Made by a program: the position numbers and the translations under genes
Part shown: positions 1 through 64,000 of the stretch, piece after piece
Layout of the letters: each line of letters opens with the position of its first letter
How positions within the stretch are numbered: the first letter of the stretch is position 1
Virus record (IMG/VR): IMGVR_UViG_3300013121_000027
Span: 32,001 to 96,000 of that record
DNA length: 64,000 nt
Direction: 5' to 3' (one strand)
Source: a virus
Lineage: Duplodnaviria > Caudoviricetes
Notes under the pieces: model-generated
What the model saw: the letters and a program-made list of their open reading frames with translations, nothing else
What the model was told of the DNA's origin: nothing
The model's database searches: none

Positions 1-1
1 G

Positions 2-226
2 TTTGATATTCGAACTGTCAAGACTGTTGAAGTTCGTTGCAATCAGGATAAAACAAATGTCACTATCACTTTCAAAGATGTTCTTGATAAACAGAATTTG
101 ACCGTTGCCCTTACTGAACAGGCTGCCGACTGGTTAAGTGATCAGTTAGGCATTCAGGCATTGATGGCTCGTAATGGTGCTGATAACCCACGTAAAGCTA
201 TTCCTCATTCGTCTCGTTTTACCTAA
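2..226 (+). CDS. 3' part of a hypothetical protein, truncated by the window start
   Basis: Frame 2 is open from the window start to TAA at 224-226, with codon usage like neighbouring genes. Confidence 0.6.
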   Translation, partial: FDIRTVKTVEVRCNQDKTNVTITFKDVLDKQNLTVALTEQAADWLSDQLGIQALMARNGADNPRKAIPHSSRFT

Positions 227-362
227 ATCTCTTTCCTGCTTGGAAAAGAAAAAGATTTTATTCAGATTTCTGAACTCAATCTTTAATAACAAATAATAAC
301 AACCATAACTTACCTTAACCCTTTATGGGCTATCTGAGTTTATTAGCTATTGGAGTATAACA

Positions 363-1409
363 ATGAATCACGCTCTTCTCGATGGGCTCCTGGAAGATTT
401 CGGTACCTTTGATGATACCCTTGAGCAGTTGGAAATGTCCGGTGAGATCGTAACGATCGCTGCCGGTAAATGGAACAACGCTCAGGAAGCTATTGTCGTT
501 GGTGACAAGAGTCATATGTTCAATGTGAGGTATCGCTTCGCTGATCCGATTCTGTCCTCGATCATTCTTCGTAAGACTCTTACCGCTACTCATCCTGAGG
601 GTCGCATCGACTTCAATGCCACTATCGTTTCCCACCGCGACCTTCAGGTCCAGGTTGGTGACGATTGGATTGACATCGGCGCCTTTGCCGCTGCTGCGGT
701 TCGTCGTGCCTCGCCCAATGCTCATCAGACTGATGACACCATCCTGAACATTCTCGCTCAGTATGGTTGGAATCCTACTGAGCGTTTTCCGATGTATCTC
801 CAGCACCTTGGCGCTGGTCAGGATGCATTCAACCAGATCGCTAGTCATTTTGTGAGCATTGGTGCTACCGACAATACCAAGGATGTGCGTTCTCGTGCAC
901 AGGGTCAGCGTAGCTCTGTTCTCGCTGCCTATCGTCATCCTGGTGATGTTCCCGTCATTTCCATGGAAACCTCCAAGGCAAACCGCAGTCTCAGCATGAC
1001 GGGCTCTGGCTTCATCGGTTTCCTCGATGGCACTTGGGGTACCTTGACCAAGGTTCTTGTTGCTCACCGTACTCGTCAGGCTCTCCAGACGATTCTCGAC
1101 AACCCGAACTCTACTGAGGCTCAGCGTACTCAGGCAGCTGCCAATCAGGCTCACATTCGCAACATTTTCACCACTCCCGTTCTTGCCCGTGCCTTCCGTA
1201 ACTGGGGTGGCACGACTGAAGTTCCTGATGTTCTCGGTGAGAACCCCAGCCGCTACTTCGCACAGCAGGTTCCTTGTGGTCGTTTCACCATTGACGGTGG
1301 TACGACCTACTCGGTGTGGACTTCTCGTGCAGATGGTACCGCTACGGCAACTCTTCCTGCTGCGACTCTTGCGGACGCTCTTCCTGCTTTGGAAACTGGT
1401 ACTTTCTGA
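363..1409 (+). CDS. Hypothetical protein (348 aa) with strongly C/T-ending codon usage
   Basis: Long ORF with GGAG RBS at about 352; no recognisable motif. Confidence 0.75.
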   Translation: MNHALLDGLLEDFGTFDDTLEQLEMSGEIVTIAAGKWNNAQEAIVVGDKSHMFNVRYRFADPILSSIILRKTLTATHPEGRIDFNATIVSHRDLQVQVGDDWIDIGAFAAAAVRRASPNAHQTDDTILNILAQYGWNPTERFPMYLQHLGAGQDAFNQIASHFVSIGATDNTKDVRSRAQGQRSSVLAAYRHPGDVPVISMETSKANRSLSMTGSGFIGFLDGTWGTLTKVLVAHRTRQALQTILDNPNSTEAQRTQAAANQAHIRNIFTTPVLARAFRNWGGTTEVPDVLGENPSRYFAQQVPCGRFTIDGGTTYSVWTSRADGTATATLPAATLADALPALETGTF

Positions 1410-1639
1410 AAAGAAAGATGTAGCGCCAATATTCTCATATAGGTGCTACAAAGATGGTTTTAAATTCTTTTAATTGGTTGCTCATCGAATTAAAGGAATT
1501 CTAAATCTCTTACCGCCCCCGCAAGAGATTCCAGAACGCCATCGATAAAACTAAAGTTTAGAATTAGGTTTTATCGCTCTTTTATATGATAAGATACGAT
1601 ACTGTTAATATCCTTTCTCATTAAAGGTATTTCAATATC

Positions 1640-1852
1640 GTGACCAAACAACATAATTGTAAAGAAGTAAATTCAATGCTGAAGCAGATTGAGAAGCATG
1701 GCTTTTCCGTCTCCGCAAAAGCTAAATCTGGTAGCGTTAAGATAACTCCACCTTCAAATATTAAAGGTACTGTTTATCATACCCATGCTACTCAATCTTC
1801 ACTTCATCAAATCAGACGTGATTTTGCACGATTATATGGAGTGAAACTTTAA
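1640..1852 (+). CDS. HicA-like (dsRBD-fold) small protein
   Basis: Pattern K..L....GF.V.....S.K..PP.....V.T...S....RRD resembles phage HicA-like proteins; the usual catalytic His appears replaced (GSV). Confidence 0.45.
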   Translation: MTKQHNCKEVNSMLKQIEKHGFSVSAKAKSGSVKITPPSNIKGTVYHTHATQSSLHQIRRDFARLYGVKL

Positions 1853-1950
1853 GTTGATGTTTTGTTACTCGTCTTTGAAAAAGATGGGGAATAATTCAAG
1901 TTCTGCAAATAAATATCAATCAACTTTACAAGGGGAGAAGTTTCAATACC

Positions 1951-4572
1951 ATGACTTTTTTTAGAGTTTACGACAACTCTGATTACGTCAAGTGCAATTT
2001 CATTTCGGATGATGCTTTGGCAGCTGAAATGAATGAGCGTAACCGTGCTAACGACTATCCAGCCGTTAGCTCGCCTGCTCTTATGGGGGGATACTGTTAT
2101 CCGATTCTGGATGACATCGTAGCGACTCATGCTAAAGGCGCTACGTATCAGATTCTTAAGGCTGGACTTCCTAAGAATGATGTCGCTAATCACGACAAAA
2201 TTTTGAGGCTTGTCGCTCAGCCTGAAACGCTCTATGCCTATGTAGATTCGGGTGACATCACTGTCGTCCAAATCGAAAATTGGAACCGTGCAGCGCTTCC
2301 TTTGTCTTCTATCAATTGGCTCATTTCCAACGGTAACAAGACTTTTAAGCGTCTCAAAACTCTTAATCGTCCTTTCCGTCTTTGGGATATTTCCGAAGAA
2401 GAGCTTCGCGTTATCGTTGTTGAAGATGATGATTATACCAATGAAGACCTTTCGGATTACACTGAAGCAGAGATTGAGCGCCTCTTGGATGGCGCTATCG
2501 TCATCAATCCCAAACTTTTTCAGGATTGTCTTGCTAATATCAAGTTTCCTGAATATGTTCAAGATGACAATCATCCCGAATTCGCCGTTGACTATTATCG
2601 TCAACAAGAATATTTGCGTCAGAGTGCAAACTTTCATGCATTCAATGGTCGCATTTTTGGACCGATGCATTTCATTGGTCTTCATCCTGGTGAAGAAGAT
2701 GATAAGTATCGCCGTCCTGGTATGCTCAAGGGTGAAGTTTTTCTTGATGTATCTGGTATGTGCGAACGGATGCATGCCGATATCATCTGTGCCCGTAGTG
2801 CCTTGAAGTTTGAAGTTGCCAATACCACTCAGCGTATTGTTCTTCTTGAGCCTCAAAAAGCCAAGTTGTCTGGCGTTTCTTCCGATCTTCAAACCATGAT
2901 CAATGTTCCTGCATTGTATCAGCCTGAAGATGTTCAGAAATGGACTCGCAACTTCTTGTTGGCTAACTTTAATCGTCTCAAGAACAATGAAGTCATGGAA
3001 TCTTGGTACGATATGTCCACTCCATTCTTCAATTCAAGTGCACGTATTTTCAATCAGAATGATGTACTCACTCTGACTAAGTGGAATGCTCGTGCTTGGT
3101 TGATGAGTGGTTTGCGTCTTACCGACTCTCCTTGGCTCTTTGAACAAATGGGTTCTGCAATCGCTAAGACTCTTCGTGTTCAAGATGAACAAAAGCTTCG
3201 CTTTCCGATTCCCTGCGCTGTACGTGCTCAGGTAGTCTCTGCATCATTTGCCTCTATGGCAGGATGTGATATGGAGGTCGTTCCTCAATCTGCTCGCTGG
3301 TGTGAAGATCTCGAAGCTATCGTTGTCAACGATATCGATTGGTTGGAAATGTATCGTAGTCATGGCGGACCTGATCTTGATGACTTCTTCGTTGCATACT
3401 GGCGTACTATTGGAAATACTCGCAAGATTGTTCTTGTTCGTTCTCCCAATGATTTGGGTGAATACAGCATTTTTGATTACGTCGAAGGTGACTGGTATCC
3501 TCAGATGGAAACTCATGATGGAGGATTTATTCTCTTTCCTGAAGTTTCTAACGATCCTAATCTTTGGGCTCAGCGCTTGTCTGAAGCCTATGAGTTGGGC
3601 GAAATCATCTACACCGGATTGCCCTCCGATGCTGATACAACTAAACCTGATCCTCATCCATACTGTTATGACGATGTAAAGTATCTTATCGAAAATAACG
3701 TCGCATCTGCGTCTTGTGTTGGTGCAAATGTCAACGCTCGTAGCTTGTGGGCATTGACTAAGCGTGAGCATCGTAAGGTTCAGTTGACTACCATGGAATC
3801 CTGCATTGACACAGGAACTCAAGGTGGACATCAAGACGATATTCAGGCTGTTCATGCTGAGGCTCGCCAGATTGTTGATGATATCATTGCAGATACTACT
3901 CTGAAGATTGACTCATATATGTGGTATACGAGATTCGCTAGCATTTTCAAGATGCCATTTTCTCCATCTCGTTTGACTTCAGATACGCATGTTTCTCGCG
4001 CAAATCAATTCCGTAAGGATGCTGCTCGCTCTTTCAATAAGATGGTTCGTGATTACGCTCAAACCCACCTTGTTAAGAACTTGAATCCAGTCATTCATGC
4101 ACTTGGCGCAAAACGTCTTCGTGCAGGATATGAAGTGATTCGCGAAACTCGTATGCAGATGTATCGCATGCAGACTACCGGAGATCAGACTCTTGAATAC
4201 AACTCTTGGCAGGATGTACATAAACTTATGTTGGAAAAGATTCATGAATTTAAATCTGATGTCGACAAGTTTGATTTTGTTCTTGGTATGTATTCCGCAT
4301 GTTTCAAAGCCCCTACCACTGCAGGTGGACGCATCACTGATCAATTGGTGATGAATCCACACATCTTTCCGTATCTCCTTAACGCACTTCGTTTCTATGG
4401 TCTTGCCTTCTACATCAATGTTGATGATGAAGGTCAGATCGTTCGGAATAAGGTGAACGAATGGGAGCTTGAGTGTAAGGTTTGCGGCGTTATAAAGACT
4501 ACGGATAATCCTACGATTCTCCAGTCTTATCACACCCATCTTGGTGTGTGTATGGAATGCCGTAACCCTTAA
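1951..4572 (+). CDS. Putative single-subunit two-barrel (YonO / cellular RdRP-like) RNA polymerase, 873 aa
   Basis: Motifs LLDGAIVI, R...GMLKGE, HGGPDLDDFF, LVRSPN, VGANVN and CIDTGTQG resemble RdRP/YonO motifs (DG..I, KG, GGxDxDxD, RSP, G..xN, D..KTG); C-terminal CxxC...CxxC. Confidence 0.55.
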   Translation: MTFFRVYDNSDYVKCNFISDDALAAEMNERNRANDYPAVSSPALMGGYCYPILDDIVATHAKGATYQILKAGLPKNDVANHDKILRLVAQPETLYAYVDSGDITVVQIENWNRAALPLSSINWLISNGNKTFKRLKTLNRPFRLWDISEEELRVIVVEDDDYTNEDLSDYTEAEIERLLDGAIVINPKLFQDCLANIKFPEYVQDDNHPEFAVDYYRQQEYLRQSANFHAFNGRIFGPMHFIGLHPGEEDDKYRRPGMLKGEVFLDVSGMCERMHADIICARSALKFEVANTTQRIVLLEPQKAKLSGVSSDLQTMINVPALYQPEDVQKWTRNFLLANFNRLKNNEVMESWYDMSTPFFNSSARIFNQNDVLTLTKWNARAWLMSGLRLTDSPWLFEQMGSAIAKTLRVQDEQKLRFPIPCAVRAQVVSASFASMAGCDMEVVPQSARWCEDLEAIVVNDIDWLEMYRSHGGPDLDDFFVAYWRTIGNTRKIVLVRSPNDLGEYSIFDYVEGDWYPQMETHDGGFILFPEVSNDPNLWAQRLSEAYELGEIIYTGLPSDADTTKPDPHPYCYDDVKYLIENNVASASCVGANVNARSLWALTKREHRKVQLTTMESCIDTGTQGGHQDDIQAVHAEARQIVDDIIADTTLKIDSYMWYTRFASIFKMPFSPSRLTSDTHVSRANQFRKDAARSFNKMVRDYAQTHLVKNLNPVIHALGAKRLRAGYEVIRETRMQMYRMQTTGDQTLEYNSWQDVHKLMLEKIHEFKSDVDKFDFVLGMYSACFKAPTTAGGRITDQLVMNPHIFPYLLNALRFYGLAFYINVDDEGQIVRNKVNEWELECKVCGVIKTTDNPTILQSYHTHLGVCMECRNP

Positions 4573-4596
4573 ATCTCCTGCTGGAAGCAAAAGGTG

Positions 4597-4676
4597 AGGG
4601 GATGGGGTATTGTATTTTGTTCGATGTGAATACTCCTATTATTCGCTACGTAAGTATACAATGCTCCATCCCCTCC
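4597..4676 (+). terminator. Long stable hairpin after the polymerase-like gene (terminator or stabilising element)
   Basis: GAGGGGATGGGGTATTGTAT pairs with ATACAATGCTCCATCCCCTC (about 20 bp including G-U pairs). Confidence 0.55.
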
Positions 4677-5145
4677 TTGGAATGATCTGAGGTTTCTTAA
4701 TGAATAATAAATCGCAAAATGCATGGTTGAAAACTCAAACTGCATGGACGTTGATTATTGTTCTTATGCTATTGAATCTTTCTCCTATTGCAATTATTGT
4801 ATTTATTCTTTGGCTTTTTAACGTGGAGTAATTCAATGTTTTTCAAAAAGACAAAAGAACAGCTGATTCAGAAATCAGAAAATATAACCTCAATTCTAAC
4901 TTTCAAGTTGGATGAGGCTAATAGGAATCTTATTAAAGTTTCCGACGTAGCTTCTACCCTTCTTGCTCTTTTAATGATGAATATGTTAGTTCTCACGGTA
5001 GCTGTCATATTCCTTATTTTTTAGATCTGAGACTCAATTGCGTCAGACAAGAAAAAGATGGATCCCGTTAGTTCGCCCACGCTCGCAAGAGGCAGTGCTT
5101 AGGATTGAAACGATAGCTTCTATTATCTGATTGAGTTAAAATCAG

Positions 5146-5169
5146 AAGGTTCAGTCAAGAACCTTTTTT
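5146..5169 (+). terminator. Rho-independent terminator-like hairpin
   Basis: AAGGTTC-AGTCAA-GAACCTT followed by a T run. Confidence 0.5.
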
Positions 5170-5527
5170 GAGGTTTGCGCAAAACCAATAAATAAATAGC
5201 TTTTATAAGAACTTTACTTTGTGAAAAGTAGATGACTTTCTCCCAGTAAATGGTAGGTTCATTAAGTTGAACTGGATTCAAAAAGAGAAGAATTTCTTTA
5301 TAAAAGAGTGATACAGGTGGAGTACCTGAGGGTGTGATGATACCTTAGTATCCTAACCATGAGTTTGGTAGAGCTTATGTAAAAGTAGAGTTTACTCGTG
5401 ATTTAAAAGAGACGATCTTATTAACTTATTTTAATAAATCAAGCGCTTTTAATACAGGTGACGACGATCTGTAGAGCTTGTCAGTTGCTGTAAAATTGGA
5501 ACTGTCGCTTTCACAGGAAGGACAAGT

Positions 5528-5938
5528 ATGGGATATCGTAAAAGAAATATAGATCCAGATCCTGTTTGTCCAACTTGTGGAAAATATAAAGAATATAGAG
5601 TTCTTCATGGTGTTTATATAAAGCACGGACGAGTCTATAATAGACCCGCTAGAAACTGGACTACTAAAATTATTTTTTCTAAAAGATTAAATAAATTTAT
5701 AAGTAGAAAAATAGCAGATGAAAATCCAACCGTTAGAACTCGCGTCAATAAAAAGAAGTATCGTATACCATTTGATCGCGTAAGAAAATATGCTTTTTGT
5801 TCCGATCCTTTCCATGATTATATTTCTAAAGAAGATCGTCCAAAAGAAAAAGTTATACCACCAAAAGTTCACAATCCTGACTTAACTGAAAAGAAAAAAT
5901 TAATGAAACGCGATCTTCAAGGAAAACATCGTCGTTAA
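5528..5938 (+). CDS. Basic hypothetical protein with CxxC
   Basis: ORF with AAGGA RBS; CPTC and C...H residues. Confidence 0.6.
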   Translation: MGYRKRNIDPDPVCPTCGKYKEYRVLHGVYIKHGRVYNRPARNWTTKIIFSKRLNKFISRKIADENPTVRTRVNKKKYRIPFDRVRKYAFCSDPFHDYISKEDRPKEKVIPPKVHNPDLTEKKKLMKRDLQGKHRR

Positions 5939-5955
5939 CATTTTGTAAAAGTGAT

Positions 5956-5984
5956 TTGACAGCTTTTTCAATCATTTGTATACT
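5956..5984 (+). promoter_or_regulatory. Sigma70/SigA-type promoter
   Basis: TTGACA-17 nt-TATACT, upstream of the tRNA-Pro locus. Confidence 0.75.
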
Positions 5985-6023
5985 AGCAATTACTAACTAA
6001 TAGCTATTAAACTTTTTTATTTA

Positions 6024-6065
6024 CGGGACGTAGCTCAGCTTGGTAGCGCACCTGCTTTTGGTGCA
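6024..6065 (+). pseudogene. 5' half of a tRNA-Pro, truncated after the anticodon loop
   Basis: CGGGACG TA GCTC AGCTTGGTA GCGC A CCTGC TTTTGGT GCA; no T arm or 3' acceptor strand follows. Confidence 0.7.
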
Positions 6066-6081
6066 AAAAATCCAAACTTGA

Positions 6082-6276
6082 TCTTCTGCCAACGACTACT
6101 ATGGGATTAAGTGTTGTAATGAAAACTGCCTTTTAACCGTTAAACAAATTAATATTCCAAAAGAACTTATAGATGTCCATCATATTGATGGCAATAGAAG
6201 TAACAATAATTTAGATAATTTAATACCTCTTTGCGTATGGTGTCATGCTATCACAACAAGAAATGTTATACTATAA
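6082..6276 (+). pseudogene. HNH endonuclease remnant (not in the ORF track)
   Basis: Frame reads ...CCNENC...ELIDVHHIDGNRSNNNLDNLIPLCVWCHA...; upstream in-frame TGA at 6079 and no start codon. Confidence 0.75.
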
Positions 6277-6283
6277 AATTTAC

Positions 6284-6354
6284 CGGGCATTGGTATAGTG
6301 GTAAAACACTTGCTTTGGGAGCAAGAGTCACAGATTCGATTTCTGTATGCCCGA
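6284..6354 (+). tRNA. tRNA-Pro(TGG)
   Basis: CGGGCAT/ATGCCCG acceptor; CTTGC-TTTGGGA-GCAAG anticodon arm; ACAGA-TTCGATT-TCTGT T arm. Confidence 0.9.
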
Positions 6355-6357
6355 CTT

Positions 6358-6693
6358 ATGGAACCTTATAAACTAGATCAAGAATTTCTTGAAGCAAAAT
6401 CTCTTTTAGAAAATCTTTTTGCGCAGCTTCAACAATTAGAAGTCCTTGGATCTTTAAATCAATCTCTTATTCCAGAAACGATTGAAATCATGAAAATGAT
6501 GTTTAATCGCATTATTGAATTAGATTGCATGTTTGATAAATCTGATGATTTTGCTTTGCGTCTTAATCAAGCTTTATCTAAAGCAGATCCAGTAGCCGCA
6601 CTTCCCCTTGCTATTGAAGGGGTAGTCCTTCTTGATGATGTAGATGATCTTATTGCTAATTTCATATTTAAAGTTGATTCTGATGAAACATGA
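6358..6693 (+). CDS. Hypothetical protein; start revised to ATG 6358 after the tRNA
   Basis: The track start at 6298 lies inside tRNA-Pro. Confidence 0.6.
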   Translation: MEPYKLDQEFLEAKSLLENLFAQLQQLEVLGSLNQSLIPETIEIMKMMFNRIIELDCMFDKSDDFALRLNQALSKADPVAALPLAIEGVVLLDDVDDLIANFIFKVDSDET

Positions 6694-7047
6694 TTTCACT
6701 AATCAAGCCGCTATCATAAAAGGATATTATCTTAATCATGAAGGTTCGACCCATTACGAAGATTGCTGGAAATCGCACCCCCGTTGTGCTATTTCGCGAC
6801 TTACTCACATCGTCTTCTGTGCCGAGGAAGAAATCAAAAGGCTCGAAAAAGCGTTAGGTGAGCAAACTGAGTCTGTTCGTAAATGGAAAAATCGCGAACA
6901 TTCAAAATCTAAAAGACTCGCTAAAGCTCGTCAAGAAGCAGAACATCTTAAATCTATTATTAAGCTTCTTAAACCATCTCCATCTAATGTAAACAACTTC
7001 AAAAATAGATGGAATAACAAAAAAAAGCTATAACAGAAAGGTAAGCT

Positions 7048-8235
7048 ATGGTACGTACATACGACATCCTTGATTCCGATGGAAATGAGGGTCGTGCGCA
7101 ATATAAAAGTCCCATTAAGAAATATGTTGCATTGGGAGTTGTTGGGGTTTTCCTCTTCATTTCTTTCATTGTAATCCTTGTTGGGGCTTCTCTCAACCGT
7201 GTTTCTGCCAATGAATGGGGTTGTCTGTACGGTGGCGGTCTTTATGAAAGCCACGGTTTGAAGGAAACCATTGCGCCAGGTAAGTCTGGTGGCATGACGA
7301 TTTTCGACACAATGAAAACCGTTCCTTCGGATGATCGGTTTTACTTTATCGATACAGATCCAAATACCGCAGACATTGGCGCAACTCCCATCATTGTCCC
7401 CGCACAGGGCACCTCAGACGAGTCTCAGGGCATTGTGAATGTAAGTGTTGAGGTTCAGGTTCGTTTCGTTATTAACGAGAACGCCTGTCAGCTTTACACT
7501 TCTAAACTCAAGCGTCTTGAACCACTCAACTTTGATACTCCCAGCGGTAAGTCTCCTGGTGGTTGGGGAAGCTTCCTTAATACTCAGTTGAATCAGGCAC
7601 TCATCAAGGCTTCTCGTCCTTTGGTTGCCCCATATAACTACATTCAATTGTATTCCAATAGTCAGATTCAAGTTGACGGTAAGAATACCCTTGTCTATGA
7701 CTTTATGGAAACTGAGTATGCTCAAAAGCTTACTGATGAGTTGAATACCACTCTTGGTGGTACTTTCTTCTGTGGACCCACGTATCGTTATGATGGTCAT
7801 GTTGATGGCGATTTCGATAATGGTTGTCCTCCGATTGAAGTTACCGTTAAGCGTGTTGCCCCAACTGATCCACAGCTGATCACTAACCTTGAGACTACTG
7901 TTAAGAACCAGGAACAGATCAAGGTGATTAAGTCCGAGCAAGAAAAGAAGCTTGCTCAGACTGCCGCAGATCAGGCAACTCAGCTTGCTGAAATCAAGCG
8001 TCAACAAGAAGTTGAAACTGCTCAGGCAGCCAAGGATCTTGTTGTTGCGCAGGCACAGAAGCAACTCTTCCTTGCGCAGAATGAAAATGCTCAAGTGAAG
8101 GCTCTTGCTGAAACTGCATTCTGTACTCAGCTTGCTGAAATTGGCGTAAACTGCGCTGATTATTGGGCATCAATGAATTGGCGCCCAACCACAATTCTTA
8201 GCGATGCAACTGGCGTTAACGTCAATTTGAAGTAG
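7048..8235 (+). CDS. SPFH/band-7 family membrane protein
   Basis: N-terminal TM helix, V...EWG.LYGGG, SPFH-like core and C-terminal Ala/Gln/Glu coiled coil. Confidence 0.7.
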   Translation: MVRTYDILDSDGNEGRAQYKSPIKKYVALGVVGVFLFISFIVILVGASLNRVSANEWGCLYGGGLYESHGLKETIAPGKSGGMTIFDTMKTVPSDDRFYFIDTDPNTADIGATPIIVPAQGTSDESQGIVNVSVEVQVRFVINENACQLYTSKLKRLEPLNFDTPSGKSPGGWGSFLNTQLNQALIKASRPLVAPYNYIQLYSNSQIQVDGKNTLVYDFMETEYAQKLTDELNTTLGGTFFCGPTYRYDGHVDGDFDNGCPPIEVTVKRVAPTDPQLITNLETTVKNQEQIKVIKSEQEKKLAQTAADQATQLAEIKRQQEVETAQAAKDLVVAQAQKQLFLAQNENAQVKALAETAFCTQLAEIGVNCADYWASMNWRPTTILSDATGVNVNLK

Positions 8236-8245
8236 CTAATGGTTT

Positions 8246-8272
8246 TCCGAGATAACTCAATCGGTTAGAGTA
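8246..8272 (+). pseudogene. tRNA 5' fragment (acceptor strand plus D arm)
   Basis: TCCGAGA TA ACTC AATCGGTTA GAGT A, then the sequence switches to the HNH promoter. Confidence 0.6.
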
Positions 8273-8275
8273 TTG

Positions 8276-8284
8276 TGATATAAT
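8276..8284 (+). promoter_or_regulatory. Extended -10 promoter, probably giving a leaderless HNH transcript
   Basis: TG-A-TATAAT ends 6 nt before ATG 8291; no SD sequence. Confidence 0.55.
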
Positions 8285-8290
8285 GTAGAT

Positions 8291-8806
8291 ATGTCATATA
8301 AATACATTAAATCATTTCGCGAACGAAGACGAGTTTTCTTACGGGAATACCTTGGTGGTAAATGTGTCATTTGTGGGGCTACAGAGGAGTTGGAATTCGA
8401 TCATATAAATCCAGATTTAAAATTATTTGATATTTCTAATCATTTACATTTAAATCTTAAAGATCTTTTGATCGAAGTTAATAAATGTCAACTTCTCTGT
8501 AGCCCCCACCACATCGCTAAAAGTATTAGAGATTCTTTAGGAAAGAATTCTTGGAATGCAGGTACTGCTACGCATGGAAAACGTTATACTGCGTATACTT
8601 TAAATTGTAATTGTAATAAATGCGATCAGTTTAAAATAAATCAAAGATCTAAAACTAATCCTTATATTCATTTTGGTGGATCACAAATTATTCACGGAAC
8701 AAGAGGTGGCTATTTGAAAGAGGGGCGGTTAGGATTGGAGAGATGTGAAGCTTGTAAGAAAGCGAATGCAGAGTACCATAATAAATTTCGAGGACGTATA
8801 GTTTAG
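8291..8806 (+). CDS. HNH endonuclease with C-terminal HG...C..C repeats
   Basis: CVICG...LEFDHINP...CQLLCSPHH; two HG(K/T)..Y....C..C motifs. Confidence 0.85.
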   Translation: MSYKYIKSFRERRRVFLREYLGGKCVICGATEELEFDHINPDLKLFDISNHLHLNLKDLLIEVNKCQLLCSPHHIAKSIRDSLGKNSWNAGTATHGKRYTAYTLNCNCNKCDQFKINQRSKTNPYIHFGGSQIIHGTRGGYLKEGRLGLERCEACKKANAEYHNKFRGRIV

Positions 8807-8866
8807 CTTGGTTAAAACATTATCCTGATAAGATAAAGAGCGGAAGTTCAAATCTTTCTACGTCTA
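8792..8866 (+). tRNA. tRNA-Ile(GAT), overlapping the HNH stop codon
   Basis: GGACGTA/TACGTCT; TTATC-CTGATAA-GATAA; GGAAG-TTCAAAT-CTTTC. Confidence 0.9.
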
Positions 8867-8868
8867 CT

Positions 8869-9036
8869 ATGGCAAACGAAAAACAAAAAGAGCTTGCTGC
8901 AAGGGTTCATGCAGCTCATCTTCTTTCTGATATCCCACCTTGGATACATAAACTCTTAGATGATCTATCTCAAGAATTATCTGAAGTTCAACAAGCTTTA
9001 GATTATGAACTTGATGATACCGCCTGGCATATATAA
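8869..9036 (+). CDS. Small hypothetical protein (55 aa, below the track cutoff)
   Basis: ATG 2 nt after the tRNA-Ile discriminator; open to TAA 9034-9036. Confidence 0.5.
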   Translation: MANEKQKELAARVHAAHLLSDIPPWIHKLLDDLSQELSEVQQALDYELDDTAWHI

Positions 9037-9047
9037 AGGAAAATTAA

Positions 9048-11538
9048 ATGTTTGAAATTATAGTTATTATTGTAGTTGCTCTTATAACTTCTTTGTGTAC
9101 TTCTACCCTTGCAGCTACGGTTTTGAGTGGTATTGATACACCAAGTCCTTGGTATAATAGACTTTATTCTACTATGCCTCGTAGGATTTTATCTACTCTT
9201 TTTGCTCTTCTTTGGCTTCCTTTTGTTTTTCTTTCTTTTTTTAAGCTTATCTTTATTGTACTGTGGGATTTTATAGTTAAAGGAAAATTAGATTGATTTC
9301 ACGAATTGTAAAAGCAGCCTTTTTTATTTTTTCATTTGGTGTCATAGCTACTGCTTGTGGAGATGATATTCAAAGGGACGATAGTTGGGATAGAGAACAA
9401 CTTCAAAAATGTCTCGATGAAGGCAATACCCCTCTTTATACTCAACAATCACATTATAATGATACAGTAACTATTACGTTTATTGCGTGTGATCCTGCTC
9501 CATGAGAACTTATTTGTTATGATTGATTTTGTCATCATAATAGTTCTTGCTATAATTTTTATATATCTAAGTTATTTTGCTGATAGCATAAAAGATAAGG
9601 ATTAATAATATGAGCCTTTATAATCTTTTGTTTGGCGCCAATCCAGATAGAGAAGCTCTTGTCGCTGTTGTAAATGAAATCCAACCAATTGATGTTGGTC
9701 GTTTTCGTGATGTTTGGGTCGAGAAAAAAGATGGCGAATTAGCCATTGCTATTTATACTCGTAATGGTGGTGGAAATCGCGAAGATTATCAAAACCAAAT
9801 AGAATCCATGCAAGAACATCCCTGGTATGTTTCTGACGCGGATGACTATTTTGATGAAACTTACGCAACTTTTTATTTTCGAATTCCCAAAGATCTAGAT
9901 CCTAAAATACTTGAGAAGCTTTATTCTATGGCTGTAGATCCAGTTGATACGAGTGCTGTATGGCAAGAAGTAATAGAGCAGTTGGAGAAACAAAATGAAG
10001 CTTAAAACTCGACGTAACGGCAATATAGCTATAATAGCTATATGGGTAGGCTTTTGGGCTTATGTCTTCATTAGGACTCTCTGATGGAAAGAAAACCATT
10101 TATTGAAAAACAAGGTTTTTTGGCGGATTTAATTAATTTTCTTCTTTGCCGTCGCCTTTATAGAGTTCCCAAAAGAACATTAGCTAATGGTGGAAAAGTC
10201 TATAAAAACTATGTCTTTGATGGAGAGATTTGGCGATCCGCCGATGATTTGAAAAAGCACAACAAATGAAATTTAAACCGACTCGTCTTGGTATTATTAT
10301 TCTTTTTCTTTTTTTTCTTTCCATTCTTTTTCTTGCATTTGGATGGAAAGGTGCTGCTCAAATAACTTTTCTTGTTTTATTTTTTATTGTGTTGTCTTTT
10401 AGAGATCCTGTTCTCTATTGTAATCAAACTAAAATTAAACAAGAATTTAAAGTTGAAATTGAACAAAAACCTAGTGAATTTATTCTATTACAAAATTCAC
10501 TAAGAGATGCCCTTGTTGCTGATCCTAATAGTAGGCAAGTTCAAGCTGATCTTATTATGTCAAATTTTGCATTACAACTTACAACATTTGCACCTCAGTG
10601 GAATAAAAAAGATTATGATGTAATGGATGCATACCAATACTATTATAAAACTTTTTTAAAAGATGATTAAAAATGACTGATTTAGAATATGAATTAGAAG
10701 AAATTCGCCAACTTCGCAACTCTTATACTGATCAGCAATTAGACGCCCCAATAGTTGTTAACTACTCTGATGGCACCTCAAGTACTTTATGTACTCTTCG
10801 AGAATCTTTTACTCGTGAGATGGAAAATTTGATTATTGCGGATTATCTTATTGATCAATATCCTAATATTCCTTTTGGTTATGAAATGCCAGAAGATTTA
10901 GCCCAAAAAATTAAACAAGAACTCGAAAAATAAAATTGCTTAAAAAAACAAAAAGCAGTACAATTAGAACTTAAGGTATAATTATGGTATCTATATCTTT
11001 AATTCATCAGTGCTCATTTAAAAAGTGTAAAAATATCGCAATATATAAAATCACTTTAGAAAATGGAAAAGAAGTAGCTCAATCTTGTGAGCTACATAAG
11101 TTTTGGGCTAAAAGATTAGCTAAAGAAATTGAAAATTCGTAAAAAGGATTTTATGACAACTGAAAGAAATTGGGCTGATGAAAGATCTGAAAAAGATGCT
11201 CCTTGTCATTATAATAACGAAGAAGCTCATGCTTGGGTGGCTGGATATAATTCCGCAATAGAAGCATTTAAAAAAGAATTAGTTAACGACTTAGCCAATT
11301 TTATATCTAAACCATGAAATTAGTTAAACATCAAAGATATGAAACACAACGTTCTAAGCCCTGGCATATTATAGATGAAAGTCGCAATAGAACTTTTTGT
11401 GGAGCTTTAATGTATCATGGTAAAAGCTATATTAATTTAGAATACGATATAATTATTGATGAATTACCTCAAGGTCAAATATTTTGTTCTGTTTGTGAAA
11501 AACTACATTTGAAAAAACCATTAACATTACTTGAATAA
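9048..11538 (+). other. Cluster of small co-oriented hypothetical ORFs, including membrane or lipoprotein-like ones and a 131 aa protein at 9610-10005
   Basis: Tightly packed ORFs with overlapping starts and stops. Confidence 0.6.
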
Positions 11539-11551
11539 AAATAAAAATCTT

Positions 11552-11627
11552 TCCGGCGTAATTCAATTGGCAGAATGTCGCGCTGTTAACGCGAAAGTTA
11601 GGGGTCCGAGTCCTCTCGCCGGAGCCA
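11552..11627 (+). tRNA. tRNA-Asn(GTT) with encoded CCA
   Basis: TCCGGCG/CGCCGGA; TCGCG-CTGTTAA-CGCGA; T-loop variant TCCGAGT. Confidence 0.9.
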
Positions 11628-12113
11628 TTAGTATATTTAGTTTAAAATAGCTATTTATTATATTATACAATACAAATAGAAAGTTATTTTAAATGACTAG
11701 AAATAAAAGATTTTTTTTTGAATCTTATGTTATAAAAAGACGCTATCTTTCAGAATATTATATAAAAAGAACGGAAGAGTATAAATTAAAAAACCTTGAT
11801 ACAAAAAATCTTAAGATTTCTGAAAAACTGTGGTTTGTTAAAACTCACGAAACTCCCAATCAAAATGTAATCAAATTTTGTAGATTAACTTCAGAAGATA
11901 TATTAACTGGCAATGCTTATAATAAGTATTACAATAATGCTAGTGAACAATTTAGTGATTTTAAACCCGATGAATTAAAATGGTTATCTCGTAGATGCTA
12001 TCCTCTTTCTAAATTTATTCTATTATTAAAAGTAAATAATGTAGCTATAACTATTTATACATCTGTAACAATAGCTTTTCTTATAAATCTTTTACTTTAT
12101 AATTAATTATTTT

Positions 12114-12187
12114 CGCCACATAGCTTAAATCTGGTTAAAGCCCCATATTTTTGTTGGGAAGATATAGGTTCGAATCCTATTGTGGCA
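12114..12187 (+). pseudogene. tRNA-like sequence with a degenerate anticodon arm (isotype unclear)
   Basis: GCCACA/TGTGGC stem, GCTT/AAGC D arm, ATAGG-TTCGAAT-CCTAT T arm; anticodon arm CCCA-TATTTTTGT-TGGG is irregular. Confidence 0.6.
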
Positions 12188-12189
12188 CT

Positions 12190-15100
12190 ATGAAAAATAA
12201 TTTTAATGTGCGACTTTCCCATGTTTGGTATGATGGACCAAATGTAGCAATAGAAGTTTTAGAAGACAATGAATGGATTCCTTATGGAAAAAGTTTATTG
12301 GCGGATTCTATTGATGAATGGGCTAATGAGAATTCTGTAGATATGGAACTTGATCCTGATATTCATACTCCTGGTTTATATTACTTTGATGGTATAGATA
12401 TGGAAAAGGTTGATGAATCAAAAACTTAAAGATGAGTTAGCTTCTGTTATTGATGAGACAACAGCTCCAGATGATTTATTCAATAAGCTCTTAGTATTTA
12501 TTGAATATAATTATGAATTTAAATGTCCGGCGATTATTTATGGTGGTCCCGGACATCAATCAAGACATACTTGTGATCGAAATAATCCACATTCTATTGA
12601 TGATACTCATTATAATGATTATGGATATGAATGGACTGAAACTGCTGTAGTTGAAAATGGAAAATTAATATTTAATCCAAAAAATATGGAATGCTCCAAC
12701 TATTATTGGTGAAGAAAGCACTGAGATAAGAGTATATCGCGGATTTGTATACTATCCAGGCGCAATGGCTGAAATCAAAGAGGATATATGAAACTATGGC
12801 TTTTAACATATGAACATAGTATCGATTATGAAGGTGTCGAGACGAATATAATTGGTATTTTTGATGAAATTGAAAAGGCATTAGAAGCCGCAAAACCAAT
12901 TGAAACATATTTACGTAAAGAATATGAAAATTATTCTACAAATAGAAAATGGTTTGATTGGAACGGAAATGAAGAAACTGGTTATTATCTTCAAATGGTA
13001 TATTTAGTTGGTAATTATTCTGTTTCTATTAGCCCTATTGAATTAAATAAAGCTGAGATACCAAATTATGTCTTCTAATGATCCAGAACTTGCTGAACAA
13101 CTATTAAAGAGGTTATAAATAATGTCTGATATAAAATGTCCTTTTAAAATAGGTGATAAAATACAACATCTTAGTAGTTTGCCTTCACCTCGTGACGTTG
13201 TATTTGTCGGAAAAAAATTCATGGTCGTTAGCTATAAAGATAATGACTTTGATACAATTGTCCACGATATCAGTTATAAACATTGGAAAATTTGGGAACC
13301 TGAATGTCCATTTAAAATAGGTGATACCGTATATCATCGCAATGCTGGCAATTTTGTGGTAAAAAATATTGAACGCCATCCAACCATTAATGCTTGGCTA
13401 ATTAATGGTCACTTATTACATGAAGATGACCCCACAAGTATATATAGATTAACTAAAGTAGATCCGCCAAACCAAAGAACTACTTGGCAATTTGAAACAG
13501 AATATACATATCCTGCTATTGGTGATAGATTTATCTACGGCAAAGAACAGTATATTACTGTAGCAAACAATATGGATGTTAATCATCTACAAGAGGTAAT
13601 TGTACGTGATTCTATTAAAAAAATAGATCCTTATAATTCACAATATCTTAGATGTGGATTTTGCGATCATACATATATATATTCTTTAGTTAATGGTAAA
13701 GCAATAGATTATTGTTATCGTTGTGGATCTAATAATCTATTGGATTTTGATAATAGATTTGTTGGACCTCAGCCAAAATTCTAACCAATGAAAATTATAT
13801 TTGATATCTTATACTATGCTGCACTATGGATATCCCCTGGATTGTTTCTTGTAATCTGGATTAAAGTCCATTTTAAATTGCACAAATCCTCATTTAAACT
13901 TACTGATCGTGAAGTCTTTTTATATTTGTTGCTTGGTCCTATATCTTTCTTTATGATATTAGCCGCAATTACCATTCATCTTTATAAGGAATTTAAACAA
14001 TGACTCGCCAAATTCAATTAACGAATATTGAAATTCCTATTTTTGAAAAAGCCAAACTTACTAATATTCCATTTTTCCTCGTGCGAGAAAGTGATCCCTG
14101 GTCATCTATTCAACCCGTTCCACCCGCCGAGTTCGTGCAGGCGTGTGCGCCGTGCGAGACGTGCGGGGACGTTCGACGCCGCACCGTCAAGGACATGAGC
14201 GGCATAGAGACCTTCGGCGTGCCCTGCCTCAACTGCCGTATCGAACTGGTGAGTCAGTGCTCATGGTGCTATGAATACGGACTCGTAGCCGACGAATTCA
14301 GACACTGGGGACCACGCGCCCACAATCGACGCACCCTCGGCTACGCCTACGCCGTGGGGTCGCCGCTGGTGATCATCGCTCAGCCATCTGCCGATACGTG
14401 GCCCGCCACAGAGTGCATTGTCGTCATGGGGCAGAGGATCGAGCACTGGAAGCCAACGCACAATCCTTCGGGTGCCATCGTGACGTTCGACATCACCGAC
14501 CACCTCGCCCACTACGGTGATCCTAAACTATTAGTTGGTAAATGGTTGATTAAGTTAAATGTGATGAAAAAATGAAACGTAGAACTTGTGTAATTTGTGG
14601 AAAAAAATACTTTCCATTTTTTAAATCAATGGGAGTTAGATCATTAGGTAAAAATAAAACCTGTTCTTGGAAATGTGTTAGTTCTTATATGGAACGTAAT
14701 TGTCAGGATACAATCTATGGATAAGATTTCTGATGAGCGAATTGAAAGAATCACCACGCGACATTCTGATGAATGTCATTGTGATGAATTGCATGTTGCT
14801 TTAGCTCGTGAAGTTCAATATTATCGTACTCTTGAAGCTCGTTGCTCTATTGCTGGTTTCTCTTTAGAGGAACTTACAAGCGAAGAAGAAGCGTGTGCAG
14901 CATTTCAAGTTCTTCGCGATTTCGAAGCTCGCTGTAAAAAAATTGGTTTTACATTAGAAGAAGTTATATTGCGATTTGAACAAAATAGCTATGATACTCC
15001 GAAAGAAGAAAAATGAGTACTGCAAAAGATATTATTTCTCAATTTTATAAGAATAAGTTTCCAACATACAAAGATTTAATTAAAAGTGTTGTTAATGGTG

Positions 15101-15664
15101 ATCTTTCACAACCATATCTTCGATATGCATTAATTAAAGACTATAAAACTTGGGCTGTTAAAATCGGTGACATGGAAGTCGTATTCCTTAATGATCGCTC
15201 TGCACATTGGTATATAGATTATTTCCGTCAAATTAAACTTAATCCATGGCGTCTTAAGCGTGCTCTAAGAAAAAGAGGAGTTTCTCTTGATGTAATTCCC
15301 ATAAATCCATATCAAGAGTATGTGGATGAACTTATTGGTCAATATAAACAAGAAGCTTTAGATCGTTTTGAAAAAATGTATGTAAAGTATAAATCACACG
15401 TAGAAAAGCCTGTATATCATGATAAAGAACTTTTTTAAAAAAATTTGTAGAGAATGGGCTGATATCTGGGATGACGATTGGATTGTTGGCATAATCGTAG
15501 TTTTTTTAACTTTGATTATTTTAGGTATGTCTGGAACTCTGCTTTATGCAATAATACTTCTTTGTGTATTAAACCCCATACCATTTGGTATTGTCCTTCT
15601 TGGTTTTACTTTTATAATTGGACTTTTGTGGATTATGTATAAAATAGGAAAGACGAATGACTGA
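12190..15664 (+). other. Cluster of small hypothetical ORFs, including a 220 aa protein with repeated CPFKIGD and a 191 aa ORF with a GC-rich core
   Basis: ORF track; packed and co-oriented. Confidence 0.6.
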
Positions 15665-15911
15665 TCTTTCTCTTGATAAAGAACTTGACATTACTCTTGA
15701 TACTGAGGAGCCTAAAGCCGCCCATATTGTAGATAGAGGTGAAGATACTCGTTCCGCCCCTACTATTATTCTTGAAGCTATGATTAACGGTACCTCTATT
15801 ACCGCCTTGTGTGGTCATACGTGGGTTCCAAGCCGTGATCCTAACAAGTATCCTGTCTGTTCTAAATGTCTTGAGATATTTGAATTTGTGAAAGATTATA
15901 GGGGCGTTTAA
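15657..15911 (+). CDS. DUF3039-family protein (actinobacterial)
   Basis: AHIV...I.EAMING...ALCGHTWVPSRDP.KYPVC..C.EI signature. Confidence 0.8.
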   Translation: MTDLSLDKELDITLDTEEPKAAHIVDRGEDTRSAPTIILEAMINGTSITALCGHTWVPSRDPNKYPVCSKCLEIFEFVKDYRGV

Positions 15912-15920
15912 AAAAACAAA

Positions 15921-15993
15921 GGGCGCATAACTCAGCTGGCAGAGTGCTTCTTTTACAAGGAAGTGGTCGGGAGTTCAAGTCTCTCTGCGCCCA
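15921..15993 (+). tRNA. tRNA-Val(TAC)
   Basis: GGGCGCA/TGCGCCC; CTTCT-TTTACAA-GGAAG. Confidence 0.9.
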
Positions 15994-15997
15994 CCTT

Positions 15998-16071
15998 GGT
16001 AGTCATAGTGTTAGCGGTTAGCACGTCAGTTTGTGGCACTGAAAGCATGGATTCGAATTCCATTGATTACC
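15998..16071 (+). tRNA. tRNA-His(GTG) with encoded G-1
   Basis: G-GTAGTCA/TGATTAC-C; TCAGT-TTGTGGC-ACTGA. Confidence 0.9.
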
Positions 16072-16324
16072 CAAAGTATGAAGAAGTATATTAAAAGAAA
16101 TAACATAAGATTTCCTTATCATATCCTTAAAGATATAACAAATGGAACTCCTATTATATGGAATTCTTATTGTAAGGCTTTTCAAGGTTATGAATGGATT
16201 GGTTCTACTTATGGTCCATATAAAGATTTTACTGAATATGATGATATAAATAAAATTCCATCAAAAGATTTTGTTTGTCGAAATTGCATTAGGGCTTATG
16301 AAAAAGCTAATCCATAATTTAAAT

Positions 16325-16407
16325 GGAGACTTCGCCTAATTGGTATGGCAGCACTTTGCTAAAGTGCCGGGGTAACACCTGTGCAAGTTCGATCCTTGCA
16401 GTCTCCG
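16325..16407 (+). tRNA. tRNA-Ser(GCT)
   Basis: GGAGACT/AGTCTCC-G; GCACT-TTGCTAA-AGTGC; long variable arm. Confidence 0.9.
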
Positions 16408-16429
16408 CTATAGAGAAAAGAGAATATCA

Positions 16430-17032
16430 ATGTCTGATGAACAAAATGGGAAGCCCCCTTCTTTAAAGGACGCTTTACAACAGCAAGTTAATACCGTTAA
16501 AACCCAAACTTCCTCTATTATAGCAAGTAATGATCTAATAACCAGTTTTTGGGGTCCAGTAGCCGGAACCCTACTTACAGCTAAAGTTCCTTCCGACAAT
16601 ACTGTTTATATTGAATCTTCTCCATCTTACCACACTGTATCCCCCTATACTCAATCTACTATAATAAAATGCCCTATTTGTGAAGCTGACTCTAAACTAA
16701 TTGAAAATTGTAAGTTTTGTGGTGGGCGAGGAAGTTTGGGTATTGATATTCTTAGAAGTTTTGTAAAACAAGTTTTTGAGATTGAGGATATTAAGGGTGA
16801 AAGTGGATTTTCTCAAGGTGTGAATTCAATTTTGAGTGCTATACGCAAGCTACCGCAATTGATTGCTGAAAAACGAGCCTTAGCAAAAGTCACTCAATAC
16901 ACAAATAACCATTCAGGCGATCACTCACATACACCTAAGCCAATGGGATCTATATTTCCTCCTAAAATTTCTTCTAAATTGATTAAATATAATAAGCCTT
17001 CTTCTTTTATTGACGAAGCAAATCTTTATTAA
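16430..17032 (+). CDS. Hypothetical protein with a CxxC...CxxCxGxG zinc finger
   Basis: CPIC...CKFCGGRG. Confidence 0.6.
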   Translation: MSDEQNGKPPSLKDALQQQVNTVKTQTSSIIASNDLITSFWGPVAGTLLTAKVPSDNTVYIESSPSYHTVSPYTQSTIIKCPICEADSKLIENCKFCGGRGSLGIDILRSFVKQVFEIEDIKGESGFSQGVNSILSAIRKLPQLIAEKRALAKVTQYTNNHSGDHSHTPKPMGSIFPPKISSKLIKYNKPSSFIDEANLY

Positions 17033-17938
17033 TATGAAATCTATTCAAGAAACATTAAATGCTTTTAGTATTGGTACAATCACTTTCACTAATAGGTGTA
17101 TGAATATACCTATTTTTTTAGATGGAAAGCCATTTAATCATAGTTATTCTCTTCAATACCTTCTTCGTCAAAGTGAAACTCCACAAATATTAGAATTTCC
17201 AAAAGGATTTCCTATCGATCAGTTTAGGTCCTTTTTATTTCCTTCTTTACAACCAATTTGTAATGTCCTAAAAAGTAAGACTTCATCTGTACGATGCTCA
17301 CAACCTCTTGGGCATAGCACTATAATCCATACACATTGTAAAGGTTATGAGTATACTGAAGGTCATCTTCTGTTTGAAGTGATTGGTGAAAATAGACGTT
17401 ACTTTTGTTTAGAAGATGAGTTCTTTCAAAATAAGCTATTTTACGACTATCATTTTCATAAGTTTTCTAATTTTCAATTATATACATCTCTATTTAATTC
17501 TCAAATCAATACAATTCTTCAAGCTTATCCACTGACTGCATTAACTAAACAAAATGTCTTTGATTATTATTTAATTTATTGTTTAACATATCATGCATTT
17601 GATCCTTCTTTTTTAAATGTTAAGATCATATATAATTTAATCCCATTTATACAAGATCGTAACTCTCCAGATCCTATTAAAATGAGCGATGATTGTATTA
17701 AAGCTTGTGAAAATGAAATCTTTTTTAAAAATAATAAAGAATATATAAAGGATTATTTACCATGAAGCGCAAAATAGGTTTTGTTCTTACTGCACTTGGT
17801 GCAACCTCTGGTCTTGCTTCTATTTGGTGGTGGGCTACTGGAACCATGACAGAAAAACAAGGTGTTGCTGCTGCTGTTACAACTGGTGTATTGTTATTAT
17901 CTGGTGGATTGATTTTCGAATAGAAAATAAAGATACAT

Positions 17939-18028
17939 GGGGGCGTGGCGAAGCTGGCTGAAACGCAGCAGACTTAAAATCTGCTACCCACGAGGTAAAC
18001 ACCGCGGGTTCGATCCCCGCCGCCCCTA
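17939..18028 (+). tRNA. tRNA-Leu(TAA)
   Basis: GGGGGCG/CGCCCCT; GCAGA-CTTAAAA-TCTGC; long variable arm. Confidence 0.9.
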
Positions 18029-18084
18029 CAATTAAGATAAAAATCCCTTTTAACTATATTGTTACCATTTAAAGGTAGTGTAAA

Positions 18085-18702
18085 ATGACTTCTGAAAAAG
18101 CTGCTCAATCATATATAGATCACCATCCAGAGGCAGAGCAATATCGCGATAAGCTTGCGGATTTCTTTAATCATTTTGAAGGACCAAAAGTAATTGAATG
18201 TGGTATAGGATGGCTTCCGACCATTCTTTTAGCTCATGAAGCCCTTAAGCTTATTACTCCTGATTACAAGATATCTCAAATTAAAGAGAAATTTGGCGGC
18301 TTAAGATATTACGCTGGTGGTGGATTTCCTTGGGACACTCCACAAGGCTATGCTTTCGAATCTATTCTTGGAAATGCCGAAAGAGAAGCTTCTACTATCT
18401 GTGAGAATTGTGGAGAAAAAGGTTATGGTCCTAACTTCTTTTACGTAAAAATACGCACTTTCTCTGGTTGGCATCATACTTACTGTGATCCTTGCGAAGT
18501 TGAATATATTCAAAAGCGTTATGGCAAAAAATGTGAAACTGATGAAAAAGTTAAACAGTATTTTGATTCTGTTAAAGCTGAAGTTGAACGTATGAAGCAA
18601 TTTCATATTGAATCTGCTGAACGAGCCAAAAAATATGAAGAAGAGAATCAAGCTAAAATAGCTGAACGAGAAGCAAAGAAAAATGCAGCGAATTCTGACT
18701 GA
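18085..18702 (+). CDS. Conserved phage protein (QIKEKFGGLRYY motif, Zn-binding)
   Basis: GW...QIKEKFGGLRYY...S.TICENCG...GW..TYC..C. Confidence 0.7.
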   Translation: MTSEKAAQSYIDHHPEAEQYRDKLADFFNHFEGPKVIECGIGWLPTILLAHEALKLITPDYKISQIKEKFGGLRYYAGGGFPWDTPQGYAFESILGNAEREASTICENCGEKGYGPNFFYVKIRTFSGWHHTYCDPCEVEYIQKRYGKKCETDEKVKQYFDSVKAEVERMKQFHIESAERAKKYEEENQAKIAEREAKKNAANSD

Positions 18703-18974
18703 AGAACAAAGGGATCATCTACGTGAATGTTTTGAAGATTGTGATCTTATTTGGGATAGCGAAATTCATCTCTATCCTCTTTATTCTGGCAGATTCATGT
18801 ACGGAGAACAATGTTTCGGATTTGTAATTGATGAACCCGGAAAACTCTTTTTTGCATTAGGATATCTCGCAGCAAAAGATCAAAATCTTTCAATCGACCT
18901 AATGAATTCTCATAAGACAGACAATATGGGCAAAGACTATATCGTTTATTTCCCTGGCTATCTTTGGACTGAAC

Positions 18975-21143
18975 ATGCAAACACCGCAGCAATTAACGCT
19001 TGATCTTATAGATTTAAAACCTATAAATTTTATACCTGAAAACGTTGAGGATGCGATAGATGATTTTCTTGAAGCTCCTATATATTGGAAAAAGTTCAGT
19101 AGATCTATTGATACTGCCAAAAGGAATAAGCAAGTTATTTCAGAACGTAATTGGAACTTTAAGAATTTGAAAAAGTCCTCTGGTACTTTTTTCTATCAGT
19201 TCTTTCTTCCAGTTAGAGAAACTCAATTAGCTACTCATCTGAATTCTCAGATACTGTTCCCAACTTGCTTGTTAAAAAGGTCTGATCGAAATAAAAGTAT
19301 ATATTTTTCTTTAAATGAAGATCAAATAATATCTCCTGATTTTATCAAAGAATATAATCTGATTCCCGAATTTACAACTAATATTGGACAAGGATCTTTC
19401 AAATATTTACTTGAATCTGCATTTTTTTCTTCTTCTTCTAAATCGTTTACTTTTACTCTGTGTTCTTCTACATTAATACTTTTTCAACCTTCTTTATTTC
19501 TTAAAAATAAGCGCTATAGAATATCTCCTATTCTTAGTTCACAAAGTGTTGAACCAAGAGTAAAGATAGTCACTCACTATTCCTTTAAACTTGGATCTAA
19601 TTCTAATCTAACTATAGATCCAGCAAAGTCTTTTGTTATAGTTAATAACCCATTATTAAAAACTCAAACTAAATTTCTTTTTAGAGACTACCCAGATAAA
19701 TATCTTATTCCATTCGCTAAGGATATATTTGAATTTTTTTCAAATAATTCATTTAGAGTGGATGGCTCTGTTGCCAATCAACATAGATATTATACTTCAG
19801 CTATAAGTCAAACCTTTCAGTTTCTTTATGCTCGGCTTATTAATTTCTCTGATATTTTTAAAGAACAAGATTTTCAACCTTTATCAAAAGAACAACATTT
19901 TCAACCTTTATCAAATGTATATGATAATAATCTATACGCTAGTTTGCTACCAATATTTATCTTAAACTATTCTATTTTTCTTAGAAAGAATTTTGTTCAT
20001 AAATTTAGCATTTGGGCTGATCTTTTTAAAGATGAAACTCTTATGTCTTCTTCTTTGGGAAATAAACCTGGTTCTCATCTTTTAGCAGTATCTTTGTATA
20101 AAACAGATAACCAAATACTTGACATAGAAAAAAAAATATCTTCTAAGATTAAATTAAATCCTTATTGTTATTTATATGATTCTTATCTCTTTGATATATT
20201 TTTCGGAGAAAGATCTTATCATCTTTACGCGAAAGAACATTTAGCAACTGTTTTTAAGGATATTAATCTTACTAATTTTAATTGGGCTATAGCAAAAACT
20301 TATCAAGTTATATCTGCCGATCAGAAAAAATTTATTGGACCTTTAGATTCTCTCCAAAGAAATTTATCTTTTCTTTTATCTTTTTATACTATAGTATATT
20401 ATTACCATTCTCATGAACTTGCTAATGTAGATGAATTATTTCCAAAAGCCCATGTTCTAGCTTGCATGCAACATCGAAACTTTATTCCAATTTGGATTGC
20501 TTTTGAGAAATCTCCTTCTTTCTTTTCCCTTCAAAAAAAAAGAACTTTCTTTAATCAATATTTTGCGCTTAGGGAATGTCAATATCTTTCTGATGCCGCA
20601 TCTATCTTAAAAAGTATTGCTCAAACTTTAGGTAATTTAACTGATTTTAAAAATGCCATTGATTGGCGTAATATTAGAACTATTCAAGAAATGCATAATC
20701 ATGTTGCTAAAGTTCAAACTACTTTACGGCATAAAAATATTCCATGTTCGAATCCTTATTATTCAGATTTGGATATATTAGATTTAAATGTTCCTGACAC
20801 TTCTTATCAAATTAAATTTGCCCCAGATACCCATACTGTAATAGGTTGGGGAACTGAACAGCGTCATTGTATTACCAACTATAAAGATTACATTAATAAA
20901 TCAGACTATCTTATATTTGGTGTCTGGGATAAAGAAAATAATAAATGGTTTGGTCATTGCATTCTTTATTATTATCCTAATACTCAATCTTATAAAGAAT
21001 GGCAATTCTACGGCTTTGCTAATTCCGCTCTTGATAAGGATGTCAAAGCAAAGATAAATAAATTTGTATTTAATCTTTTATTTAAAGAAAAACCAAAACT
21101 GTTAGAAGAAAAGAAAAAGAATAACAATCTTGCCTTTGTTTAA
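18975..21143 (+). CDS. Large protein with a C-terminal PcfJ-like domain
   Basis: I.EMHN...WGTEQRHCITNY...Q.YG.AN. Confidence 0.55.
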   Translation: MQTPQQLTLDLIDLKPINFIPENVEDAIDDFLEAPIYWKKFSRSIDTAKRNKQVISERNWNFKNLKKSSGTFFYQFFLPVRETQLATHLNSQILFPTCLLKRSDRNKSIYFSLNEDQIISPDFIKEYNLIPEFTTNIGQGSFKYLLESAFFSSSSKSFTFTLCSSTLILFQPSLFLKNKRYRISPILSSQSVEPRVKIVTHYSFKLGSNSNLTIDPAKSFVIVNNPLLKTQTKFLFRDYPDKYLIPFAKDIFEFFSNNSFRVDGSVANQHRYYTSAISQTFQFLYARLINFSDIFKEQDFQPLSKEQHFQPLSNVYDNNLYASLLPIFILNYSIFLRKNFVHKFSIWADLFKDETLMSSSLGNKPGSHLLAVSLYKTDNQILDIEKKISSKIKLNPYCYLYDSYLFDIFFGERSYHLYAKEHLATVFKDINLTNFNWAIAKTYQVISADQKKFIGPLDSLQRNLSFLLSFYTIVYYYHSHELANVDELFPKAHVLACMQHRNFIPIWIAFEKSPSFFSLQKKRTFFNQYFALRECQYLSDAASILKSIAQTLGNLTDFKNAIDWRNIRTIQEMHNHVAKVQTTLRHKNIPCSNPYYSDLDILDLNVPDTSYQIKFAPDTHTVIGWGTEQRHCITNYKDYINKSDYLIFGVWDKENNKWFGHCILYYYPNTQSYKEWQFYGFANSALDKDVKAKINKFVFNLLFKEKPKLLEEKKKNNNLAFV
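19860..19914 (+). repeat. In-frame 27 bp tandem duplication
   Basis: aaagaacaa(g/c)attttcaacctttatca x2, encoding KEQDFQPLS and KEQHFQPLS. Confidence 0.85.
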
Positions 21144-22698
21144 TTTCCCTTTAGAAAGAATTATATGCTGCCCTCTTCTATCGTTCAGGATAAGGTTTCT
21201 GCTGTACTTAATAGATCTCCAGAAACTGTATTTATACAGCTTCCAGTAACTTATCAAGTTTTAAACCAACATTTGTGGATTTGTTTTGTTGCTGAAACTC
21301 TATTTGGACAACAAGATTTACGTCCAACCTTTATTACAGGTATGTGTCCAAAGTGGAAAAATTATAATCTTTTTCTTGAATTCTTTTATAGCTATCTTAA
21401 ATCTAATGGATCATTAAAGGGTATATTAGGTCCTGTAATAAAAGATTTAGATGATGTTGAATTGGATAATGTTCTTAATTATGGCATTGAGTTAAAATGT
21501 CATTATAGAGATATTATTCATAAAATGCAACAAGAAGTTGATTTCTTTTTGGATGAACTAAATGTCACTTCTCTTCCTACTGCATATCTTCATATGTTTC
21601 ATGAATGGTATGATCTTATGTTTGAGAAGACTTCTGATATTCATCGAAATGCATACTATTTCTATGCTCAGGGTAAAATAGAAATTTCTGAAATGCATGC
21701 ACTTTTACTGGCACAGCCAGTAACTATAGAAACGCTTGCGATTAAAAAAGAAAAAGTACAACATAATTGCGTATGGGAATACGATCAACTATCTAATGAA
21801 CTTGTTTGTACTTGCGGTAGTCGCCGGTCAATTTATGCATACTGAGGGTAAATGTCTTTTCCAACATTCTTAAATATAGATTCTTTAGTTAATGAAGCAA
21901 AAGATTATCTTGAAACTGAAATAACTTTTGGTCGTAAAGTTAAACCAATCTTTACTGTTTGTAAAATTGATCAAAAACTTTTAACAGTTAAACTTCCTTT
22001 AGTTGATAGCTACGATCAAAGGCTTGAAACATTAACTCAACTTTCTTGGTTGAGTACCTCTCTTGGAACTGATTGTCTTTTGTTTGCAATTGACTCTTCT
22101 CTTACTCTTCCAAATGATAAGGGAGAACTTATTGATCAAGATGTTTTCTTAGTCTTCTATTCTAATAAAATGGGAGCTATGTTAACTCCCTTGTTTTATA
22201 GTTTTGATCCAGAATTGAATAAATTTCAATGGATTGATAAAAAAATAGATGAGAAAATAATCACAGATACTCAAAAGCGTATTATTCTATTTTTAGGTTC
22301 TCAATTCTTTTTCCCTCCATATTCACATCCTTGGAAAGAATACGTTAAGTATTTGGATTCTAAAGGATTTGAATTCGTATACCATCATCCATTCTCTGAG
22401 CTTATTGTTGAATATGCTCAAGATTGTCTCTATTCTCCTTAGAAAGAAAAGAAAATGGCTCAAGGATTTATCTTAGATGGTGGCACATTAAAAGACGTCT
22501 TTATTTATGAAGGCGAACGTATCGCCGTAGAATATCCAGATGGCACTACGTTTGAAGTTCCTTCGGACAAAGTGCATATGATGCTGAAACCCTCCGTTTT
22601 GCCTTCTGGCGAAACTTGCCATATTTTAATGGAAAAATCCCCAGTAACACGTCTACCACTTGTAGTGTTAGAATAACCACAGAAAGAAAATAGCTATC

Positions 22699-22899
22699 AT
22701 GAAGAAGAGTACTTTCCAGTATGATATTTGGCTGCGCGATGCCAAGGATTCCGCCAAGGACATTCATGTCACTAAGGATGGTCCCGTAACTATCGAAGCT
22801 ACCAGTCAGGCTGCAGCTCGTGACAAGGCTGTTCGCGCGGTTCCCGCCGAGTTCGAGGATCGTCTGGACGAACTGGACATCCTCGTTCGTGCATTCTAA
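22699..22899 (+). CDS. Small protein; paralog of the N-terminus of 23417-23929
   Basis: MKKSTFQYDIWLRD...EATS..AA...A.R...VRAF vs MKKQTYQYTIYYRD...EAVS..HA...A.R...VKPF. Confidence 0.75.
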   Translation: MKKSTFQYDIWLRDAKDSAKDIHVTKDGPVTIEATSQAAARDKAVRAVPAEFEDRLDELDILVRAF

Positions 22900-22944
22900 A
22901 AAGGATTTTATTCCTTTCTGATTTTTTCTATTACTATTTAATAC

Positions 22945-23454
22945 ATGAAAGAATTTTTATGTACTAAATGCAATCAAATAAAATCAGAATCAGAATTTAA
23001 ATTCTATAAAAGTGGTAAGAAAAAAGGTTCAAGACGCGCTTGGTGTTCTGACTGTGAACGTTCATATCAGAATTATAGATATCATAATCGTCCATTTGAG
23101 AAAAATAGATATGATGAAACTTATAGGCGTAAGGTTTATCTAAAACAGTGTCTTTTTTGGGAATATTTAAGTCTTAATCCATGCGTTAAATGTGGCGAAA
23201 CTAATCCTCTCACTCTACACATAGACCACATAGACCCCCTTAAAAATTCTAAAGTTAAACGGATCGCAAGTATGGTATCAAATGGTACCGCTTGGGCTAC
23301 TGTTTTAAGGGCTATTGAAGAACAGGGCTGTCAAGTTCTTTGTTCAAATTGCCACTCAATAAAAACTCATCAAGACAACAATTCTTGGCGATGGAAGAAA
23401 TGGATATTACTTCAAAATGAAGAAACAGACATACCAATACACGATTTATTATAG
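22945..23454 (+). CDS. HNH endonuclease
   Basis: CTKC...CSDC; CVKCG...LHIDHIDP...CQVLCSNCHSIKT. Confidence 0.85.
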   Translation: MKEFLCTKCNQIKSESEFKFYKSGKKKGSRRAWCSDCERSYQNYRYHNRPFEKNRYDETYRRKVYLKQCLFWEYLSLNPCVKCGETNPLTLHIDHIDPLKNSKVKRIASMVSNGTAWATVLRAIEEQGCQVLCSNCHSIKTHQDNNSWRWKKWILLQNEETDIPIHDLL

Positions 23455-23929
23455 AGATCCGCAAGATAACACAAAAGATAAGGCTCTTTCTCCAATTAAA
23501 TCTGTTGAGGCAGTAAGTGAAGAGCATGCTAAGCGAATTGCTATCCGTTCACTCGGTGCTGAGTGGGACGAAAAACTTCATTTTATTGAATTAACAGTTA
23601 AGCCCTTTCTGAGTTCGCCAGAAAAAGCAGAAGCGGCAACGTCTTCCTTGGCTAGCGTTATTGCTGCCGAGGGGGGCAGGACTCCTCCGATCCCTCCACT
23701 TCCTGCTTCTTCTGGCGCTTGGCAAATAACCGAACTTGATAAGCAAGACGGATTTAGGACTTTTGCTGCCGTTAAAGGCATTAGGCTTCTTTATACGTTC
23801 AGTGTTCGCCCTCAAACAAATGGCATAGGCGTTTTTCCGATTAAACAATATTCTATAGATGCTTATCAACATGTCGCTGACGCCGCAGCAGCCGTCTTTA
23901 GTCACTGCATGAAAAACAATATTCGGTAA
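23417..23929 (+). CDS. Hypothetical protein with an N-terminal domain paralogous to 22699-22899
   Basis: Visible similarity to the 66 aa ORF upstream of the HNH. Confidence 0.65.
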   Translation: MKKQTYQYTIYYRDPQDNTKDKALSPIKSVEAVSEEHAKRIAIRSLGAEWDEKLHFIELTVKPFLSSPEKAEAATSSLASVIAAEGGRTPPIPPLPASSGAWQITELDKQDGFRTFAAVKGIRLLYTFSVRPQTNGIGVFPIKQYSIDAYQHVADAAAAVFSHCMKNNIR

Positions 23930-23949
23930 TAAAATAAAAGGTATAAACT

Positions 23950-24423
23950 ATGACTACAATTCAAACTAATCTTACTGACCGGCAAATCACTATGATGGGC
24001 GGTGATCCTAATGCTTCAGTAGAGATTTTGGATGTTATCCAACTTGTCACTGATCACGCTAGCATTACTGAAATCACTGCTATCGTTCAACGTGATCTCG
24101 TCAAAGTAACTGGTACTGCTCGCCGTTCTCCAGAAGATAAGCCCAACCGTCAGATTGGTCAGATGCTTGCTACCGCTCGTGCGTATAACGCCCTTGGTAG
24201 GACCGTAGAGCGCCGTGCTCGTGGTCTCGTGGAGCACCATGCGGATATCAAGGTTCAGCGTCCTGTTCAGCGTCTAAAGTCTGAAATCTTCAAGCAGAGA
24301 ATTGCTGCTGTCGCTTCTGCTGATGATAACGTCCAAAAGGCTGTTATTCGTCAGATTCGTGAACAAGAAGGTACTTGGGTTCCCAAGGCTATGCGGGCGG
24401 CTCAACATGAGCCAACAACCTGA
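23950..24423 (+). CDS. DUF1876/Rv2632c-like dsRBD-fold protein
   Basis: GTARRSPED.PN.QIG..LA.ARA. Confidence 0.7.
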   Translation: MTTIQTNLTDRQITMMGGDPNASVEILDVIQLVTDHASITEITAIVQRDLVKVTGTARRSPEDKPNRQIGQMLATARAYNALGRTVERRARGLVEHHADIKVQRPVQRLKSEIFKQRIAAVASADDNVQKAVIRQIREQEGTWVPKAMRAAQHEPTT

Positions 24424-24648
24424 ACCATCTTTTAAGGCATATCCCATTTGTTGTAGTTGTGGTGAATTAATAGTAGAAGAAGATGCTTTTTCTGCTCATA
24501 TTCACCATGACTACGACACGTGCGATTTCTTTCCTTTTGATAAGGAAACTGCAGAAGTACAGATGCATGAATTGTCATGCAAATACGTTCTTTTTTATCA
24601 TGAGGAATGTTGTAGGAAATGCGGACATTATTTTGCTGGAGTATAAAA

Positions 24649-25260
24649 ATGTTAAGATATAAAATCACCAAACCATTTTTATCATGTGCTATTAATGGAT
24701 ATCTGAAAGTCCTGACTAAGCTTTCTAAAAAAGACTCTCAGTTTTACGTTTTCTTTTTTATGATTGCATTTCTTGCTATTAGATTAATATCGACTTTTCT
24801 TACTTTATTGTATACCAGTAATTTCGCTGAAGCTGGTTGGAATCTTGGCTTTGACGCTCTTTGGATATTTCTTGTCTTTGCAGATTGGAATTTTTCAAAA
24901 GAATCCTTTGATGCAGTAAAAGCTGCATATAAACCCAATACTATTGTTTCAATGCCTGAAGCTTTTCCTCATCGAAGTGGTAGATATCGTAATCACGCTT
25001 TAATGATAATGATCTTTGCGCTGACTGCTTTGCTTGCCTTCACATTTTCTATTATCGATTTAGTCGCTACGAATTATTTTACTAGCTTTAGTTATTTCCT
25101 TAGTGCTTTTTCTGCTTTGTGCTACTGTCTACAAGATTCTTTCTATTTCTTTTATGCTCAATCTATGCAGCCAACTCTTTTTGCTAAGGCAAAAGAGAAG
25201 ATTAAAAATAGTTTAGAAAATCGCCAAAGAACTCCTGTTCTCCTTCCAACTGGGGTATAA
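24649..25260 (+). CDS. Multi-pass membrane protein
   Basis: Four hydrophobic segments; GGAG RBS before ATG at about 24649. Confidence 0.6.
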   Translation: MLRYKITKPFLSCAINGYLKVLTKLSKKDSQFYVFFFMIAFLAIRLISTFLTLLYTSNFAEAGWNLGFDALWIFLVFADWNFSKESFDAVKAAYKPNTIVSMPEAFPHRSGRYRNHALMIMIFALTALLAFTFSIIDLVATNYFTSFSYFLSAFSALCYCLQDSFYFFYAQSMQPTLFAKAKEKIKNSLENRQRTPVLLPTGV

Positions 25261-25316
25261 TATAAATATGAATAAATATTGTCGAATATATAGCCATAGA
25301 GATTTTCCCCTCTCTA

Positions 25317-25392
25317 CTGGCTGTATCCCCTCAATCTTATAAATTGTTGAAAGGGTAGATGGTACACGTGGGTTCAATCCCCACCAGCCAGA
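25317..25392 (+). tRNA. Non-canonical tRNA-like RNA, anticodon TAT (Ile), no conventional D arm
   Basis: CTGGCTG/CAGCCAG-A acceptor; CAAT-CTTATAA-ATTG; GTGGG-TTCAATC-CCCAC; D-loop-like TAGATGG lies 3' of the anticodon arm. Confidence 0.7.
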
Positions 25393-25928
25393 CTCTTTTG
25401 CTTGAATATAGGTTCAATTTATGGCTATCCTAGATTTTGTTATTTATGAAGATGATTTTTTAAATCGAAGATTTTGTCGTGAAAAACGTAAATATACATC
25501 TGCTCATTGTGAACGTGACCCTTCTCATGTTGAACGTAATGAACAACATATAGGTCGAGACATACTTGGTAGATATCATTTTTGGGACTTGCGCATAGAA
25601 CAATTAACTCTCTTTTAGCTACAAGGAACTAAATGCTATTTAAATTAGAAGTTGGATCTGTTCATACAGAATATAAGTATAACCATACTGTTATTACTTA
25701 TGAGATTAAATATACCTGTTATATGACTCCAGATCTTACCGATACCTGGCACGAAAAGAATATGAAGCACTTGGTTGACGCTGCTTTTCCAGAAGTTGAG
25801 GAAGCTGGAAGTTTTGGAAGATCTCTTAATGTACGATTCGTAAAAGTTAGCAGTCCAGTTGAAGATGACCAAAAAAATTGGATTCATACTTACCATTTAG
25901 ATCGTGATGTTCCTGGAAATGACTAACT

Positions 25929-26813
25929 GTGGAAACTAAATTAGATAAAATTAAGTTGCCTGCAAAGCTTAATTTAGAACAAAAAAATCTTTTAAACTTC
26001 TTCAATGATTTTTCTGGGTTTAACCCTAATCTTATTAATACTTATTTTGATTTTAAGAGGGGACATTACTATTTTCTTTTTCATGTTCCACCTACTTCTC
26101 ATCTAACTCATTTCCATCTTTATACATCTGATTTTTCTTTGCAAGTTCCCTTTCCTCATATGTATTTCTTTCTTAGTTTTACTATGAAGAGAATTGGTAA
26201 TGCGAATCAACTTTATATAAATGGGTTTATTAGAGATTTATATTTTGTTTCTGAACATATATTTGATCAGGATTTAGAATTACTTCCTAAATATAAACAT
26301 ACTACCCCAAATATTAGTTCGTTTCTTCCAAATATTAGAGATGAACATGCTTGTCTTGGGTATTCTTACGCCCAATATCATGAAGAAGAAGATGCTCTTT
26401 CTATAGCTTTAGCAAGAGTTTTTCAAAATTTCTATAGCTCAGTCTTTAATACTGATATTATGGACTTGAATTCTCCATCTTTGCATTATCTTCTTAGTCG
26501 TTTTTCTAATAAAGTAAAATTTAACTCTGATGTTATAAAATATATTTTGGAAGCTATTTCTAAAAACGTCAATGTAGAATCTTATATCTATAATAAAGCA
26601 AATCAGTGGACTGAATTTTGGAAAGACTATCAAAAACTTTTAGAAGCTCTTTCTAATGAATTAGGTTTTTGGGATAAACCATATATTGGTAAATTCTCTT
26701 CTCGTAAACCTCATCTTACAAAACCTTATGATTTAGATCTTTCTTATATTCCATATTTGAAATATTCCGATATGATTAGCCTTATCTCTAAGGCAAAATT
26801 CGATTATCTCTAA
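25929..26813 (+). CDS. Prokaryotic E2-like (Prok-E2_D / PRTRC protein B-like) protein
   Basis: VPFPHMYF...FLPNI....ACLG...FY.S.FNTD. Confidence 0.55.
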   Translation: METKLDKIKLPAKLNLEQKNLLNFFNDFSGFNPNLINTYFDFKRGHYYFLFHVPPTSHLTHFHLYTSDFSLQVPFPHMYFFLSFTMKRIGNANQLYINGFIRDLYFVSEHIFDQDLELLPKYKHTTPNISSFLPNIRDEHACLGYSYAQYHEEEDALSIALARVFQNFYSSVFNTDIMDLNSPSLHYLLSRFSNKVKFNSDVIKYILEAISKNVNVESYIYNKANQWTEFWKDYQKLLEALSNELGFWDKPYIGKFSSRKPHLTKPYDLDLSYIPYLKYSDMISLISKAKFDYL

Positions 26814-27282
26814 GGTAAAATTCCAATAGTCAATTCAAAAAATTGATAAAAAATTTTTGGTCGAAATCGACTTTTTAAAAGTCAAATTTTTTCTGGAAGA
26901 AAAATAAAAGCTATTGTTCATAAAAGCTATCAATGTTTTAAATTTTCCCAATTACTTTTATGAATGGATAGTTTAATGGGTCGCAAGAATAATAATTCGG
27001 TTTTATCCGATGTTATTGATTCTCGATATGAAGGTGCCTCTTCTCGTAAACGTACCTCTATGGATAATGCTGAACAATCTAAGCCCGGCAATAATATAAA
27101 GGATCCAGTTCGCTGTCCTTTATGTTCTGCAAAGCTTCTATGTCCACGTAATAAAGACTATGAAGAATTTATAGAGAACAAGATTTTACGCTGTACCACA
27201 AGCGGGGATCCCATTTGTAAGGCTGCTTGTTCTAATCCTAAAAACCAGGACTATATAGCTAAGCTAAAGAAGCGAGCTCACA

Positions 27283-28305
27283 ATGACTGAGATCGCTATT
27301 AAAGCCGTTAAAGCTAAGCCCGCTAAAAAAGAAGTTTCATTTTCTGATTTTCTTTATCAATCTATAGATGAACTCGTACAAGATGTTAGATTTACAAGCT
27401 CTAACTTGATAGCTGCTAATGTTGTGGGTTCTAATATAGGTAAAGGACTTGGGAGATTCTCGATTAATTTTATTTACTCTCTTGTTCCTGAAGTAAGAAA
27501 TGTCTTTTATACCTTTAGGGAAATAACAGCTGAAAAACTTGATAAAACATTTGCTATTCCATTTCCCAATAGATATCTTTCTATTCCATTAAGTTTTTCA
27601 AGTACTACATCTAATTATGGTGGAAAAACTGAAATAGCTGTTAGTTATTCTGCAAAAATTGGATTCTTACTTTATTCTGCTTTACATCAACATGACTTAG
27701 CCAAGCAGACACTTAATTTAAAATCTCATATAGGATCATTTTTATCTAATTCAAGATTCTATAACAGTGATTTAACTTTCTGTTCTGCTTGGGGATATAA
27801 CAAAAATTATAAGACTCATACCAAAGATCATTTGACTGAAGCCATCTATCAAACCCTTCAAAATTATTATTGGTCTCAATACAATAATCATTGGTTTGAA
27901 AATTGTTTACGTTCTCCTTCTATATTTTTGATGATGCGAGATTTATCCAAGGGTATAAAGTTTGAAGGTGTTGCCTTTCAAAAGATGCAAAAATTGAGTA
28001 AGACTAAACTTGCCACTCATGATGGATACATTAAGTCTGCATATTTTGCTCATGTTTATGGACTTCAACAAAATGAATGGAATAATCATCCCTCAATTTC
28101 CATGATAAAAGATTATTATAAATTACTTGAAGCTCTTCAAAAAGTTCCTGATTATTGGAATAATCTTTCCGAAAAAAAACACATAGTTGCCCCATTGGGT
28201 GGATTACTTAACTCTTTTTACCAAACTAAGAATCTTATTTATTTCAATGCAGAAAATCCAAAAGCATTTGTGGATTCACTACATAAAGCATTAACAAAGG
28301 CGTAA
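27283..28305 (+). CDS. Divergent prokaryotic E2-like protein
   Basis: FAIPFPNRY...FLSN.....TFC...YYWS.YNNH, in the same motif order as the other E2-like ORFs. Confidence 0.4.
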   Translation: MTEIAIKAVKAKPAKKEVSFSDFLYQSIDELVQDVRFTSSNLIAANVVGSNIGKGLGRFSINFIYSLVPEVRNVFYTFREITAEKLDKTFAIPFPNRYLSIPLSFSSTTSNYGGKTEIAVSYSAKIGFLLYSALHQHDLAKQTLNLKSHIGSFLSNSRFYNSDLTFCSAWGYNKNYKTHTKDHLTEAIYQTLQNYYWSQYNNHWFENCLRSPSIFLMMRDLSKGIKFEGVAFQKMQKLSKTKLATHDGYIKSAYFAHVYGLQQNEWNNHPSISMIKDYYKLLEALQKVPDYWNNLSEKKHIVAPLGGLLNSFYQTKNLIYFNAENPKAFVDSLHKALTKA

Positions 28306-28923
28306 GATGACAAATTTAACTGAAGTTCAAAATACTGAAGTAGTAGATGAAGAAGAATTTGATACATCTTCAGAAGCTGTTATGTATATAGAGCAGCTTC
28401 TGAAACAAGATCCACTAAATCTTTTTCCTATTATACCTGGAGCATTTGACACAGAAATTCAATTTCAAGAGCTTCTAAATTTCCTAGTCAGTCAATCATA
28501 TGTTTATGCTCCTGATGCTAAAAATGAAGATGATATAGTCTTTGATAGTGACACATATGCAGCTCTTCTTGAAAAAGTCTTAGCATCTATGTATAGTTAT
28601 TTTAATTTCACTGCTCAAATCCTAGGCTTAGCTAAGTTATATACTAATAATTTAACTAATTCTAATTTAATACCTATAGATCTTGAAGCTAAGAAATATG
28701 GAATAAAGATTGACGATTTATTTAAGTCTCCAGATATTCCTATTTATCTTTTCGTTAAAGCTTTATTTAAATTTGATTCTCAAAAGCAACTATATCCTAA
28801 CGTCTATAATATTGACAATATTATGAATTTCTATTCTATTCTTCCATCATCTATGCGTGATTTTCTCAATAAAGATATGGAAAAAATAATAAAAAAAGTT
28901 TATCCAGCGGAATCACAATAATT

Positions 28924-29385
28924 ATGGCGGCTGCTTCTTACATTCAAGCATTTATAGATGGCGCGACAAGAAATCAAGGAACTGGTCGTAAGACCGATTC
29001 TGCTTGTGCTTGCGTTATCTATCATAACAGAAAAGAAGTAGTTAGATTTGCAAGACCTATTGGGTCAAGAACTAACAATGCAGCTGAATACGAGGCATTG
29101 ATTCAATGTCTTTTAATTTGCTCTATGAGTGACTTTAATCGTCCCATTATTTATTCTGATTCTGCTGTAGTAGTTAATCATACTAAGGGTATATGGAAGT
29201 GTAGATCTGAAGATCTTCTTCCTTATTACATGACTGTTAAACAACTACAAGAAGAAAATCCATTTGATATAGTTCAAGTTCCAAGAGATAAAGTATGGCT
29301 TCCAGATAGACTTTGTAATGAGGCATTAGATCAATTGGAAGAGCAAAGGAATTTACTTAAATTAATTTCTGTTAGGAATGAGTAA
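28924..29385 (+). CDS. rnhA: Ribonuclease HI
   Basis: FIDGA, TNNAAEYEAL, YSDS.VV, VPR...D.L.N.ALD catalytic motifs. Confidence 0.9.
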   Translation: MAAASYIQAFIDGATRNQGTGRKTDSACACVIYHNRKEVVRFARPIGSRTNNAAEYEALIQCLLICSMSDFNRPIIYSDSAVVVNHTKGIWKCRSEDLLPYYMTVKQLQEENPFDIVQVPRDKVWLPDRLCNEALDQLEEQRNLLKLISVRNE

Positions 29386-30105
29386 TTAATATGAATTATG
29401 ACGATGATGATATCTTTAAGAAAAATGATGACGATATTCTTCAAACATCTTCATTTTCTTCTTCAGAACGCGTAAGAGGTCTTAATGTCCCAGGTTATCT
29501 TCGTGATGCTCTTGAGCGTTATATAAAAGATAATCCTGGTTTTGGAAATTCATTTAAGCAATTTCAAAATAATGAATTTAAGAATATCTATAAAGTTATA
29601 GATCTCTTTTCTTCTGTTCAAAAGATGTTGATTAAATTTGCTCCCGATACTTCTTATGGACCTCTTGCCAGGGCTTTAACTCATGTTCTTGATAGCGCTT
29701 ATGAAGGCGCTATTCAAAGAACCTATAAGGCTATCGTTATAGAGTCTGATCTTATTGCTCTTCATATGAACTTGAATTTCTTGTCTTCAACTCAAGAAGC
29801 TATTATAAATTCAGGACAAGAACTTCATGAAGCTGGTGAAATCTTTTATCAATTTCTCCTTACTTCAATAGAATTAACTATTTTCTGCATTAAACAAAAG
29901 GCGATAGATTACGTCTCCGCTTGTGAAACTTCTAATCTTAAACCAGATACTAATATAATTGAATATGGTTTTCGTAAAGAAGCAGATTTTCCATTTGATG
30001 TAGGAACTAAAGCTTATACTATAGGATATCATTATATTTATGGAGATGTCAGAGATGTTTCCGTAAATTACGAAGCCTCCATACGAAATAACTTCATTAA
30101 GTATT

Positions 30106-30630
30106 TTGTTCCAATGTTGTATAAAGATGAGGCTAAGGCATATGAGTCAATCTCCGCTAATATTGCCTGAAGAACGAATCCAAGGTACTTATCCGGAATT
30201 TCAAAAAGAAATAAAACAACGTTCAATTGAATGTCAAATAGCATTAGATAATGATGCAGCTTGCCGACGACAAGGGCTTCATCCGTATTTTCTAAATCCA
30301 GCTAAAGCTCAATTTGTTATTCAAACTTTCTGTAAGGAATGTTTGGTTCGACAATATTGTTTAGATCTTGCCTTAATAGATCAAATAGAACCTGGAACTT
30401 GGGGTGGCTTTGATGAATTTTATAGAAAAGGAATTCTTACTGCCACAAGACGAGAATTTTGCGCTAAAAACCCAGACGTAAGTCCATCTATTCTTCCATC
30501 TCATCATCCTGATTTTTGGAATCTACTTCAGCTTAGATTTACTCAGGCTGCTAAAAGTCCTAAAAGACTTTATACCAAGCTTGGAATACCTCTTAGAAAA
30601 AGTAAAGATAAGAATTATTTAGCTCTTTAA
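30106..30630 (+). CDS. WhiB-family Fe-S transcription factor (true start probably ATG 30142)
   Basis: AAC...C..C.VR..CL..AL...GTWGG. Confidence 0.8.
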   Translation: MFQCCIKMRLRHMSQSPLILPEERIQGTYPEFQKEIKQRSIECQIALDNDAACRRQGLHPYFLNPAKAQFVIQTFCKECLVRQYCLDLALIDQIEPGTWGGFDEFYRKGILTATRREFCAKNPDVSPSILPSHHPDFWNLLQLRFTQAAKSPKRLYTKLGIPLRKSKDKNYLAL

Positions 30631-31348
30631 TACAATAAGATACGATACATAGTCATTTAACTTCAATCGAAAGACTCCATGTACGTGTCCTCAAATCAAT
30701 CATTATATAAGGCTATCTATTTTCAAATTTCGAAACATATTGATAATCTTACAGAAAAAATTTTCATCACTAATAATTTAAAATTTCTGGATTTACAAGT
30801 AACGCAACGACTCATAAGAGTTTTTACGTCTTTGTTATCTTTCTTGGCTACTTTGTATGAATTTGTATATTACTGCATTTCAATGCGATTTACCCAATTG
30901 ATTGTCTAACAACTTTTAAGGAGTTCTTCTGCATGTTTGACATTGAGAATATATCTACAGGCATTGACAAGCCGGTTGATCCAGCTGATAAAGATTTTAA
31001 GTTTTCTTTTCAAGTTGGATCTCATCCCGATTTTCTATCTCAAAAAATAGATTACCGCAATGCTTTAGCAAGTAGATTAGAGCGTTTGATCACGGAACCT
31101 ACTGTAGATGGTCATCCCTATATTCAATACTTGTTTAAAAATATTGAGCGTCCAACCTCAGAAGAACTCCTTATTTTATCTAAGGCTTTAGAACGTATTA
31201 GCCAACTTATTGAACCTTTTAGAAAGCTTGATGAAGAAGTAAAGGGATTGGTATGGGCAAGAGAAAATGCAAAGTTAGTTGCGTGTGCTTTTGGAGATTT
31301 TCCAGTCCCTGACATTCAAGATTTTCTTAACCCCTGAAATTATACTGT

Positions 31349-33055
31349 ATGAAATATGTAATAGATACCGAAAATAAAACCGTTATAGGTCCATTATCTA
31401 ATCTTGAAAAAGCTGCCGATACTTTTTCTTTTCCTGTTGCGAAACTAATTGAAAATGCATCTGCTCTTGCTCGAATTGAAACTGGTCTTCTTCCAGTCCA
31501 AGGCTCTGGACTCGTTTCTTATCGAGCAGCTGCTGAGCATGAACAAATTGTGATTCAATTAGAACCTGGTATTTATACTGTAAAATGGGGACAAAGAGAA
31601 CGCGATGTCAATGCTCAGCTTTTTAGCTTAGCAATGCCTTATCGTATAATTATTGCTGATTTTTATAAAAATGAATTTTTGGGTTCCCGTCATTTCTTTT
31701 CTATGACTCCAGCTTACTCTTGGGATCTTCAACTCTATGTAACTGGATTCTCCAATACAAATAATCTCGGCTATGCCGATACTTCTATTGGTTGGATTTG
31801 TCATTATCATAATAATGCGGGTAAAGAATGTAAAAATCTTAGTGAAAAGATTGACTATGTAATAGATCGTGAATCTGGATTAGGCGAGCCATATAACTAT
31901 AATAATATGAGCGAAACCGATGGTCCTAAATTCTATAGCAAGTTTATGCCCACTAAAACTCATTTTCATAATGCAAGTCATTGGGCGAATAAAACTTCTA
32001 AAGAGGGATTGGATTGGGTTTTCGATCCATCTAATTTTATTCCTTATTCTACTATTGCAACCGATGCTTTCGCCGCTAAAGAATATGTAGATCCTGCTCA
32101 AAAGGGAGCAAAACTATATACTCTTTATGATGCTACTCATAAGCAATATATACCTTATTATCCTCATAGAATTCCATATGCCAAAGAGTTAAAGCCATTC
32201 AATCAATCAATTACCGACATTAATCCTACTCCTTCTTTAACTTCTTTATTATTTACTTTAAAAAGAGATCCAGTAAAATTTGTTCCTCTTTTACAGCAAG
32301 AAGAATTTGGTATAGATATTGCTTCCTTTGAATTTTCCCAAAAAGCTCTTCAAATAAAAAATATTCTTGAAAGTAAAATCTGTCCTCACTGTAATAAAAT
32401 ATTCCCTCAAATGGAAAAATTTACTTCTGTTCTTGTCGGCATTGATACCGTTGAAAAAATAGTGACAGAAAGTGACATGTGGTGTACGCATTGTGTCGCT
32501 ACTTCAACTGCTCAAATCGATATTCATGGAGATACTTTTCCTGCATCTACAGATATATTGCTTTGGAGCGAGCACTATAGTCTATACTTCCTACCCTTTG
32601 ACATTACTGAATGTCCAGGTTGTGGAGAATGTCAGCCAAACAATATAGATACTTCTGACTTTTTTGTTTATGGATTGGATTTCGATAATCCCATTGGATG
32701 TGTTAACTGTCTATATTCTGAAGACGATGAAGCTCTTTATGTTTGGGATCCATTCATTAAAAAGTATTTCATTAACGAATTAGCAGTTGAAGTTCAAACT
32801 CTTCAGATGTTACCAGATCCTCAAACCTTAAAGATATCGGTTTGTCAAGCGCTACAACTTGTCCATCCTACAACCGCAGAACATATTTGTAATTGTGGCA
32901 TGTATATAGATGATCCACTTTCTAAGTGCGTAAGTAAAAAAAAAGAAGATAATTCTTTGACATGTGTCACGTGCGTGAATAAAGAACTTATATCTACAGG
33001 TCCACAAATCACTGAAGTTGTTTTAGATACCAAAGGAAAAACCATAGATGAATGA
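31349..33055 (+). CDS. E2-like (Prok-E2_D) domain fused to a Cys-rich multi-zinc-finger C-terminus
   Basis: LAMPYRIII...GFSN......GWICHY...YNYN, followed by several CxxC pairs; first gene of the JAB/E1/Ubl operon. Confidence 0.6.
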   Translation: MKYVIDTENKTVIGPLSNLEKAADTFSFPVAKLIENASALARIETGLLPVQGSGLVSYRAAAEHEQIVIQLEPGIYTVKWGQRERDVNAQLFSLAMPYRIIIADFYKNEFLGSRHFFSMTPAYSWDLQLYVTGFSNTNNLGYADTSIGWICHYHNNAGKECKNLSEKIDYVIDRESGLGEPYNYNNMSETDGPKFYSKFMPTKTHFHNASHWANKTSKEGLDWVFDPSNFIPYSTIATDAFAAKEYVDPAQKGAKLYTLYDATHKQYIPYYPHRIPYAKELKPFNQSITDINPTPSLTSLLFTLKRDPVKFVPLLQQEEFGIDIASFEFSQKALQIKNILESKICPHCNKIFPQMEKFTSVLVGIDTVEKIVTESDMWCTHCVATSTAQIDIHGDTFPASTDILLWSEHYSLYFLPFDITECPGCGECQPNNIDTSDFFVYGLDFDNPIGCVNCLYSEDDEALYVWDPFIKKYFINELAVEVQTLQMLPDPQTLKISVCQALQLVHPTTAEHICNCGMYIDDPLSKCVSKKKEDNSLTCVTCVNKELISTGPQITEVVLDTKGKTIDE

Positions 33056-34295
33056 GCAAGAGCTCCAAGAATTAGGCTATGTCAGGCACATAGGTCCTCT
33101 CCCCCTTTTCTGGGGTGCCGAGACTGACTCCATGAAAGATATTGAAGAAGCTGGATTCCAAGACTATTATCTTCTTGCTCAAGAAAAGATAGCTCTTCCT
33201 CCTCAGCAGGGTAAAGCTCAAGAATATGCGTATCGTCCTACCATATTTCTTATCACCAAAACTATCATGGGTCGGGCGGTGACACTTGCTGAACCTAAAG
33301 ATATTAATCTTTTTCAATCCACAAACGAAAGCGCTCAATACTTCATGCCCAAGATGCCTTGGGAAATGGTTCAAAAAATGGATGCGTTCTTTAGGTTAAC
33401 CTATAAGAAACATGGCTCTGAAGCTATTCTTGTTCTTACTTATGATATGGATTATGTAGGCACTGAGAATCCTTCTGCTGGATGGAATTGTATTGCTCCT
33501 AAGCAGAAGAATACCGCTGGTAACTGCGACTATGAACCCGATTCTATTCTTCAATATAAGAAAGATTCAGAACTCATCCTTGGCACTATTCACTCTCATC
33601 CAGAAATGAGTGCATACTTTTCCTCTACTGACCATAAGGATCAGGACGAATGGGACGGTATTCATATTACTCAAGCCTGGAAGGGCACCGGTCCTACCGA
33701 GTATTATATTGCTATGATATTAGGTGGACAACAATGGGTTCTTAAACCTGAACAGGTTTTTGATACTCCTCCTCTTCCTCAAGTTGACACAACTCAAGTT
33801 GAGACCTGGATGGAAAATGTAGAAAAAAAAGCCGTCCAGCCGGCACCGATGACTCAGTATGGCAAGACTTATGGTACCACGGGTACCTCTAATCCGCCAT
33901 TGAGCTTGGCTATGCCGTTGCCCACTCAAGGGTTTATGCCTGCTGATAAAGTACGTGCAATCAAGCTTCCAGCTAACGCTCCCGATCCAGAAACGACAGT
34001 TATCATTCCCGAATATCCCGCCTCTATTCTTACCGATACCGTTCTTCATAAGTGCCGCCTCTGCAACGCACCACTTCTTGCTCAGTGTGTTAATTCTCGT
34101 AGGTGTGTTGCTTGCACTGCCTTTATGTTGATTGAAGGTGAAAGCGTAAAGGATCTTGAAGATTATAGAAATAATGGCAAATGGTCCTATTCACTTTACA
34201 TTGATTTGGAAAAGTCTCCCAATCCTATTTCCATCTATTACTTGGATGAAACTTTCTCTGATGATCAAAGAATTGGTGCCTACCCAAAAGTTTAG
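33048..34295 (+). CDS. JAB/MPN metalloprotease (Ubl-processing or deconjugating) with a C-terminal Zn ribbon
   Basis: SEAI...GTIHSHPEMSAYFSSTDHKD matches E-HxH-x7-S-x2-D. Confidence 0.9.
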   Translation: MNEQELQELGYVRHIGPLPLFWGAETDSMKDIEEAGFQDYYLLAQEKIALPPQQGKAQEYAYRPTIFLITKTIMGRAVTLAEPKDINLFQSTNESAQYFMPKMPWEMVQKMDAFFRLTYKKHGSEAILVLTYDMDYVGTENPSAGWNCIAPKQKNTAGNCDYEPDSILQYKKDSELILGTIHSHPEMSAYFSSTDHKDQDEWDGIHITQAWKGTGPTEYYIAMILGGQQWVLKPEQVFDTPPLPQVDTTQVETWMENVEKKAVQPAPMTQYGKTYGTTGTSNPPLSLAMPLPTQGFMPADKVRAIKLPANAPDPETTVIIPEYPASILTDTVLHKCRLCNAPLLAQCVNSRRCVACTAFMLIEGESVKDLEDYRNNGKWSYSLYIDLEKSPNPISIYYLDETFSDDQRIGAYPKV

Positions 34296-34951
34296 GGGAC
34301 ACGGTTGCCCCCTTCGATCATAAAGATCGCCCTAGCCCTGCGTATAGGTTAATATCGTGTCCCGAATGCTATTCTGATTTTGATGATTATACCTACACAA
34401 CTGGCAAGCCTGTCTTAGCTGATCTTTGGTTCTGTACCTATTGTGGTTGCGGAGTTCAAGATTACTTCATTCTAGGAACTGAAGTCTGTTGGTTTGTAGA
34501 CAGTATTGATCTTATAGATGAATTTGAATTTCTTTATGAACCAATTTCTGCGATGACCCAATTGGATCTACAGAATTCGTTTACTTGTTTATGTTGCGAT
34601 CTTCCTATCGAAGATTGTCAAACTTATGGTCAACCCAGATTCAATATTTCTCAAATAAGCATTGAGGACTATATGATTGATCATCATATTATGCGCAGAG
34701 ATATTTATAATGAAAACTTTTCGGATTGCTGCACATGCCAGTTCTATATGACAGATGCTTGTGTTCCTTTAAGAAATATTATTCGTTTTTACCATCAAGC
34801 CAAAGTCATTCCATCCTTTAATTTAGTCGGATGTTATGATTATGAGCAAAATGATGATGCTGATGAATATCTTAACGCATTAAGTGATCAAAAATTTCAA
34901 TCAGAAAAAGAAAAAGATACAATTGTCTTGCCTAAAAAATATACACTTTAA
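34283..34951 (+). CDS. Cys-rich domain probably expressed by -1 frameshift from the JAB gene; extends track ORF 34553-34951
   Basis: Frame is open from 34265 with no ATG/GTG/TTG until 34553, yet encodes CPEC...CTYC; slippery C CCA AAA at 34283-34289. Confidence 0.65.
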   Translation, partial: PKSLGDTVAPFDHKDRPSPAYRLISCPECYSDFDDYTYTTGKPVLADLWFCTYCGCGVQDYFILGTEVCWFVDSIDLIDEFEFLYEPISAMTQLDLQNSFTCLCCDLPIEDCQTYGQPRFNISQISIEDYMIDHHIMRRDIYNENFSDCCTCQFYMTDACVPLRNIIRFYHQAKVIPSFNLVGCYDYEQNDDADEYLNALSDQKFQSEKEKDTIVLPKKYTL

Positions 34952-34959
34952 GGATACTA

Positions 34960-35754
34960 ATGGCTAATAACACTAAAAGGATGATCCTGATTGGCTGTGG
35001 AGGTACAGGAACATGGCTTGCCCATGGTCTTGCTAAATCTCTTCAGTTTCAAGCTCCAGGATCTGCTCTTCTTCTTATAGATGGCGATTCATTTGAACCT
35101 AAGAATGCAGAACGTCAACAGTTTTCACATACTGGTAATAAAGCTTACGTTTTAGCCGAAGATATTCAATATCAAAACCAAGCTATATTTGTTATCCCTC
35201 GTGCTGCCTGGATTGTATCTGCTGATGTTGAGGATCAAGTAGATGACGACGAAGCTGATGATGGTGCTGTTGTTGTTGCCCGTATTACTGCAGAATCTTT
35301 GCTTGAAGAGAACGATATTGTTTATGCCTGTGTAGATAACTATGCTGCCCGTAAGTTGATTTTTGATGCCGCAAAGAATCTCTCTAATATAGATGTCTTT
35401 ACTGGTGGCAATGATGAACATCTCTTTGGAACCGTCTATCATTACCGTCGTCGCGATGGACAAGATATAACTTTTCCTCCAGACTATTTCCATGATGAGT
35501 TTATTAATCCTGGAGATAAGAATCCTGGTGAACTCTCCTGCCAAGAAAGAGCAGAGCTTGATGGCGGAACTCAATTGCTCGCTGTAAATATGGCAGTTGC
35601 CTCTCATTTACTTGCCAAAACCGCTCATACGATTTTTGGTACTGAAAAAGAAAATAAGGCTGCCTTGGAAAAGGCAGAAATATACTTTGACCTTGAATTG
35701 GGTCTCTCTCAACCCTATGATCGCCGTCCAGCTTTGGTTGCTGTAACGGTTTAA
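34960..35754 (+). CDS. E1/ThiF-family ubiquitin-like activating enzyme
   Basis: GCGGTG; DGDSFEPKNAERQ; CVDNYAAR; candidate catalytic Cys in ELSCQER. Confidence 0.9.
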   Translation: MANNTKRMILIGCGGTGTWLAHGLAKSLQFQAPGSALLLIDGDSFEPKNAERQQFSHTGNKAYVLAEDIQYQNQAIFVIPRAAWIVSADVEDQVDDDEADDGAVVVARITAESLLEENDIVYACVDNYAARKLIFDAAKNLSNIDVFTGGNDEHLFGTVYHYRRRDGQDITFPPDYFHDEFINPGDKNPGELSCQERAELDGGTQLLAVNMAVASHLLAKTAHTIFGTEKENKAALEKAEIYFDLELGLSQPYDRRPALVAVTV

Positions 35755-35788
35755 TATATAAACACATACAATAAAGGATATATATAAC

Positions 35789-36043
35789 ATGACTACTGGT
35801 GAATCAGCAGCCGCAGCAAGCAGCCCAAGCTCTTCTGGCAAGGCAACTATTAAGTCTGGCGTTCGCGTTCAGCAAATCGAAGCGGGTCAGACTGTCGGAC
35901 AAGCCCGCGCTGAGTGGGCTACTCTGTTCCGCATTCCAACCGATGCGAAAGCTTACAGTGGTACCACTGAGCTGAGCGAAGATACTCAAATCACTCCTGA
36001 TATGAACGTTGAATTCATTAAGAAGAGTGGAGAGAAGGGCTGA
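35789..36043 (+). CDS. Ubiquitin-like (beta-grasp) modifier ending in ...EFIKKSGEKG
   Basis: Small; G.TV...R pattern; C-terminal GxKG as in PRTRC protein C-type Ubls; directly after E1. Confidence 0.8.
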   Translation: MTTGESAAAASSPSSSGKATIKSGVRVQQIEAGQTVGQARAEWATLFRIPTDAKAYSGTTELSEDTQITPDMNVEFIKKSGEKG

Positions 36044-36069
36044 TTTAAGCCCTAAAGACCTTCGGATCC

Positions 36070-36120
36070 TTTCTCCCTGTTGTCGAGCGTTGTATCAATG
36101 GCTTGACTTCGGGGAGAGGG
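36070..36120 (+). terminator. Long hairpin after the Ubl gene
   Basis: TTTCTCCCTG..GTCGAGC pairs with GCTTGAC..CGGGGAGAG. Confidence 0.5.
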
Positions 36121-36130
36121 ATCTGATACA

Positions 36131-36661
36131 ATGCCTTCTATGGCATTGAATTACACTATCCAAACATTAACGGAAGCTCTTGAATCTATTCTTGGACCTG
36201 AGGCGGCGGCTTTAGTAGCAAGAATAAATGAACTTCCAGGTTCTCACAAGTCTCCTTTTATCGCTTTACCTACAGATATCTCTTCTATTGATGAGATAAC
36301 TCGGCTTATTGCGAAAACTTCAAATGAGTATGGACAAGCTTGTAGGTTAGCTGGTCTTGCCAGAGCTCAATATAAAATAGCCGAAGCTTCTTATAAGTAT
36401 AAGTTTAGAACTTCTATCGGAATGGGAAAGAACTCTTCCGAAAGAGAGTCTAAAGCTTATGCTGCTGCCCAAGCTGAGTACGATAAGATGGTTGTGCTTG
36501 AGGCTATTGTACAGCTTTGTGAATCTATTGAGTCCGCTACTCGTATAGCTTCTGAGTCTTCACGCAGAATGCTGTTAGCAGCTGATCAATCGCAAAAAGC
36601 AGATAGTAGATTTGAGCATTCAGCATCATCCCTATCTGATAAAGACTTCTCTGTCGTATGA
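36131..36661 (+). CDS. Helical/coiled-coil hypothetical protein
   Basis: Ala/Glu-rich ORF between the Ubl and the AAA ATPase. Confidence 0.6.
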   Translation: MPSMALNYTIQTLTEALESILGPEAAALVARINELPGSHKSPFIALPTDISSIDEITRLIAKTSNEYGQACRLAGLARAQYKIAEASYKYKFRTSIGMGKNSSERESKAYAAAQAEYDKMVVLEAIVQLCESIESATRIASESSRRMLLAADQSQKADSRFEHSASSLSDKDFSVV

Positions 36662-36933
36662 TGACACAAAAAATTGGTTTTTATTATTCTCTTAATGAAA
36701 ATTGTCCTCATATCTTTTCTACAGTCTTTGTAGAAGACACCTTTACTTTTCCCTATTCTTTAATTAGGGATTGTTTTTCTTGCAATAAAACTCATTCGTT
36801 TAAATATTCATCTTCCTACTTAGTGAATACTCCACGTCAAAGAGCTTTAATGCAAACTTATTCGAAAAAAATAGGCGTTATTGAAGAGAACGTCATAGTC
36901 TAATTATAAAATACAATACCGATAAGGGATAAA

Positions 36934-38547
36934 ATGTCGTCTTTAGTTGACTCTTTGTCAAATCGTACTCCTATTGTCTGGGTTAATACATTGGAACCCG
37001 AAAGGGCTATTGCAGCTATCCCTTCTTTGAAGTCTGATGCAAGACCTCTCTATGTTTATGATGAATTCTCAGGTCTAATGGTTTGGGATCAAGACAAGGA
37101 CACTTGGAAAGTTGTCTTGGTTGAAATTAAGGATCCCGATACAGGTGAAGTAGTCCAAAAGCCAGTCTTTGGTTCTCAACAAGCCTTTGGTTATATCCTT
37201 AACCAGGATCCAAGTATTTATATAGTTCGTAATGCTCATAAAGATATTGATAACCACTTAACTTTATTCTCTGTTTTGTATAATCGTTATCGTTCAACGT
37301 TCTTTTCTGATGACTTGGATAAGCTCCCTACTCAAGTTATTTGCTTTGCGGCAAATGAGCCAGCGCCACCCGAAATCTCTTCAATGACTACAACTGCTGC
37401 ATGGGGATATCCGACTCCCCTTGAGCTTCGCACTATTATAACTAATATTCGTCAGAACTATAAAGACGACGTTGCTTCTGATGAAGATCTTGATGAGCTT
37501 GTCAAGTCTTCAGTCGGTCTTACTGAGCACGATGCTATTGAAGTCTATCTTTCTTCTATTCGTTCTCATGGCACCATTGACAAAAAGACTCTTCGTTCTT
37601 TGCGTCTGGAGCGTCTCAAGGCTATGTCCAATCTTGAAGTGGATGAGCCAAAGGTTCAGCTTTCTGATATTGGTGGTCTTGACAATGCTAAGAAGCTTAT
37701 TCAGCGTGCGGCATGGATTTGGCAGAATCCTGAAGAGGCTGCTAAATACAAGCTTGTTCCTCTTCGTCGCATTCTTCTTCTTGGTCTTTCTGGCTGTGGT
37801 AAATCCTACCTTTGCGAGGGTGCAGCCAGCGCTCTTGGTCTTCAGCTCGCCAAAGGTGGCGTCTCCAAGGCTATGAATAAGTTCATTGGTCAATCAGAGG
37901 CAAATATTACTGCCATGTTTGATCAGATCAATGCAATGTCTCCAATTACTCTTTGGATTGATGAAATTGGTCGTGATCTTTCTGGTGGTGGCTCTTCTAA
38001 CTATACCGATGGTGGCACTACTTCTCGTGTTCATGGATTGTTCTTGACTAAGATGCAAGAGCTCAATAAGGATGTATTTGTTTTTGCGGCTGCCAATAAC
38101 ATTGAATCTTTGGCTCCTGAGATGCTTCGTGCCGACCGCTTTGACAAACTCTTCTTCGTTGGCTTCCCGTCCTATGAAGAACGTCGTGATATCTTTGCCC
38201 TTCATCTCCCCAGAGATGCACAGTTTGATCTTGATGAGTTGGCAAGTCATACTCCGTGTTTTACTGGTGCAGAAATAAAAGCTCTTATTGAGCGTACTAT
38301 TTTTGATATTTCTCCACAATATAACCGTACTATTACCACAGAGGATTTAGTTAAAACTATTCCTTATCAGAAAAACCGTATTTGGATTCGTCATCGTAAT
38401 CTTGCTGTCAATATGTACTCCAGTGCCTTCAACGAATATGAATGGGCTTCTACCTCTCAGTATGGTGAAGCTCAGTTTATTATGAAGGGCGTTGAACCAA
38501 AACAAGGCATCACTGTTAATGCGGGGATGAGTCTTAATCTTAAGTAA
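36934..38547 (+). CDS. AAA+ ATPase (Ycf46/SpoVK-like)
   Basis: DIGGL; Walker A GLSGCGKS; Walker B LWIDE; AANN...PEMLRADRFD second region of homology. Confidence 0.9.
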   Translation: MSSLVDSLSNRTPIVWVNTLEPERAIAAIPSLKSDARPLYVYDEFSGLMVWDQDKDTWKVVLVEIKDPDTGEVVQKPVFGSQQAFGYILNQDPSIYIVRNAHKDIDNHLTLFSVLYNRYRSTFFSDDLDKLPTQVICFAANEPAPPEISSMTTTAAWGYPTPLELRTIITNIRQNYKDDVASDEDLDELVKSSVGLTEHDAIEVYLSSIRSHGTIDKKTLRSLRLERLKAMSNLEVDEPKVQLSDIGGLDNAKKLIQRAAWIWQNPEEAAKYKLVPLRRILLLGLSGCGKSYLCEGAASALGLQLAKGGVSKAMNKFIGQSEANITAMFDQINAMSPITLWIDEIGRDLSGGGSSNYTDGGTTSRVHGLFLTKMQELNKDVFVFAAANNIESLAPEMLRADRFDKLFFVGFPSYEERRDIFALHLPRDAQFDLDELASHTPCFTGAEIKALIERTIFDISPQYNRTITTEDLVKTIPYQKNRIWIRHRNLAVNMYSSAFNEYEWASTSQYGEAQFIMKGVEPKQGITVNAGMSLNLK

Positions 38548-41431
38548 TTTGTAAGGAAAATTTATGGACAACCATACCGAAATTGATGATCAAAAACCCC
38601 AAGCCATCGAATTAGTTAAGAAGTGGCATCGTACAGGATTTATATCTGTTTCTTATTGGGCGTATGCGGATAAAGTTATTATAGAAATTGGTGCTACCGA
38701 TCCTGATAATGGTAATGCTTTGAAAGGTGCTACCAAATGCTTTCTTCCAGCCCCACAATTTCTTTCCTATCTTCATGCAGAAGTTCATGGAACAATAGAA
38801 AGAATTTATTCTGATTTTACCCCAACAGGTAAAGGTGTTTCGTTCTTTGGTGGAACTATTTCTCCAGTTGTAATTTCTCGCATCTTTAATTCTAAGGTTT
38901 ATTTAGATTATAAGAATAACAATGCACCTGATTTCTTCTTTCGCACCTTTACCTGTGCCCATTATGAAGGTACCACTCGCGATAAAGGTGTTGTAATTCC
39001 TAATTACAAAGCTGAAATTTCTCGTAATACAATGAAACTTTCTCTCATTGACATTGCTGAAATATATCATTTAGTTAATACTCAAATGATTGTTGAGACA
39101 ATGCTTGATGCAATGGTGGAACATAAATGACAGATATAAATGATGCGGAAGATCTTCATAAGTTATTATTGAAATCATTAGATGTTCTTAGCAATGCGTA
39201 TGATCAAAAGTTTCTTCGTCTTGAAGAAGCTCAATCTCAACTTGAACAACAAGTAGCAGCGCTTACCGCTGGTTATACCGATATTGCGGCTATTTTAGAA
39301 ACTCTTACTTCAATTACTATTAATAGAAGTGAAGAAGATAAAGAAGAATTTTTTAAAACTTTAGCTCTTTCAAGAAAGAGAATTATCGAGACGCTACAAT
39401 ATGGAATCTCTCTCGCTGAAGAACAACTTGACAAATTTACCGCTCATGCACCAGGTCCTGATGCAAAATCTCAGCCTGATAAAGGTGTCAGCAACGAATG
39501 ATTGTTTGATTGTAACTGAATCCCAAGCCCAAATGGATTGGTTGAATTCACCACATCTACTTTCATTATTGTATCCTATTTGCCAGTCTTTAGTTGGAAA
39601 AATAGAGAACTTTTATATTGTTTGTCATTCAATATATGATATGGCTTTAAAAGAAAAAATAGAAGTCCTCTCTTTTAAATCTCTTTAGGAAATATCACAC
39701 ATGAATTATGCACTCTTTGAAGATTTTGATTCTTATGATTCAGAATGTTTAAATCCAAATCCATTTGATCCTAATGTACATTTGTTTTATAAGCCTGAGC
39801 CCTCTCTTATAAACTTTTTTCTTTCACATTCAGCTACTTTAAATACTGTTCTTAATTTCTTTAGCCTTTCATTGGAAGAAGCCTTTTCTCAGCCTAAACA
39901 AATTGATGAATTTGTACAAAATTTTAAAGTTAATAAGCAGGACTCTAGAATAGTTCCCATGTCATTCTCTGCATTTAAGAAAATACTTTTTTCTATTAAA
40001 AAAGAACATGCTGGTGTTTCTATACCCCAGCATATTTTTAATGCAATGCAGTATTTAATTGCTATTTCTGATTCTGATAATTTTATAAGTGCCTTATCTA
40101 AAACTCAAACGGTTCAAGTTTTAAAAATAGAAAAAAGTTTTCGCTCTTCATTTAAGGATTTTTTTTCTACTTGGGAAGAAGATAATTTACTTGGTTTAGA
40201 TTTGATTTTTATGTTTGCTGTTTTTATTGACCACAGATATATCCCAATATATGAATCTATACCTGGAACTAATAAATTCTCACCCAAATGCTTGTTTACT
40301 CCAGCGGTACAAGCACAAAATCTACTTCGTCAAGTATTTAAATCACAACCTCTTGAATCTTCTCTGCTTAAGAATGAATTCTATAAGAGGTTTTATTTTT
40401 CTTTTGATTCTTTTCATGATTGGCTTGTCAGTCTTGATCAAAGATATTTTAATGAATCCTATTTTAATAGATTATGTGTTTCAGAAAAAATTATAACAGA
40501 TTTATCCCTAAAAAGAATGCAAGCTTTAAATGAAACAAAAGTAAAAGAATTCATTAATCCCTATACATGGCAGTGATATGAACTACGATATTGATCCAAA
40601 AGAAGAATACATGGATGAGGAAAATGACATGGATAACAAACCGATAGCTAATGAAAATCCTCAGGTATATATTGATGCTACTGTCCTAAAAACAATGCTA
40701 TTTAAGGAAAAGAAAATGTCAGATATAGATTACATCGCAATGATCATTAAAACCGTTGTACGGGATGATATGATTACTGATGGCTATGCATCTTATGATG
40801 TCACGCAAAATATTTTTACTTGTACCGTCCCACCTTGGGTAAAAATTGTCAATGTAGATAAGAATTCCGTTGGTCAACATCATTTAGCTGGCATCAGTCA
40901 GTTTCATGATATCCATCAATATCCTTCTATCTTTTCTATTCAGATAGATGATAGTCAAAAGCCCTGTTGTATTTGGTATTCTCCTACTGCTAAAGAGATT
41001 AATAAAATGGGAAGTGAGCAGGTTGCCCATTATCCATATGACAAACCACTCATTAACCCTGGATGTTTTAATCCTGATTTAACTGGTAGTAAAAATGTTT
41101 TTGACGTCTGTGGATATGTGAATCCTATGATGTCTGGATTCTCCCAATGTAAGCATCATACTATGTCTTCTTGGGAAGATGTGACTGTTGCTTATGAAGG
41201 TGATAATAAGAAGTTTGCTATTCAGAGAAAGCTTCTTGGAGCTCGTGTTCCCCATTATGCCGTCTATGATTATGATAACAATGTAATCATATCCGAAGGA
41301 ACATCTATTCCTGAAATCAAAGAATCTTTTGAATCTGTAATACAAGATAAAGGATATAGTATTGTATCTGTATCTGGAAATAAGAATTCATACTTTAAAG
41401 CTATTTTTGCCTAATTTAGTTAGGAAACTTT

Positions 41432-42199
41432 ATGACGTTTAATGATAGATATATTTTATTAGATGATGTAGCTAATACCGCTTACGTTTATTTACCTCTA
41501 ATTGGAGGTGCAACACTTCCTTTATCTACATATTTTAATACTATTCGTCAAGGTTTTCCTAACTTAGGTTTTTTACCTCCAGTTACAAAATTAATTACAT
41601 CTATAGATGACAATAATTGCTTTAAGGTTATAGTTGAAGCAGCCCCTAAGATTAGAACCCTGATGCTACAAGATGCTTATACTAATGAGACTGAAATAGT
41701 AGAGACTCCTTTTCCTTGGCACTCTTATATTTTCACTTTCAAAAGGCATTCTAAGACTCCAATATCTTTAATGGATGTTACATTACTTTTTCAACAACGT
41801 CAAATACAATCTGATTTAGATTTAGTTAATGGATTCTTTTCTTTACCTTGGCTTCCAAATGTCTCTACTGCTCATAATTTGATACTACCTTTAACTATTT
41901 CTAAATATTTGACGACAGATATGAATGCCTTTTATCGAGTTTTTCTTGATTCATTTTGGAATAACTATATTGTTACTAAACCTTCACCAAGTTTAGACCT
42001 TCACGCTAAAGAACAACTTGATTCTTTTGAAAAGATTATAAATTTCTTTGAAAATCTTCAATCTAAAACTCTTGATTGGGCTTGTGATTCTACTAATCAT
42101 ATTAAATTAAATGATTACAACGATTCAGATTTACTTTATCTTTTAAGTCCTTCTTCATTTAATTTGTCTTTTAAATTTGAGAATCTATTTAAGGTTTAA
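41432..42199 (+). CDS. E2-like paralog, probably inactive (no Cys after LPN)
   Basis: FLPP...TPFPWHSYI...PWLPNV...FW. Confidence 0.45.
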   Translation: MTFNDRYILLDDVANTAYVYLPLIGGATLPLSTYFNTIRQGFPNLGFLPPVTKLITSIDDNNCFKVIVEAAPKIRTLMLQDAYTNETEIVETPFPWHSYIFTFKRHSKTPISLMDVTLLFQQRQIQSDLDLVNGFFSLPWLPNVSTAHNLILPLTISKYLTTDMNAFYRVFLDSFWNNYIVTKPSPSLDLHAKEQLDSFEKIINFFENLQSKTLDWACDSTNHIKLNDYNDSDLLYLLSPSSFNLSFKFENLFKV

Positions 42200-42201
42200 A
42201 T

Positions 42202-42999
42202 ATGCTACTTCAAATAATCGAAAAAACAAATACCATCTCTACTTCTCTTTATTCTAAACTTGGTACAAAAGCCCAAGCTATTATCGACTGTGATGTAGAT
42301 ACCCTTAATGCCCGCATTGCTTCCTTTGGTACATATCTACCAAATGGATGTTTACCTCCCTCTGTTAGATACATGGATTTAGCAACTGGAATCGTTTTGT
42401 TTGAGCGTCCTCCGACTTATATAAACATTTCTTTTACTAATCAGTATCAAGCAAAATTAAAAGCTGAAGGACGCGCAAAGCGCTCATTTAGAATACCAAT
42501 TCCTTGGCAGCGTTATGTCGTTTATCTTGGTAGCAATGGCTTGCCTTCTACCTTGTTTGTATTTTTTGCCGGGAATCAAATACAAAGTTTAGATAACGAT
42601 CCTATGTCTTCTGCTCCGCTTCCCAATCTTTATACTAACGGTACTGTTTGCCTTCCAGTCTATGATCATCGCGACGTTGTACACTTTGATATTGGTGACG
42701 GAATATACAATATGTATGAAACTGTTTGGGGATCTGGATTCAATCTTGATGTAGTACAATGTCTTAATAATTGGCTTTCCAATAATGCTCCAACTCATCC
42801 ATTGACAAAATTTCCAAACAATATCGATAATATCGTTTCATTCTATAATCATTGGTCTAATTTTAATTTAGAACAGATAATGAAAATGAATTGGCATACT
42901 CCACTTTATAATAGTTTTACTCAACTTATCTCATCTATACCTCCAACAGAGCAAAATCATGATAGCTTTGTTGATTTATATCTTGCAATAAAAGGGTAG
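42202..42999 (+). CDS. Prokaryotic E2-like (Prok-E2_D) protein
   Basis: CLPP...IPIPWQRYVV...APLPNLYTNGTVCL...W.SGFNLD. Confidence 0.7.
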   Translation: MLLQIIEKTNTISTSLYSKLGTKAQAIIDCDVDTLNARIASFGTYLPNGCLPPSVRYMDLATGIVLFERPPTYINISFTNQYQAKLKAEGRAKRSFRIPIPWQRYVVYLGSNGLPSTLFVFFAGNQIQSLDNDPMSSAPLPNLYTNGTVCLPVYDHRDVVHFDIGDGIYNMYETVWGSGFNLDVVQCLNNWLSNNAPTHPLTKFPNNIDNIVSFYNHWSNFNLEQIMKMNWHTPLYNSFTQLISSIPPTEQNHDSFVDLYLAIKG

Positions 43000-43005
43000 G
43001 TGCTT

Positions 43006-43079
43006 GGTTCTCTAGCTCAGATCGGTAGAGCGTTCGTCTGAAAAGCGAAAGGTGGTTGGTTCAATTCCAACGGGAACCA
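43006..43079 (+). tRNA. tRNA-Phe(GAA)
   Basis: GGTTCTC/GGGAACC; TTCGT-CTGAAAA-GCGAA. Confidence 0.9.
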
Positions 43080-43123
43080 CAATATATAATGCTAAGGCAT
43101 TCTGAAAGGTAATAAAATCCTAC

Positions 43124-43489
43124 ATGGAAAATAAGATATGGACAGCTTTTAAATTAGACCCCCCAACTTTTACCCGTACCCAGATGGCTAAGCTACTTAA
43201 TTGTACTCCACTTACGATATCAAATCGCGAAAAGAAAAATCAGTACCCAGATCCTAAACGATCTCCTACATCTAATCATAGATTCTATACTATTCAAGAT
43301 GCTTTTCTTTTGCAATATATAACTTATCGTCAAATTAATATTTCTTCTGTAGCTGCTTTACTTTGGGATATGGGCTATACTGATACCGGTCTTGTTTTAC
43401 CATGCTTAGAAAAAGAAATAGAAGTTTTTAAAGCATCTCCAGTTTTGGCAGTTAATCAGCCTCAACCTAAAGTTGAGGATTATATATGA
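43124..43489 (+). CDS. MerR-like HTH DNA-binding protein
   Basis: FT..QMAKLLNC...TI...EK....P.P.R....HRFYT..D. Confidence 0.75.
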   Translation: MENKIWTAFKLDPPTFTRTQMAKLLNCTPLTISNREKKNQYPDPKRSPTSNHRFYTIQDAFLLQYITYRQINISSVAALLWDMGYTDTGLVLPCLEKEIEVFKASPVLAVNQPQPKVEDYI

Positions 43490-43761
43490 GTGATCAATCA
43501 AAAATAAATCCTGAAGAACCATTTGATCTTCAGTATCAAAATGCTATATTCAATTTTCTTTTTCTATTAGTTGATTATTATAAGATGACTATGACTTCAC
43601 AAGAGGCTATAAATAAAGCATGTGATTGGTTAACCTCGTTAGCTAATCACATAAAAAGTAAAAGTTTGGAAATAACAACAGAAATAAATGACAAAACCAA
43701 ACTATTCACTAAGCTCAATAATGGACAAGATATTTAGATTGGCGAAAGGCACCGAGCTTAC

Positions 43762-44190
43762 ATGTTAAATAAGAAAAATTTAGTTATTCTTGAGGGTGGA
43801 CTTACTAAAGATCCTCAAGAGTTTGAAAATGCTAATGTTGTTCACCTATCATTAGCAGTAGATAATGCAGGACAAGAAAAAGGTGTTCAGTACGCCTCTG
43901 GCTATTTCGATGTGAAGGTTTGGCTAAATGAGTCAAAGTTTACACCGGCTGCCGTAAGCGAATATGTTCGCAATGCCCTTAAAGAAAAGACCCTAAAGAA
44001 GGGCGCACGAGTTTCTATTGTTGGAACTCTTCGTCAAGAGCGTTGGGAAAAGGATGGACAGCGTTCGTCTAAGGTAGTTGTAATTGCAGAAGCTATAGAA
44101 GTCTACACCGCCTCCAAGAATGCTGGTCAGGCTGCTACTGCTACTGCTGCAATAACCGCACAAGAAGAAACTTTCGTCCCTAATTTCTAA
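43762..44190 (+). CDS. ssb: Single-stranded DNA-binding protein
   Basis: N.VILEGGLTKDP...LAV...LKKG.RV...G.LRQERWEKDG..RSKV.V.A; C-terminal PNF. Confidence 0.9.
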   Translation: MLNKKNLVILEGGLTKDPQEFENANVVHLSLAVDNAGQEKGVQYASGYFDVKVWLNESKFTPAAVSEYVRNALKEKTLKKGARVSIVGTLRQERWEKDGQRSSKVVVIAEAIEVYTASKNAGQAATATAAITAQEETFVPNF

Positions 44191-44199
44191 GGAATTGTT

Positions 44200-44922
44200 G
44201 TGGCTGAAGAAGCAGAACTCGTCACTCCGGTTGTTGTTTCTTCAGCCGCACAATCAAAACTTCTCCCCTTTTCCTTTTTAGAAACTCAGCTATACGATAA
44301 GATGTCAAAACTATTGACGTCTTATATGCCAGCAGCCGATATTAGATATATGATTTCTGAAATTAAGTCAGATCTTTTTGCCGGGTTTACTAAGATTGAT
44401 TCTAAGCAACTTCATACCGTAATACATCATTGTAAAAAATGCCCAAATGTTTCTGGATCTCCCATCCTTCCATCTTGGAATTGCACCGATCCAGATCTCA
44501 TGATTATAGTTGAGAGTCCTACCATAATAGAACGTTATGGTTCCTTTCTCTTTAACGCTTTAAAACAGACTGGATTTTCTTCAAATAGATGTGTCTTAAC
44601 TTATGTTACAAGATGTAAGGTTAAAGAATTAACTCAACAGAACGTAGATTCTTGTTTGCCCTATCTTCATACTGAACTTCCAATTCTCAATCCTAAAGTT
44701 ATTATGCCTTTAGGTCTATCTGTTTTTCAGTTTTTAACTGGAGATATCAATTCTAAGCTAAATGAGATAAAGGGAATTGTTCGTTCTTGGGGAACTTATT
44801 CTATTATTCCCGAAGTTTCTTTGGGTACTTTATATCACGCGAATGAAAAAGGACAAGGGGCATATGATGCATTTGTTGCCTCATTAGAAAAAACATATAA
44901 TTATCTTTACTTAGGAGGATGA
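44200..44922 (+). CDS. Uracil-DNA glycosylase family 4-like protein
   Basis: C..CP...DLMIIVESP...TY.TRC...C.PYL..E.....PKVI..LG. Confidence 0.75.
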   Translation: MAEEAELVTPVVVSSAAQSKLLPFSFLETQLYDKMSKLLTSYMPAADIRYMISEIKSDLFAGFTKIDSKQLHTVIHHCKKCPNVSGSPILPSWNCTDPDLMIIVESPTIIERYGSFLFNALKQTGFSSNRCVLTYVTRCKVKELTQQNVDSCLPYLHTELPILNPKVIMPLGLSVFQFLTGDINSKLNEIKGIVRSWGTYSIIPEVSLGTLYHANEKGQGAYDAFVASLEKTYNYLYLGG

Positions 44923-47435
44923 CTTACCACTATGACCGATGGCGGAGATATTCAAACCATTGGCTATAGTCCTATTCAGTTTAGTGAATTAGTCGAGAAA
45001 GAATTAAAAACTCCCGATTCACTTACTAAAAATGAATTAAGCTATTTAAAAACACATAAACCCTACTGGCGTTCTGAACTTATTAACTTAAAAAAGAGAA
45101 CAGAATTTCAATTAACTTCTTCTAAAGCGCGTCAATTCTCTCTTTATAAAGAAAAAATAAATAACAAATTGACTGAAGCTCAATATGTTGATAAACTTCA
45201 AGTAGAAAAATCTTGGCGTTGTAACGCAACAAGATTTGTACAACAACTTGAATTTAAAATTTCTGAGGTAAAGATGATGACTGATGCGTGATTTAATTTC
45301 TAAAATAAAAAACTCTCAACCTACAAAAACAGGCGAGGAAGCTGCATTAGCTTTAGCCAATATTGTCATGAATCCTACTTGGGTTTCAGCTTCGTCGCTT
45401 GTTTTTGGTATAGAAGAGATGATTGATTACGCAAGTAATTTTATCAGCTATGATGCCCGTATTGTTGTTCACGATGAAGAATTATTTACAATTCAGCCTA
45501 TTCATATTTTGCATATAGATGAGTCCATTCTTACTGACGGATGGAAAAATATTTGGGTTTTACTTTATAGCAATGGTGCAGTTTCTTATGGAGAAAAAGA
45601 AGATCCCAATGACAATTTGTTAGCAGTCTTTGTCGATGAATCTCTTATTGATCCTGCTAACTTAGTTGAGATTGTTCTTAAGAAAGATTCTCAATGAAGA
45701 AAGTTTATGTTCCCCATCTCTCATCTATAGTTACTTTACCACTTGAGAAGTGGGGACCTCTTTCTTTAAATGATATAGTGTTTGCTTACGACGGCAACGA
45801 TACGATAGCTTGGTTATCTATTATTGAAATAGATACCGATAGCAATATTGCTACTGCTAAAGTCTTAGATTATTTTGATAATTTAGAATAACTTGTAAAG
45901 GAAAATCAATTGGACGATTCATCAGAAATGATCCCTCTAGAAGATGTAGTCGTTATGTCTGATTATTTTTTGGATGTTTTGTCAATAGCAGGTATTCTTT
46001 ACCAGAACCATGATGAACCTGGTTCTATTGTTCCTGAAGGTTTAGAACCAAAACAATATCTTACTCTTGGAGAAAAACTCTATGAGATAATGCAACAAAG
46101 ATTTGGTGAAAATGTTTCTGAAAGTGAAAAACTTAAGTTTTTTACCTGGTTGATGGTACAATATTCTTGCCTCTATGTTTTAAAAACTTTTCCAGATAAG
46201 ATTCCTTTACCAGAAATTATAGAACAAGAAATAAAGTACTCGTTTATAAAAGAAAATCCTGAGCTATATTAGGACCTAACAGATGAGTAGACGCAGAGTG
46301 CAAAAATCTAAAGGTAAGAAAAACTATAAAAATACCTCCATCATTGAAGGTAACAAGACTTTTTATATTGACGAAGATGGATCTGTAATTCCCCTTCGTC
46401 CAAGTAAATCTGTAAGGTATGATTCCCCTAAGGGTGCTATAAATAATCGCCATAACAATAATCAACAAGTCAATAGCCAGCCTGACAAAAGTAAGAAGAG
46501 GCATAGGTACGCTTATGCAAATTTTCATCAAATGGATTTAGTAGCCGAAGAAATTTTTGGACCATCTCGCAACTATCATGACTCTTTATCTTAGAATAGA
46601 CGACAATAAACATTTTAATTGGTTGAAAAAGATCATTGATGGTTGGTATAATGCCGATCCCAATGATCAACGACTTCAAATTAATTATGAGCCAATAGCT
46701 GGCTGGTATAAATATCTTAATGAAAATGTTGTTAATGTATCTGAAGTCATTGCTGAAGTCGAGCCTGAACAACTACCTATTCTTCTTGATAAAACACATG
46801 TTAAAAAAGTACAGAAACCTATGAAGAAAGCTTCTCCACCTGTTGACGGAGTCAAGCGTAAAGGTCGTCCTCCTTCCAAGCAAACTTTAGCTGCTCGTAA
46901 GCAAAAAGAAAAAGCTGAGAAGATAAAAGAAAAATTAGCTGATCCCTTTTTCTGTCCTGATCATCCCACTTATGGTGGTAAGAATCGTATCAGCAGAGAT
47001 TGCTCAAGATGCTGGGATATTTATAAGTCCTTCCATCCAGCCGATTGGAAGCAGGCTTGGAATGCTTTTCAAAGAACTAAGAATAAGACTGCGCAAAATT
47101 AAATATGAAGATACCTAATAATCGTTTAACGGCTAATAAAAGATCTATTTATAGCGCAAAAGCAATGATCGTTCATCATGATTTATGGAATCATTGGAAT
47201 ATTTATTGTTCCTTTAAGGATGAGAACGATACTTCTTGGCAGAAGTATGTTCACAGGGATAATAGCTACTACGACTACTACTACAGTAGCAAGTGGCGAC
47301 ATAGAACAAGATCTGCTCAAAGACTTAGTGTGGGTATGACCTTTTCTCCAATGTATGGTTCCGCATTGATAAAAATAATGTATCCCAATAATTATACTTC
47401 ACAAAATGAATTTCCATTATTAGCTCAAGAATTGG

Positions 47436-48620
47436 ATGGTATTATTGATGGTTGATCTTCCTAAGGTTATTCCTACGGCTGATTTACTTGATCCAGAAGA
47501 CAGAGCAATAAATATTGCTATCAATGCTCGTGGATTTAATAGAAGGCGTTCTATTTCCGCCAAAAAAGAATTAATTGCTCCAGATTTTCAAGAGGTTTTT
47601 AATGCTAAATTTGGATCCAATATTCTTTTAGATTCTATGGATGTTGCTTATGATCCTAAAACAAAAACTAACAAGTTTTATGGTAGTATTATTTTTGATC
47701 TCTCTGATGCTATCCTGGTTTATTTTCGTTCCGCTTCGGATTTTAATTATTTCCACTTTTGGTCAGACAAAAATAAAATTGCAGAAGACTATTGTGCTTG
47801 GGTACAGCAGAATCTTATCTTAGATAAGGTTCAAAATGTATTTGATGATAAGAATAATACTCGTGAGATAACCTTTTGGGCAGCAATGGGTGGTGATTAT
47901 GAAGATTTTAATAGGTCTGTTGTTCTTTATAATTGGGATGATCATGTTCAATACAATTATCCTCCCGCAGTTGCTAAACAACTGAATTTCTTGCGCGATC
48001 TTAATCCACCTATTCTTGGCGGTAAGATCTTAATCTTCCATGGAAGTCCTGGTACTGGTAAAACCTCCTTTCTAAGGTGCCTCACGCGCCACTGGACCGA
48101 CTGGTGCCACACTTCTTATATCACTGATCCTGAGAACTTCCTGGGACAACCTGGAGCCATGCTTCGGGTAATCACCTGGAACTATCAATCTTTTATTGCC
48201 GCAGATGTTTTACCCGAAAACGCATATCATCTTCTTATCCTTGAAGATGCTGATGAATTGATAACTACAGATGCAAAAGAAAGAACCGGGCAAGCCCTTT
48301 CTCGTCTCCTCAATATAGGAGATGGTTTGTTGGGTCATTCAACAAATCTTCTTATTTGTATTACTACTAATGTTGAGGTAGAAAAATTGCATCCTGCCAT
48401 TACTCGTAACGGTAGATGTATTGCGAATATTCACTTTGATATGTTCACCTATGAAGAATCTGTTGATTGGTTAAAAGCCAACAATATTGAGGCTTCTCCA
48501 CACGAGATGGGCTTGAAGCACGCTGAGAAATATAGTCTTGCGGATCTTTATGCGCTTTCGAGCAAAGCAAAACAAATCACTCACAAACAAGAAGACTTTG
48601 CAGTGGGTATCTATCTATAG
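47436..48620 (+). CDS. AAA ATPase, DUF5925-associated actinobacterial type
   Basis: GKILIFHGSPGTGKT; LLILEDADEL; GQALSRLLN..DGLLG; LHPAI.R.GRC. Confidence 0.85.
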   Translation: MVLLMVDLPKVIPTADLLDPEDRAINIAINARGFNRRRSISAKKELIAPDFQEVFNAKFGSNILLDSMDVAYDPKTKTNKFYGSIIFDLSDAILVYFRSASDFNYFHFWSDKNKIAEDYCAWVQQNLILDKVQNVFDDKNNTREITFWAAMGGDYEDFNRSVVLYNWDDHVQYNYPPAVAKQLNFLRDLNPPILGGKILIFHGSPGTGKTSFLRCLTRHWTDWCHTSYITDPENFLGQPGAMLRVITWNYQSFIAADVLPENAYHLLILEDADELITTDAKERTGQALSRLLNIGDGLLGHSTNLLICITTNVEVEKLHPAITRNGRCIANIHFDMFTYEESVDWLKANNIEASPHEMGLKHAEKYSLADLYALSSKAKQITHKQEDFAVGIYL

Positions 48621-48661
48621 TATAATACTAATTACATACATGTAAAATAAAAAGGATTTAA

Positions 48662-49360
48662 ATGACAAAGAAAAATTACACTCATATTACTGCCGTTGTA
48701 GATCGTTCTGGATCGATGGTGACCATTCAGGAAGATGCCCAAGGTGGTATTAACCAGCTTATTGTAGCAAATAAAGAAGCTCCTGGTCAATGTACCTTTG
48801 CTCTCTATCAGTTTGATACAGAATTCGAAACTGTAGTTGCACCATCAAACATTTCTATGGTCGGAGAGTATACTCTTGTACCTCGTGGTGGAACTGCCCT
48901 TCTTGATGCTCAATGGAAAGCTATTCAACTAACTGGTGAATATCTTAAGTCTTTACCAGAAAAACAACGTCCTGAAAAGGTTATCTTCATCACCGTAACT
49001 GATGGTGGGGAAAATATGTCAAAGGAAATTGTTGGATGGCAAGGTACACAAAACCTTAAGAATAAAATTGAAGAGCAGAAGAATAAGTATTCTTGGGATT
49101 TCGTTTACATTGGCGCCAATCAGGACGCTTTTGCTGTCGGTCAATCAATGGGAATTAATACTACTACTACCTATATACCAAATACCTGGTCCACTAAGGC
49201 TATGTACGGCAATCTTGCGACCGCTACTGTGACCTCACGTGCTACAGGCGAATCAATGACTAATTATCTTGCTTCGTCTGTCACTGCTGATGGCACTCTT
49301 GTCTTTGATAAGAAAGACAAAGAGGAAAAGAAAGAAGCTACAACTGGAGATAATAAATGA
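48662..49360 (+). CDS. vWA-domain protein
   Basis: MIDAS motif DRSGSM; PRGGTALLDA; TDGGEN. Confidence 0.9.
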   Translation: MTKKNYTHITAVVDRSGSMVTIQEDAQGGINQLIVANKEAPGQCTFALYQFDTEFETVVAPSNISMVGEYTLVPRGGTALLDAQWKAIQLTGEYLKSLPEKQRPEKVIFITVTDGGENMSKEIVGWQGTQNLKNKIEEQKNKYSWDFVYIGANQDAFAVGQSMGINTTTTYIPNTWSTKAMYGNLATATVTSRATGESMTNYLASSVTADGTLVFDKKDKEEKKEATTGDNK

Positions 49361-49725
49361 ACGTATAGGGTAAATTATACCTTTTCATTAGATCAGATTT
49401 ATCACCTGGGTTAATTACTGCTCAGGCTTGTCATGTTGCTATGTCTGCATGCGAGAAATGGGATTTATATCCTGACAATATAGTTGTTGTATTGGATGGA
49501 GGTAAATCCGAAGATGATCTAATGATTCTTTTAGACAAGTTGACTTGGTGGTGTGGCAATTCTGAATTTTGGGAAGAACCGCGCTTAGGAGACGATGACG
49601 TTGTCGTTTTCCGTGAACCAGATCTTCTTGAGGACATGACAGGATTTGCAATAGTTCCTGGCAAACTTCCTGATTGGGTCTTATCCATCCCTCTTCTGTT
49701 TTCGGAAGGGGGTGAATCTAAATGA
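49357..49725 (+). CDS. Pth2-like peptidyl-tRNA hydrolase with an in-frame TAG at codon 4
   Basis: ATG AAC GTA TAG then GKLYLFIRSDLSPGLITAQACHVA...FREPDL..MTGFA; GGAG RBS and ATGA overlap with the vWA stop. Confidence 0.75.
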
Positions 49726-50038
49726 CTATAGGTACAATCCTCTCCACTGAAGAGCGCTTGCAAGAACAAGTAAATTCTCTTCGCCAACAGGTTGGCAATT
49801 TAAACTACGAACTGTATCACTACAGAGACGAAAATAAAAAACCTTCCTGGCTTCAGGCAAAGATGATGAGTCAAGCTAAAGCTCTTACGAATTTGAATAA
49901 AAGAGTTCGTATGCAGCGGCTTATTCTCAGAGAGTTGAATGTTATTAATCCTGAACTCGCAGATACTATATTTAACTTGGTTAAAGATAAGTATCCAGTC
50001 GAGTTAAATGATCAAATACAATTAACTTTCTAACAGAT

Positions 50039-50078
50039 TTACCTTCTGGAGTTTCGCGGAACGTACTCCAGGAGGTAA
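50039..50078 (+). other. 14 bp hairpin immediately 5' of the suppressor tRNA
   Basis: TTACCTTCTGGAGT pairs with ACTCCAGGAGGTAA. Confidence 0.6.
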
Positions 50079-50081
50079 TAC

Positions 50082-50155
50082 GGTTTCATAGTTCAATGTA
50101 GAACGACATCCTCTAAAGATGTGCGTTGCGGGTTCAAGTCCCGCTGAAACCTCCA
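50082..50155 (+). tRNA. Amber suppressor tRNA (anticodon CTA) with encoded CCA
   Basis: GGTTTCA/TGAAACC-T-CCA; GTTC-AATGTA-GAAC; ACATC-CTCTAAA-GATGT; GCGGG-TTCAAGT-CCCGC. Confidence 0.9.
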
Positions 50156-50355
50156 TGAATAACCATCCCCTAATAGGCAGATGTGTCGAGCTTGTTGAAA
50201 TGATAGACGATCCAGATCCAATTCCCTATGGTGCAAGAGGGACTGTGATGCGTGTTGTTCGATTTTTAGAAACAGAAGTTATAACTGTTAATTGGGAAAT
50301 AAAAAGATGTTTAAATCTTGTCTCACCACCCGATAAATATGTTATAATAGATTAG
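50155..50355 (+). CDS. DUF4314-like protein; ATG overlaps the tRNA CCA
   Basis: G..VELVEM.DDP.PIP.GA.GTV...I.V.W....LNLV...D. Confidence 0.7.
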   Translation: MNNHPLIGRCVELVEMIDDPDPIPYGARGTVMRVVRFLETEVITVNWEIKRCLNLVSPPDKYVIID

Positions 50356-50378
50356 TAAGAAAAGTAAAAAGGTTTATT

Positions 50379-50443
50379 GTATGAACCGAATTTGAAGCGT
50401 TATCTTCTGGTGGTAAAATGCTTCATTGTTAACTTGTTCATAC
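50379..50443 (+). ncRNA. Y RNA-like unit 1
   Basis: GTATGAAC-CGAA...ACTT-GTTCATAC terminal helix; inner TGAAGCGTT/AATGCTTCA; TTATC. Confidence 0.75.
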
Positions 50444-50458
50444 TCAAGTTTAAAGCTT

Positions 50459-50526
50459 TGAACCGAATTGAAAACGATTATCTAATTGTAAATAGAACCC
50501 AAACTCGTTTTCTATCAACTTGTTCA
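50459..50526 (+). ncRNA. Y RNA-like unit 2
   Basis: TGAAC-CGAA...ACTT-GTTCA; inner GAAAACGA/TCGTTTTC; TTATC. Confidence 0.75.
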
Positions 50527-50538
50527 TTGCTCAGTTTA

Positions 50539-50663
50539 GTTAGAGCCGAACTTCAATTGATTATCATAGGTTCGAATCCCATAACCCCTAACGGGGGTTG
50601 CGCACCGGCGTTTGGTGCACCCAGTATAGTTCTGGGTTTCAATTGGAAAATACTTGTTCTAAC
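50539..50663 (+). ncRNA. Y RNA-like unit 3 with T-arm-containing cargo
   Basis: GTTAGAGC-CGAA...ACTT-GTTCTAAC; GGTTCGAATCC T arm followed by three hairpins. Confidence 0.8.
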
Positions 50664-50672
50664 ATTATTTAA

Positions 50673-50787
50673 ATCTTAAGCCGAATTTAAACGATTATCG
50701 CATATGGTTGACGAAGATGACACCAATAAGTCCATCTGAGCGGTTCGAATCCGCATTAAAATTCGTTTGAAATCCCTTGCTTAAGAT
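50673..50787 (+). ncRNA. Y RNA-like unit 4
   Basis: ATCTTAAGC-CGAA...CCTT-GCTTAAGAT; GCGG-TTCGAAT-CCGC T arm. Confidence 0.8.
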
Positions 50788-50795
50788 ATTTTTAT

Positions 50796-50928
50796 GTCAA
50801 AGCCGAATAAAATTCTTTATCGCCTTTCAAGCGGGTGGTCACAGGTTCAAATCCTGTCAAGGGCTAATTCCCTTTGTAGCTCAGTCCGGTAGAGCACCTA
50901 AACGAGGATTTTAAAAACTTGTTTTGAC
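50796..50928 (+). ncRNA. Y RNA-like unit 5, YrlA-type circularly permuted tRNA mimic
   Basis: GTCAAAGC-CGAA...ACTT-GTTTTGAC; T arm ACAGG-TTCAAAT-CCTGT, then closed acceptor AAGGG-CTAATT-CCCTT, then D arm TA-GCTC-AGTCCGGTA-GAGC. Confidence 0.85.
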
Positions 50929-50936
50929 GCCCTCTA

Positions 50937-51098
50937 ATTAAGAACCGAATTTAAACGATTATCATTTACCATACAACGGCAGAGATAGTATCGAAGCCAA
51001 CAAGAAGTCTCCTTGTAAAAAGAGAAAGATAAGCTACAAATAAGCGGAATCGCTGTAGTAATACAGTTATAATTCGTTTGAAGCAACTTGTTCTTAAT
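50937..51098 (+). ncRNA. Y RNA-like unit 6 (longest cargo)
   Basis: ATTAAGAAC-CGAA...ACTT-GTTCTTAAT; inner TTTAAACGA/TCGTTTGAA; TTATC. Confidence 0.75.
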
Positions 51099-51106
51099 AT
51101 CTCTTA

Positions 51107-51195
51107 ATCTTAAACCGAAATAATATGGTTCTCAGCAGCGTCTAACAGACAGTGGTTCGACTCCACAACCCGTATTAGCTCAACTTGTTTAAGAT
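51107..51195 (+). ncRNA. Y RNA-like unit 7
   Basis: ATCTTAAAC-CGAA...ACTT-GTTTAAGAT; GTGG-TTCGACT-CCAC T arm. Confidence 0.75.
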
Positions 51196-51243
51196 GCATT
51201 TTATATTTATCTTGTTCCCATCACATAGAAAGGAGAACCGAAA

Positions 51244-52827
51244 ATGACTACCGATCCTCTGATGCAGTTCAATATGCAGACCACTCCTCAGACTCAGCAA
51301 GCTGATAAGGCTCAGGTCCAGAATAATGCTGGTGGGTTTTCTTTTGAGGTTTCTACCGATCAGCGTCTGCTTCGTTTCTTAATTCTTGGTACTTGGGGCG
51401 GAACTTATTACGTCTCTGAGCAGAAGCTTACTAAGGATTCTTTCGAGAATGTTAAGAAGCTGGTTGACATTGACGGAAAGAAGGTTGTTGATATGGTACT
51501 TGATGTATCGCTCAACAACCGTGCTTATAAGCAGAACCCAACTCTGTTCACTCTCGCTGTAGCTTCTGCCGCTGATGACGTTGAGACTCGTCGCTATGCT
51601 CTTGCCGCTGTAGAAAAGGTATGCCGTACTGGCACCATGTTCTTCCAGTTCCTTGCTTATACTGAGCAGTTCCGTGGCTGGGGTTCCGCTCTTCAGAAGG
51701 CTGCTGCCAATTGGTACACTAATAAGACTCCCGATCAGCTTGCTAATCAGCTTGTCAAGTACCGTCAGCGTGATGGTTGGACTCACCGTGACGTTTTGCG
51801 TCTTGCAAAGCCTAAGATCGCCGCTGACAACCCTATCACGCCAGCTATTCGTTGGACCGTAGGTAAGGATACCGATCCCATTCTGCTTCCAGAGCTGATC
51901 TATGGCTTCCAGGAAGCTCAGAAGGTCACCAATGCTAAGGAGTGGGTGAAGCTTATCGAGCAGTATAAGCTTCCTTGGGAAGCTCTGCCAACCCAGGCTC
52001 TCAATGAGCCTTTGGTTTGGGAAGCTCTTGCTCCCCATATGGGATTGACTGCCTTGATTCGTAATCTTGGTAAGATGAGCGCCTGTGGTGCTCTTGTAAA
52101 CCATAGTGATCTTTCTAAGATTGTCAATGGTCGCCTCAGCGACAAGGAAGCATACCTCAAGGCTCGCGTACATCCAATGCAAGTTCTTCTTGCTCAGAGT
52201 GTTTACTCTGCTGGACGCGGCTTTAAGGGTAATAATACCTGGAATCCAGTTGCAACTGTTGTAGATAATCTTAATGAGGGATTCTATGCTGCATTTGGCA
52301 ACCTTCCAGAAACTGGTAAGCGTCGTATGCTTGCCATTGACGTGTCTGGGTCAATGGGCATGGGCACAATTGCTAATACCTTCTTGACGCCTCGTGATGC
52401 CTCTGCTGCACTTGCTATGGTAGCCCTTCACCAGGATCCGGAAAGCTATACCTTTGGCTTCTCTGGTGGCTTCATTCCTCTTGGCTTGTCCAAGGGTATG
52501 CGCTTGGATTCTGTTATTAAGAAGGTCAATGGTCTTCCTTTTGACAGAACCGATTGTGCTCTGCCTATGGTACACGCAAAGAAGGATCAATTGAAGGTGG
52601 ATTCATTTGAAATCTATACTGACAACGAGACCTGGGCTGGTAAGATTCATCCTCATCAGGCATTGAAGGACTACCGTGCTTGGTCTGGCATCAATTCCAA
52701 GTTTGTTGTAAATGGTATGGTCGCAAACAACTTTACTGTTGCCGATCCTAAGGATCCAGGATCGATCGACGTAGTTGGTTTCGATGCCTCTACCCCAAGC
52801 ATGGTATCAGATTTCATTTGCCAATAA
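51244..52827 (+). CDS. rsr: Ro60/TROVE RNA-binding protein (Rsr ortholog)
   Basis: NNAGGFSF, RFLILG..GGTYY, KYRQRDGWTHRDVLRL, ALIRNLGKM, DVSGSM vWA, TDNETW, GFDA..P. Confidence 0.95.
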   Translation: MTTDPLMQFNMQTTPQTQQADKAQVQNNAGGFSFEVSTDQRLLRFLILGTWGGTYYVSEQKLTKDSFENVKKLVDIDGKKVVDMVLDVSLNNRAYKQNPTLFTLAVASAADDVETRRYALAAVEKVCRTGTMFFQFLAYTEQFRGWGSALQKAAANWYTNKTPDQLANQLVKYRQRDGWTHRDVLRLAKPKIAADNPITPAIRWTVGKDTDPILLPELIYGFQEAQKVTNAKEWVKLIEQYKLPWEALPTQALNEPLVWEALAPHMGLTALIRNLGKMSACGALVNHSDLSKIVNGRLSDKEAYLKARVHPMQVLLAQSVYSAGRGFKGNNTWNPVATVVDNLNEGFYAAFGNLPETGKRRMLAIDVSGSMGMGTIANTFLTPRDASAALAMVALHQDPESYTFGFSGGFIPLGLSKGMRLDSVIKKVNGLPFDRTDCALPMVHAKKDQLKVDSFEIYTDNETWAGKIHPHQALKDYRAWSGINSKFVVNGMVANNFTVADPKDPGSIDVVGFDASTPSMVSDFICQ

Positions 52828-52831
52828 TAGA

Positions 52832-52964
52832 TTTCCTGTAGTAGACTTAACAGAACGATCAATAAGCTCAAAGTCCTTCGATTAGTCGAGCCTTATCTCT
52901 CTGAAAATGGCGGAGAGGAGCGAAGTTGTGTGGTGAAGAATCGGAATTCCACACCTACAGGAAA
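52832..52964 (+). ncRNA. Putative multibranch structured RNA downstream of rsr
   Basis: 10 bp closing stem TTTCCTGTAG/CTACAGGAAA with four internal hairpins. Confidence 0.5.
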
Positions 52965-52972
52965 CTTTTATT

Positions 52973-53728
52973 ATGACAAGAATCTTACTCGCAGGCGATA
53001 TACACGCCTCTCATTATCAAATAAAACTTTTAATTGAGAAAGCGCAACAATCTCATTGTACTCATATCATAGCCCTTGGGGATTTTGGATTTTTCCCTGG
53101 CAATAGATACTTTAATGATTTCTTATCTAAAGTGAATTATATGGTTTGTGATGCGGGAATTCATTTCTGGTGGCTTGATGGGAACCATGAAAATCACGAC
53201 GCCTTAGATGTGATGACACAGGGTAGAAACGATCAGATGTTCATCACCTCTTATAATGGAACCAGTTATAGTAATATTTATTATCTCCCAAGAGGATATA
53301 GATTTGAACTTGACGATGTAAAATTTATGTCATATGGTGGAGCTTATTCCGTTGATAAAGATGGACGTACGCAAGGCTTTGATTGGTTCCCGCAGGAAGA
53401 ACCTGATATCGCACATATCTCTAATCTTTCAGACGATCCAGTTGATATTTTACTCACTCATGACATACCTTATGACGATGCTTTTGTTTATCATAATGAA
53501 AGCATTAGTCAACTTGAACACGGAATAAAAAGTCAAAAAATTAGAAAAAGACTTTTATATTTGGCGCAAAAAATAACACCACGATATTGCTTCGGAGGTC
53601 ATCATCATCGTAGAGTTACCTATAATATACTCCATCGTAAAGGCGTTGCAGAGTGCCACATTCTTAGTTGTGGTGGGAATGGTAATGATTCTTGGTTTAT
53701 TCTTGACACGGAAAAAATAAATAAGTAA
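52973..53728 (+). CDS. Calcineurin-like metallophosphoesterase
   Basis: GDIH, GDFG, DGNHEN, LLTHD.P, GHHH. Confidence 0.9.
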   Translation: MTRILLAGDIHASHYQIKLLIEKAQQSHCTHIIALGDFGFFPGNRYFNDFLSKVNYMVCDAGIHFWWLDGNHENHDALDVMTQGRNDQMFITSYNGTSYSNIYYLPRGYRFELDDVKFMSYGGAYSVDKDGRTQGFDWFPQEEPDIAHISNLSDDPVDILLTHDIPYDDAFVYHNESISQLEHGIKSQKIRKRLLYLAQKITPRYCFGGHHHRRVTYNILHRKGVAECHILSCGGNGNDSWFILDTEKINK

Positions 53729-53756
53729 TTATTATACTCATTAAGGATACAATAAT

Positions 53757-54791
53757 ATGTCTGTTGCGACAGAAGAACTTACAATTGAAAAAATAAGTAA
53801 TTTGACTAAGGAAAAGATTAAGCCATTGAGAGACATTGGTTTGATGGCTCTTCCTTATGCTCATGGACCTCTTGGTAAGAATATCTTTACGATGGCATTG
53901 GATCAAGATTCTGAAGTCTTGAGATTCTGGACTGGTACTGCGGATCTTAAGGTGGTTGATACGACTACTGAACCGAAGAAGCAAGCCGTTATTAGGGTTG
54001 TTGAATCTGGACATACTTTAACTTTTAAATGTCTTGTTCGTCGTGGAACAATCAATTATGCACAAATCGATACCACACAACAAAACATTATAGATCGTGC
54101 ACAAAAAATTACTCCTGGTCTTTTACAGCGACTCATCAATACAACTCTTCCTCCTAAAACTATTTTTAAAGTAGCGAATGCAAAAACAGTTTTGACTAAC
54201 CGAGGCAACTTCCATGATGTTGAGGTTGGTGAAAGATTTGATTGCTATATCACCATTGAAGCTACTGTTCCTGCTTTTGACGATTCTTTTTTGATTGGTT
54301 ATGATGAGCAGAAATGCTTTATTTCTCAACTTCCAGTTCATGTCAATAAGGTTAAGGATGCTTATAAAGTTCTTCGTCCTGAAGGAGTAAGCCCTAAGGC
54401 TTTACGCCAAGGTGAATGGTTCTTTAATCCAATAAAAGATCCTGCTCTTATCGCTAAGTTGAATAAGATTGAAGAGAAACAAGCTCCTGCAGCAGATAGA
54501 AGAGGCTTAACTGGGCTCGATACTATGTTTGCTCGCGATTACTATGTTAAACTTCGCAACAAACTTGGAACACAGCACGTAACCCCCTCCTCTATACTTC
54601 GTTCTTTAGCAAGAGGATCTTCGCATCATGCCAACTACATTGATCATGCTGGTAAGAGATATGTAAAGGGTTCTGTTGTGGATTCTCGCAAAGCACGTCA
54701 TGCTCCATTAGAAATAAAGACCTGGCATGAAGTAATACGTAATCTTGAGAAGGTAATGCCAGTGACTGCTCGCCCCCGTAGATGGGATTAA
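53757..54791 (+). CDS. Conserved hypothetical phage protein (RQGEWFF motif)
   Basis: LIGYDE...F...LP...L.P...RQGEWFF.P...H. Confidence 0.6.
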   Translation: MSVATEELTIEKISNLTKEKIKPLRDIGLMALPYAHGPLGKNIFTMALDQDSEVLRFWTGTADLKVVDTTTEPKKQAVIRVVESGHTLTFKCLVRRGTINYAQIDTTQQNIIDRAQKITPGLLQRLINTTLPPKTIFKVANAKTVLTNRGNFHDVEVGERFDCYITIEATVPAFDDSFLIGYDEQKCFISQLPVHVNKVKDAYKVLRPEGVSPKALRQGEWFFNPIKDPALIAKLNKIEEKQAPAADRRGLTGLDTMFARDYYVKLRNKLGTQHVTPSSILRSLARGSSHHANYIDHAGKRYVKGSVVDSRKARHAPLEIKTWHEVIRNLEKVMPVTARPRRWD

Positions 54792-55037
54792 TAAGTAGAC
54801 ATAATGGATATAGTTGTCTATACTATAATGTGGTGGGGCGGATATGATGAACCTGCAGTTTTTATGTCCGCCGATCCACAACAGATAAAGAAAAAATATG
54901 ACGAGTGGAATGAACTTATGAGTGATGAGGATCTTGTTTCTATTTATTTATGGAGCAAGAATCTTCCCACTTCTGAATATTCTCCCACTCAAATAGATAT
55001 AGAAGATCTAATAGATATAGAATAACTATAAAGGTTT

Positions 55038-55116
55038 GCCTCAGTATCGGTCCGGGTTTCTACCCCGTCATTAACACCGTAATTGGAGTATGCAGGTTCG
55101 AATCCTGTCTGAGGTA
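55038..55116 (+). tRNA. Non-canonical tRNA-like RNA, anticodon TCT (Arg), no conventional D arm
   Basis: GCCTCAG/CTGAGGT-A; CGGG-TTTCTAC-CCCG; GCAGG-TTCGAAT-CCTGT; TAATTGG lies 3' of the anticodon arm. Confidence 0.7.
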
Positions 55117-55531
55117 CTAAGTGAAAGGTGAAATTATGCAACCAATATCAGAAGATTTCGCAGCAGCCATTTTTACTAAAGCTATTAAAGAGCATAAAGC
55201 AGCTGAACTATTAGAATTGTTATTCGAAGGTGGTTCAGTTACACTTGATCACAATACTGGAGATTTAGTTATGATCTCCGCCGACCTACTTGATGACATA
55301 TTGAAAGGATATTAATGTCAACAGTTCCTGATCTTTTAGAAAATGCATTAAAAACAATAGATACAATGCTTGCGGATTTTAGTCATACCTCAATTGCTTC
55401 TACTTCACAAGTAAATGATGGTCTATTAGATCTACGTCTTACTATTGTTCAAGTACAAAATTTAAGAGATCAGGAAATTGATTTCGCACTTGATAATGTT
55501 GCAGAAGCGACACCATCTATAGTGTAATTTG

Positions 55532-55615
55532 GGAGAGATGACCGAGCGGACTAAGGTGATTGTCTTGAAAACAATTGGGTTAATAGCCCCGTGGGTTCGA
55601 ATCCTACTCTCTCCG
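55532..55615 (+). tRNA. tRNA-Ser(TGA)
   Basis: GGAGAGA/TCTCTCC-G; ATTGT-CTTGAAA-ACAAT; long variable arm. Confidence 0.9.
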
Positions 55616-55786
55616 CGAAAGTTCTGCTGACATACCAGAGCTAATTTATATCACTAAGGGTTTGTGTGACAATGAGAGCTTGTTACGCCAAGGAAAAGGA
55701 CCGTTCTTATTAGTGGTATATCTAAATGGGAACGGTGGTTTTAACCACTCCAGGTATATCCTGGAGACCCACCAAGTATGTTATTT

Positions 55787-55862
55787 GCGGATATGATGTT
55801 TAACGGCAGCATGAAACTCTTCCAAAGTTTTCGTGTCGGTTCGAATCCGACTATCCGCTCCA
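55787..55862 (+). tRNA. tRNA-Gly(TCC) with encoded CCA
   Basis: GCGGATA/TATCCGC-T-CCA; AAACT-CTTCCAA-AGTTT. Confidence 0.9.
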
Positions 55863-56874
55863 TGTCAAAGACTCCAGATACAATTTTATTAATTGCAGAA
55901 GACATACAAGATATAATAAGTAAATAATTATGGAGATGACTAATATGAACACGTCAACAGATGACATTCTCATAGAAGAAATCCATCAACTTAATGTCCT
56001 TTTATCCGACTTAGCTAAAGCTTTAATAACTGCAAGAAATTCTCCACCTGAACTTATTAATATTGTTCATCAAAAACTAAAGGGACAAAATGTTCCTTTC
56101 ACTATTAAAGAAATAATACAACAAGTTGATGATGAAATAGATTTTGTTAAACTTCATCGTTCAGATTTTTTAGAAGCTTATGGTATACATGGTATAGAAG
56201 ATAAAGACCTATTTTAGAAGGTGATTGAAATGGCAATAGTTAAATACATTATTCCGGCAGCACACATAGTTGTATCTTGTGAAGAAGGTACAGATGTAAC
56301 TCAGGCATTAGGGGACCTATTATATGTTGGTGCTGAATGGGATGATGAGAAAACTAAGTTTCAAGTATTAGAACTCGATACTAAAAATATTTTTCCATCA
56401 ATCTAATTGATCCTTCTGGCGAATTACTATTCCAATTCCAGTAGGCAGATCATAGCTAATAAGCCGCCAACCATAATCCCCAAGTTCGTTTAGCTTATCT
56501 GATAATTTAAATGATTCGCAGATAAAGACTGTATATTCCCATCGTATCATAATCTTCTATAGTACTCCTGAATTATAAAGAAAACCTATGGCTAAGAAAT
56601 CTTCTAATACTGTATATTGTTTGCTTACAATCGGCACAAGACCTGATGGCTCAACCTTTAAACATACATCTAAACTCTATTCAACTCTAAATTATATTTA
56701 TGGATATTATCGTAGATATGCAACCTATGAAGAAAAAAATAGACAACAGGATATAGAATTAAATCGTACTGATAGAATACGGTATGAATATGTTCTATTA
56801 AAAGCCGATTTAAATTGGGTTAACGCAGAAGATCCTGTTCAACAAAAATTGTTTAGTTAATATAAGGATTTTTA

Positions 56875-57192
56875 ATGCCAATAGAATTACAACCTGATGC
56901 TCTTACAAAATTAGAACCTGGCGCTCTTAGGGTTTGGTGGATCCCCCAAATTCCAATGGAATCTTTTTACGTTAGAGTTTTAAACTTACGTGAAGCATTT
57001 CTTCTTGAAATTACTCTTGCCAGTTATGACAACTTTCAATTCATAAATAATATTAAACCCCATTATTCCAATGCGGGTGGAACTCAACGTTGGGAAGAAA
57101 ATGGTGAAGGTGGTTACGGTTGGTTTGATGTAGATTGGGAATATGAAGTTGATCAAGGTAATGTTATTTTGGATGATACAACCTTACAGTAG
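56875..57192 (+). CDS. Conserved phage protein, often annotated as superinfection exclusion
   Basis: LRVWWIPQIPM..FYV.V...EA...LA.YD.FQ..N.IKP.YSNAGG. Confidence 0.5.
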   Translation: MPIELQPDALTKLEPGALRVWWIPQIPMESFYVRVLNLREAFLLEITLASYDNFQFINNIKPHYSNAGGTQRWEENGEGGYGWFDVDWEYEVDQGNVILDDTTLQ

Positions 57193-57435
57193 TAGTCAAA
57201 GTGGTTAGGGAAACATGAATATTTATATTCTTTTTTATGGCTCATATTATTATCCAAAGGGAGGATGGAAAGATTTAGCCCTAAAATGGAATGCGTTTGG
57301 TTCATTAAATTTGATGAGAAAACGTGCAAAAATAGCATTTGAAAACAATCCCCGTCTTGACTGGTATCATATAGTTTCATTTGGTTTAACAAGGTTTCCT
57401 GCTGAAATCATAGAAGAAGGCAGCAGAGAAGATTT

Positions 57436-57478
57436 GGGGCTATAGCTCAATTGGTAGAGCACTTGCTTTGCAAGTGAA
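57436..57478 (+). pseudogene. 5' half of an interrupted tRNA-Ala(TGC)
   Basis: GGGGCTA TA GCTC AATTGGTA GAGC A CTTGC TTTGCAA GTGAA. Confidence 0.8.
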
Positions 57479-57958
57479 GCGACCCGATTTTGTTAAAAAA
57501 TGTCGCTCTTCGTGACATGTAGGGCATATGCAAACAAGATTATCTACTTTATTATTTGTTCTATCTCTATCTATATGATGAACATGTAGAATTTGTGGTA
57601 TTTTATTGTATCCACAATCTTCACAATAATTTTTTTTTGCAAAACTATAATCTCCACTTCCAGTTCCATAATGTCGTGGCATAATCTCCTTAACTCCACC
57701 AATTCTTTGTGCTAAATCTTTATGATTTCTACAGCAAAAATATAATCCAGACTTTGAATTTTTCTTTTTTGAATTATTCATATAAAATTTTTTATTACAA
57801 TAAGAACAGAACACATTTGGCTCTAATTCTTTTTTATTTTTTCGTTTGAATTTACTAGAACAACTTACAGAGCAAAATTTTCCATGTCCTCTATTTATAT
57901 ATCTTGGTTCTGTTAAGAATTTCTTATTGCATTGTAAACAATTTTTTTCTATTTGCAT
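57440..57958 (-). CDS. HNH endonuclease, antisense, inside the split tRNA-Ala (start revised to MQIEK)
   Basis: CxxC..F.....FCS..C repeats; CEDCG...LHVHHIDRDRTNN..DNL..ICPTCH...H; GAGGA RBS on the minus strand. Confidence 0.85.
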   Translation of the reverse strand: MQIEKNCLQCNKKFLTEPRYINRGHGKFCSVSCSSKFKRKNKKELEPNVFCSYCNKKFYMNNSKKKNSKSGLYFCCRNHKDLAQRIGGVKEIMPRHYGTGSGDYSFAKKNYCEDCGYNKIPQILHVHHIDRDRTNNKVDNLVCICPTCHEERHFLTKSGRFTCKASALPIEL

Positions 57959-57969
57959 TGGGTCCTCTT

Positions 57970-58041
57970 GGGGGTATAGTATAATCGGCAATACAGTAGC
58001 TTTGCAAGCTTCAGTCCTCGGATCGTAACCGGGTACCTCCA
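57970..58041 (+). tRNA. tRNA-Ala(TGC), intact copy inside the insert, with an atypical T loop
   Basis: GGGGGTA/TACCTCC with G3:U70; GTAGC-TTTGCAA-GCTTC; CTCGG-ATCGTAA-CCGGG. Confidence 0.8.
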
Positions 58042-58061
58042 CTATAGTAAAGGATTAAGAG

Positions 58062-58096
58062 GTGAATTGCATGGGGTTCGATCCCCCATAGCTCCA
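58062..58096 (+). pseudogene. 3' half of the interrupted tRNA-Ala
   Basis: GTGAA TTGCA TGGGG-TTCGATC-CCCCA TAGCTCC A; TAGCTCC pairs with GGGGCTA at 57436. Confidence 0.8.
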
Positions 58097-58947
58097 CTAT
58101 GGAAACAAATAAAGTAATAACAGAATTTAAATCAGAACGTGAAAAAGAAATAAATATCATGACCAATGCTGTTGCTTGGTTTATTGGTACATATAATATG
58201 GATCCAAAACCACCAGTAATAGATATGAATGATGCCGATACTGAAATGTATTTAGCGGCAGTTACTCGCGCCTATGATATGTTAGAAGCGTATAGGCAAA
58301 CCTCTAAAGAAAATAGGCAAGCAATGATCGCTGAAGATTATAAAAACTTTTTGAAAGAACAAGATAACTATGCGGAAGCGACAGAAACGCAAAATAATAA
58401 ATCGCTTGAATAAATTTCAAGTAAGGGATATGATGGAGAATAAGTTACGCGCAAAACTTATTCAATCAAGTAAAATATATAAAAGAAGCCAAGGTAAAGC
58501 CAAATTTCATGAAGAAGATTAAATGAAGCACTGTTGTTTTTCCGGATGTAACATTCTAACCTGTGGTCATTGCATCCGTGAATGGTGCAGTTGTGCTTAT
58601 TTACCGCCGAAACCAACTACTCCTCCACCTACTATTCAGAATAGAGCAAAACCCCAAATTCCAAGAGTCGATATCTACCAAGCCAGAGTTGGTCCACTTA
58701 TTTACGAATCCGAAGAACAAAGAATTCGCCGTCTTTCAAATGATCATTCTACTTCCCTTGAAGAACAAGTAAATCAAAAATGGGGAAGAGGTATGTTTGA
58801 TTGGACTATAGGTAAAGTTAGAAATAATGAAAAAGATCTTTGGTTTTGGTATTGCGGTGATGGCGAAAATAAGCAATGGAAACATAGTGGTTTAGCTAAT
58901 ACTATAAATGAAGCATTACAAGCAATGATAGATTTACCATAAAACAA

Positions 58948-59028
58948 GCCCACTTGGTGGAATGGCATACACGAATGCCTTAGGAGCATTTGCCGAGAGG
59001 CATGCGAGTTCGACTCTCGCAGTGGGCA
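58948..59028 (+). tRNA. tRNA-Leu(TAG)
   Basis: GCCCACT/AGTGGGC; AATGC-CTTAGGA-GCATT; variable arm. Confidence 0.9.
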
Positions 59029-60108
59029 CTATGCAAGTAACAAAGACGTATAACTTATTAAACCTTAATGATGATGAGGTTAGATTTTTAATTCATACAC
59101 TGGATAATTCTGGTCCCTATCCTACAGGATCACCACAAGAATTGTTGCATGCGAAAATGCACAATCAACTAATTTCTACTTATCAAGGTGAAGATGTGCC
59201 CAATTTGTGATGGATGAATGTGAGCATATTCTTGAGTATTACGATGATGAATACGATTCATTAGCAAATGGTGGATCGTATGAAATTTATAAATGTAAAA
59301 ATTGTGGGAAGTGTGAATATTCCCAACTTCCAGATTGAGGATTTATGTTAGACTTAGAAGTAATTCAAACTGATGACGTCCCTAAAGATGCAATTGAATG
59401 GTTAAATAAAGGTTATACTTTAAATACTGTATTTCTTTCTATTTCTGGACCAAATCAATTAACTGGATTTTATAATGGAGAGTTAGTTTGCGCCGAAGCA
59501 TATAAGTATGATTATTTAGAATGCCCATCTTATTATGCGTATTATAATAAATCAAAAGAATACTATCTATCCCGTACTTTAAGTGGCGTACCACGTCAAT
59601 ATCGTTCAGGTGCGAAAAAAGTTGATTTTAGAGTTAAAACTTTTGCAACTAAAAATGAGATAAGCGAGTTTGCAGTTCGCCAAAAACTTCTTTCCTCTAC
59701 TGTAATAACTAAAATTAAGGGTGGATTATCTTCTTTATTTGAAGGTCCCACTACTACTTATAAAACTACGGTATAATAATGTTAATATCAGAAGTTATAA
59801 AGAAATTAGAAATAATTCAATTTCAACTTGGTGATGTACAAGTCTTTATGGGTTCATATTATCAAGATCTTCCAGTCGAAGATATAATTGTTGAAGATAA
59901 CTATCCTCTTATTTTAAATAAAGAACATATGTTTCCTCAATATAAAAATCCTAATCCAACTGAAACTCTTGATTCTCTTGAAGTATTTTTTGCTTTTGAA
60001 TGTCCCAATTGTAATTCTCCAGTTGATGGACCATACAATGAGAATGTAGTCTGTGGGGAATGTAATTGCAAGTTTTTAGTTCCACATCCTTCAACAATTA
60101 ATTATTAA

Positions 60109-60182
60109 GCCTCCATAGGCAAACTGGCAAAGCCGCGATACTCAAGATATCGTGTCTCTGAGTTCGACTCTCAGTGGAGGTA
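60109..60182 (+). tRNA. tRNA-Leu(CAA) with a short variable region
   Basis: GCCTCCA/TGGAGGT-A; CGATA-CTCAAGA-TATCG; CTGAG-TTCGACT-CTCAG. Confidence 0.85.
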
Positions 60183-60755
60183 CTTATGGCACAAGATCAA
60201 GAAATTCCCCAGCACCTAAATTATATAGAATCTAAACGTGGATTTAAACTTTATCCATATATTGCCGGTAGATACGAAGGAACTGCTATTAGATTGTCTG
60301 AATCTAATATACCAGATCCTCCTGGATGTTTAATATCCCTTTCTTCTTTAAATAAGTTAGCAGACTCGTTTGGATTGACCAGTAACCCAGAAGACATTAA
60401 CGCAGTAGTTGTGATAATGGATATGGATGATGCTGTTAAATTTGCGGAGCAGATTTTAGATTTGCGCAACAATCACAGTTACTATAATAAACTCCTATGA
60501 CAATAAAACAAAAATATAAAACAATTACAGTTTTTGATATCGTCAATTCTAAAGGCGATAAAATTACATTAACTGCGGACGAATTTTTGTCGACTTGGTT
60601 TCTTTAGTAAAAGATGCGGACTGGGCTACCGTCAATCAAGTTCAAACACAAATTTATGAAGAGATTCAACAACGCATAGTTGCCAATCGAAAGAGAGAGC
60701 AACTCGAATACGACGCAAGGGAAGCAAGAAATAACACACCTGGTTAGGAGCAACT

Positions 60756-61136
60756 ATGGGTATGTTTGATTATGTTAAAGTGGAATATGAATTGCCAGAA
60801 AATTTAAAACATCTTCAAGACGAATCTTTTCAAACTAAAGATTTCGATTGCGCCATGTTCGAATTTACTATTACAAAAGATGGTAAATTAATTCGTCACC
60901 AATATGAATATCGCACACTAAACGATACCGAAAAGGCAGTTTATGGTGAAAAGAAGTTCATGCCCATCATGAAAAGAACTGGCGAAGTAAATAATGTAGT
61001 TGTTCCTATTCATGGAGACTATTGTATCTATGCTGGATCTCCCTTACAGGATATCTTTGTTCGCTTTACTCATGGTCAATTAGAGGAGATTCGTGAGTGG
61101 CGCGAAACAGATTTAGTCTTTGATAAATTCTGGTAA
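60756..61136 (+). CDS. Conserved phage hypothetical protein (MGMFD...FQTKD type)
   Basis: MGMFDYV...FQTKDF.C....F.I..DG.L...F..G.L; GGAG RBS. Confidence 0.65.
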   Translation: MGMFDYVKVEYELPENLKHLQDESFQTKDFDCAMFEFTITKDGKLIRHQYEYRTLNDTEKAVYGEKKFMPIMKRTGEVNNVVVPIHGDYCIYAGSPLQDIFVRFTHGQLEEIREWRETDLVFDKFW

Positions 61137-61222
61137 ACCACTCTGGGAGTTTAGTGAGAATCTAAACACAGCGTTCAGGGAGAGTGGCACAGGGGATAGA
61201 GTGAACGTAGTCCCTCATTACT

Positions 61223-61296
61223 GTGGGTATGGTAATGGTTAACCGGCACGGCTCCAACCCGTCGCATAGGAAGAGGTTCGATTCCTTTTACCCGCG
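61223..61296 (+). tRNA. tRNA-Trp(CCA) with atypical geometry
   Basis: GTGGGTA/TACCCGC-G; ACGG-CTCCAAC-CCGT; AGAGG-TTCGATT-CCTTT. Confidence 0.7.
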
Positions 61297-61953
61297 CTAT
61301 GACACTATCTGTTTCTTATACTTTAGATAATCCAGACCATGAAAATTTAACTATTTATTTTTTTGAAGAAATTAAAACTTTTTCAGTACAAAAATCTAGC
61401 GTGGAAATTGCCTATGGGTCTTTTAATTACGATAAATCCAATCAGAAATATTATTTTAACGCTAAATTAATTATTAATTCTGAGAATGAAACTTTTATCT
61501 TTGAAGGAACCAAAATAGATTTTGCTATGCATATATTTGATATTTTTAATAAACAAGTTTCATTACAAAAACAAATAGTCGAACCACCCTTTGATTTTTG
61601 AAGGATATAGATGACAATAAAATTTAATTTTCGCGATTCAATTTCTTTTGAAATAGAATTACGAGATGGTACTCTAAATGAGAAAGTTATAGGTGTTGGT
61701 ACCGCCACACCAAATTATGATCGCTTTGAATTCTTCTTTGAAGATATAGATTCTATCCCTCTATGTCGCTTCACTTTTGTTGGCTCTATGGTTGAAGCCG
61801 CTAATAAAGTTGAAGAAGTATATAATGCGATAAAAGATACCAAGGAATTAAAATTTCAAATTTGCCCTACTTGTAAAGGTGATTGGCAAGGTGTAATGCG
61901 CCAATATACAAAAGGCGAAATTTGTACTGTCTGCAATAAAGGAAAAGTTTCAA

Positions 61954-62505
61954 TTGAATAAATATGTATTCCATGATATAGATGATGTATTACTACCGTG
62001 GGATTTTCCCAATCTAAAGTGGCTATCTGATCATACTGGATTTGATGATTGGCAAAAACACAAGCATCCTAATATGAATTATGTTAGCTACGAAATGCTC
62101 AATATGATTCATGCGCGATATGGTGAACACATAGTGTGGTTAACTACTTGGGAACTTCATGGATTTGGTGCAAATAAAAACTTTTGTGACTCATTAGGTT
62201 TGCCACATTATAAAGAGATTCCATTTATTGGAGATTACTACAAGGCTCTTGGTAGTGGGTTATATGTATCCGGCAATGATGCCGGATACTGGTGGAAATC
62301 TACTATGCTTTTAAAATATCTTGAAGGATTAGAAGACCAAGATTATAAAGCTGTTTGGATTGATGATGAAATCGCCAATCAAATTAATTTAAATGGTTCA
62401 GTCCATGAAGAACTTATTAATAATCCAAAGCTATTAAAGATAACTACTAAAGGCGCAATAACAAAAAACCAAATACAGCAAGTAAAAGATTGGTTAGATT
62501 CTTAA
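61954..62505 (+). CDS. HAD-family phosphatase (RNA-repair HAD_SAK-like)
   Basis: DIDDVL; WLTTW; WWK; VWIDD. Confidence 0.75.
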   Translation: MNKYVFHDIDDVLLPWDFPNLKWLSDHTGFDDWQKHKHPNMNYVSYEMLNMIHARYGEHIVWLTTWELHGFGANKNFCDSLGLPHYKEIPFIGDYYKALGSGLYVSGNDAGYWWKSTMLLKYLEGLEDQDYKAVWIDDEIANQINLNGSVHEELINNPKLLKITTKGAITKNQIQQVKDWLDS

Positions 62506-63401
62506 TGGGATACATTAAACATAATGCAATCATAGTCACTTCTTTTGATGTAGTTCATTTACACACAATCTATGATTTAGCTTATGATATATTTTACGCT
62601 GGAGAAGGTTGGAATATAATTTCTCCAATCATGCAATCCCCAATAAATTCATATCAATCTTTCTTTATAGCTCCAGATGGAAGTAAAGAAGGTTGGGGTG
62701 ATTCTCATAAAGGTGACGAACTTAGGCAACAATTTAAGGATGAAGCCAAAGCTTTAAACTTGTTTGTTGATATTGTTGAAGTTGCTTATGGCGGAGATGA
62801 TCCACAACAAGCTTGTATAATTGACACTGTAGAATATGAAGAGCCTGAATTTCTTGAAGGTGATGAAGAACCTACAGTTGCTATAGATTGGGATCTTAAT
62901 CTTCCTCCTGAAGATTTTGAAATTGACACTATCCCTATGAATAAAATAGTAATTTTTAACAATGTCAATGAAATTATCCTTCATTATGAAGATCCATTTG
63001 CTGCTGGTGCAAAAATTGAAATTCCCCAACCAATGAAATTAGATAAGCCAGATAAGGAGGATCTGTTTTAGATGGGTGTATTTGATTATTTTGTAGTGCC
63101 CAATAATCCTCATTTAGCTCAATTAAAATGTTGGAATCCCGAATTCAAAACATATCGAATTGGCGACAGAGTTCCAGCTTTAATAAAGGACAACCATTCT
63201 ATTCAAATGCGCGAAAAGGACTATGGATGGATTAACTTAGTATATGATGCTATGTATGATAATGCTGTGATTTTTAATGTTACTCCACTTCCTAAAACAA
63301 GATATTTATTTGATAAATTTGGAGAGACAATAGAAGATTGGATGTTGCCTCCAGTTAAACCAGTAGAGCAAAAAGAAAAGTTTGATTTTTAAATAATTCA
63401 T

Positions 63402-63483
63402 GGGTGAGCGGTCACGATGGCGAGTGGCACCTGGCTGTAAACCAGACGCTTCGGCTAAGTAGGTTCGAATCCTATCTCACCCA
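63402..63483 (+). tRNA. tRNA-Tyr(GTA)
   Basis: GGGTGAG/CTCACCC-A; CTGG-CTGTAAA-CCAG; GC-TTCG-GC variable arm; 5 bp D stem. Confidence 0.85.
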
Positions 63484-63799
63484 CTTATAAAGAAAGAAGA
63501 GTGTAATGTTAGACTGTGAAAAAAGAGATTTCTTAATCTTTACTATGGTTCTTGAAGAATATGATTATGGTCTCACAAAAGTTTCTGTTTATTTTAAAAA
63601 TTCTCCAGATATAAAAATTTTTCATAACGGTTTTCAGTATGATGAATCCGTAATCAAAAATCTTACTACTGGACAAGAAACAAAAATAAACGAGACCCAT
63701 AGAGTATCAAGAGATTTTGCTTTTAAAGAAACAGAACAAAATATTTTAAAAACTTTACAAACTTTATTCTATAATGGTTTTGCCACTAAATAAACAAAC

Positions 63800-63836
63800 G
63801 CCCTTGTAGCTCAGTTGGTAGAGCAACGCTTAGGTA
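63800..63836 (+). pseudogene. 5' half of a tRNA (Thr-like)
   Basis: GCCCTTG TA GCTC AGTTGGTA GAGC A ACGC...; no intact 3' half. Confidence 0.65.
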
Positions 63837-63904
63837 TTAATTAATTCGTTATTCGATTCGGTCTTATGGCTATTACTATAGTTGTATGACTGAATTAACA
63901 AAAC

Positions 63905-63976
63905 GCCCTTTTAGTATAACGGCTATTACATCGGTTTTGTACTCCGACGATGCGAGTTCGACTCTTGCAGGGGGCT
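63905..63976 (+). tRNA. tRNA-Thr(TGT)
   Basis: GCCCTTT/AGGGGGC; TCGGT-TTTGTAC-TCCGA; GCGAG-TTCGACT-CTTGC. Confidence 0.85.
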
Positions 63977-64000
63977 CTTGCGAGCAATGCGGTAAGCCAA

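What the first reader, a model, noticed from the sequence alone, without database searches (positions are those of the whole stretch)
25317..55116. Two tRNAs with the same rearranged topology (25317-25392 Ile-UAU; 55038-55116 Arg-UCU)
Seen: both have a 7 bp acceptor stem, a good T arm and a 7-nt anticodon loop, but only about 8 nt (TATC...) between acceptor and anticodon arm, so no D arm. The region 3' of the anticodon arm is long. It holds a strand complementary to the short 5' linker (CCCT/AGGG; CGGT/ACCG, a compensatory difference) followed by a D-loop-like TA..TGG. Two unrelated sequences sharing this layout argues for a real fold, not decay. Inference: an alternative route to the L-shape in which the D-loop GG comes from the variable-region side. 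The anticodons read AUA and AGA, which are frequent in this AT-rich phage and rare in high-GC hosts. Standard tRNA finders may miss or mis-score them.
Basis: partly seen in the sequence, partly recalled or inferred. Interest (0 to 1): 0.82.

Follow-up and report, generated by a model that had tools for sequence, protein, structure and literature searches.

The report
Phage Ile and Arg tRNAs, rewired D-arm
Both elements are real, conserved phage genes, most likely for working isoleucine (AUA) and arginine (AGA) tRNAs; their D-arm is not missing but joined in a different order around the anticodon arm, a non-cloverleaf layout shared by hundreds of phages that gene finders mostly miss.

Summary
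Observation confirmed; interpretation supported by comparative evidence, with no RNA or charging data. Both genes (25317-25392 Ile-UAU; 55038-55116 Arg-UCU) have a 7-bp acceptor stem, a canonical T arm and a 7-nt anticodon loop. Only 8 nt lie where the D arm should be. ARAGORN misses both. Rfam's tRNA model scores them about 30 bits, with the D arm deleted.

Homologs occur in at least 269 (Arg) and 47 (Ile) GenBank phage records and over 100 IMG/VR contigs, from hosts as far apart as Streptomyces, Klebsiella, Rhizobium and Bacteroides.

Across 78 distinct genes:
- a 3-bp helix enclosing the anticodon arm is paired in 77 and covaries, with at least 12 helix sequences;
- the base two positions after the helix pairs with the last base before the T stem (A:U 65, G:C 13, no mismatch), like the 15:48 Levitt pair;
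- the base after the conserved GG is A in all Arg genes and U in all Ile genes, matching the position-20 identity rules of bacterial ArgRS and IleRS.

This phage has no other tRNA-Arg. AGA makes up 42% of its Arg codons and AUA 33% of its Ile codons.

I found no paper describing this layout. Earlier follow-ups in this scan reported the same class in at least 38 other genomes.

The parts
25317..25392 (+). Rewired tRNA-Ile(UAU) gene, 76 nt, short-connector type; no encoded CCA
   Evidence: (49.8 bits with the Arg-only model R1); sits in the 160-nt gap between + strand ORFs 24619-25260 and 25421-25618
25317..25323 (+). Ile: acceptor 5' strand CTGGCTG; pairs with 25385-25391 (CAGCCAG); discriminator A at 25392
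   Evidence: the acceptor pairs covary in the family; A73 in 35 of 35 Ile-type genes
25324..25329 (+). Ile: U8-A9, then U + CCC, the strand that plays D-stem positions 22-25
   Evidence: columns 11-13 pair with 37-39 in 100% of cells, with changes on both sides at 2 of 3 pairs
25331..25347 (+). Ile: anticodon arm, U.U (27.43) plus 4 bp CAAT/ATTG, loop CTTATAA; anticodon UAU at 25338-25340
25348..25352 (+). Ile: 5-nt connector UGAAA between the anticodon stem and the returning D-stem strand (takes the place of variable-loop positions 44-47)
   Evidence: conserved as NGAAA
25353..25355 (+). Ile: GGG, the strand that plays D-stem positions 10-12; pairs with 25327-25329
25356..25367 (+). Ile: UAGAUGGUACAC = U13, A14, G15, two nt, G18 G19, U20, two nt, A21, C48 equivalents
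   Evidence: R15:Y48 covariation; U after GG in 35 of 35 Ile genes
25368..25384 (+). Ile: T arm GTGGG-TTCAATC-CCCAC
55038..55116 (+). Rewired tRNA-Arg(UCU) gene, 79 nt, long-connector type; the only tRNA-Arg of the 231-kb phage
   Evidence: (92.4 bits); no canonical tRNA-Arg found; fills the gap between ORF 54804-55025 and the next + strand ORF
55038..55044 (+). Arg: acceptor 5' strand GCCUCAG; pairs with 55109-55115 (G1.U72); discriminator A at 55116
55045..55050 (+). Arg: U8-A9, then U + CGG (D-stem 22-25 equivalents)
   Evidence: columns 11-13 with 40-42 are 100% paired; 12:41 is UA11/GC10/AU2 and 13:40 is CG18/UA4/GC1
55052..55068 (+). Arg: anticodon arm, C.U (27.43) plus CGGG/CCCG, loop UUUCUAC; anticodon UCU at 55059-55061
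55069..55076 (+). Arg: 8-nt connector CAUUAACA (family consensus CRUUAANN)
55077..55079 (+). Arg: CCG (D-stem 10-12 equivalents); pairs with 55048-55050
55080..55091 (+). Arg: UAAUUGGAGUAU = U13, A14, A15, U16 U17, G18 G19, A20, two nt, A21, U48 equivalents
   Evidence: A after GG in 43 of 43 Arg genes; A15:U48
55092..55108 (+). Arg: T arm GCAGG-TTCGAAT-CCTGT

Best explanation
Both loci most likely encode functional elongator tRNAs, tRNA-Ile(UAU) for AUA and tRNA-Arg(UCU) for AGA/AGG. They belong to a large, almost purely phage-borne class with a rewired core.

In a canonical tRNA the chain order is acceptor, 8-9, D stem 10-13, D loop 14-21, D stem 22-25, 26, anticodon arm, variable loop 44-48, T arm. 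In this class the order is acceptor, U8-A9, then directly the 22-25 strand (U-C-N-N), 26, the anticodon arm, a 5-8-nt connector, the 10-13 strand (N-N-G-U), the D loop (A14 R15 .. G18 G19 N20 .. A21), then Y48 and the T arm.

The D stem therefore closes around the anticodon arm instead of forming its own hairpin. Every layer of the canonical core can still form: 13.22, U8:A14, R15:Y48, and G18G19 against the T loop. This should give an ordinary L-shape with a standard 7/5 acceptor-T helix, an ordinary anticodon loop, and position 20 exposed for the synthetase.

Shown here: conservation, helix covariation, the R:Y tertiary covariation, the link between anticodon and position 20, encoded CCA in many members, and the codon demand of this phage.

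Inferred: transcription, processing, charging by host IleRS and ArgRS, use on the ribosome, and the 3D equivalence.
For: 1. Wide conservation. The Arg type is in 269 GenBank phage records (Felixounavirus, Vequintavirinae, T5-like Sugarlandvirus, 350-kb jumbo phages, Streptomyces and Rhizobium phages). The Ile type is in 47 records, including Streptomyces, Rhodococcus and crAss-like Kehishuvirus phages. More than 117 IMG/VR contigs match. Only 2 MAG contigs match among 185,579 species genomes.

2. Covariation. In A2 (23 Arg genes) and A3 (15 Ile genes) all helices covary. The enclosing 3-bp helix is 100% paired, with changes on both sides at 2 of 3 pairs in each family. No shuffle out of 500 reaches the observed values, and sliding the partner by +/-1-3 columns drops pairing from 96-98% to 34-49%. 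In 78 genes found with a pattern that leaves the anticodon free, the helix is fully paired in 77, with at least 12 different helix sequences.

3. All-against-all mutual information on equal-length sets. This ranks 12:41 (1.54 bits) and 13:40 among the true stems.

4. Tertiary pair. R15-like:Y48-like is A:U 65 and G:C 13, with no A.C or G.U. In A3, where Y was not constrained by the search pattern, it is AU8, GC6, other 1.

5. Identity elements. The base after GG is A in 43 of 43 Arg genes and U in 35 of 35 Ile genes. Inside one 79-nt scaffold it switches together with the middle anticodon base (C/A 42, A/U 14). The discriminator is A in 35 of 35 Ile genes and G, A or U in 42 of 43 Arg genes. 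This matches the bacterial identity sets: Arg A20, C35, U/G36, A/G/U73; Ile A73, U20, A35, U36 (Table 1 of PMC9976931).

6. tRNA-gene hallmarks. 34 of 79 genes encode CCA right after the discriminator (about 1 expected by chance), and 48 of 79 have another T-loop motif within 300 nt on the same strand. In GenBank records the genes sit between or directly after annotated tRNAs.

7. This phage. It has no other tRNA-Arg. AGA is 42% of Arg codons and AUA 33% of Ile codons. Both genes fill intergenic gaps on the coding strand.
Against: - There are no RNA-level data: expression, end processing, modification and aminoacylation are all untested.
- RNAalifold does not recover the 3-bp helix on the Arg alignment. 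The large asymmetric internal loop is penalised, and the single-sequence MFE of the Arg gene prefers a small local hairpin.
- G18, G19 and the T loop are invariant, so the elbow contact cannot be tested by covariation.
- The 27:43 position is often a pyrimidine-pyrimidine mismatch.
- The role of the conserved connector (CRUUAAN or NGAAA) is unexplained.
- Exceptions exist: one Arg gene has U after GG (L170:974-1047), one Ile-GAU gene of a longer subtype has A after GG (L172:5182-5262), and Peregrin has G.G at the 15:48 position.
- A later check noted in this scan's records gave a sister report's bold reading only 30/100.
Confidence: 0.78

Rival explanations
1. They are tRNA-like RNAs that are not used in translation. 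They could be decoys or sponges for host anticodon nucleases or other tRNA-directed defence proteins, or RNase P/Z processing punctuation between phage genes.
For: No charging data exist. Another note on this genome describes anticodon-less tRNA-like processing elements (e1-5664451). Phage tRNAs are known to counter tRNA-targeting defences (PMC10264068 and PMC11555353, listed). The Ile gene lies away from the tRNA clusters, between small ORFs.
Against: A decoy or a processing signal does not need the anticodon-specific position-20 base, A73 in all Ile genes, a strict 7-nt loop with U33 and A37, or an encoded CCA. This phage has no other tRNA-Arg although AGA is its commonest Arg codon. The acceptor/T helix keeps the 7/5 geometry that EF-Tu needs.
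Confidence: 0.1
2. They are functional but truly D-armless, flexible tRNAs of the mitochondrial kind. The linker helix only lengthens the anticodon stem, and the GG segment is an unstructured large variable loop that does not rebuild the canonical core.
For: The Rfam alignment treats them exactly this way, with the D arm deleted and a large variable insert. The helix is only 3 bp. Elbow contacts cannot be shown by covariation.
Against: Mitochondrial D-armless tRNAs lose the G18G19 and T-loop conservation and need adapted partner proteins. Here UA-R..GG..A-Y and the GTTCRA T loop are nearly invariant across hosts from four bacterial phyla. The R:Y covariation (78 of 78) and the anticodon-linked base after GG are what the canonical 15:48 pair and position 20 predict. 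The 12-nt length of the segment is tightly conserved.
Confidence: 0.09
3. They are decayed or rearranged tRNA pseudogenes, for instance damage left by the HNH endonuclease cassettes that split several tRNA genes in this genome.
For: HNH cassettes break tRNA genes in this phage (e1-5664390 and e1-5664413). HNH genes abut Arg-type members in several phages.
Against: More than 90 distinct sequences keep all four helices through compensatory changes, hold a fixed length (76 or 79 nt) and have perfect acceptor stems. Pseudogenes do not covary.
Confidence: 0.02

Closest known systems
Canonical class I phage and bacterial tRNA-Arg(UCU) and tRNA-Ile (E. coli argU; phage T4 tRNA-Arg and tRNA-Ile, recalled from my own knowledge; this window's canonical tRNA-Ile(GAU) at 8792-8866)
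   Same: 7-bp acceptor stem, 5-bp T stem with a GTTCRA loop, 7-nt anticodon loop with U33 and A37, U8-A9, A14, R15, G18G19, A21 and Y48 equivalents, the position-20 identity base, the discriminator, and often an encoded CCA. The presumed job is the same: supplying AGA and AUA decoding to an AT-rich phage.
   Different: The chain connectivity of the core differs. The 22-25 strand follows A9 directly. The 10-13 strand and the D loop come after the anticodon arm. There is no separate variable loop: A21 runs straight into Y48. A 5-8-nt conserved connector links position 43 to position 10. The result is not a cloverleaf, ARAGORN misses it, and RF00005 scores it about 30 bits against 42-67 bits for most of the window's ordinary tRNAs.
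D-armless mitochondrial tRNAs (e.g. human mt-tRNA-Ser(AGY), Ascaris mt-tRNA-Ser(UCU); PMC7609411, PMC9427863)
   Same: Only a short linker lies between the acceptor and anticodon stems. Standard finders need special modes to see them.
   Different: The mitochondrial forms have lost the D loop and the elbow contacts and rely on co-evolved synthetases and factors. The phage class keeps all the D-arm parts in a new order and occurs in phages of unrelated hosts with ordinary translation machinery.
Allo-tRNAs and other 8/4 or 9/3 tRNAs of bacteria and phages (Mukai et al., PMC5389517)
   Same: Non-canonical tRNAs found by sequence mining, some of them in phages, and missed or misannotated by standard tools.
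   Different: Those change the acceptor/T-stem split and keep a normal D hairpin. Here the 7/5 split is normal and the D arm is rewired. The paper does not describe this layout.
Permuted and split tRNA genes (Cyanidioschyzon merolae, PMC3728597; archaeal split tRNAs)
   Same: tRNA parts appear in a non-standard order along the gene.
   Different: In those cases the gene is permuted but processing restores a normal cloverleaf RNA. Here the acceptor 5' and 3' strands are at the ends of the gene, so the mature RNA itself must carry the new connectivity.

Membership tests
tRNA (Rfam RF00005, canonical cloverleaf) | 7-bp acceptor stem with a discriminator, and 5-bp T stem with a 7-nt T loop (GTTCRA) | tested here: met
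tRNA (Rfam RF00005, canonical cloverleaf) | Anticodon arm with a 7-nt loop, U33 and a purine at 37 | tested here: met
   Loops CUUAUAA and UUUCUAC; family loops. The 27:43 pair is often mismatched.
tRNA (Rfam RF00005, canonical cloverleaf) | A D hairpin (10-13 / 14-21 / 22-25) between position 9 and position 26 | tested here: not met
   Only 8 nt lie between the acceptor and anticodon stems. cmscan deletes the 15 D-arm model positions.
tRNA (Rfam RF00005, canonical cloverleaf) | Score at or above the family gathering threshold (29 bits) | tested here: inconclusive
   30.6 bits (Arg) and 29.6 bits (Ile). The Ile gene was lost to the filters in the whole-window run.
tRNA (functional definition) | Processed to a mature RNA, CCA-terminated, aminoacylated and used on the ribosome | not testable with these tools
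   Indirect support only: encoded CCA in 34 of 79 relatives, identity elements, codon demand.
Substrates of bacterial ArgRS (identity set A20, C35, U/G36, A/G/U73; PMC9976931) | A at position 20 of the D loop, C35, U36 or G36 | tested here: met
   A directly after GG in 43 of 43 Arg-type genes, including the window's (GGA). C35 and U36/G36 in all. Discriminators G25, A12, U5, C1. That this A is the equivalent of position 20 is inferred.
Substrates of bacterial IleRS (A73, U20, A35, U36, A37, A38, plus C4-G69, U12-A23, C29-G41; PMC9976931) | A73, U20 and the anticodon-loop determinants | tested here: met
   A73 in 35 of 35, U after GG in 35 of 35, A35, U36 and A37 in all. The stem determinants (U12-A23, C29-G41, C4-G69) are not kept in the window gene: the 12:23 equivalent is G:C.
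D-armless mitochondrial-type tRNA | D arm replaced by an unpaired connector, with loss of the G18G19/T-loop elbow signature | tested here: not met
   The linker pairs with a covarying 3' strand, and UAR..GG..AY and GTTCRA are conserved.
Class II tRNA (long variable arm) | A self-contained variable-arm hairpin together with a normal D arm | tested here: not met
   No hairpin is predicted or covaries in the 3' segment, and there is no D hairpin.
Permuted tRNA gene | The 3' half is encoded upstream of the 5' half, with the acceptor ends internal to the gene | tested here: not met
   The acceptor strands are at the two ends of the gene and covary.

The most novel reading that the evidence does not exclude
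The rewired core is a second natural solution to the tRNA L-shape. Host ArgRS, IleRS, EF-Tu, RNase P and ribosomes of at least four bacterial phyla accept it. Phages keep it because it gives an advantage a cloverleaf cannot, for example escape from host nucleases or defence proteins that read the D-arm face or the variable loop of tRNA-Arg and tRNA-Ile. It could have arisen once, by duplication and deletion within a tRNA gene, and then switched identity between Arg and Ile by changing the anticodon together with position 20.
Probability: 0.25. Interest if true: 0.92.

Novelty: new variant of a known kind. Interest (0 to 1): 0.8.

Why it matters
tRNA architecture outside animal mitochondria is treated as essentially invariant. 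[quoted passage not shown]

If these RNAs are charged and used, three things follow:
- A natural non-cloverleaf tRNA works with unmodified bacterial machinery in many hosts. That is directly testable in E. coli, because Felix O1-like, rV5-like and T5-like coliphages carry the Arg type.
- Phage tRNA repertoires and codon-supply analyses are systematically incomplete. Most GenBank records leave these genes unannotated or label them tRNA-OTHER, tRNA-Val or tRNA-Leu.
- The scaffold would be a ready-made chassis for tRNA engineering, and a probe of which core contacts synthetases, EF-Tu and the ribosome really need.

For this phage in particular, its only tRNA-Arg and its AUA reader are of this class.

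Tried and rejected
- A hidden canonical cloverleaf in another register: none exists. cmscan can only delete the D arm.
- Minus-strand reading: rejected, because the GGTTCRA T loop and the anticodon loops read correctly only on the + strand. The minus-strand Rfam hits are weak mirror images.
- A fourth helix pair (14:39): mostly mismatched in the family.
- An alternative local hairpin between the connector (GUUA) and UAAU of the D-loop-like segment, as in the MFE of the Arg gene. RNAalifold does not predict it, mutual information gives it no support, and it is impossible in the short-connector Ile type.
- A third member in this genome: none. The whole 231 kb was scanned with filters off.
- Other amino-acid identities: a pattern that leaves the anticodon free returned only Arg and Ile. 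L030:9-84 looked like a D-armless Ser but is an ordinary tRNA-Ser cut by the end of the locus.
- Conserved protein neighbours in the window: eight flanking ORFs have no Pfam match.
- Promoter and terminator scan around the Ile gene: nothing above the shuffled background.
- Literature: nine full-text searches and four papers read found no description. The library lacks most subscription journals, so this is absence in what I could search, not proof of absence.

Full report
**The observation**

Each has a 7-bp acceptor stem, a canonical T arm with a GTTCRA loop, and a 7-nt anticodon loop with U33 and A37 (CUUAUAA with UAU; UUUCUAC with UCU). Only 8 nt lie where U8, N9, the D arm and N26 (about 19 nt) should be. 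A 21-24-nt segment containing UA-R-..-GG lies between the anticodon stem and the T stem.

ARAGORN reports 17 tRNAs in the window but neither of these. Rfam's tRNA model aligns them at 30.6 and 29.6 bits, against a threshold of 29. It does so by deleting its 15 D-arm positions and inserting 17-20 nt before the T arm. Both genes sit on the coding strand in intergenic gaps that they nearly fill.

**Relatives**

BLAST against GenBank phages finds the Ile element in 47 records. These include Streptomyces phages such as Coruscant, Jay2Jay and EGole, Rhodococcus phage Peregrin, and a crAss-like Kehishuvirus of Bacteroides.

The Arg element is in 163-269 records: Felixounavirus, Vequintavirinae, T5-like Sugarlandvirus, 350-kb jumbo coliphages, and Streptomyces and Rhizobium phages. 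Most records annotate nothing there. A few say tRNA-OTHER, tRNA, tRNA-Val or tRNA-Leu. In those records the elements lie directly after or between ordinary tRNA genes.

Three pattern scans of IMG/VR gave 34, 18 and more than 117 contigs. The same Arg pattern hit only two MAG contigs among 185,579 species genomes. The class is therefore essentially phage-borne.

**Secondary structure**

I made two MAFFT alignments that were not fitted to any structure: A2 (23 distinct Arg genes, 79 columns) and A3 (15 distinct Ile genes, 78 columns).

On both, 96-98% of cells in the proposed structure form standard pairs, against about 72% after shuffling. No shuffle out of 500 reaches any observed measure. Sliding the 3' partners by 1-3 columns drops pairing to 34-49%.

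The helix that encloses the anticodon arm is 100% paired in both families:
- Arg: 12:41 is UA11/GC10/AU2, and 13:40 is CG18/UA4/GC1.
- Ile: 11:39 is CG12/AU1/UA1/UG1, and 12:38 is CG11/AU2/GC1/UA1.

RNAalifold recovers this helix on A3 but not on A2. A covariance model built from the Arg genes alone (R1) scores the window's Ile gene at 49.8 bits and every canonical tRNA of the window at 22.6 bits or less. The shared layout is therefore a property of the molecules, not of my drawing.

**A wider and less biased sample**

I used a pattern that fixes only UAUC, GUAR, GG, AY and GGTTCRA and leaves the anticodon arm free. It returned 79 distinct genes with good acceptor and T stems. Their anticodons are only UCU (41), UAU (34), UCG, CCU and GAU.

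In the 78 that parsed, the 3-bp helix is complete in 77, with at least 12 different sequences. Because most genes are exactly 79 or 76 nt long, I could compute mutual information between all position pairs without any alignment. The top pairs are the proposed stems, including 12:41 (1.54 bits) and 13:40 (1.02 bits).

**Tertiary logic**

Mapping onto standard numbering gives:
- acceptor 1-7
- U8, A9
- U-C-N-N as positions 22-25
- one or two nt as position 26
- the anticodon arm, 27-43
- a connector (NGAAA or CRUUAANN)
- N-N-G-U as positions 10-13
- A14, R15, two or three nt, G18 G19, N20, two or three nt, A21, Y48
- T stem from 49

Three results support this mapping.

First, R15 and Y48 covary perfectly: A:U 65 and G:C 13, with no A.C or G.U. 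In A3, where Y was not constrained by the search, the count is AU8, GC6 and one exception. In the 76-nt set it is AU11, GC11, GG1 with 1.0 bit of mutual information. This is the behaviour of the Levitt pair.

Second, the base after GG is A in all 43 Arg genes and U in all 35 Ile genes. Within a single 79-nt scaffold it switches together with the middle anticodon base (C/A 42, A/U 14; 0.81 bit). Table 1 of Giege and Eriani (PMC9976931) lists A20, C35, U/G36 and A/G/U73 for bacterial Arg identity, and A73, U20, A35 and U36 among the Ile determinants.

Third, all 35 Ile genes have A73.

It is my inference from the known tRNA structure, not a result, that A9 lies next to 22-23 and A21 next to 48 in canonical tRNA, so that the new chain joins are sterically plausible.

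**Hallmarks of tRNA genes and the fit to this phage**

34 of 79 relatives encode CCA directly after the discriminator (about one expected by chance). 48 of 79 have another T-loop motif within 300 nt on the same strand.

The window lies in a complete 231,459-bp virus record with terminal repeats and 38% GC. Scanning all of it with R1, filters off, finds no third member.

ARAGORN finds canonical tRNAs for most amino acids but none for Arg, so the rewired gene is the phage's only tRNA-Arg. In 159 long ORFs, AGA is the commonest Arg codon (42%, 18.4 per thousand) and AUA makes up 33% of Ile codons (23.4 per thousand). A canonical tRNA-Ile(GAU) at 8792-8866 covers AUU and AUC.

**What is not shown**

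Nothing here shows that the RNAs are made, trimmed, modified, charged or used. The elbow contact cannot be tested by covariation because G18, G19 and the T loop do not vary. The conserved connector has no assigned role; docking into the D-stem groove like positions 44-46 is a guess.

Exceptions and further subtypes exist:
- a 74-nt Arg gene with U after GG (L170:974-1047);
- a subtype with a 17-18-nt D-loop-like segment and a perfect 5-bp anticodon stem (L154:38-118, L163:3906-3987, L172:5182-5262);
- an Arg(ACG) relative without the GG (L139:5174-5253);
- a possible Tyr(GUA) relative (L169:10875-10968).

**Known or new**

Nine full-text searches and targeted reading found no description of this layout. 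I read the review of non-canonical tRNAs (PMC7609411), the allo-tRNA paper (PMC5389517), the paper on tRNA gene fragments (PMC9897764) and the identity review (PMC9976931). A 2024 paper states that all known bacterial tRNAs are cloverleaves (PMC11551756). The searchable library omits most subscription journals.

Within this scan the class is not new. Earlier follow-up reports describe the same rewired Arg and Ile tRNAs in at least 38 and 25 other genomes, and reached the same reading. One was later checked at 'seen 93/100, bold reading 30/100'. The claim of another, made on other DNA, was checked and marked 'part of it fell'. The notes do not say which part, so I have avoided calling the genes wholly unannotated or exclusive to phages.

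**Verdict**

These are two intact members of a large phage family of Ile and Arg tRNAs with a strand-swapped D arm. I rate them as a new structural variant of a known kind, of high interest to tRNA and phage biologists, pending RNA-level proof.

Noticed in passing
window 50082-50155: An intact tRNA with anticodon CUA (amber suppressor). ARAGORN calls it tRNA-Pyl, and Rfam's tRNA model scores it 62.5 bits. Another note on this window links it to an amber codon in a Pth2-like gene.
   Followed up: no
whole genome G000 (window = 32001-96000): ARAGORN finds no canonical tRNA-Arg, Cys or Trp in the 231-kb phage, while most other amino acids are covered. The rewired Arg(UCU) gene is the only Arg decoder.
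   Followed up: partly
L008:56-132, L010:56-133, L065:2053-2130, L070:8178-8255, L076:2509-2586: Rewired Ile(GAU) genes keep a U.U mismatch at acceptor pair 6:67 (8 of 15 sequences in A3), although the rest of the stem covaries. The UAU-anticodon members pair normally there. The reason is unknown.
   Followed up: no
L154:38-118, L163:3906-3987, L172:5182-5262, L139:5174-5253: A third subtype of the rewired layout: a perfect 5-bp anticodon stem, a 3-4-nt connector, and a 17-18-nt D-loop-like segment ending in AAAU. Anticodons are Ile GAU and Arg ACG. The ACG member lacks the GG and has a UUUGACU T loop.
   Followed up: partly
L169:10875-10968 (- strand): A 94-nt candidate with a perfect acceptor stem and T arm, a GUA (Tyr) anticodon loop, and only 8 nt in place of the D arm. 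ACG early in that linker could pair with CGU just before AGUGGG in a long 3' segment. It may extend the class to Tyr. It scores only 32 bits with R1.
   Followed up: no
L170:974-1047: A 74-nt Arg(UCU) member with a 3-nt connector and U rather than A after GG. It is the one Arg exception to the A20 rule that I saw.
   Followed up: no
L005 (Klebsiella phage Roth37) and records: HNH endonuclease genes start 8-10 nt after the Arg-type gene in T5-like and Felix O1-like phages. This is the same pairing of HNH genes with tRNA genes that other notes describe for this genome.
   Followed up: no
L008, L010, L012 (Streptomyces phages Coruscant, LilMartin, EGole): The rewired Ile(GAU) gene always lies between a nucleotidyltransferase gene and an FtsK-like translocase gene. 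In Coruscant the translocase CDS is annotated over part of the tRNA. In EGole the gene is annotated as tRNA-Leu (UUA), a misreading of the CUGAUAA loop.
   Followed up: no
79-nt scaffold: One and the same 79-nt long-connector scaffold carries either Arg(UCU) or Ile(UAU). The switch is accompanied by A to U after GG, by A1:U72, and by an A discriminator. This suggests identity switching between the two amino acids within the class.
   Followed up: partly

Follow-up and report, generated by a model that had tools for sequence, protein, structure and literature searches.

A putative ubiquitin-like conjugation and deconjugation cassette carried by lake-water jumbo phages

Work on gene sets for ubiquitin-like (Ubl) tagging has so far been confined to bacteria, where they were studied as anti-phage defence. 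Operon type 6d (Iyer, Burroughs and Aravind 2006, PMC1779556) and the PRTRC cassette found on plasmids and ICEs (NCBIfam TIGR03735-03742) are among the closest known systems to the locus described here. They share with it a separate Ubl gene with a C-terminal Gly, a small standalone E1, a JAB peptidase with an N-terminal extension, an E2 without the classical His of HPN and, in the subclade under study, a charged helical-looking protein. The anti-phage system Bil (BilABCD, bacterial ISG15-like) is composed of the same four parts, i.e. Ubl, E2, JAB peptidase and E1 (PMC11601596). Bil has no recognisable E3, and target choice is therefore presumed to fall to its E2 (PMC11601596), a trait shared by the present locus. 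Type II CBASS has the E1, E2 and JAB chemistry in common with it, through Cap2 (an E2-E1 fusion) and Cap3 (a JAB).

The present locus distinguishes itself from these systems in several respects. It is owned by a phage, whereas Bil is host-encoded and directed against phages, and its carriers are lytic-type jumbo phages instead of the plasmids that bear PRTRC. Contrary to CBASS, which has no Ubl gene and where Cap2 conjugates the cyclase itself, it includes a dedicated Ubl, and its E1 and E2 are separate genes; PADLOC matches of its E1 to the E1-E2 models were weak. Further differences from PRTRC are an E2 fused to zinc ribbons, extra E2 paralogs (one without Cys), a zinc-ribbon and Cys-rich extension of JAB through a putative frameshift, and an AAA+ neighbour. 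A literature search found no paper on this cassette.

The analysed window of 64,000 nucleotides covers positions 32,001 to 96,000 of IMGVR_UViG_3300013121_000027. This record is a complete tailed-phage genome of 231,459 bp with terminal repeats (CheckV completeness 100%), and it encodes Terminase_6N and Phage_capsid proteins, both over Pfam cut-offs, the capsid being of HK97 type. An earlier note, made from the letters of the window alone, had attributed the pathway to the phage, and the genome bears this out. All eight co-oriented ORFs that it reported were found on the + strand at the positions given. They include the E1, E2-like, JAB and Ubl genes that make the cassette complete; its calls of an AAA ATPase and a small Cys/His protein were also upheld. 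Its interpretation stood as to phage ownership and completeness, but not as to PRTRC membership or a separate Cys-rich gene (see below). Five further parts of the system (genes starting at 30933, 38564, 39127, 41432 and 42202) lie beyond the region that it described. The features are, in window coordinates:

30933..31337, + strand, conserved 134-aa protein directly upstream of the E2-like gene (BLASTP orthologs at the same position in 37 loci)
31349..33055, + strand, E2-like and zinc-ribbon-like protein, 568 aa (hhalign, BLASTP, structural matches, CxxC positions)
33048..34295, + strand, JAB/JAMM metallopeptidase, 0-frame product of 415 aa (Pfam Prok-JAB, JAMM motif)
34265..34951, + strand, open -1-frame extension, about 222 aa from the heptamer (no early start, homology to long JABs)
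34283..34289, + strand, slippery heptamer C CCA AAA (in the JAB frame register, 6 nt 5' of the JAB stop)
34960..35754, + strand, minimal ThiF-type E1, 264 aa (Pfam ThiF, invariant columns, homologs)
35789..36043, + strand, predicted Ubl tag, 84 aa (AF2 model, Foldseek, conserved GEKG end)
36131..36661, + strand, Ala/Glu/Arg/Lys-rich protein, 176 aa (9 orthologs with invariant charged residues, this subclade only)
36658..36903, + strand, Cys/His protein, 81 aa (4-ortholog alignment, this subclade only)
36934..38547, + strand, classical-clade AAA+ ATPase, 537 aa (Pfam AAA, solved chains, phrog_8638, synteny)
38564..39130, + strand, conserved 188-aa protein directly 3' of AAA (orthologs at the same position in 56 loci)
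39127..39501, + strand, conserved 124-aa protein after the 188-aa gene (orthologs at the same position in 35 loci)
41432..42199, + strand, E2-like paralog without Cys, 255 aa (paralog-family HMM, hhalign, sequence inspection)
42202..42999, + strand, Prok-E2_D-type E2 paralog, 265 aa (orthology to a Pfam Prok-E2_D protein, invariant Cys)

We read this ensemble as a phage-encoded Ubl conjugation and deconjugation system that is core to a clade of lake-water jumbo phages of roughly 200-270 kb, with a probability of about three in four. More than 50 independent phage contigs showed the same gene order, so the arrangement is not due to chance. In 79 IMG/VR loci and in several loci from metagenomes the order E2-JAB-E1-Ubl was kept, and it held even where E1 identity, in one group, was only 30-36%. 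Three of the 80 best terminase relatives were complete genomes, and all three carried E1. In every related complete genome examined, the cassette occupied a fixed position within a syntenic block (RNase H, WhiB, cassette, AAA) and not a variable island.

This fixed position argues against the cassette being a weapon towards competing phages or mobile elements, which would work in the manner of Bil, a system that tags a tail protein of the invader, instead of serving the phage's own programme. Anti-phage immunity is the role of type II CBASS and Bil and the predicted one of Bub operons (PMC11601596), and the presence of several E2 paralogs whose C-termini vary would agree with a diversifying target recognition. 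Yet PADLOC defence models found nothing past generic E1 and JAB similarity, and we consider such a role unlikely. The same distant homology to host defence parts (E1 against E1-E2 models, E = 5.8e-7; JAB, E = 0.01), generic as it is, could be taken as a sign of counter-defence, with JAB stripping CBASS- or Bil-type Ubl conjugates of the host and E1, E2 and Ubl serving as decoys or inhibitors. A decoy would need neither a conserved terminal Gly with processing tails, nor conserved E1 and E2 cysteines, nor a poly-Ubl precursor, and we regard this role as less likely still.

The predicted Ubl ends in GEKG, as the earlier note had stated, and this end was kept throughout the main clade, with G81, K83 and G84 invariant among 39 aligned sequences. 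In most Ubls the stop codon directly follows the final Gly; a few carry tails of 1-4 aa. AF2 predicted a disordered N-terminus, a beta-grasp core of bb-a-bbb topology and a flexible tail (mean pLDDT 80.5, core above 90). Best Foldseek matches of this model were Caldiarchaeum ubiquitin (6fnn, E = 3.5e-4), ubiquitin, NEDD8 and SUMO, so that on the model the protein is a predicted beta-grasp with ubiquitins as its best fold matches. The 6fnn structure holds Caldiarchaeum ubiquitin with its Rpn11-type JAMM, part of the ubiquitin/E1/E2/Rpn11 set of that archaeon. A further likeness to eukaryotic ubiquitin came from the cultured jumbo phage vB_BceM_WH1 of Bacillus. It displays E2-JAB-E1 and, upstream of them, a gene that encodes a 57-aa Ubl five times in tandem, every repeat with AGTKG at its end; such a polyubiquitin-like precursor points to cleavage after the Gly. 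Unlike the eukaryotic and Caldiarchaeum systems, the phage has neither a RING E3 nor a proteasome.

The E1 passed the Pfam ThiF cut-off (50.6 versus 28.1 bits, E = 1.8e-13) and has 421 metagenome homologs. GxGGxG, R52, Q53, D126 and C194 were invariant among 26 homologs. The candidate catalytic Cys194 lies within an ELSCQE loop, and the loop Cys was present in every full-length ortholog listed, even at 30-36% identity. In contrast to the Bil E1, it is a single 264-aa adenylation domain; a separate Cys domain and an E2-docking domain are both absent, a point against a conjugation system. Nearest solved relatives include MccB, TcdA and UBA5 (each E ~1e-4). These relatives, the resemblance of the Ubl tail and ThiF-type E1 to sulfur-carrier systems, and the JAB-CysO pairs described by Iyer et al. 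2006 (PMC1779556) would fit a ThiS/MoaD- or CysO-type sulfur carrier whose product is released by JAB, with no protein tag. However, in every clade the pair comes with two to three E2-like genes that have an invariant Cys, the scanned neighbours of the cassette include no rhodanese, sulfurtransferase or cofactor-synthesis gene, and the five-repeat precursor fits a tag. A sulfur carrier is thus very improbable.

The protein encoded at 31349 displays an E2-like domain at about residues 40-240, with an LPN...C motif and candidate catalytic Cys151, followed by five zinc-ribbon-like CxxC pairs between residues 345 and 542. N136, N138 and C151 were invariant among 37 orthologs. It matched the Prok-E2_D paralog family in hhalign (96.5%, E = 8.4e-10) and a Pfam Prok-E2_D protein in BLASTP (E = 3e-4), and 47 of its 50 top structural matches were E2s, at Z scores not above 4.2, a range that the aligner itself calls common. 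Pfam E2 models matched none of the 37 orthologs, and Foldseek found nothing with this protein. The earlier call of an E2-like protein with zinc fingers was upheld, though the assignment of the N-terminus as a divergent E2 is weak. The paralog at 42202 is an ortholog of a Pfam Prok-E2_D protein (E = 2e-16), with an LPNLYTNGTVC motif whose N142 and Cys150 are invariant across its family. Prok-E2_D matched 11 of the 32 family members (best E = 8.3e-8), the protein itself scoring 13.2-13.8 bits, under the cut-off of 25. Its neighbour at 41432 was related to the paralog family by HMM (E = 5.6e-4) and hhalign (88.4%, E = 2.8e-6, 139 columns); it has LPN with no Cys after it, and is therefore apparently inactive and UEV-like.

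The JAB protein matched Pfam Prok-JAB at 30.4 bits (cut-off 25, E = 3.8e-7) and has an intact JAMM motif (HSHPEMSAYFSSTD at residue 182); 64 of 66 orthologs displayed HxHx7SxxD. The 0-frame product also has one zinc ribbon (C336-C356) and, at its N-terminus, an extension of about 160 aa. PRTRC_A was matched by all 12 orthologs scanned (best E = 5.4e-15). The comparison with PRTRC in the earlier note was right in that the best NCBIfam matches were PRTRC_A for JAB and PRTRC_ThiF for E1, the nearest curated families. Membership was rejected, since all scores were far below family cut-offs and no match came from the models for PRTRC B, C, E and F.

A 132-aa Cys-rich ORF (34553-34951), previously taken for a separate gene, is the second half of a -1-frame extension that overlaps the JAB stop and encodes zinc ribbons and, at its C-terminus, a conserved Cys-rich domain. 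The extension has no ATG, GTG or TTG before 34553, and its family matched the C-terminus of single-ORF long JABs (hhalign 98.9%, E = 3.5e-17). JAB is one fused ORF in about 45 other relatives. In all nine split loci, CCCAAAA or GGGAAAA stands in register within the final JAB codons; any X XXY YYZ heptamer occurred at the equivalent place in just 2 of about 50 unsplit loci. The first canonical start lay 3' of the first CxxC in seven of the nine split loci, and separate initiation is possible in the other two because an ATG just precedes the first zinc ribbon. From the sequence, CCCAAAA at the JAB end is probably a -1 programmed frameshift site. The locus resembles phage lambda G/GT and E. coli dnaX, where -1 frameshifting gives two isoforms, in that an X XXY YYZ heptamer ends the 0-frame ORF, the overlapping -1 ORF has no start of its own and the fused product corresponds to a single ORF in relatives. 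In contrast to these, the putative site lies in a deubiquitinase-like peptidase gene, and a clear downstream hairpin was seen in only three of the nine split loci.

What the analysis shows is the gene set with its catalytic motifs, predicted folds, conservation and phage ownership, whereas each step of the chemistry, the frameshift, the targets and the AAA coupling are inferred. For the preferred reading, a conjugation and deconjugation system, we propose the following course. The 84-aa Ubl would be made with its C-terminal Gly already free; where relatives have short tails or tandem repeats, its exposure would be the task of the JAB peptidase. The E1 would adenylate this Gly and then probably hold the Ubl as a thioester on Cys194, from which it may pass to an E2-like protein, the catalytic residue being either Cys151 in the 568-aa protein or Cys150 in the paralog at 42202. 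The zinc-ribbon tail of the 568-aa protein might pick the target, and the E3-like role that the earlier note had suggested for Cys-rich domains may apply to the zinc ribbons. A target amine is the presumed final attachment, and the JAMM peptidase would trim or take off the tag. JAB would occur in two forms, 415 aa in the 0 frame and roughly 640 aa by -1 frameshifting, the longer one gaining the zinc ribbons and Cys-rich domain.

The AAA+ protein scored 77.5 bits with Pfam AAA (cut-off 21.2, E = 1.7e-21) and matched phrog_8638 (E = 7e-66). A single AAA module, with Walker A (GLSGCGKS) at residue 284 and WIDE at 341, follows an N-domain of about 220 aa without known family. The closest solved chains were D2 domains of Cdc48, p97 and AFG2 (E ~1e-45); its single module and N-domain set it apart from Cdc48/p97. 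In this clade, such a Cdc48-like unfoldase and the two proteins encoded downstream may act on tagged proteins, a coupling suggested by synteny. In the main clade, where proteins have diverged by about 50%, AAA nevertheless follows Ubl in 58 loci and is itself always followed by these two genes. It is a serious possibility, if not the favoured one, that AAA+ and the genes that follow it have nothing to do with the cassette and that tagging alters target activity, location or assembly without unfolding. No AAA was found within 10 kb of the phage cassettes with 30-36% E1 identity or within 6 kb of the vB_BceM_WH1 cassette, and cultured phage records with AAA relatives (e.g. mycobacteriophage Corndog gp96) gave no tblastn match to the window's JAB. 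The Ubl-AAA interval is itself variable, with HNH and other inserts in relatives and a promoter-like site in the present phage, and neither a proteasome nor ClpP is encoded in the phage genome.

The promoter-like site lies at 36103-36132 of the window, between Ubl and AAA. The 134-aa and 188-aa proteins had no Pfam or PDB match, the 124-aa protein no Pfam match and the 176-aa protein no family match; the 176-aa gene was absent between Ubl and AAA in the main clade. BLASTP matches of the 81-aa protein were recorded in seven loci only, and four aligned orthologs conserved C16, C39, C42 and H46, which probably form a zinc site.

The IMG/VR virus record from which the window was taken (bases 32001-96000 of 231,459 bp) displayed direct terminal repeats, was rated 100% complete by CheckV and encoded a Terminase_6N large terminase as well as an HK97-type capsid protein, both scoring above their Pfam cut-offs. 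Together, these characteristics bore out the previous view that the cassette is phage-encoded, its owner being a jumbo tailed phage. Nearly all long ORFs of the window were carried by the + strand. RNase H and WhiB genes were located immediately upstream of the cassette, a synteny that was held in relatives. All eight ORFs that the earlier note had listed were found where it had placed them. Five of them (all but JAB, E1 and AAA) matched no Pfam, PHROG, NCBIfam or PADLOC model and were therefore examined via their relatives.

Features of the cassette and its surroundings (window coordinates; single positions are ORF handles)
30933, 134-aa ORF upstream of the cassette
31349, + strand, 568-aa E2-like protein
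33048-34295, + strand, JAB
34265-34951, + strand, open frame of ORF 34553, overlapping the JAB stop in the -1 frame
34960-35754, + strand, E1
35789-36043, + strand, Ubl (84 aa)
36131, + strand, 176-aa protein
36658, + strand, 81-aa protein
36934-38547, + strand, AAA+ ATPase
38564, 188-aa ORF
39127, 124-aa ORF
41432-42199, E2-like paralog (255 aa; hhalign 88.4%, E 2.8e-6), LPN kept, no Cys after it
42202-42999, E2 paralog (265 aa), ortholog of a Prok-E2_D protein (E 2e-16), LPNLYTNGTVC

Assignment of the E1/ThiF protein was upheld, since it passed the Pfam ThiF cut-off (50.6 versus 28.1 bits) and residues G12, G14, G15, G17 (GxGGxG), R52, Q53, D126 and C194 were invariant among 26 homologs. The roles of such residues (Arg finger, Mg-binding Asp) are presumably those of ThiF/MoeB proteins in general. 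A Cys in the loop of C194 was retained in a distant group displaying 30-36% E1 identity. E1 consisted of a single adenylation domain (264 aa, with one ThiF region at residues 6-143) and its nearest solved relatives, MccB, TcdA and UBA5, were remote (E ~1e-4).

The beta-grasp fold of the 84-aa protein, on which the earlier note had made its proposal depend, was recovered by prediction. The AlphaFold2 model, based on an alignment of 39 orthologs, displayed a disordered N-terminus and a core with pLDDT >90, with a predicted strand-strand-helix-strand-strand-strand topology. Its best Foldseek match was the Caldiarchaeum ubiquitin bound to its Rpn11-type peptidase (E 3.5e-4); ubiquitin, NEDD8, SUMO and ISG15 ranked next (TM ~0.6 and probability 1.00 for ubiquitins). 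The protein is thus predicted to be a ubiquitin-like beta-grasp modifier whose flexible tail exposes a Gly. In the same alignment, G81, K83 and G84 were invariant and E82 nearly so. The stop codon usually came directly after the final Gly, and several relatives extended past it by 1-4 residues (NI, SL, LA, RKAL or C), as is typical of precursors that are trimmed for Gly exposure. The GEKG tail also offers a simple read-out, as lysines carrying the tag should retain one Gly after trypsin digestion.

Distant E1s were encountered in cultured jumbo phages when the tblastn limit was relaxed to E 0.1, those of Bacillus phages matching at 2e-7 and 1e-6; the E1 search at E <=1e-5 had returned nothing despite these values and is therefore not evidence of absence. 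The operon had no Megablast match among GenBank phages, tblastn with the JAB of the window gave none either, and no related locus was found with the single E1 protein as query. In Bacillus phage vB_BceM_WH1 (LC597490.1, 229.8 kb), gp214, gp215 and gp216 matched the E2-like (E ~1e-4), JAB (E 1.4e-24) and E1 (E 1.2e-20) profiles, respectively. Upstream of these E2-like, JAB and ThiF genes, gp211 (L198:781-1680), annotated as 'virion structural protein', contained five tandem 57-aa Ubl repeats that matched the Ubl profile (E 3e-14). Every repeat ended with ...EFKVQAGTKG and the last one was followed by a 15-aa tail. gp211 is a polyubiquitin-like precursor, which argues strongly for the Gly as the point of cleavage and conjugation. 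No AAA gene was present within 6 kb of the vB_BceM_WH1 cassette. With such cassettes in Bacillus jumbo phages that can be cultured, the system is within reach of genetics and proteomics.

JAB, as had been proposed, was assigned by its passing the cut-off (Prok-JAB, 30.4 versus 25 bits) and possessed an intact JAMM zinc motif (HSHPEMSAYFSSTD at residue 182), with HxHx7SxxD present in 64 of 66 orthologs. The Cys-rich domain, previously taken for a separate ORF, is probably part of JAB: it belongs to an open -1-frame extension whose family shares homology with the C-terminal region of long JABs (hhalign 98.9%, E 3.5e-17). In about 45 relatives from the main clade (i.e. the group with ~50% E1 identity), JAB formed one ORF of 534-590 aa reaching up to E1, and a split form was found in nine loci, including the window. 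The 96 codons upstream of 34553, which encode a CxxC...CxxC ribbon, contained no ATG, GTG or TTG; the first canonical start of the -1 ORF was located beyond the first conserved CxxC in seven of the nine split loci. An in-register X XXY YYZ heptamer occurred in the last JAB codons of all nine (34283-34289 in the window), while any such heptamer was found at the JAB end of only 2 of ~50 unsplit loci. It was CCCAAAA in three split loci and GGGAAAA in six, the slippery pattern being held while the encoded residues differed. A significant hairpin downstream of the heptamer was observed in only three of the nine; in the window, a small GGGG...CCCC stem was located 5 nt after it (z -0.1). Fusion of JAB to the Cys-rich part by UAG read-through was rejected: the 0 frame meets a TAA 18 codons past the TAG, the Cys-rich ORF reads in frame -1, and the JABs of relatives end with TAA, TAG or TGA. 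From these sequence patterns, a programmed -1 frameshift probably provides both a short JAB and a long, Cys-rich JAB with zinc ribbons.

The E2-like protein (ORF 31349) was divergent in model searches: neither it nor any of its 37 orthologs matched Pfam Prok-E2_D (PF14460, cut-off 25 bits), and the Pfam scan provided no family for any of them. Its residues 1-240 aligned with a Prok-E2_D protein in the locus of a distant relative (BLASTP E 3e-4) and its domain profile matched that of the downstream paralog family (96.5% probability, E 8.4e-10). Residues N136, N138, G141, Y142, G148, W149, C151 and Y153 were invariant in the 37 orthologs. The consensus around the candidate active site, LPNINCKGYRGNGVGWICLYH, resembles the stretch with HPN...C in the active site of canonical E2s, plus a short insertion. 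LPN replaced HPN (FSN in the protein of the window itself), and residue 154 was commonly His, some orthologs carrying Q, L, R or G instead. Foldseek of the AF2 model (pLDDT 79.9) against PDB retrieved nothing at E <=0.001. E2 enzymes matched over the whole UBC core made up 47 of the 50 best chains in a structural aligner, at Z scores of 3.2-4.2, a range that this aligner flags as common, and rmsd ~5 Å. We read ORF 31349 as a genuine E2, although a highly diverged one, with five CxxC pairs fused to it. The Asn and Cys of the E2 motif (N136 and C151) were present throughout, and evidence from the fold was weaker (Z <=4.2, no Foldseek match).

Two paralogs were located downstream, outside the coordinates given in the earlier note. 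N142 and C150 were invariant in the family of ORF 42202, which itself scored 13.2-13.8 bits against Prok-E2_D, below the cut-off of 25, and 11 of 32 family members matched this model (best E 8.3e-8). The Cys-less paralog at 41432-42199 directly precedes the Cys-bearing one, an arrangement that recalls UEV-E2 pairs. Neither HMM nor single-sequence hhalign searches supported ORFs 25929, 27283, 39701 and 40578 as E2 paralogs.

E1 had 421 homologs among metagenomic proteins, and a profile built on 26 of these retrieved 79 IMG/VR loci, many of them on contigs of 170-270 kb. Counting these loci and the 376 IMG/VR contigs that encode a related terminase, the system is common. ORFs were called across all retrieved loci and compared with the proteins of the window. 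The order in the main clade was 134-aa protein, zinc-ribbon E2-like, JAB, E1, Ubl, AAA, 188-aa and 124-aa proteins, with one to three additional E2-like genes 3-6 kb downstream of the cassette. Genes of the 176-aa and 81-aa proteins, between Ubl and AAA, were restricted to the subclade of the window: loci L002, L004 and L006 carried both, and in L050-L056 the 176-aa gene was detected and the 81-aa gene was not. The Ubl-AAA interval takes other inserts in relatives, such as an HNH gene in L002. PDB profile searches with the 134-aa, 188-aa and E2-like (E2D) families found nothing. In the distant group, with contigs up to 527 kb, the order E2-like, JAB, E1, Ubl was kept and AAA was absent within 10 kb of the cassette. 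Architectures of this distant group (L061-L087) were unlike those of the window, as the E2-like domain belonged to a protein of ~870 aa (e.g. L064:5691-8309) and Ubl ORFs were open over ~160 aa.

Five complete E1-bearing genomes encoded a terminase 51-54% identical to that of the window. Among the best 80 of the 376 terminase-related contigs, all three complete genomes were on the E1 list. A relative rated 93% complete, whose terminase was only 34% identical, was devoid of E1. Based on this small sample of complete genomes, the cassette looks like a core feature within its clade. In GTDB genomes, E1 relatives (L088-L108) occurred only on MAG contigs of mixed, implausible and unrelated taxa (CPR groups, Woesearchaeota, Cyclobacteriaceae and Gammaproteobacteria). 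These are probably wrongly binned phage DNA, and no host was assigned.

Among curated families, PRTRC (NCBIfam TIGR03735-03742) was the nearest, yet scores were far below the cut-offs. PRTRC ThiF (TIGR03736) remained the best NCBIfam match of E1, at 34.7 bits (E 1.1e-8) for a cut-off of 144.75, and the JAB of the window reached 20.1 bits with PRTRC_A (TIGR03735, cut-off 101.8). This last model was matched by all 12 JAB orthologs scanned (best E 5.4e-15), so that JAB reads as a relative of PRTRC_A, not a member by score. The PRTRC B (E2), C (Ubl), E and F models matched no protein of the window at E <=0.1. They were also absent among the 25 listed of 31 families matched at E <=0.05 by 71 orthologs (E2D, Ubl and F families, and the families up134, dn188 and dn124 of flanking proteins). 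Pfam detected no ParB among 20 flanking ORFs scanned (27283-54788); one distant relative, L004, carried a ParB_N gene 5 kb upstream.

The nearest description was operon type 6d (Iyer et al. 2006, PMC1779556), with which the cassette shares a Ubl that has its own gene and a conserved C-terminal Gly, as well as standalone E1, JAB and E2-like genes. E2s of type 6d are without the classical His and display an absolutely conserved His after the Cys (PMC1779556). This type further comprises an alpha-helical protein that diverges rapidly but keeps certain charged residues (PMC1779556), which ORF 36131 fits by sequence (11 invariant charged residues, window subclade only). The cassette is not a Bil system (BilABCD) because the architecture of its E1, with 264 aa and a single ThiF region, differs from the one described (PMC11601596), and it is not CBASS because of its dedicated Ubl. 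In the literature searched, no paper dealt with phage-encoded E1, E2, Ubl and JAB sets, and a survey of jumbo phages (PMC7824862) made no mention of JAB or ThiF; relative to that literature, the phage-owned set is new. Ubl conjugation in prokaryotes was so far known on the host side, where it serves anti-phage defence in type II CBASS and Bil and, by prediction, in Bub (PMC11601596), whereas here a virus owns a complete and conserved set.

The AAA+ ATPase was identified as such, as proposed, by its Pfam AAA score (77.5 versus 21.2 bits) and by its Walker A and B motifs (GLSGCGKS at 284 and WIDE at 341). AAA_lid_3 scored 26.5 bits, marginally below the 27.2 cut-off. The D2 modules of Cdc48, p97 and AFG2 were the nearest solved relatives (E ~1e-45), and the protein is a member of the classical AAA clade (Cdc48, p97, PAN, FtsH). 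Its functional link to the Ubl cassette is somewhat more probable than not, being supported by strict synteny in the main clade but weakened by the lack of AAA in distant cassettes and by the occurrence of AAA relatives in records of cultured phages that gave no tblastn match to the JAB of the window. A phage-encoded peptidase partner was rejected, as no proteasome or ClpP was found in the phage genome and AAA C-termini displayed no penultimate Tyr.

While our analysis established only the parts list, motifs, predicted folds and conservation, a possible mechanism can be proposed. E1 would adenylate the Gly of Ubl, likely with a thioester on C194, and Ubl would be transferred to the Cys of an E2-like protein. 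Zinc-ribbon tails of E2 and of the long JAB are candidate target readers, in parallel with Bil systems, which are likewise without E3 (PMC11601596), and JAB would process Ubl precursors and reverse conjugates. In its fullest form, which we hold at roughly one chance in five, jumbo phages would run a minimal ubiquitin-and-segregase pathway, where E1 and a panel of zinc-ribbon-reader E2s tag host or phage proteins with the GEKG-ended Ubl, the Cdc48-like AAA+ and two dedicated partners extract or unfold these, and a frameshift-controlled pair of JAMM isoforms sets tag lifetime. Such a pathway, if true, would parallel eukaryotic ubiquitin signalling on the viral side and mirror the Ubl-based immunity of bacteria. 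Ownership of the set by a virus raises the questions of what a phage gains from protein tagging and whether one chemistry serves both sides in the conflict between host and phage. Two more features open to testing are the probable frameshift in the JAMM peptidase and the paralog of E2 that is without the Cys.

A promoter-like element (TTGACT, 18 nt spacer, TACAAT, with an upstream TG) was noted at 36103-36132, within the 88 nt that separate Ubl from the 176-aa gene; in the promoter and terminator scan, the signal was not above shuffled expectation. A second AAA ATPase was located at 47436-49360 (Pfam AAA E 1.1e-9) and precedes a protein that matches VWA_2 weakly, the two forming a possible MoxR/VWA-type pair.

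Follow-up and report, generated by a model that had tools for sequence, protein, structure and literature searches.

Does the JAB/JAMM peptidase of this phage end at its stop codon, or do some ribosomes carry it on into the Cys-rich domain that is encoded, one frame back, immediately downstream? The window, by which we mean the whole stretch of 64,000 nucleotides that was analysed, comprises bases 32001–96000 of a 231,459-bp virus record with direct terminal repeats and an estimated completeness of 100%; the virus is therefore a jumbo phage. The G+C content is ~33–44%. The genes around JAB all lie on the + strand and are closely packed:

31349–33055, + strand: ORF upstream of JAB, encoding a 568-aa protein
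33048–34295, + strand: JAB/JAMM (MPN+) peptidase, 0-frame ORF, 415 aa (Pfam PF14464)
34289–34951, + strand: −1-frame reading after the proposed slip, 220 codons (SLGDTV...KKYTL) followed by TAA
34960–35754, + strand: next gene downstream, a ThiF/E1-like adenylyltransferase (Pfam PF00899 at 1.8e-13)
after the ThiF/E1-like gene, + strand: 84-aa protein with the C-terminal end ...SGEKG
between the 84-aa protein and the AAA ATPase, + strand: two small proteins
36934–38547, + strand: CDC48/PAN-like AAA ATPase (profile search)

In relatives the same gene order recurs with a WhiB-like gene ahead of it, and the ThiF/E1-like gene, which has its own AAGGA ribosome-binding site, is syntenic. A blastn search of 33000–36000 against GenBank phages gave no match. 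From the comparison of related loci described below, we conclude that the 3′ end of the JAB gene very probably carries a programmed −1 ribosomal frameshift cassette.

The 0-frame product is, judging from its sequence, deubiquitinase-like. It matches Pfam PF14464 (Prok-JAB) at 30.4 bits against a cut-off of 25, its metal-site motif E...HxHx7SxxD is intact, and residues E125, H182, H184, S192 and D195 are invariant among 10 JAB homologs. It also has a C-terminal C4 zinc knuckle of its own. The resemblance to the PRTRC system is only distant, with scores far under the cut-offs (20.1 bits against 101.8 for NCBIfam TIGR03735, PRTRC_A, and 34.7 bits against 144.75 for TIGR03736, PRTRC_ThiF). The protein ends in ...GAYPKV, and its last codons read TAC CCA AAA GTT TAG, as an earlier note on this DNA had reported. 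When the proteins are aligned, the JAB tail is variable except for Pro413 and Lys414, which are invariant. Amber read-through at this TAG was considered and set aside: it would lengthen the 0-frame product by only 18 residues, up to a TAA, and gives no access to the Cys-rich frame.

These last codons contain a candidate slippery site, at the position that the earlier note had given, followed by a short spacer that includes the JAB stop codon:

34283–34289, + strand: slippery heptamer C_CCA_AAA, of the form X_XXY_YYZ in the JAB register
34290–34295, + strand: 6-nt spacer GTTTAG, including the 0-frame stop TAG at 34293–34295

We compared this site across related loci. DNA was available for 12 distinct loci (the window, L002, L003, L007, L008 (= L009) and L010–L016), which come from different samples and sources (ENA, JGI and Logan); one more locus was represented by gene coordinates only, giving 13 loci for the frame relation. 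Across the loci, JAB identity falls as low as 37% and that of the Cys-rich domain is 20–35%. The earlier note had proposed a check of heptamer conservation in homologous operons, and nnC CCA AAA proved identical in 12/12 loci, with a 0-frame stop 0–1 codons later in every one. The codon before CCA AAA is TAC, TTC, TTC, TCC, TCC, GAC, GTC, CCC, GCC, GTC, GAC and GAC in turn; the amino acid therefore varies (Y/F/S/D/V/P/A) and the wobble C is constant. One could hold that CCCAAAA is conserved merely through a Pro-Lys C-terminus, as part of an explanation by two ordinary genes that we take up below, but the synonymous positions of the heptamer are invariant as well in all 12 of these diverged loci. 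Given the conserved Pro-Lys, the joint probability of CCA, AAA and the wobble C is ~1e-15, a figure calculated from each gene's own codon usage for the nine loci with a JAB ORF of >100 codons, the loci being treated as independent.

Measurements in E. coli bear on how slippery such a site may be. There, C_CC.A_AA.G was the most efficient heptamer, reaching 54% with the IS3 pseudoknot, and C_CC.A_AA.A was among the motifs that frameshifted at >0.1% without any stimulator (PMC4066793). The A-site codon here is AAA, which is less slippery than AAG in E. coli and counts against the site.

The −1 frame has no stop between 34265 and 34951 (228 codons) and spans the heptamer. Its first ATG, GTG or TTG is at 34553, preceded by 96 codons with no such start. 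This agrees in full with the earlier description of a frame opening at 34265 and running for about 96 start-free codons into the ORF 34553–34951, including its two Cys motifs:

34358–34369, + strand: CPEC, −1 frame
34433–34444, + strand: CTYC, −1 frame

The downstream ORF stands in the −1 frame in 13/13 loci, and it is open from the heptamer in all 12 with DNA. Over 11 loci, the stretch between the heptamer and the first CxxC amounts to 281 codons; the −1 frame contains no stop among them, and the other two frames contain 24 and 23. The distance from heptamer to CxxC is 25 codons in nine of these 11 loci and 27 and 29 in the other two, and L016 has the same linker pattern as the 11 loci counted. 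The encoded peptide follows the pattern PK-x3-G-x-T-x2-(E/Q)R-x3-R-x-S-P-x6-C-P-x-C. In L002, L003, L014 and L015, a −1-frame stop lies 0–1 codon upstream of the heptamer. With this stop just before the site and the 0-frame stop just after it, the two frames of these loci can be connected nowhere but at the heptamer. A search of the + strand of the linker for promoter-like or terminator-like sites found none.

The alternative that survives best is a pair of ordinary neighbouring genes, with the Cys-rich protein made from its own ATG or TTG or, in the window, from a non-canonical start such as the rare near-cognate ATA at 34352–34354, which lies two codons ahead of the first Cys of CPEC. Gene callers do give stand-alone proteins of 178–211 aa. 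An ATG stands three codons ahead of CPxC in L002 and L003, and L012–L015 have a linker ATG or TTG; seven loci have such a linker start, and a stand-alone Cys-rich product may therefore also be made there. Against this explanation, the start positions differ between loci and, by reading, most have no Shine-Dalgarno sequence; by the same reading, the ATG at 34553 has none and the JAB and ThiF starts have AAGGA. The peptide upstream of the starts (G.T..ER...RxSP) is conserved, fixed in length and free of stops, and the −1 relation holds in all 13 loci. In five loci (the window, L007, L008, L010 and L016), no ATG, GTG or TTG precedes the RxSP...CPxC motif, so that frameshifting would be the only route to the complete putative zinc-ribbon domain. 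We therefore regard two ordinary genes as quite improbable, and the comparison argues that a simple gene with its own start is effectively excluded as an explanation. The earlier note had raised a non-canonical start for the downstream frame; as the sole explanation this finds no support, given the five start-free loci and the upstream peptide conserved at a fixed length.

Beyond the heptamer, from 6 nt onward, the RNA is predicted to form a stem of 10 uninterrupted pairs, of which one is G-U:

34296–34305, + strand: 5′ arm of the predicted stem, GGGACACGGT (MFE and centroid folds)
34315–34329, + strand: small internal hairpin CGATC-ATAAA-GATCG in the 48-nt loop (predicted, MFE and centroid folds)
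34354–34363, + strand: 3′ arm of the predicted stem, ATCGTGTCCC, overlapping the Ser-Cys-Pro codons of the CPEC motif

The stem is present in both the MFE and the centroid structures of 34290–34370, at −23.9 kcal/mol; the z-score of this fold against dinucleotide shuffles, −1.74, is modest when taken alone. The earlier note had described GGGGACACG five nucleotides after the heptamer and had offered it two partners, one local and one distant. All three elements are present (GGGGACACG begins at 34295, GCCCC lies at 34307–34311 and CGTGTCCC at 34356–34363), and one of the two pairings held up. The long-range pairing GGGACACG/CGTGTCCC is part of the MFE fold and has co-varying counterparts in relatives. 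The local GGGG/CCCC hairpin was rejected: it has 4 bp only, it competes with the long stem, and neither the MFE nor the centroid fold contains it.

RNAfold predicted a long-range stem in 11/12 loci, with its 5′ arm (GGG...) 6–8 nt past the heptamer; L002 has no convincing stem. Fold z-scores for the 11 loci tested range from −0.45 to −2.5, except for L002 at +1.0. In seven loci (L007, L008, L010 and L012–L015) the 3′ arm falls on Ser/Asn-Pro codons; in the window, in L003 and L011 and probably in L016 it falls on x-Cys-Pro/Phe codons. The arms themselves differ: they are GGGCTACG/CGTAGCCC in L010, GGGTTTCG/CGAAACCC in L013, GGGCTGCGG/CCGTAGCCC in L008 and GGCACTG/CAGTGCC in L003.

MAFFT did not register the helices and the position of the 3′ arm is not fixed, so co-variation was judged by duplex energies. 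We computed optimal duplexes between every 5′ and every 3′ region, a test chosen because selection bias was to be avoided. The average was −15.0 kcal/mol for self pairs and −11.9 kcal/mol for cross pairs (permutation p=0.0005), and the arm duplex of the window, at −19.9 kcal/mol, was the best in its own row and column of the matrix. A count of flush-end pairs at helix positions 4–8 gave 36/50 cells paired against 22.3 with the arms permuted, a count that is biased and serves for description only, each helix having come from its own fold. Several Watson-Crick pair types occur at helix positions 4–6. On the duplex energies, the predicted stem co-varies between loci. Rfam holds no family at the frameshift site.

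These elements suggest the following course of events. Most ribosomes would read ...Tyr-Pro-Lys-Val and stop at the TAG, giving the 415-aa JAB. A fraction would pause at the point where CCA is occupied by tRNA-Pro and AAA by tRNA-Lys, since the stem 34296–34305/34354–34363, 6 nt downstream, would resist unwinding. Both tRNAs would then slip one base back to CCC_AAA, and decoding would resume in the −1 frame at AGT (34289). The product of the slip would be a protein of 634 aa, composed of JAB, the RxSP linker, a putative C4 zinc ribbon and a ~150-aa Cys-rich domain. The predicted isoforms of 415 and 634 aa (414 + 220) match the sizes given by the earlier note, 415 and about 635 aa. We infer that slippage occurs at some efficiency.

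Other forms of recoding could in principle join or couple the same two frames, namely RNA polymerase slippage on the A-run or termination-reinitiation at the JAB stop. The heptamer does contain AAAA, and the JAB stop is 0–1 codon from the site. Productive transcriptional slippage, however, occurs on A runs of ~7 or more, and four A's fall far below this; reinitiation requires a start close to the stop, and in the window 86 codons go by without one. The geometry of spacer plus stem and the X_XXY_YYZ register moreover fit ribosomal −1 slippage specifically. We consider these other routes very improbable indeed.

The known relatives bear on whether the two frames were ever one. The ten JAB homologs, at 37–63% identity, are all 412–422 aa, in a search that covered 228–727 aa. 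A filter-free search of the 228-aa −1 frame against 1.8 billion representative proteins returned 17 proteins, all of 92–211 aa except for a 1366-aa protein that matched weakly over a 37-residue stretch. Neither among the JAB homologs of 228–727 aa nor among the 1.8 billion representatives was there any in-frame fusion of JAB to the Cys-rich domain. Scanning IMG/VR with the JAB alignment recovered this phage's own record and no other relatives, and a metagenome scan with JAB recovered three distant relatives with 28–36% identity over a part of the protein. L005, the one of these three that was inspected, was left out, since its JAB is shorter (287 aa) and the next gene overlaps it, a different architecture.

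That JAB and the Cys-rich domain are really one in-frame gene, split by an indel from sequencing or assembly or by a recent pseudogenising frameshift, has a negligible chance of being the answer: one base missing near 34290 would fuse the frames, and the window is from a metagenomic virus record, but 12 independent assemblies share the two-frame layout and break at the same heptamer with different stop codons, by which an assembly indel is effectively excluded, and the simple in-frame homologs that the earlier note had thought might betray an indel are not what the JABs of 412–422 aa turned out to be. The central proposal of that note, that JAB and the Cys-rich domain are joined by a −1 frameshift, is thus one that the comparison of sequences strongly supports.

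The predicted extension consists, in order, of a linker with the conserved RxSP, the putative C4 zinc ribbon and the ~150-aa Cys-rich domain. The CPxC...CxxC motif is conserved among relatives, as are, further in, CLCCD, C118, CxxC, C-[IV]-P-L-R-N and C190 (numbered on the 228-residue −1 frame). The N-terminal CPxC...CxxC part weakly resembles zinc ribbons or rubredoxin: profile matches to TFIIE/L37Ae ribbons are weak, with E-values of 0.05–0.1, and two family members match Pfam Rubredoxin at 1.9e-5. The Cys-rich frame matched no family in Pfam, NCBIfam or PHROGs. An AF2 model of the extension, built from 18 sequences, was poor (pLDDT 58.9), and a Foldseek search of this model against the PDB gave nothing at E<=0.001. 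A complex prediction of ThiF/E1 with the extension scored 0.00, which weighs neither for nor against binding. The only record of the Cys-rich ORF for this genome is a 92-aa call, so that the annotation misses more than half of the domain. More generally, the frameshift would explain a systematic fault of gene callers, which cut short or overlook the putative zinc-ribbon half of the protein encoded downstream. For the JAB family it suggests an annotation rule, to join the frames at C_CCA_AAA.

What might the longer product do? Genes for ThiF/E1, for a small protein with a C-terminal Gly and for a CDC48-like AAA ATPase follow downstream, as parts of a ubiquitin-like conjugation module. The extension may target or tether the peptidase within this module of the phage; by analogy with the JAB-E1 fusion BubCD, it may tether JAB to the neighbouring E1. 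It is conceivable, and in our view doubtful, that the frameshift acts as a regulatory valve in phage ubiquitin-like conjugation, setting the balance between free and tethered JAB, the latter being attached to a zinc-binding adaptor or E3-like domain. Rather unlikely, too, is the further idea that this adaptor or E3-like domain exists only as the trans-frame product and that the balance perhaps shifts during infection. Equally speculative is a route for such a shift through phage-encoded tRNA-Pro(UGG) and tRNA-Lys(UUU), the decoders of the slippery codons.

JAB/E1/Ubl-like systems have so far been studied as bacterial anti-phage defence. The frameshift would add a layer of translational control to a JAB/E1/Ubl-like module that is borne by a phage. 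To our knowledge, phages and bacteria offer few well-supported cases of −1 programmed ribosomal frameshifting once tail chaperones, IS transposases and dnaX are set aside, and the comparative support for the JAB frameshift is unusually clean. A survey of full-text literature brought up no account of frameshifting in a JAB gene or a Ubl operon. Most likely, then, the locus represents a known recoding trick in a gene family and pathway for which we found no earlier report.

A close parallel in arrangement is gpG/gpGT of phage lambda, where a short product and a C-terminal fusion likewise arise from −1 slippage at an X_XXY_YYZ heptamer that lies a few codons ahead of the upstream stop. In tail-assembly chaperones of the lambda type, it is the arrangement and not the sequence that is conserved across diverged phages. 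The two systems differ in their parts. The lambda proteins are a tail chaperone and its heptamer is G_GGA_AAG; here the protein is a JAB peptidase in a Ubl-like module and the heptamer is C_CCA_AAA. The locus described here also differs from lambda in its co-varying predicted downstream stem and in its extension, which is a putative zinc-ribbon/Cys-rich domain.

In layout, the site resembles IS3/IS911 OrfAB and E. coli dnaX, which share the succession of a heptamer, a spacer of ~6 nt and a stimulatory stem-loop or pseudoknot. As in those systems, the heptamer is of the X_XXA_AAN class, for which E. coli measurements exist (PMC4066793), and as in the IS elements two ORFs would be fused. Unlike in IS3/IS911 and dnaX, the A-site codon is AAA and not AAG, and we identified no upstream Shine-Dalgarno-like stimulator. 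The loop, at 22–56 nt, is also unusually long by comparison and is situated within coding sequence, the 3′ arm falling on conserved Ser-Pro or Cys-Pro codons. Whereas the dnaX shift truncates its product, the shift proposed here would extend it.

The pathway offers a second set of comparisons. BubCD of Type I Bub operons is a JAB-E1 fusion (PMC11601596). In BubCD, Bil and PRTRC Ubl operons, JAB/JAMM is joined to an E1 or Ubl-pathway module and adjoins a ThiF/E1 gene, as it does here (PMC11601596). The joins in BubCD and other bacterial Ubl operons are plain gene fusions; the join proposed here would instead be translational and partial. The partner also differs, being a Cys-rich domain and not an E1, and, unlike the bacterial Ubl operons, the module in which it would act is encoded by a phage.

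Of the 17 tRNA genes that the phage carries in the window, two specify tRNA-Pro(UGG) and tRNA-Lys(UUU), the tRNAs for CCA and AAA, which are the two slippery codons of the proposed -1 frameshift site in the JAB/JAMM peptidase gene (JAB). This match to both codons may be a coincidence. The features considered here, in window coordinates, are:

6284-6355 and 12114-12188: tRNA-Pro(UGG) and tRNA-Lys(UUU) genes, phage-encoded
30106-38547: conserved phage module, also present in related loci L002, L008, L010, L012 and L016
34053-34118: conserved C-terminal CxxC...CxxC knuckle within JAB (residues 336-356)
34293-34295: TAG stop of JAB in the 0 frame
34673-34951: P0011, a 92-aa call of the Cys-rich ORF, with an internal Met as start
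50082-50155: tRNA with a CUA (amber-reading) anticodon, found by ARAGORN

The 0-frame stop of JAB is TAG in six of the 12 loci (the window and 11 relatives with DNA), including all four in which a stop directly follows the heptamer. Read-through of this TAG in the window would add just 18 residues in the 0 frame.

For this genome, the Cys-rich ORF is represented in the databases by P0011 only. In about half of the relatives' Cys-rich calls the start likewise lies downstream, leaving out the first zinc knuckle, and mis-annotation of the family is systematic. In a related locus (L007:3180-3266), the -1-frame product is no longer similar to its close homolog P0015 over roughly the last 30 codons of the contig, probably reflecting low-quality sequence there.

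JAB carries its own knuckle, whose four cysteines (C336, C339, C353 and C356) are invariant across 10 homologs; the predicted long isoform, in which the Cys-rich frame is fused to JAB, would therefore have at least two putative zinc ribbons.

JAB, the Cys-rich frame and ThiF each lack a PHROG family. The conserved module begins with a WhiB-like gene, two small proteins, a ~560-aa protein, JAB and the Cys-rich frame, and continues with ThiF/E1, a ~84-aa Gly-ending protein (C-terminus ...SGEKG in the window), ~175-aa and ~81-aa proteins and a CDC48/PAN-like AAA ATPase. The module as a whole has the appearance of a full Ubl-type pathway borne by phages.

What the first reader, a model, noticed from the sequence alone, without database searches (positions are those of the whole stretch)
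49357..50155. Peptidyl-tRNA hydrolase gene gated by an amber codon, with an amber-suppressor tRNA nearby
Seen: a well-placed start (GGAG, 7 nt spacer, ATG overlapping the vWA stop) gives M-N-V-TAG and continues in frame into KLYLFIRSDLSPGLITAQACHVA. That N-terminal Pth2-type motif is missing from the track ORF (49441). About 700 nt downstream is an intact tRNA with CTA anticodon and encoded CCA. Other genes appear to use TAG as a real stop. Known: very short ORFs promote peptidyl-tRNA drop-off, which Pth recycles. Inference: a local readthrough switch in which Pth is made only when suppressor tRNA outcompetes RF1, possibly sensing termination or tRNA-recycling stress. It lies just upstream of the Ro60/Y RNA locus.
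Basis: partly seen in the sequence, partly recalled or inferred. Interest (0 to 1): 0.86.

Follow-up and report, generated by a model that had tools for sequence, protein, structure and literature searches.

The report
Amber-gated Pth2-like gene with suppressor tRNA
A 231-kb phage that otherwise uses the normal genetic code keeps a UAG stop as the fourth codon of a small peptidyl-tRNA-hydrolase-like gene and encodes a UAG-reading tRNA 360 bases downstream; every relative I could inspect keeps an early UAG, so the enzyme is probably made only when that tRNA overrides the stop.

Summary
GGAG, a 7-nt spacer and ATG 49357 open M-N-V-TAG, in frame with a Pth2-fold ORF ending at 49725. No ATG, GTG or TTG lies between the TAG and Met29. 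A standard tRNA-CUA lies at 50082-50155.

The TAG is neither an error nor a private mutation. I found 22 diverged lineages with an in-frame TAG in this gene: most at codon 2-4, one at codon 7, one at codon 55. It is always TAG, although synonymous sites are near saturation. Of the 19 lineages with enough flanking sequence, 16 carry a tRNA-CUA nearby, against 0-1 of about 40 TAG-less relatives. They include cultured cluster C mycobacteriophages.

Codons 5-28 are under strong purifying selection and form the first strand and first helix of the fold, so they must be translated. The genome itself uses the standard code: about 30 ORFs end in TAG, and no other gene is interrupted.

Best reading (0.7): the phage tRNA decodes the early UAG, which ties synthesis of the hydrolase to suppressor activity. 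Why the two are tied is inference. I found no published description. This scan has already reported the same motif on many other genomes.

The parts
48662..49360 (+). vWA-domain gene whose stop TGA overlaps the start of the gated gene (ATGA)
   Evidence: ORF list. Pfam VWA_2 match is weak (E 0.0037). The homologous upstream gene is present in L001-L004.
49346..49349 (+). Shine-Dalgarno GGAG, 7 nt before the ATG
   Evidence: Sequence. SD-like motifs at similar spacing precede the leader ATG in L079, L081 and L007.
49357..49365 (+). Start codon and the two sense codons (M-N-V) of the leader
   Evidence: Relatives read M-S-V, M-S-N, M-N-V, M-S-I, M-S or M-T before the TAG.
49366..49368 (+). In-frame amber codon (codon 4), the gate
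   Evidence: Conserved as TAG in 22 lineages. The next base is a purine in 21 of 22, against 16 of 35 terminator TAGs.
49357..49725 (+). Full Pth2-like ORF (122 codons including the TAG); stop TGA 49723-49725
   Evidence: Profile hits PDB Pth2 chains (E 1.9e-6). AF2 model pLDDT 89.7. Foldseek top hits are all Pth2 structures. pN/pS of codons 5-28 is mostly 0.1-0.35.
49722..50033 (+). Conserved 103-aa coiled-coil ORF; its ATG overlaps the Pth2-like stop
   Evidence: Homologous ORFs of 101-107 aa follow the Pth2-like gene in L002, L005, L007, L009, L016, L019 and L079 (blastp E 1e-8 to 1e-53). No Pfam family.
50082..50155 (+). tRNA with anticodon CUA (50113-50115), discriminator U, encoded CCA
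   Evidence: ARAGORN; Rfam tRNA 62.5 bits. Among 12 diverged homologues, 15 of 16 stem pairs show compensatory changes and U33-C-U-A is invariant.
50155..50355 (+). DUF4314 gene directly after the tRNA; ends TAG TAA. Part of the syntenic neighbourhood, not of the gate.
   Evidence: Pfam DUF4314 E 1.1e-6. Same position after the tRNA in L002 and L003.

Best explanation
The gene at 49357-49725 encodes a Pth2-fold hydrolase. Its translation starts at ATG 49357 and must pass a UAG at codon 4. The elongator tRNA-CUA encoded 357 nt downstream on the same strand reads that UAG. Full-length protein is therefore made only when the phage's suppressor tRNA is present, processed and charged, and roughly in proportion to it. 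Where release factor 1 wins, the ribosome releases a tripeptide at almost no cost. This also starves the 103-aa ORF, whose start overlaps the Pth2-like stop and probably depends on translational coupling. The module is a natural translational AND-gate, or feed-forward link, between a suppressor tRNA and a tRNA-ester hydrolase, in a phage that otherwise uses UAG as a stop.

Shown by computation: the anatomy; conservation of the TAG; protein-level selection behind it; the fold; co-occurrence with the tRNA and compensatory change in the tRNA; and standard-code use in the rest of the genome.

Inferred: that this tRNA is the decoder, which amino acid it inserts, and what the link is for. The likeliest purposes are to match hydrolase dose to the amount of readthrough (clearing by-product peptidyl-tRNAs) or to feed back on the suppressor itself.
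For: 1. Anatomy. SD, 7 nt, then an ATG overlapping the upstream stop. There is no ATG, GTG or TTG between the TAG and Met29.
2. Starting at Met29 would delete strand 1 (residues 7-11) and most of helix 1 (17-35) of a confident model (pLDDT 89.7). That model's best structural matches are all Pth2 enzymes. The invariant Q23 and H26 would be lost too.
3. For codons 5-28, pN/pS is 0.1-0.35 in most pairs, while pS is 0.35-1.0. This stretch is translated in this frame and is more constrained than the rest of the gene.
4. All 10 lineages of the close clade keep a TAG at codon 3 or 4, and 12 further lineages have one at codon 2, 3, 7 or 55. It is never TAA or TGA. The codon-55 TAG in L040 is at a non-homologous position, so it arose independently, and a tRNA-CUA lies about 60 nt after that gene.
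5. A tRNA-CUA lies nearby in 16 of 19 assessable TAG-bearing lineages, against 0-1 of about 40 TAG-less ones (Fisher p about 1e-10; no phylogenetic correction).
6. The tRNA-CUAs are only 63-67% identical to each other, yet they keep U33-C-U-A, and 15 of 16 stem pairs show compensatory changes.
7. The genome uses the standard code. ORF coverage is 86.2% under code 11 and 87.2% with TAG read through, and 27-35 ORFs end in TAG. No other interrupted gene was found.
8. The base after the gate TAG is a purine in 21 of 22 lineages, against 16 of 35 terminator TAGs (p 1.3e-4).
Against: Nothing here is experimental. Expression, processing, charging and amino-acid identity of the tRNA are unknown: discriminators differ (U, G, A) and no paralogy to any phage tRNA is evident.

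TAG ends about 30 ordinary ORFs of this phage, so an efficient suppressor should be costly. No excess of back-up stops is seen after them.

Three TAG-bearing lineages lack a tRNA-CUA in the sequence available. L007 is a 10.9-kb contig. L019-21 have only 685 nt downstream. L027 lies on a 221-kb contig with no tRNA at all. In L019 and L027 the codon after the TAG is ATT, which is known as a rare bacterial start codon. In the mycobacteriophages and L079 it is GTG or ATG. In those lineages the protein could therefore be made without readthrough, which hints that the leader may also work as a mini-ORF.

The window's tRNA has a D loop without the usual GG. The purine bias at +4 may partly reflect the amino acids preferred at codon 5.
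Confidence: 0.7

Rival explanations
1. Leaky termination: the UAG is read at a low level by near-cognate host tRNAs, which simply keeps the hydrolase scarce. The phage tRNA-CUA serves another purpose and is only a neighbour.
For: Three TAG-bearing lineages show no tRNA-CUA in the sequence available. The protein's N-terminal tail tolerates any residue: positions 2-5 vary between lineages.
Against: The association between TAG and tRNA-CUA is strong (16/19 against 0-1/40). It was re-created at a different codon in L040 with a tRNA-CUA about 60 nt away. The stop is always TAG, never TGA, although by general knowledge TGA is the leakiest stop codon in bacteria and would suit mere attenuation best.
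Confidence: 0.12
2. Leader mini-ORF: M-N-V-stop is a regulatory minigene. The hydrolase is made by termination-reinitiation at a non-canonical codon just after the stop, or the minigene senses peptidyl-tRNA drop-off. Readthrough is not the route to the protein.
For: In other lineages the stop is followed directly by a possible start: GTG or ATG in the mycobacteriophages, L035 and L079, and ATT in L019 and L027. L039 and L045 have an out-of-frame 4-5-codon mini-ORF ending in TGA that overlaps an ATT. By general knowledge, very short ORFs favour peptidyl-tRNA drop-off.
Against: In the window and its seven closest lineages, the codons after the TAG are GGT, GAT, GAC, AAC or GAA. They are followed by AAA, AAG or AGG and then a Leu codon. 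No start or conserved near-cognate start precedes the essential first strand. No conserved RNA structure surrounds the site.
Confidence: 0.08
3. Partial or incipient recoding: the phage uses TAG as a sense codon in a set of genes, and the Pth2-like gene is just one of them.
For: Recoded phages with suppressor tRNAs are known (bioRxiv 10.1101/2021.08.26.457843). TAG is the rarest stop codon here (27 of 242 long ORFs). The gene caller behind the public contigs used TAG=Q for the short contigs.
Against: Coverage gains only 1% under TAG readthrough, less than under TGA or TAA readthrough. No Pfam domain spans a TAG in the same-frame ORF pairs tested. The one other early-TAG candidate lies inside another gene. 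About 30 ORFs end in TAG.
Confidence: 0.05
4. Broken gene or assembly error.
For: A single in-frame stop in a small ORF is what a pseudogene or a read error looks like.
Against: The same feature occurs in 22 independently assembled, diverged lineages from different samples, with purifying selection on both sides of it.
Confidence: 0.01

Closest known systems
Stop-codon-recoded phages with phage-encoded suppressor tRNAs (TAG read as Gln, 'code 15'; Borges et al., bioRxiv 10.1101/2021.08.26.457843)
   Same: A phage-encoded tRNA-CUA lets in-frame TAG codons be translated in a host that uses the standard code. That paper proposes that this controls when certain proteins are made.
   Different: In those phages many, mostly late and lysis, genes carry in-frame TAGs, and coding density collapses under code 11. 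Here the genome uses the standard code, TAG ends about 30 ORFs, and one small gene next to the tRNA carries one TAG at its very start. That paper does not mention a hydrolase.
prfB (release factor 2) autoregulation through an early in-frame UGA (general knowledge)
   Same: In both, a translation-factor gene is gated by an in-frame stop near its start. Its passage depends on competition between termination and an alternative decoding event.
   Different: prfB uses a +1 frameshift at codon 26 and senses its own product. Here the ORF stays in frame, a dedicated tRNA is the presumed decoder, and feedback by the product is only a hypothesis.
Engineered suppressor-tRNA feed-forward gates (Nucleic Acids Res 2020, PMC7969014)
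   Same: An amber codon in the target gene plus a separately encoded amber suppressor tRNA forms a translational AND gate.
   Different: That gate is synthetic. This one is a natural, conserved counterpart whose target is a tRNA-ester hydrolase. I saw only the title and abstract of that paper.
Peptidyl-tRNA hydrolase 2 (Pfam PF01981; PDB 2zv3, 1wn2, 1q7s Bit1, 3erj, 1xty)
   Same: Same fold (Foldseek probability 1.0, TM 0.55-0.65). The profile matches Pth2 chains over the whole length. Q, H, D and T positions are conserved.
   Different: The relationship is very distant: the window protein scores 14.9 bits against a 23-bit threshold. In the HMM alignment the Gly-Lys of the Pth2 N-terminal motif aligns with Gly-Leu (P-G-L). 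Activity is untested.
Orphan amber-suppressor tRNAs of standard-code jumbo phages, e.g. Xanthomonas phage XacN1 (PMC5852040)
   Same: A jumbo phage with many tRNAs, tRNA-CUA genes and a peptidyl-tRNA hydrolase gene. Its authors could not find any target for the suppressors.
   Different: They looked only at extensions beyond annotated TAG stops. Here the target is a TAG three codons after a start, which that kind of analysis cannot see. I did not examine XacN1 itself; its hydrolase did not appear in my tblastn searches.
Lambda bar minigenes (general knowledge)
   Same: An SD, a start, one to a few sense codons and a stop. In that system such mini-ORFs cause peptidyl-tRNA drop-off, which is the substrate of Pth.
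   Different: The bar minigenes are free-standing and are toxic in pth-defective hosts. Here the mini-ORF is in frame with, and fused to, a hydrolase gene.

Membership tests
Pth2 (PF01981) peptidyl-tRNA hydrolase | Sequence match to the family model above its curated threshold | tested here: inconclusive
   The window protein scores 14.9 bits (E 0.031) against a 23-bit cut-off and matches only residues 6-36. However, a 17-sequence profile hits PDB Pth2 chains over the full length (24bt_A E 1.9e-6, 1rzw 2.7e-5, 2zv3 2.7e-4). Most of the 558 relatives carry PF01981.
Pth2 (PF01981) peptidyl-tRNA hydrolase | Pth2 alpha/beta fold | tested here: met
   AF2 model pLDDT 89.7, pTM 0.85. The ten best Foldseek matches are all Pth2 structures (2zv3, 1wn2, 1q7s, 3erj, 1xty), with probability 0.92-1.0 and TM 0.42-0.65 but E-values of only 3e-3 to 3e-2.
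Pth2 (PF01981) peptidyl-tRNA hydrolase | Catalytic residues (from memory: a Lys in the N-terminal G-K motif and an Asp before the conserved Thr, as in Sulfolobus Pth2) | tested here: inconclusive
   D89 and T95 are invariant and align with the D and T of Pth2. The G-K position is G-L in this family. I could not verify the residue roles from a paper.
Pth2 (PF01981) peptidyl-tRNA hydrolase | Hydrolysis of peptidyl-tRNA or N-acyl-aminoacyl-tRNA | not testable with these tools
   Needs an enzyme assay.
Amber suppressor tRNA | Cloverleaf with a 7-nt anticodon loop, U33, anticodon CUA and a purine at 37 | tested here: met
   Rfam tRNA 62.5 bits (gathering score 29); loop CUCUAAA. The D loop lacks the usual GG.
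Amber suppressor tRNA | Maintained by selection as a tRNA | tested here: met
   Across 12 homologues, 15 of 16 predicted stem pairs show changes on both sides, and the CUA is invariant.
Amber suppressor tRNA | Expressed, aminoacylated and able to compete with RF1 | not testable with these tools
   Identity elements are ambiguous: discriminators are U, G or A, and there is no clear paralogue.
Stop-codon-recoded (code 15) phage | Many genes interrupted by TAG; coding density clearly higher when TAG is read as sense; TAG not used as a terminator | tested here: not met
   Coverage 86.2% against 87.2%; 27-35 ORFs end in TAG; no other interrupted gene.
prfB-type autoregulatory recoding | Programmed +1 frameshift at an in-frame stop | tested here: not met
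   The ATG and the downstream ORF are in the same frame. A +1 shift would leave the frame.
Amber initiator tRNA (initiation at UAG) | 1:72 mismatch and three G-C pairs at the bottom of the anticodon stem (general knowledge) | tested here: not met
   G1-C72 is paired, and the anticodon stem ACAUC/GAUGU has no G-C run.

The most novel reading that the evidence does not exclude
The Pth2-like enzyme and the suppressor tRNA form a closed homeostat. The enzyme is made only through UAG readthrough. It then removes the acyl or peptidyl group from the suppressor tRNA itself, or from its drop-off products. Readthrough in the infected cell is thereby held at a low set-point that the phage's roughly 30 TAG-terminated genes can tolerate. 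This would make phage Pth2-like proteins dedicated partners of unusual tRNAs rather than general recycling enzymes. That view fits their linkage to CUA tRNAs, a UUA tRNA and tRNAs with 9-nt loops in different lineages.
Probability: 0.15. Interest if true: 0.9.

Novelty: new variant of a known kind. Interest (0 to 1): 0.78.

Why it matters
Suppressor tRNAs are common in large phages that use the standard code, and what they are for is an open question. The XacN1 authors state that they could not find a target (PMC5852040).

A conserved amber codon in the first few codons of the neighbouring Pth2-like gene gives these tRNAs a concrete, testable target. It would also be a natural example of gene-specific translational gating by a suppressor tRNA, a design that synthetic biologists built independently.

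The arrangement also occurs in cultured cluster C mycobacteriophages, as RTG-TAG-GTG followed by a tRNA-CUA 130-310 nt downstream. It can therefore be tested in Mycobacterium smegmatis. One caveat applies there: a start codon directly follows the TAG.

It also shows that routine annotation truncates or mis-starts this gene family, and that searches for suppressor targets at gene ends miss such gates.

Tried and rejected
- **Global recoding.** ORF coverage under code 11 compared with TAG, TGA or TAA readthrough shows no signal.
- **Other gated genes.** I listed all start, up to 12 codons, stop, long-ORF arrangements, and all kept ORFs whose upstream stop is TAG. The only candidate with a strong SD (genome minus strand, about 120985-121040) lies inside the preceding gene. 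Four same-frame ORF pairs joined across a TAG show no Pfam domain spanning the TAG.
- **Back-up stops.** There is no excess of back-up stops after TAG-terminated ORFs.
- **RNA structure.** No readthrough-promoting structure was found. Folds of 100 nt around the gate in 8 lineages share nothing, and only one of the eight (L007, z -2.9) folds more stably than its shuffles.
- **Release factor and tmRNA.** No RF-1 domain and no tmRNA in the genome.
- **Amino-acid identity of the tRNA.** Identity to other phage tRNAs is 50-65% with no clear parent, and discriminators vary. An initiator-tRNA reading is rejected on stem features.
- **Searches that found nothing.** blastn of the locus against GenBank phages gave no match. 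The first IMG/VR scan with the close-clade alignment gave none, and alignment A3 was too diverse to scan.
- **Missing tRNAs.** I looked for a hidden tRNA in L007, L011, L019 and L020 with Rfam and found no CUA tRNA. The partial tRNA at the L007 start is Asp.
- **Stop-anticodon covariation.** Earlier scan notes report that TGA or TAA gates pair with UCA or UUA tRNAs. My sample held no such gate. The one UUA tRNA (LR745208) sits beside an uninterrupted gene, so I could not test the claim.
- **Literature.** Seven searches found no description of the arrangement.
Full report
**The observation**

The window is bases 32001-96000 of a complete 231,459-bp phage genome with direct terminal repeats. GC content is 38%, and it carries 22 ARAGORN-detected tRNA genes.

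At the given coordinates the sequence reads GGAG (49346-49349), seven bases, then ATG AAC GTA TAG GGT AAA TTA TAC and so on. The ATG (49357) overlaps the TGA stop of the upstream vWA gene. The frame stays open to TGA at 49723-49725. No ATG, GTG or TTG lies between the TAG (49366-49368) and ATG 49441, which is why the mechanical ORF is only 94 aa.

A tRNA at 50082-50155 has a normal 5-bp anticodon stem and the 7-nt loop CUCUAAA. Its anticodon is CUA, its discriminator is U, and CCA is encoded. It scores 62.5 bits against Rfam's tRNA model.

**Is the genome recoded?**

No. Long non-overlapping ORFs cover 86.2% of the genome under code 11 and 87.2% if TAG is read through. That gain is smaller than for TGA or TAA readthrough.

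Between 27 and 35 ORFs end in TAG, among them the AAA ATPase gene two genes upstream. I searched for other genes with an early or internal in-frame TAG. The only candidate with a good ribosome-binding site lies inside another gene. No Pfam domain bridges a TAG in the four same-frame ORF pairs I tested. The genome has no RF-1 domain and no tmRNA.

**Is the TAG real and conserved?**

Yes, and this is the main result. Protein searches returned full-length relatives that translate only with TAG read as sense, and truncated relatives called under code 11. Their contigs show the following leaders:

| Lineage | Leader and first residues | TAG codon |
|---|---|---|
| window | M-N-V-TAG-G-K-L-Y | 4 |
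| L001 | M-S-V-TAG-D-K-L-Y | 4 |
| L002-4 | M-S-N-TAG-G-K-L-Y | 4 |
| L005-6 | M-S-N-TAG-D-K-L-Y | 4 |
| L007-8 | M-S-V-TAG-N-K-L-Y | 4 |
| L009-15, L026 | M-N-V-TAG-D-R-L-Y | 4 |
| L016-18 | M-S-I-TAG-E-K-L-Y | 4 |
| L019-21 | M-S-TAG-I-N-D-R-L-Y | 3 |

Scans of IMG/VR and JGI metagenomes, plus two more look-ups, added further lineages:
- L027/L083: M-S-TAG-I-D-K-L-Y
- L079: M-S-TAG-V-P-D-R-L-Y
- L080: M-S-TAG-V-K-K-L-Y
- L081: TAG at codon 7
- L082 and L096: M-T-TAG
- L040: TAG at codon 55, inside the second helix region

The stop is always TAG. Identity to the window protein falls as low as 30-39%, and synonymous sites between lineages are near saturation (pS 0.35-1.0). The TAG has therefore been kept by selection, not by lack of time.

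**Is the stretch behind the TAG translated?**

For codons 5-28, pN/pS is 0.1-0.35 in most lineage pairs, lower than for the rest of the gene at 0.3-0.6. An AlphaFold model built on 66 relatives is confident (pLDDT 89.7, pTM 0.85). It places strand 1 at residues 7-11 and helix 1 at 17-35. Q23 and H26 in that helix are invariant across the family. A protein starting at Met29 would lack all of this.

The model's ten best Foldseek matches are all Pth2 structures: MJ0051, PH1539, Bit1, AF2095 and Sulfolobus Pth2. Probabilities are 0.92-1.0 and TM-scores 0.42-0.65. A family profile matches PDB Pth2 chains over the full length (E 1.9e-6).

The protein is thus a distant Pth2-fold member, but the window sequence alone is below Pfam's threshold. 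In the HMM alignment the Gly-Lys of the Pth2 N-terminal motif aligns with Gly-Leu. Hydrolase activity is an inference.

**The tRNA link**

A tRNA-CUA lies on the same strand within 1.3 kb downstream in the window, L002/3, L005/6, L009/10/12, L015, L016-18, L026, L079, L081 and L082. In L040 it lies about 60 nt after the gene with the codon-55 TAG.

Of 19 TAG-bearing lineages with enough flanking sequence, 16 have it. Of about 40 TAG-less lineages, none has a standard one. One of them, L107, has an odd CUA tRNA with C33. Fisher's test gives p of about 1e-10, but the lineages are related, so this number overstates independence.

The twelve tRNA-CUAs I aligned are only 63-67% identical. Even so, they keep U33-C-U-A invariant, and 15 of 16 predicted stem pairs show compensatory changes. 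They are functional tRNAs selected for this anticodon.

The base after the gate TAG is a purine in 21 of 22 lineages, against 16 of 35 for the phage's terminator TAGs. By general knowledge a 3' purine favours amber suppression in E. coli. The bias may also reflect the residues preferred at the next codon.

**Cultured phages**

The same gene followed by a tRNA-CUA occurs in the roughly 200 cluster C mycobacteriophages in GenBank.
- Nappy (Bixzunavirus) reads GAAGG-C-ATG-TAG-GTG, with the tRNA 306 nt after the gene.
- Myrna, Phabba and ScoobyDoobyDoo read GTG-TAG-GTG.
- A Myrna-like metagenomic contig (L035) reads GTG-TAG-ATG.

In these phages the annotated start is the codon right after the TAG, and it sits at good distance from the SD. 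The protein may therefore not need readthrough, and the relation to the gate is unresolved.

In the uncultured 485-kb phage LR745208, an uninterrupted Pth2-like gene is followed by a tRNA with anticodon UUA. The linkage of this gene family to stop-reading tRNAs is thus broader than the gate itself.

**Mechanism**

The best-supported reading has four steps:
1. Translation starts at ATG 49357.
2. The ribosome meets UAG with only a tripeptide on the P-site tRNA.
3. Either RF1 ends translation at trivial cost, or the phage tRNA-CUA inserts an amino acid and the full hydrolase is made.
4. The conserved 103-aa ORF, whose ATG overlaps the hydrolase stop, is then translated by coupling. This ORF is homologous in all lineages of the clade.

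I put 0.7 on the tRNA being the decoder and the TAG being a gate.

What the gate is for is inference. Three options are open:
- It matches hydrolase dose to the amount of readthrough, which should create stalled ribosomes and stray peptidyl-tRNAs.
- It delays the enzyme until the tRNA set is mature.
- It forms a feedback loop in which the enzyme acts on the suppressor itself.

**Alternatives**

- **Termination-reinitiation.** Some lineages put ATT, GTG or ATG right after the stop. The window clade has no usable start codon there.
- **Host near-cognate readthrough.** This cannot be excluded, but it does not explain the tRNA association or the exclusive use of TAG.
- **Error, pseudogene or global recoding.** These are rejected by the comparative data above.

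**Comparison with what is known**

Phage suppressor tRNAs and genome-wide TAG recoding are known (bioRxiv 10.1101/2021.08.26.457843). That paper does not mention a hydrolase.

The XacN1 paper reports CUA tRNAs and a peptidyl-tRNA hydrolase in one jumbo phage and states that no suppressor target could be found (PMC5852040). A survey of mycobacterial tRNA arrays notes the PTH2-like gene in cluster C arrays, but in a term search of its text the words "suppressor" and "CTA" do not occur (PMC5966550). Seven literature searches found no description of an amber-gated Pth2-like gene.

Within this scan the same motif has already been reported on many other genomes. Those notes agree with what I found independently. 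Their claim that the stop type and the tRNA anticodon change together could not be tested with my sample.

**Verdict**

I class it as a new variant of a known kind: suppressor-tRNA decoding of in-frame stops in phages, here confined to one conserved gene beside the tRNA in a standard-code genome. No experiment exists yet.

Noticed in passing
L029:3655-3894, L033:3742-3894, L037:3903-3979, L043:3783-3976, L039:3813-3887 and about 30 of the 48 JGI loci (L084-L128): TAG-less Pth2-like genes are directly preceded by one or two tRNA genes (Rfam 41-61 bits). ARAGORN calls them Ile(aat), Phe(aaa), Val(aac) or Leu(aag). The ones whose sequences I read have a 4-5-bp anticodon stem and an enlarged, mostly 9-nt anticodon loop, for example AGUAAUGAC or CCUAAAGAA. 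These loops contain the stop-codon sequences UAA and UGA.
   Followed up: partly
window 49722-50033: The 103-aa coiled-coil ORF with a basic R-V-R-x-Q-R-L motif follows the Pth2-like gene in every lineage of the TAG clade. In most it overlaps or abuts the Pth2-like stop; in L007 it lies about 500 nt downstream. It belongs to no known family.
   Followed up: partly
L024:2478-2488 (Nappy), L025:1495-1503 (Phabba), L023:1471-1479 (ScoobyDoobyDoo), L035: In cluster C mycobacteriophages the annotated GTG or ATG start of the Pth2-like gene is immediately preceded by an in-frame start-stop pair (ATG-TAG or GTG-TAG). A tRNA-CUA lies 130-310 nt downstream.
   Followed up: partly
L022:3001-3487 (LR745208, 485-kb uncultured phage): An uninterrupted Pth2-like gene is followed about 35 nt later by a tRNA with anticodon UUA, an ochre suppressor type.
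   Followed up: partly
L040:3995-4445 (143-kb IMG/VR contig): This Pth2-like gene has a normal start but an in-frame TAG at codon 55. A tRNA-CUA lies about 60 nt after its stop. It is a single contig, so an error cannot be excluded.
   Followed up: partly
L039:3970-4010 and L045:3965-4010: A 4-5-codon out-of-frame mini-ORF with a good SD ends in TGA, overlapping an in-frame ATT (..CATTGA..) just before the conserved first strand of the Pth2-like ORF.
   Followed up: no
L048:3836-3913: A tRNA-like gene directly upstream of a Pth2-like ORF has an irregular anticodon loop (..CCUACUAC..). That ORF has an in-frame TAG eight codons before the conserved R-L-Y and no evident start.
   Followed up: no
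window 50153-50157: The start ATG of the DUF4314 gene shares its A with the last base of the tRNA's encoded CCA. That gene ends with a double stop, TAG TAA.
   Followed up: no
window 50095-50100: The D loop of the window's tRNA-CUA (AAUGUA) lacks the usual GG. Its homologues in other lineages have it.
   Followed up: no
window 50796-50931: A YrlA (Y RNA-like) match of 46.4 bits, below the gathering score of 69, lies within the repeat array upstream of the Ro60 gene at 51244-52827.
   Followed up: no
L020:4745-4900: A long inverted repeat (GUGUAUGUGUGGCG ... CGCCACACAUACAC) lies downstream of the ORF103 homologue, where other lineages have the tRNA-CUA. Rfam finds nothing there.
   Followed up: no
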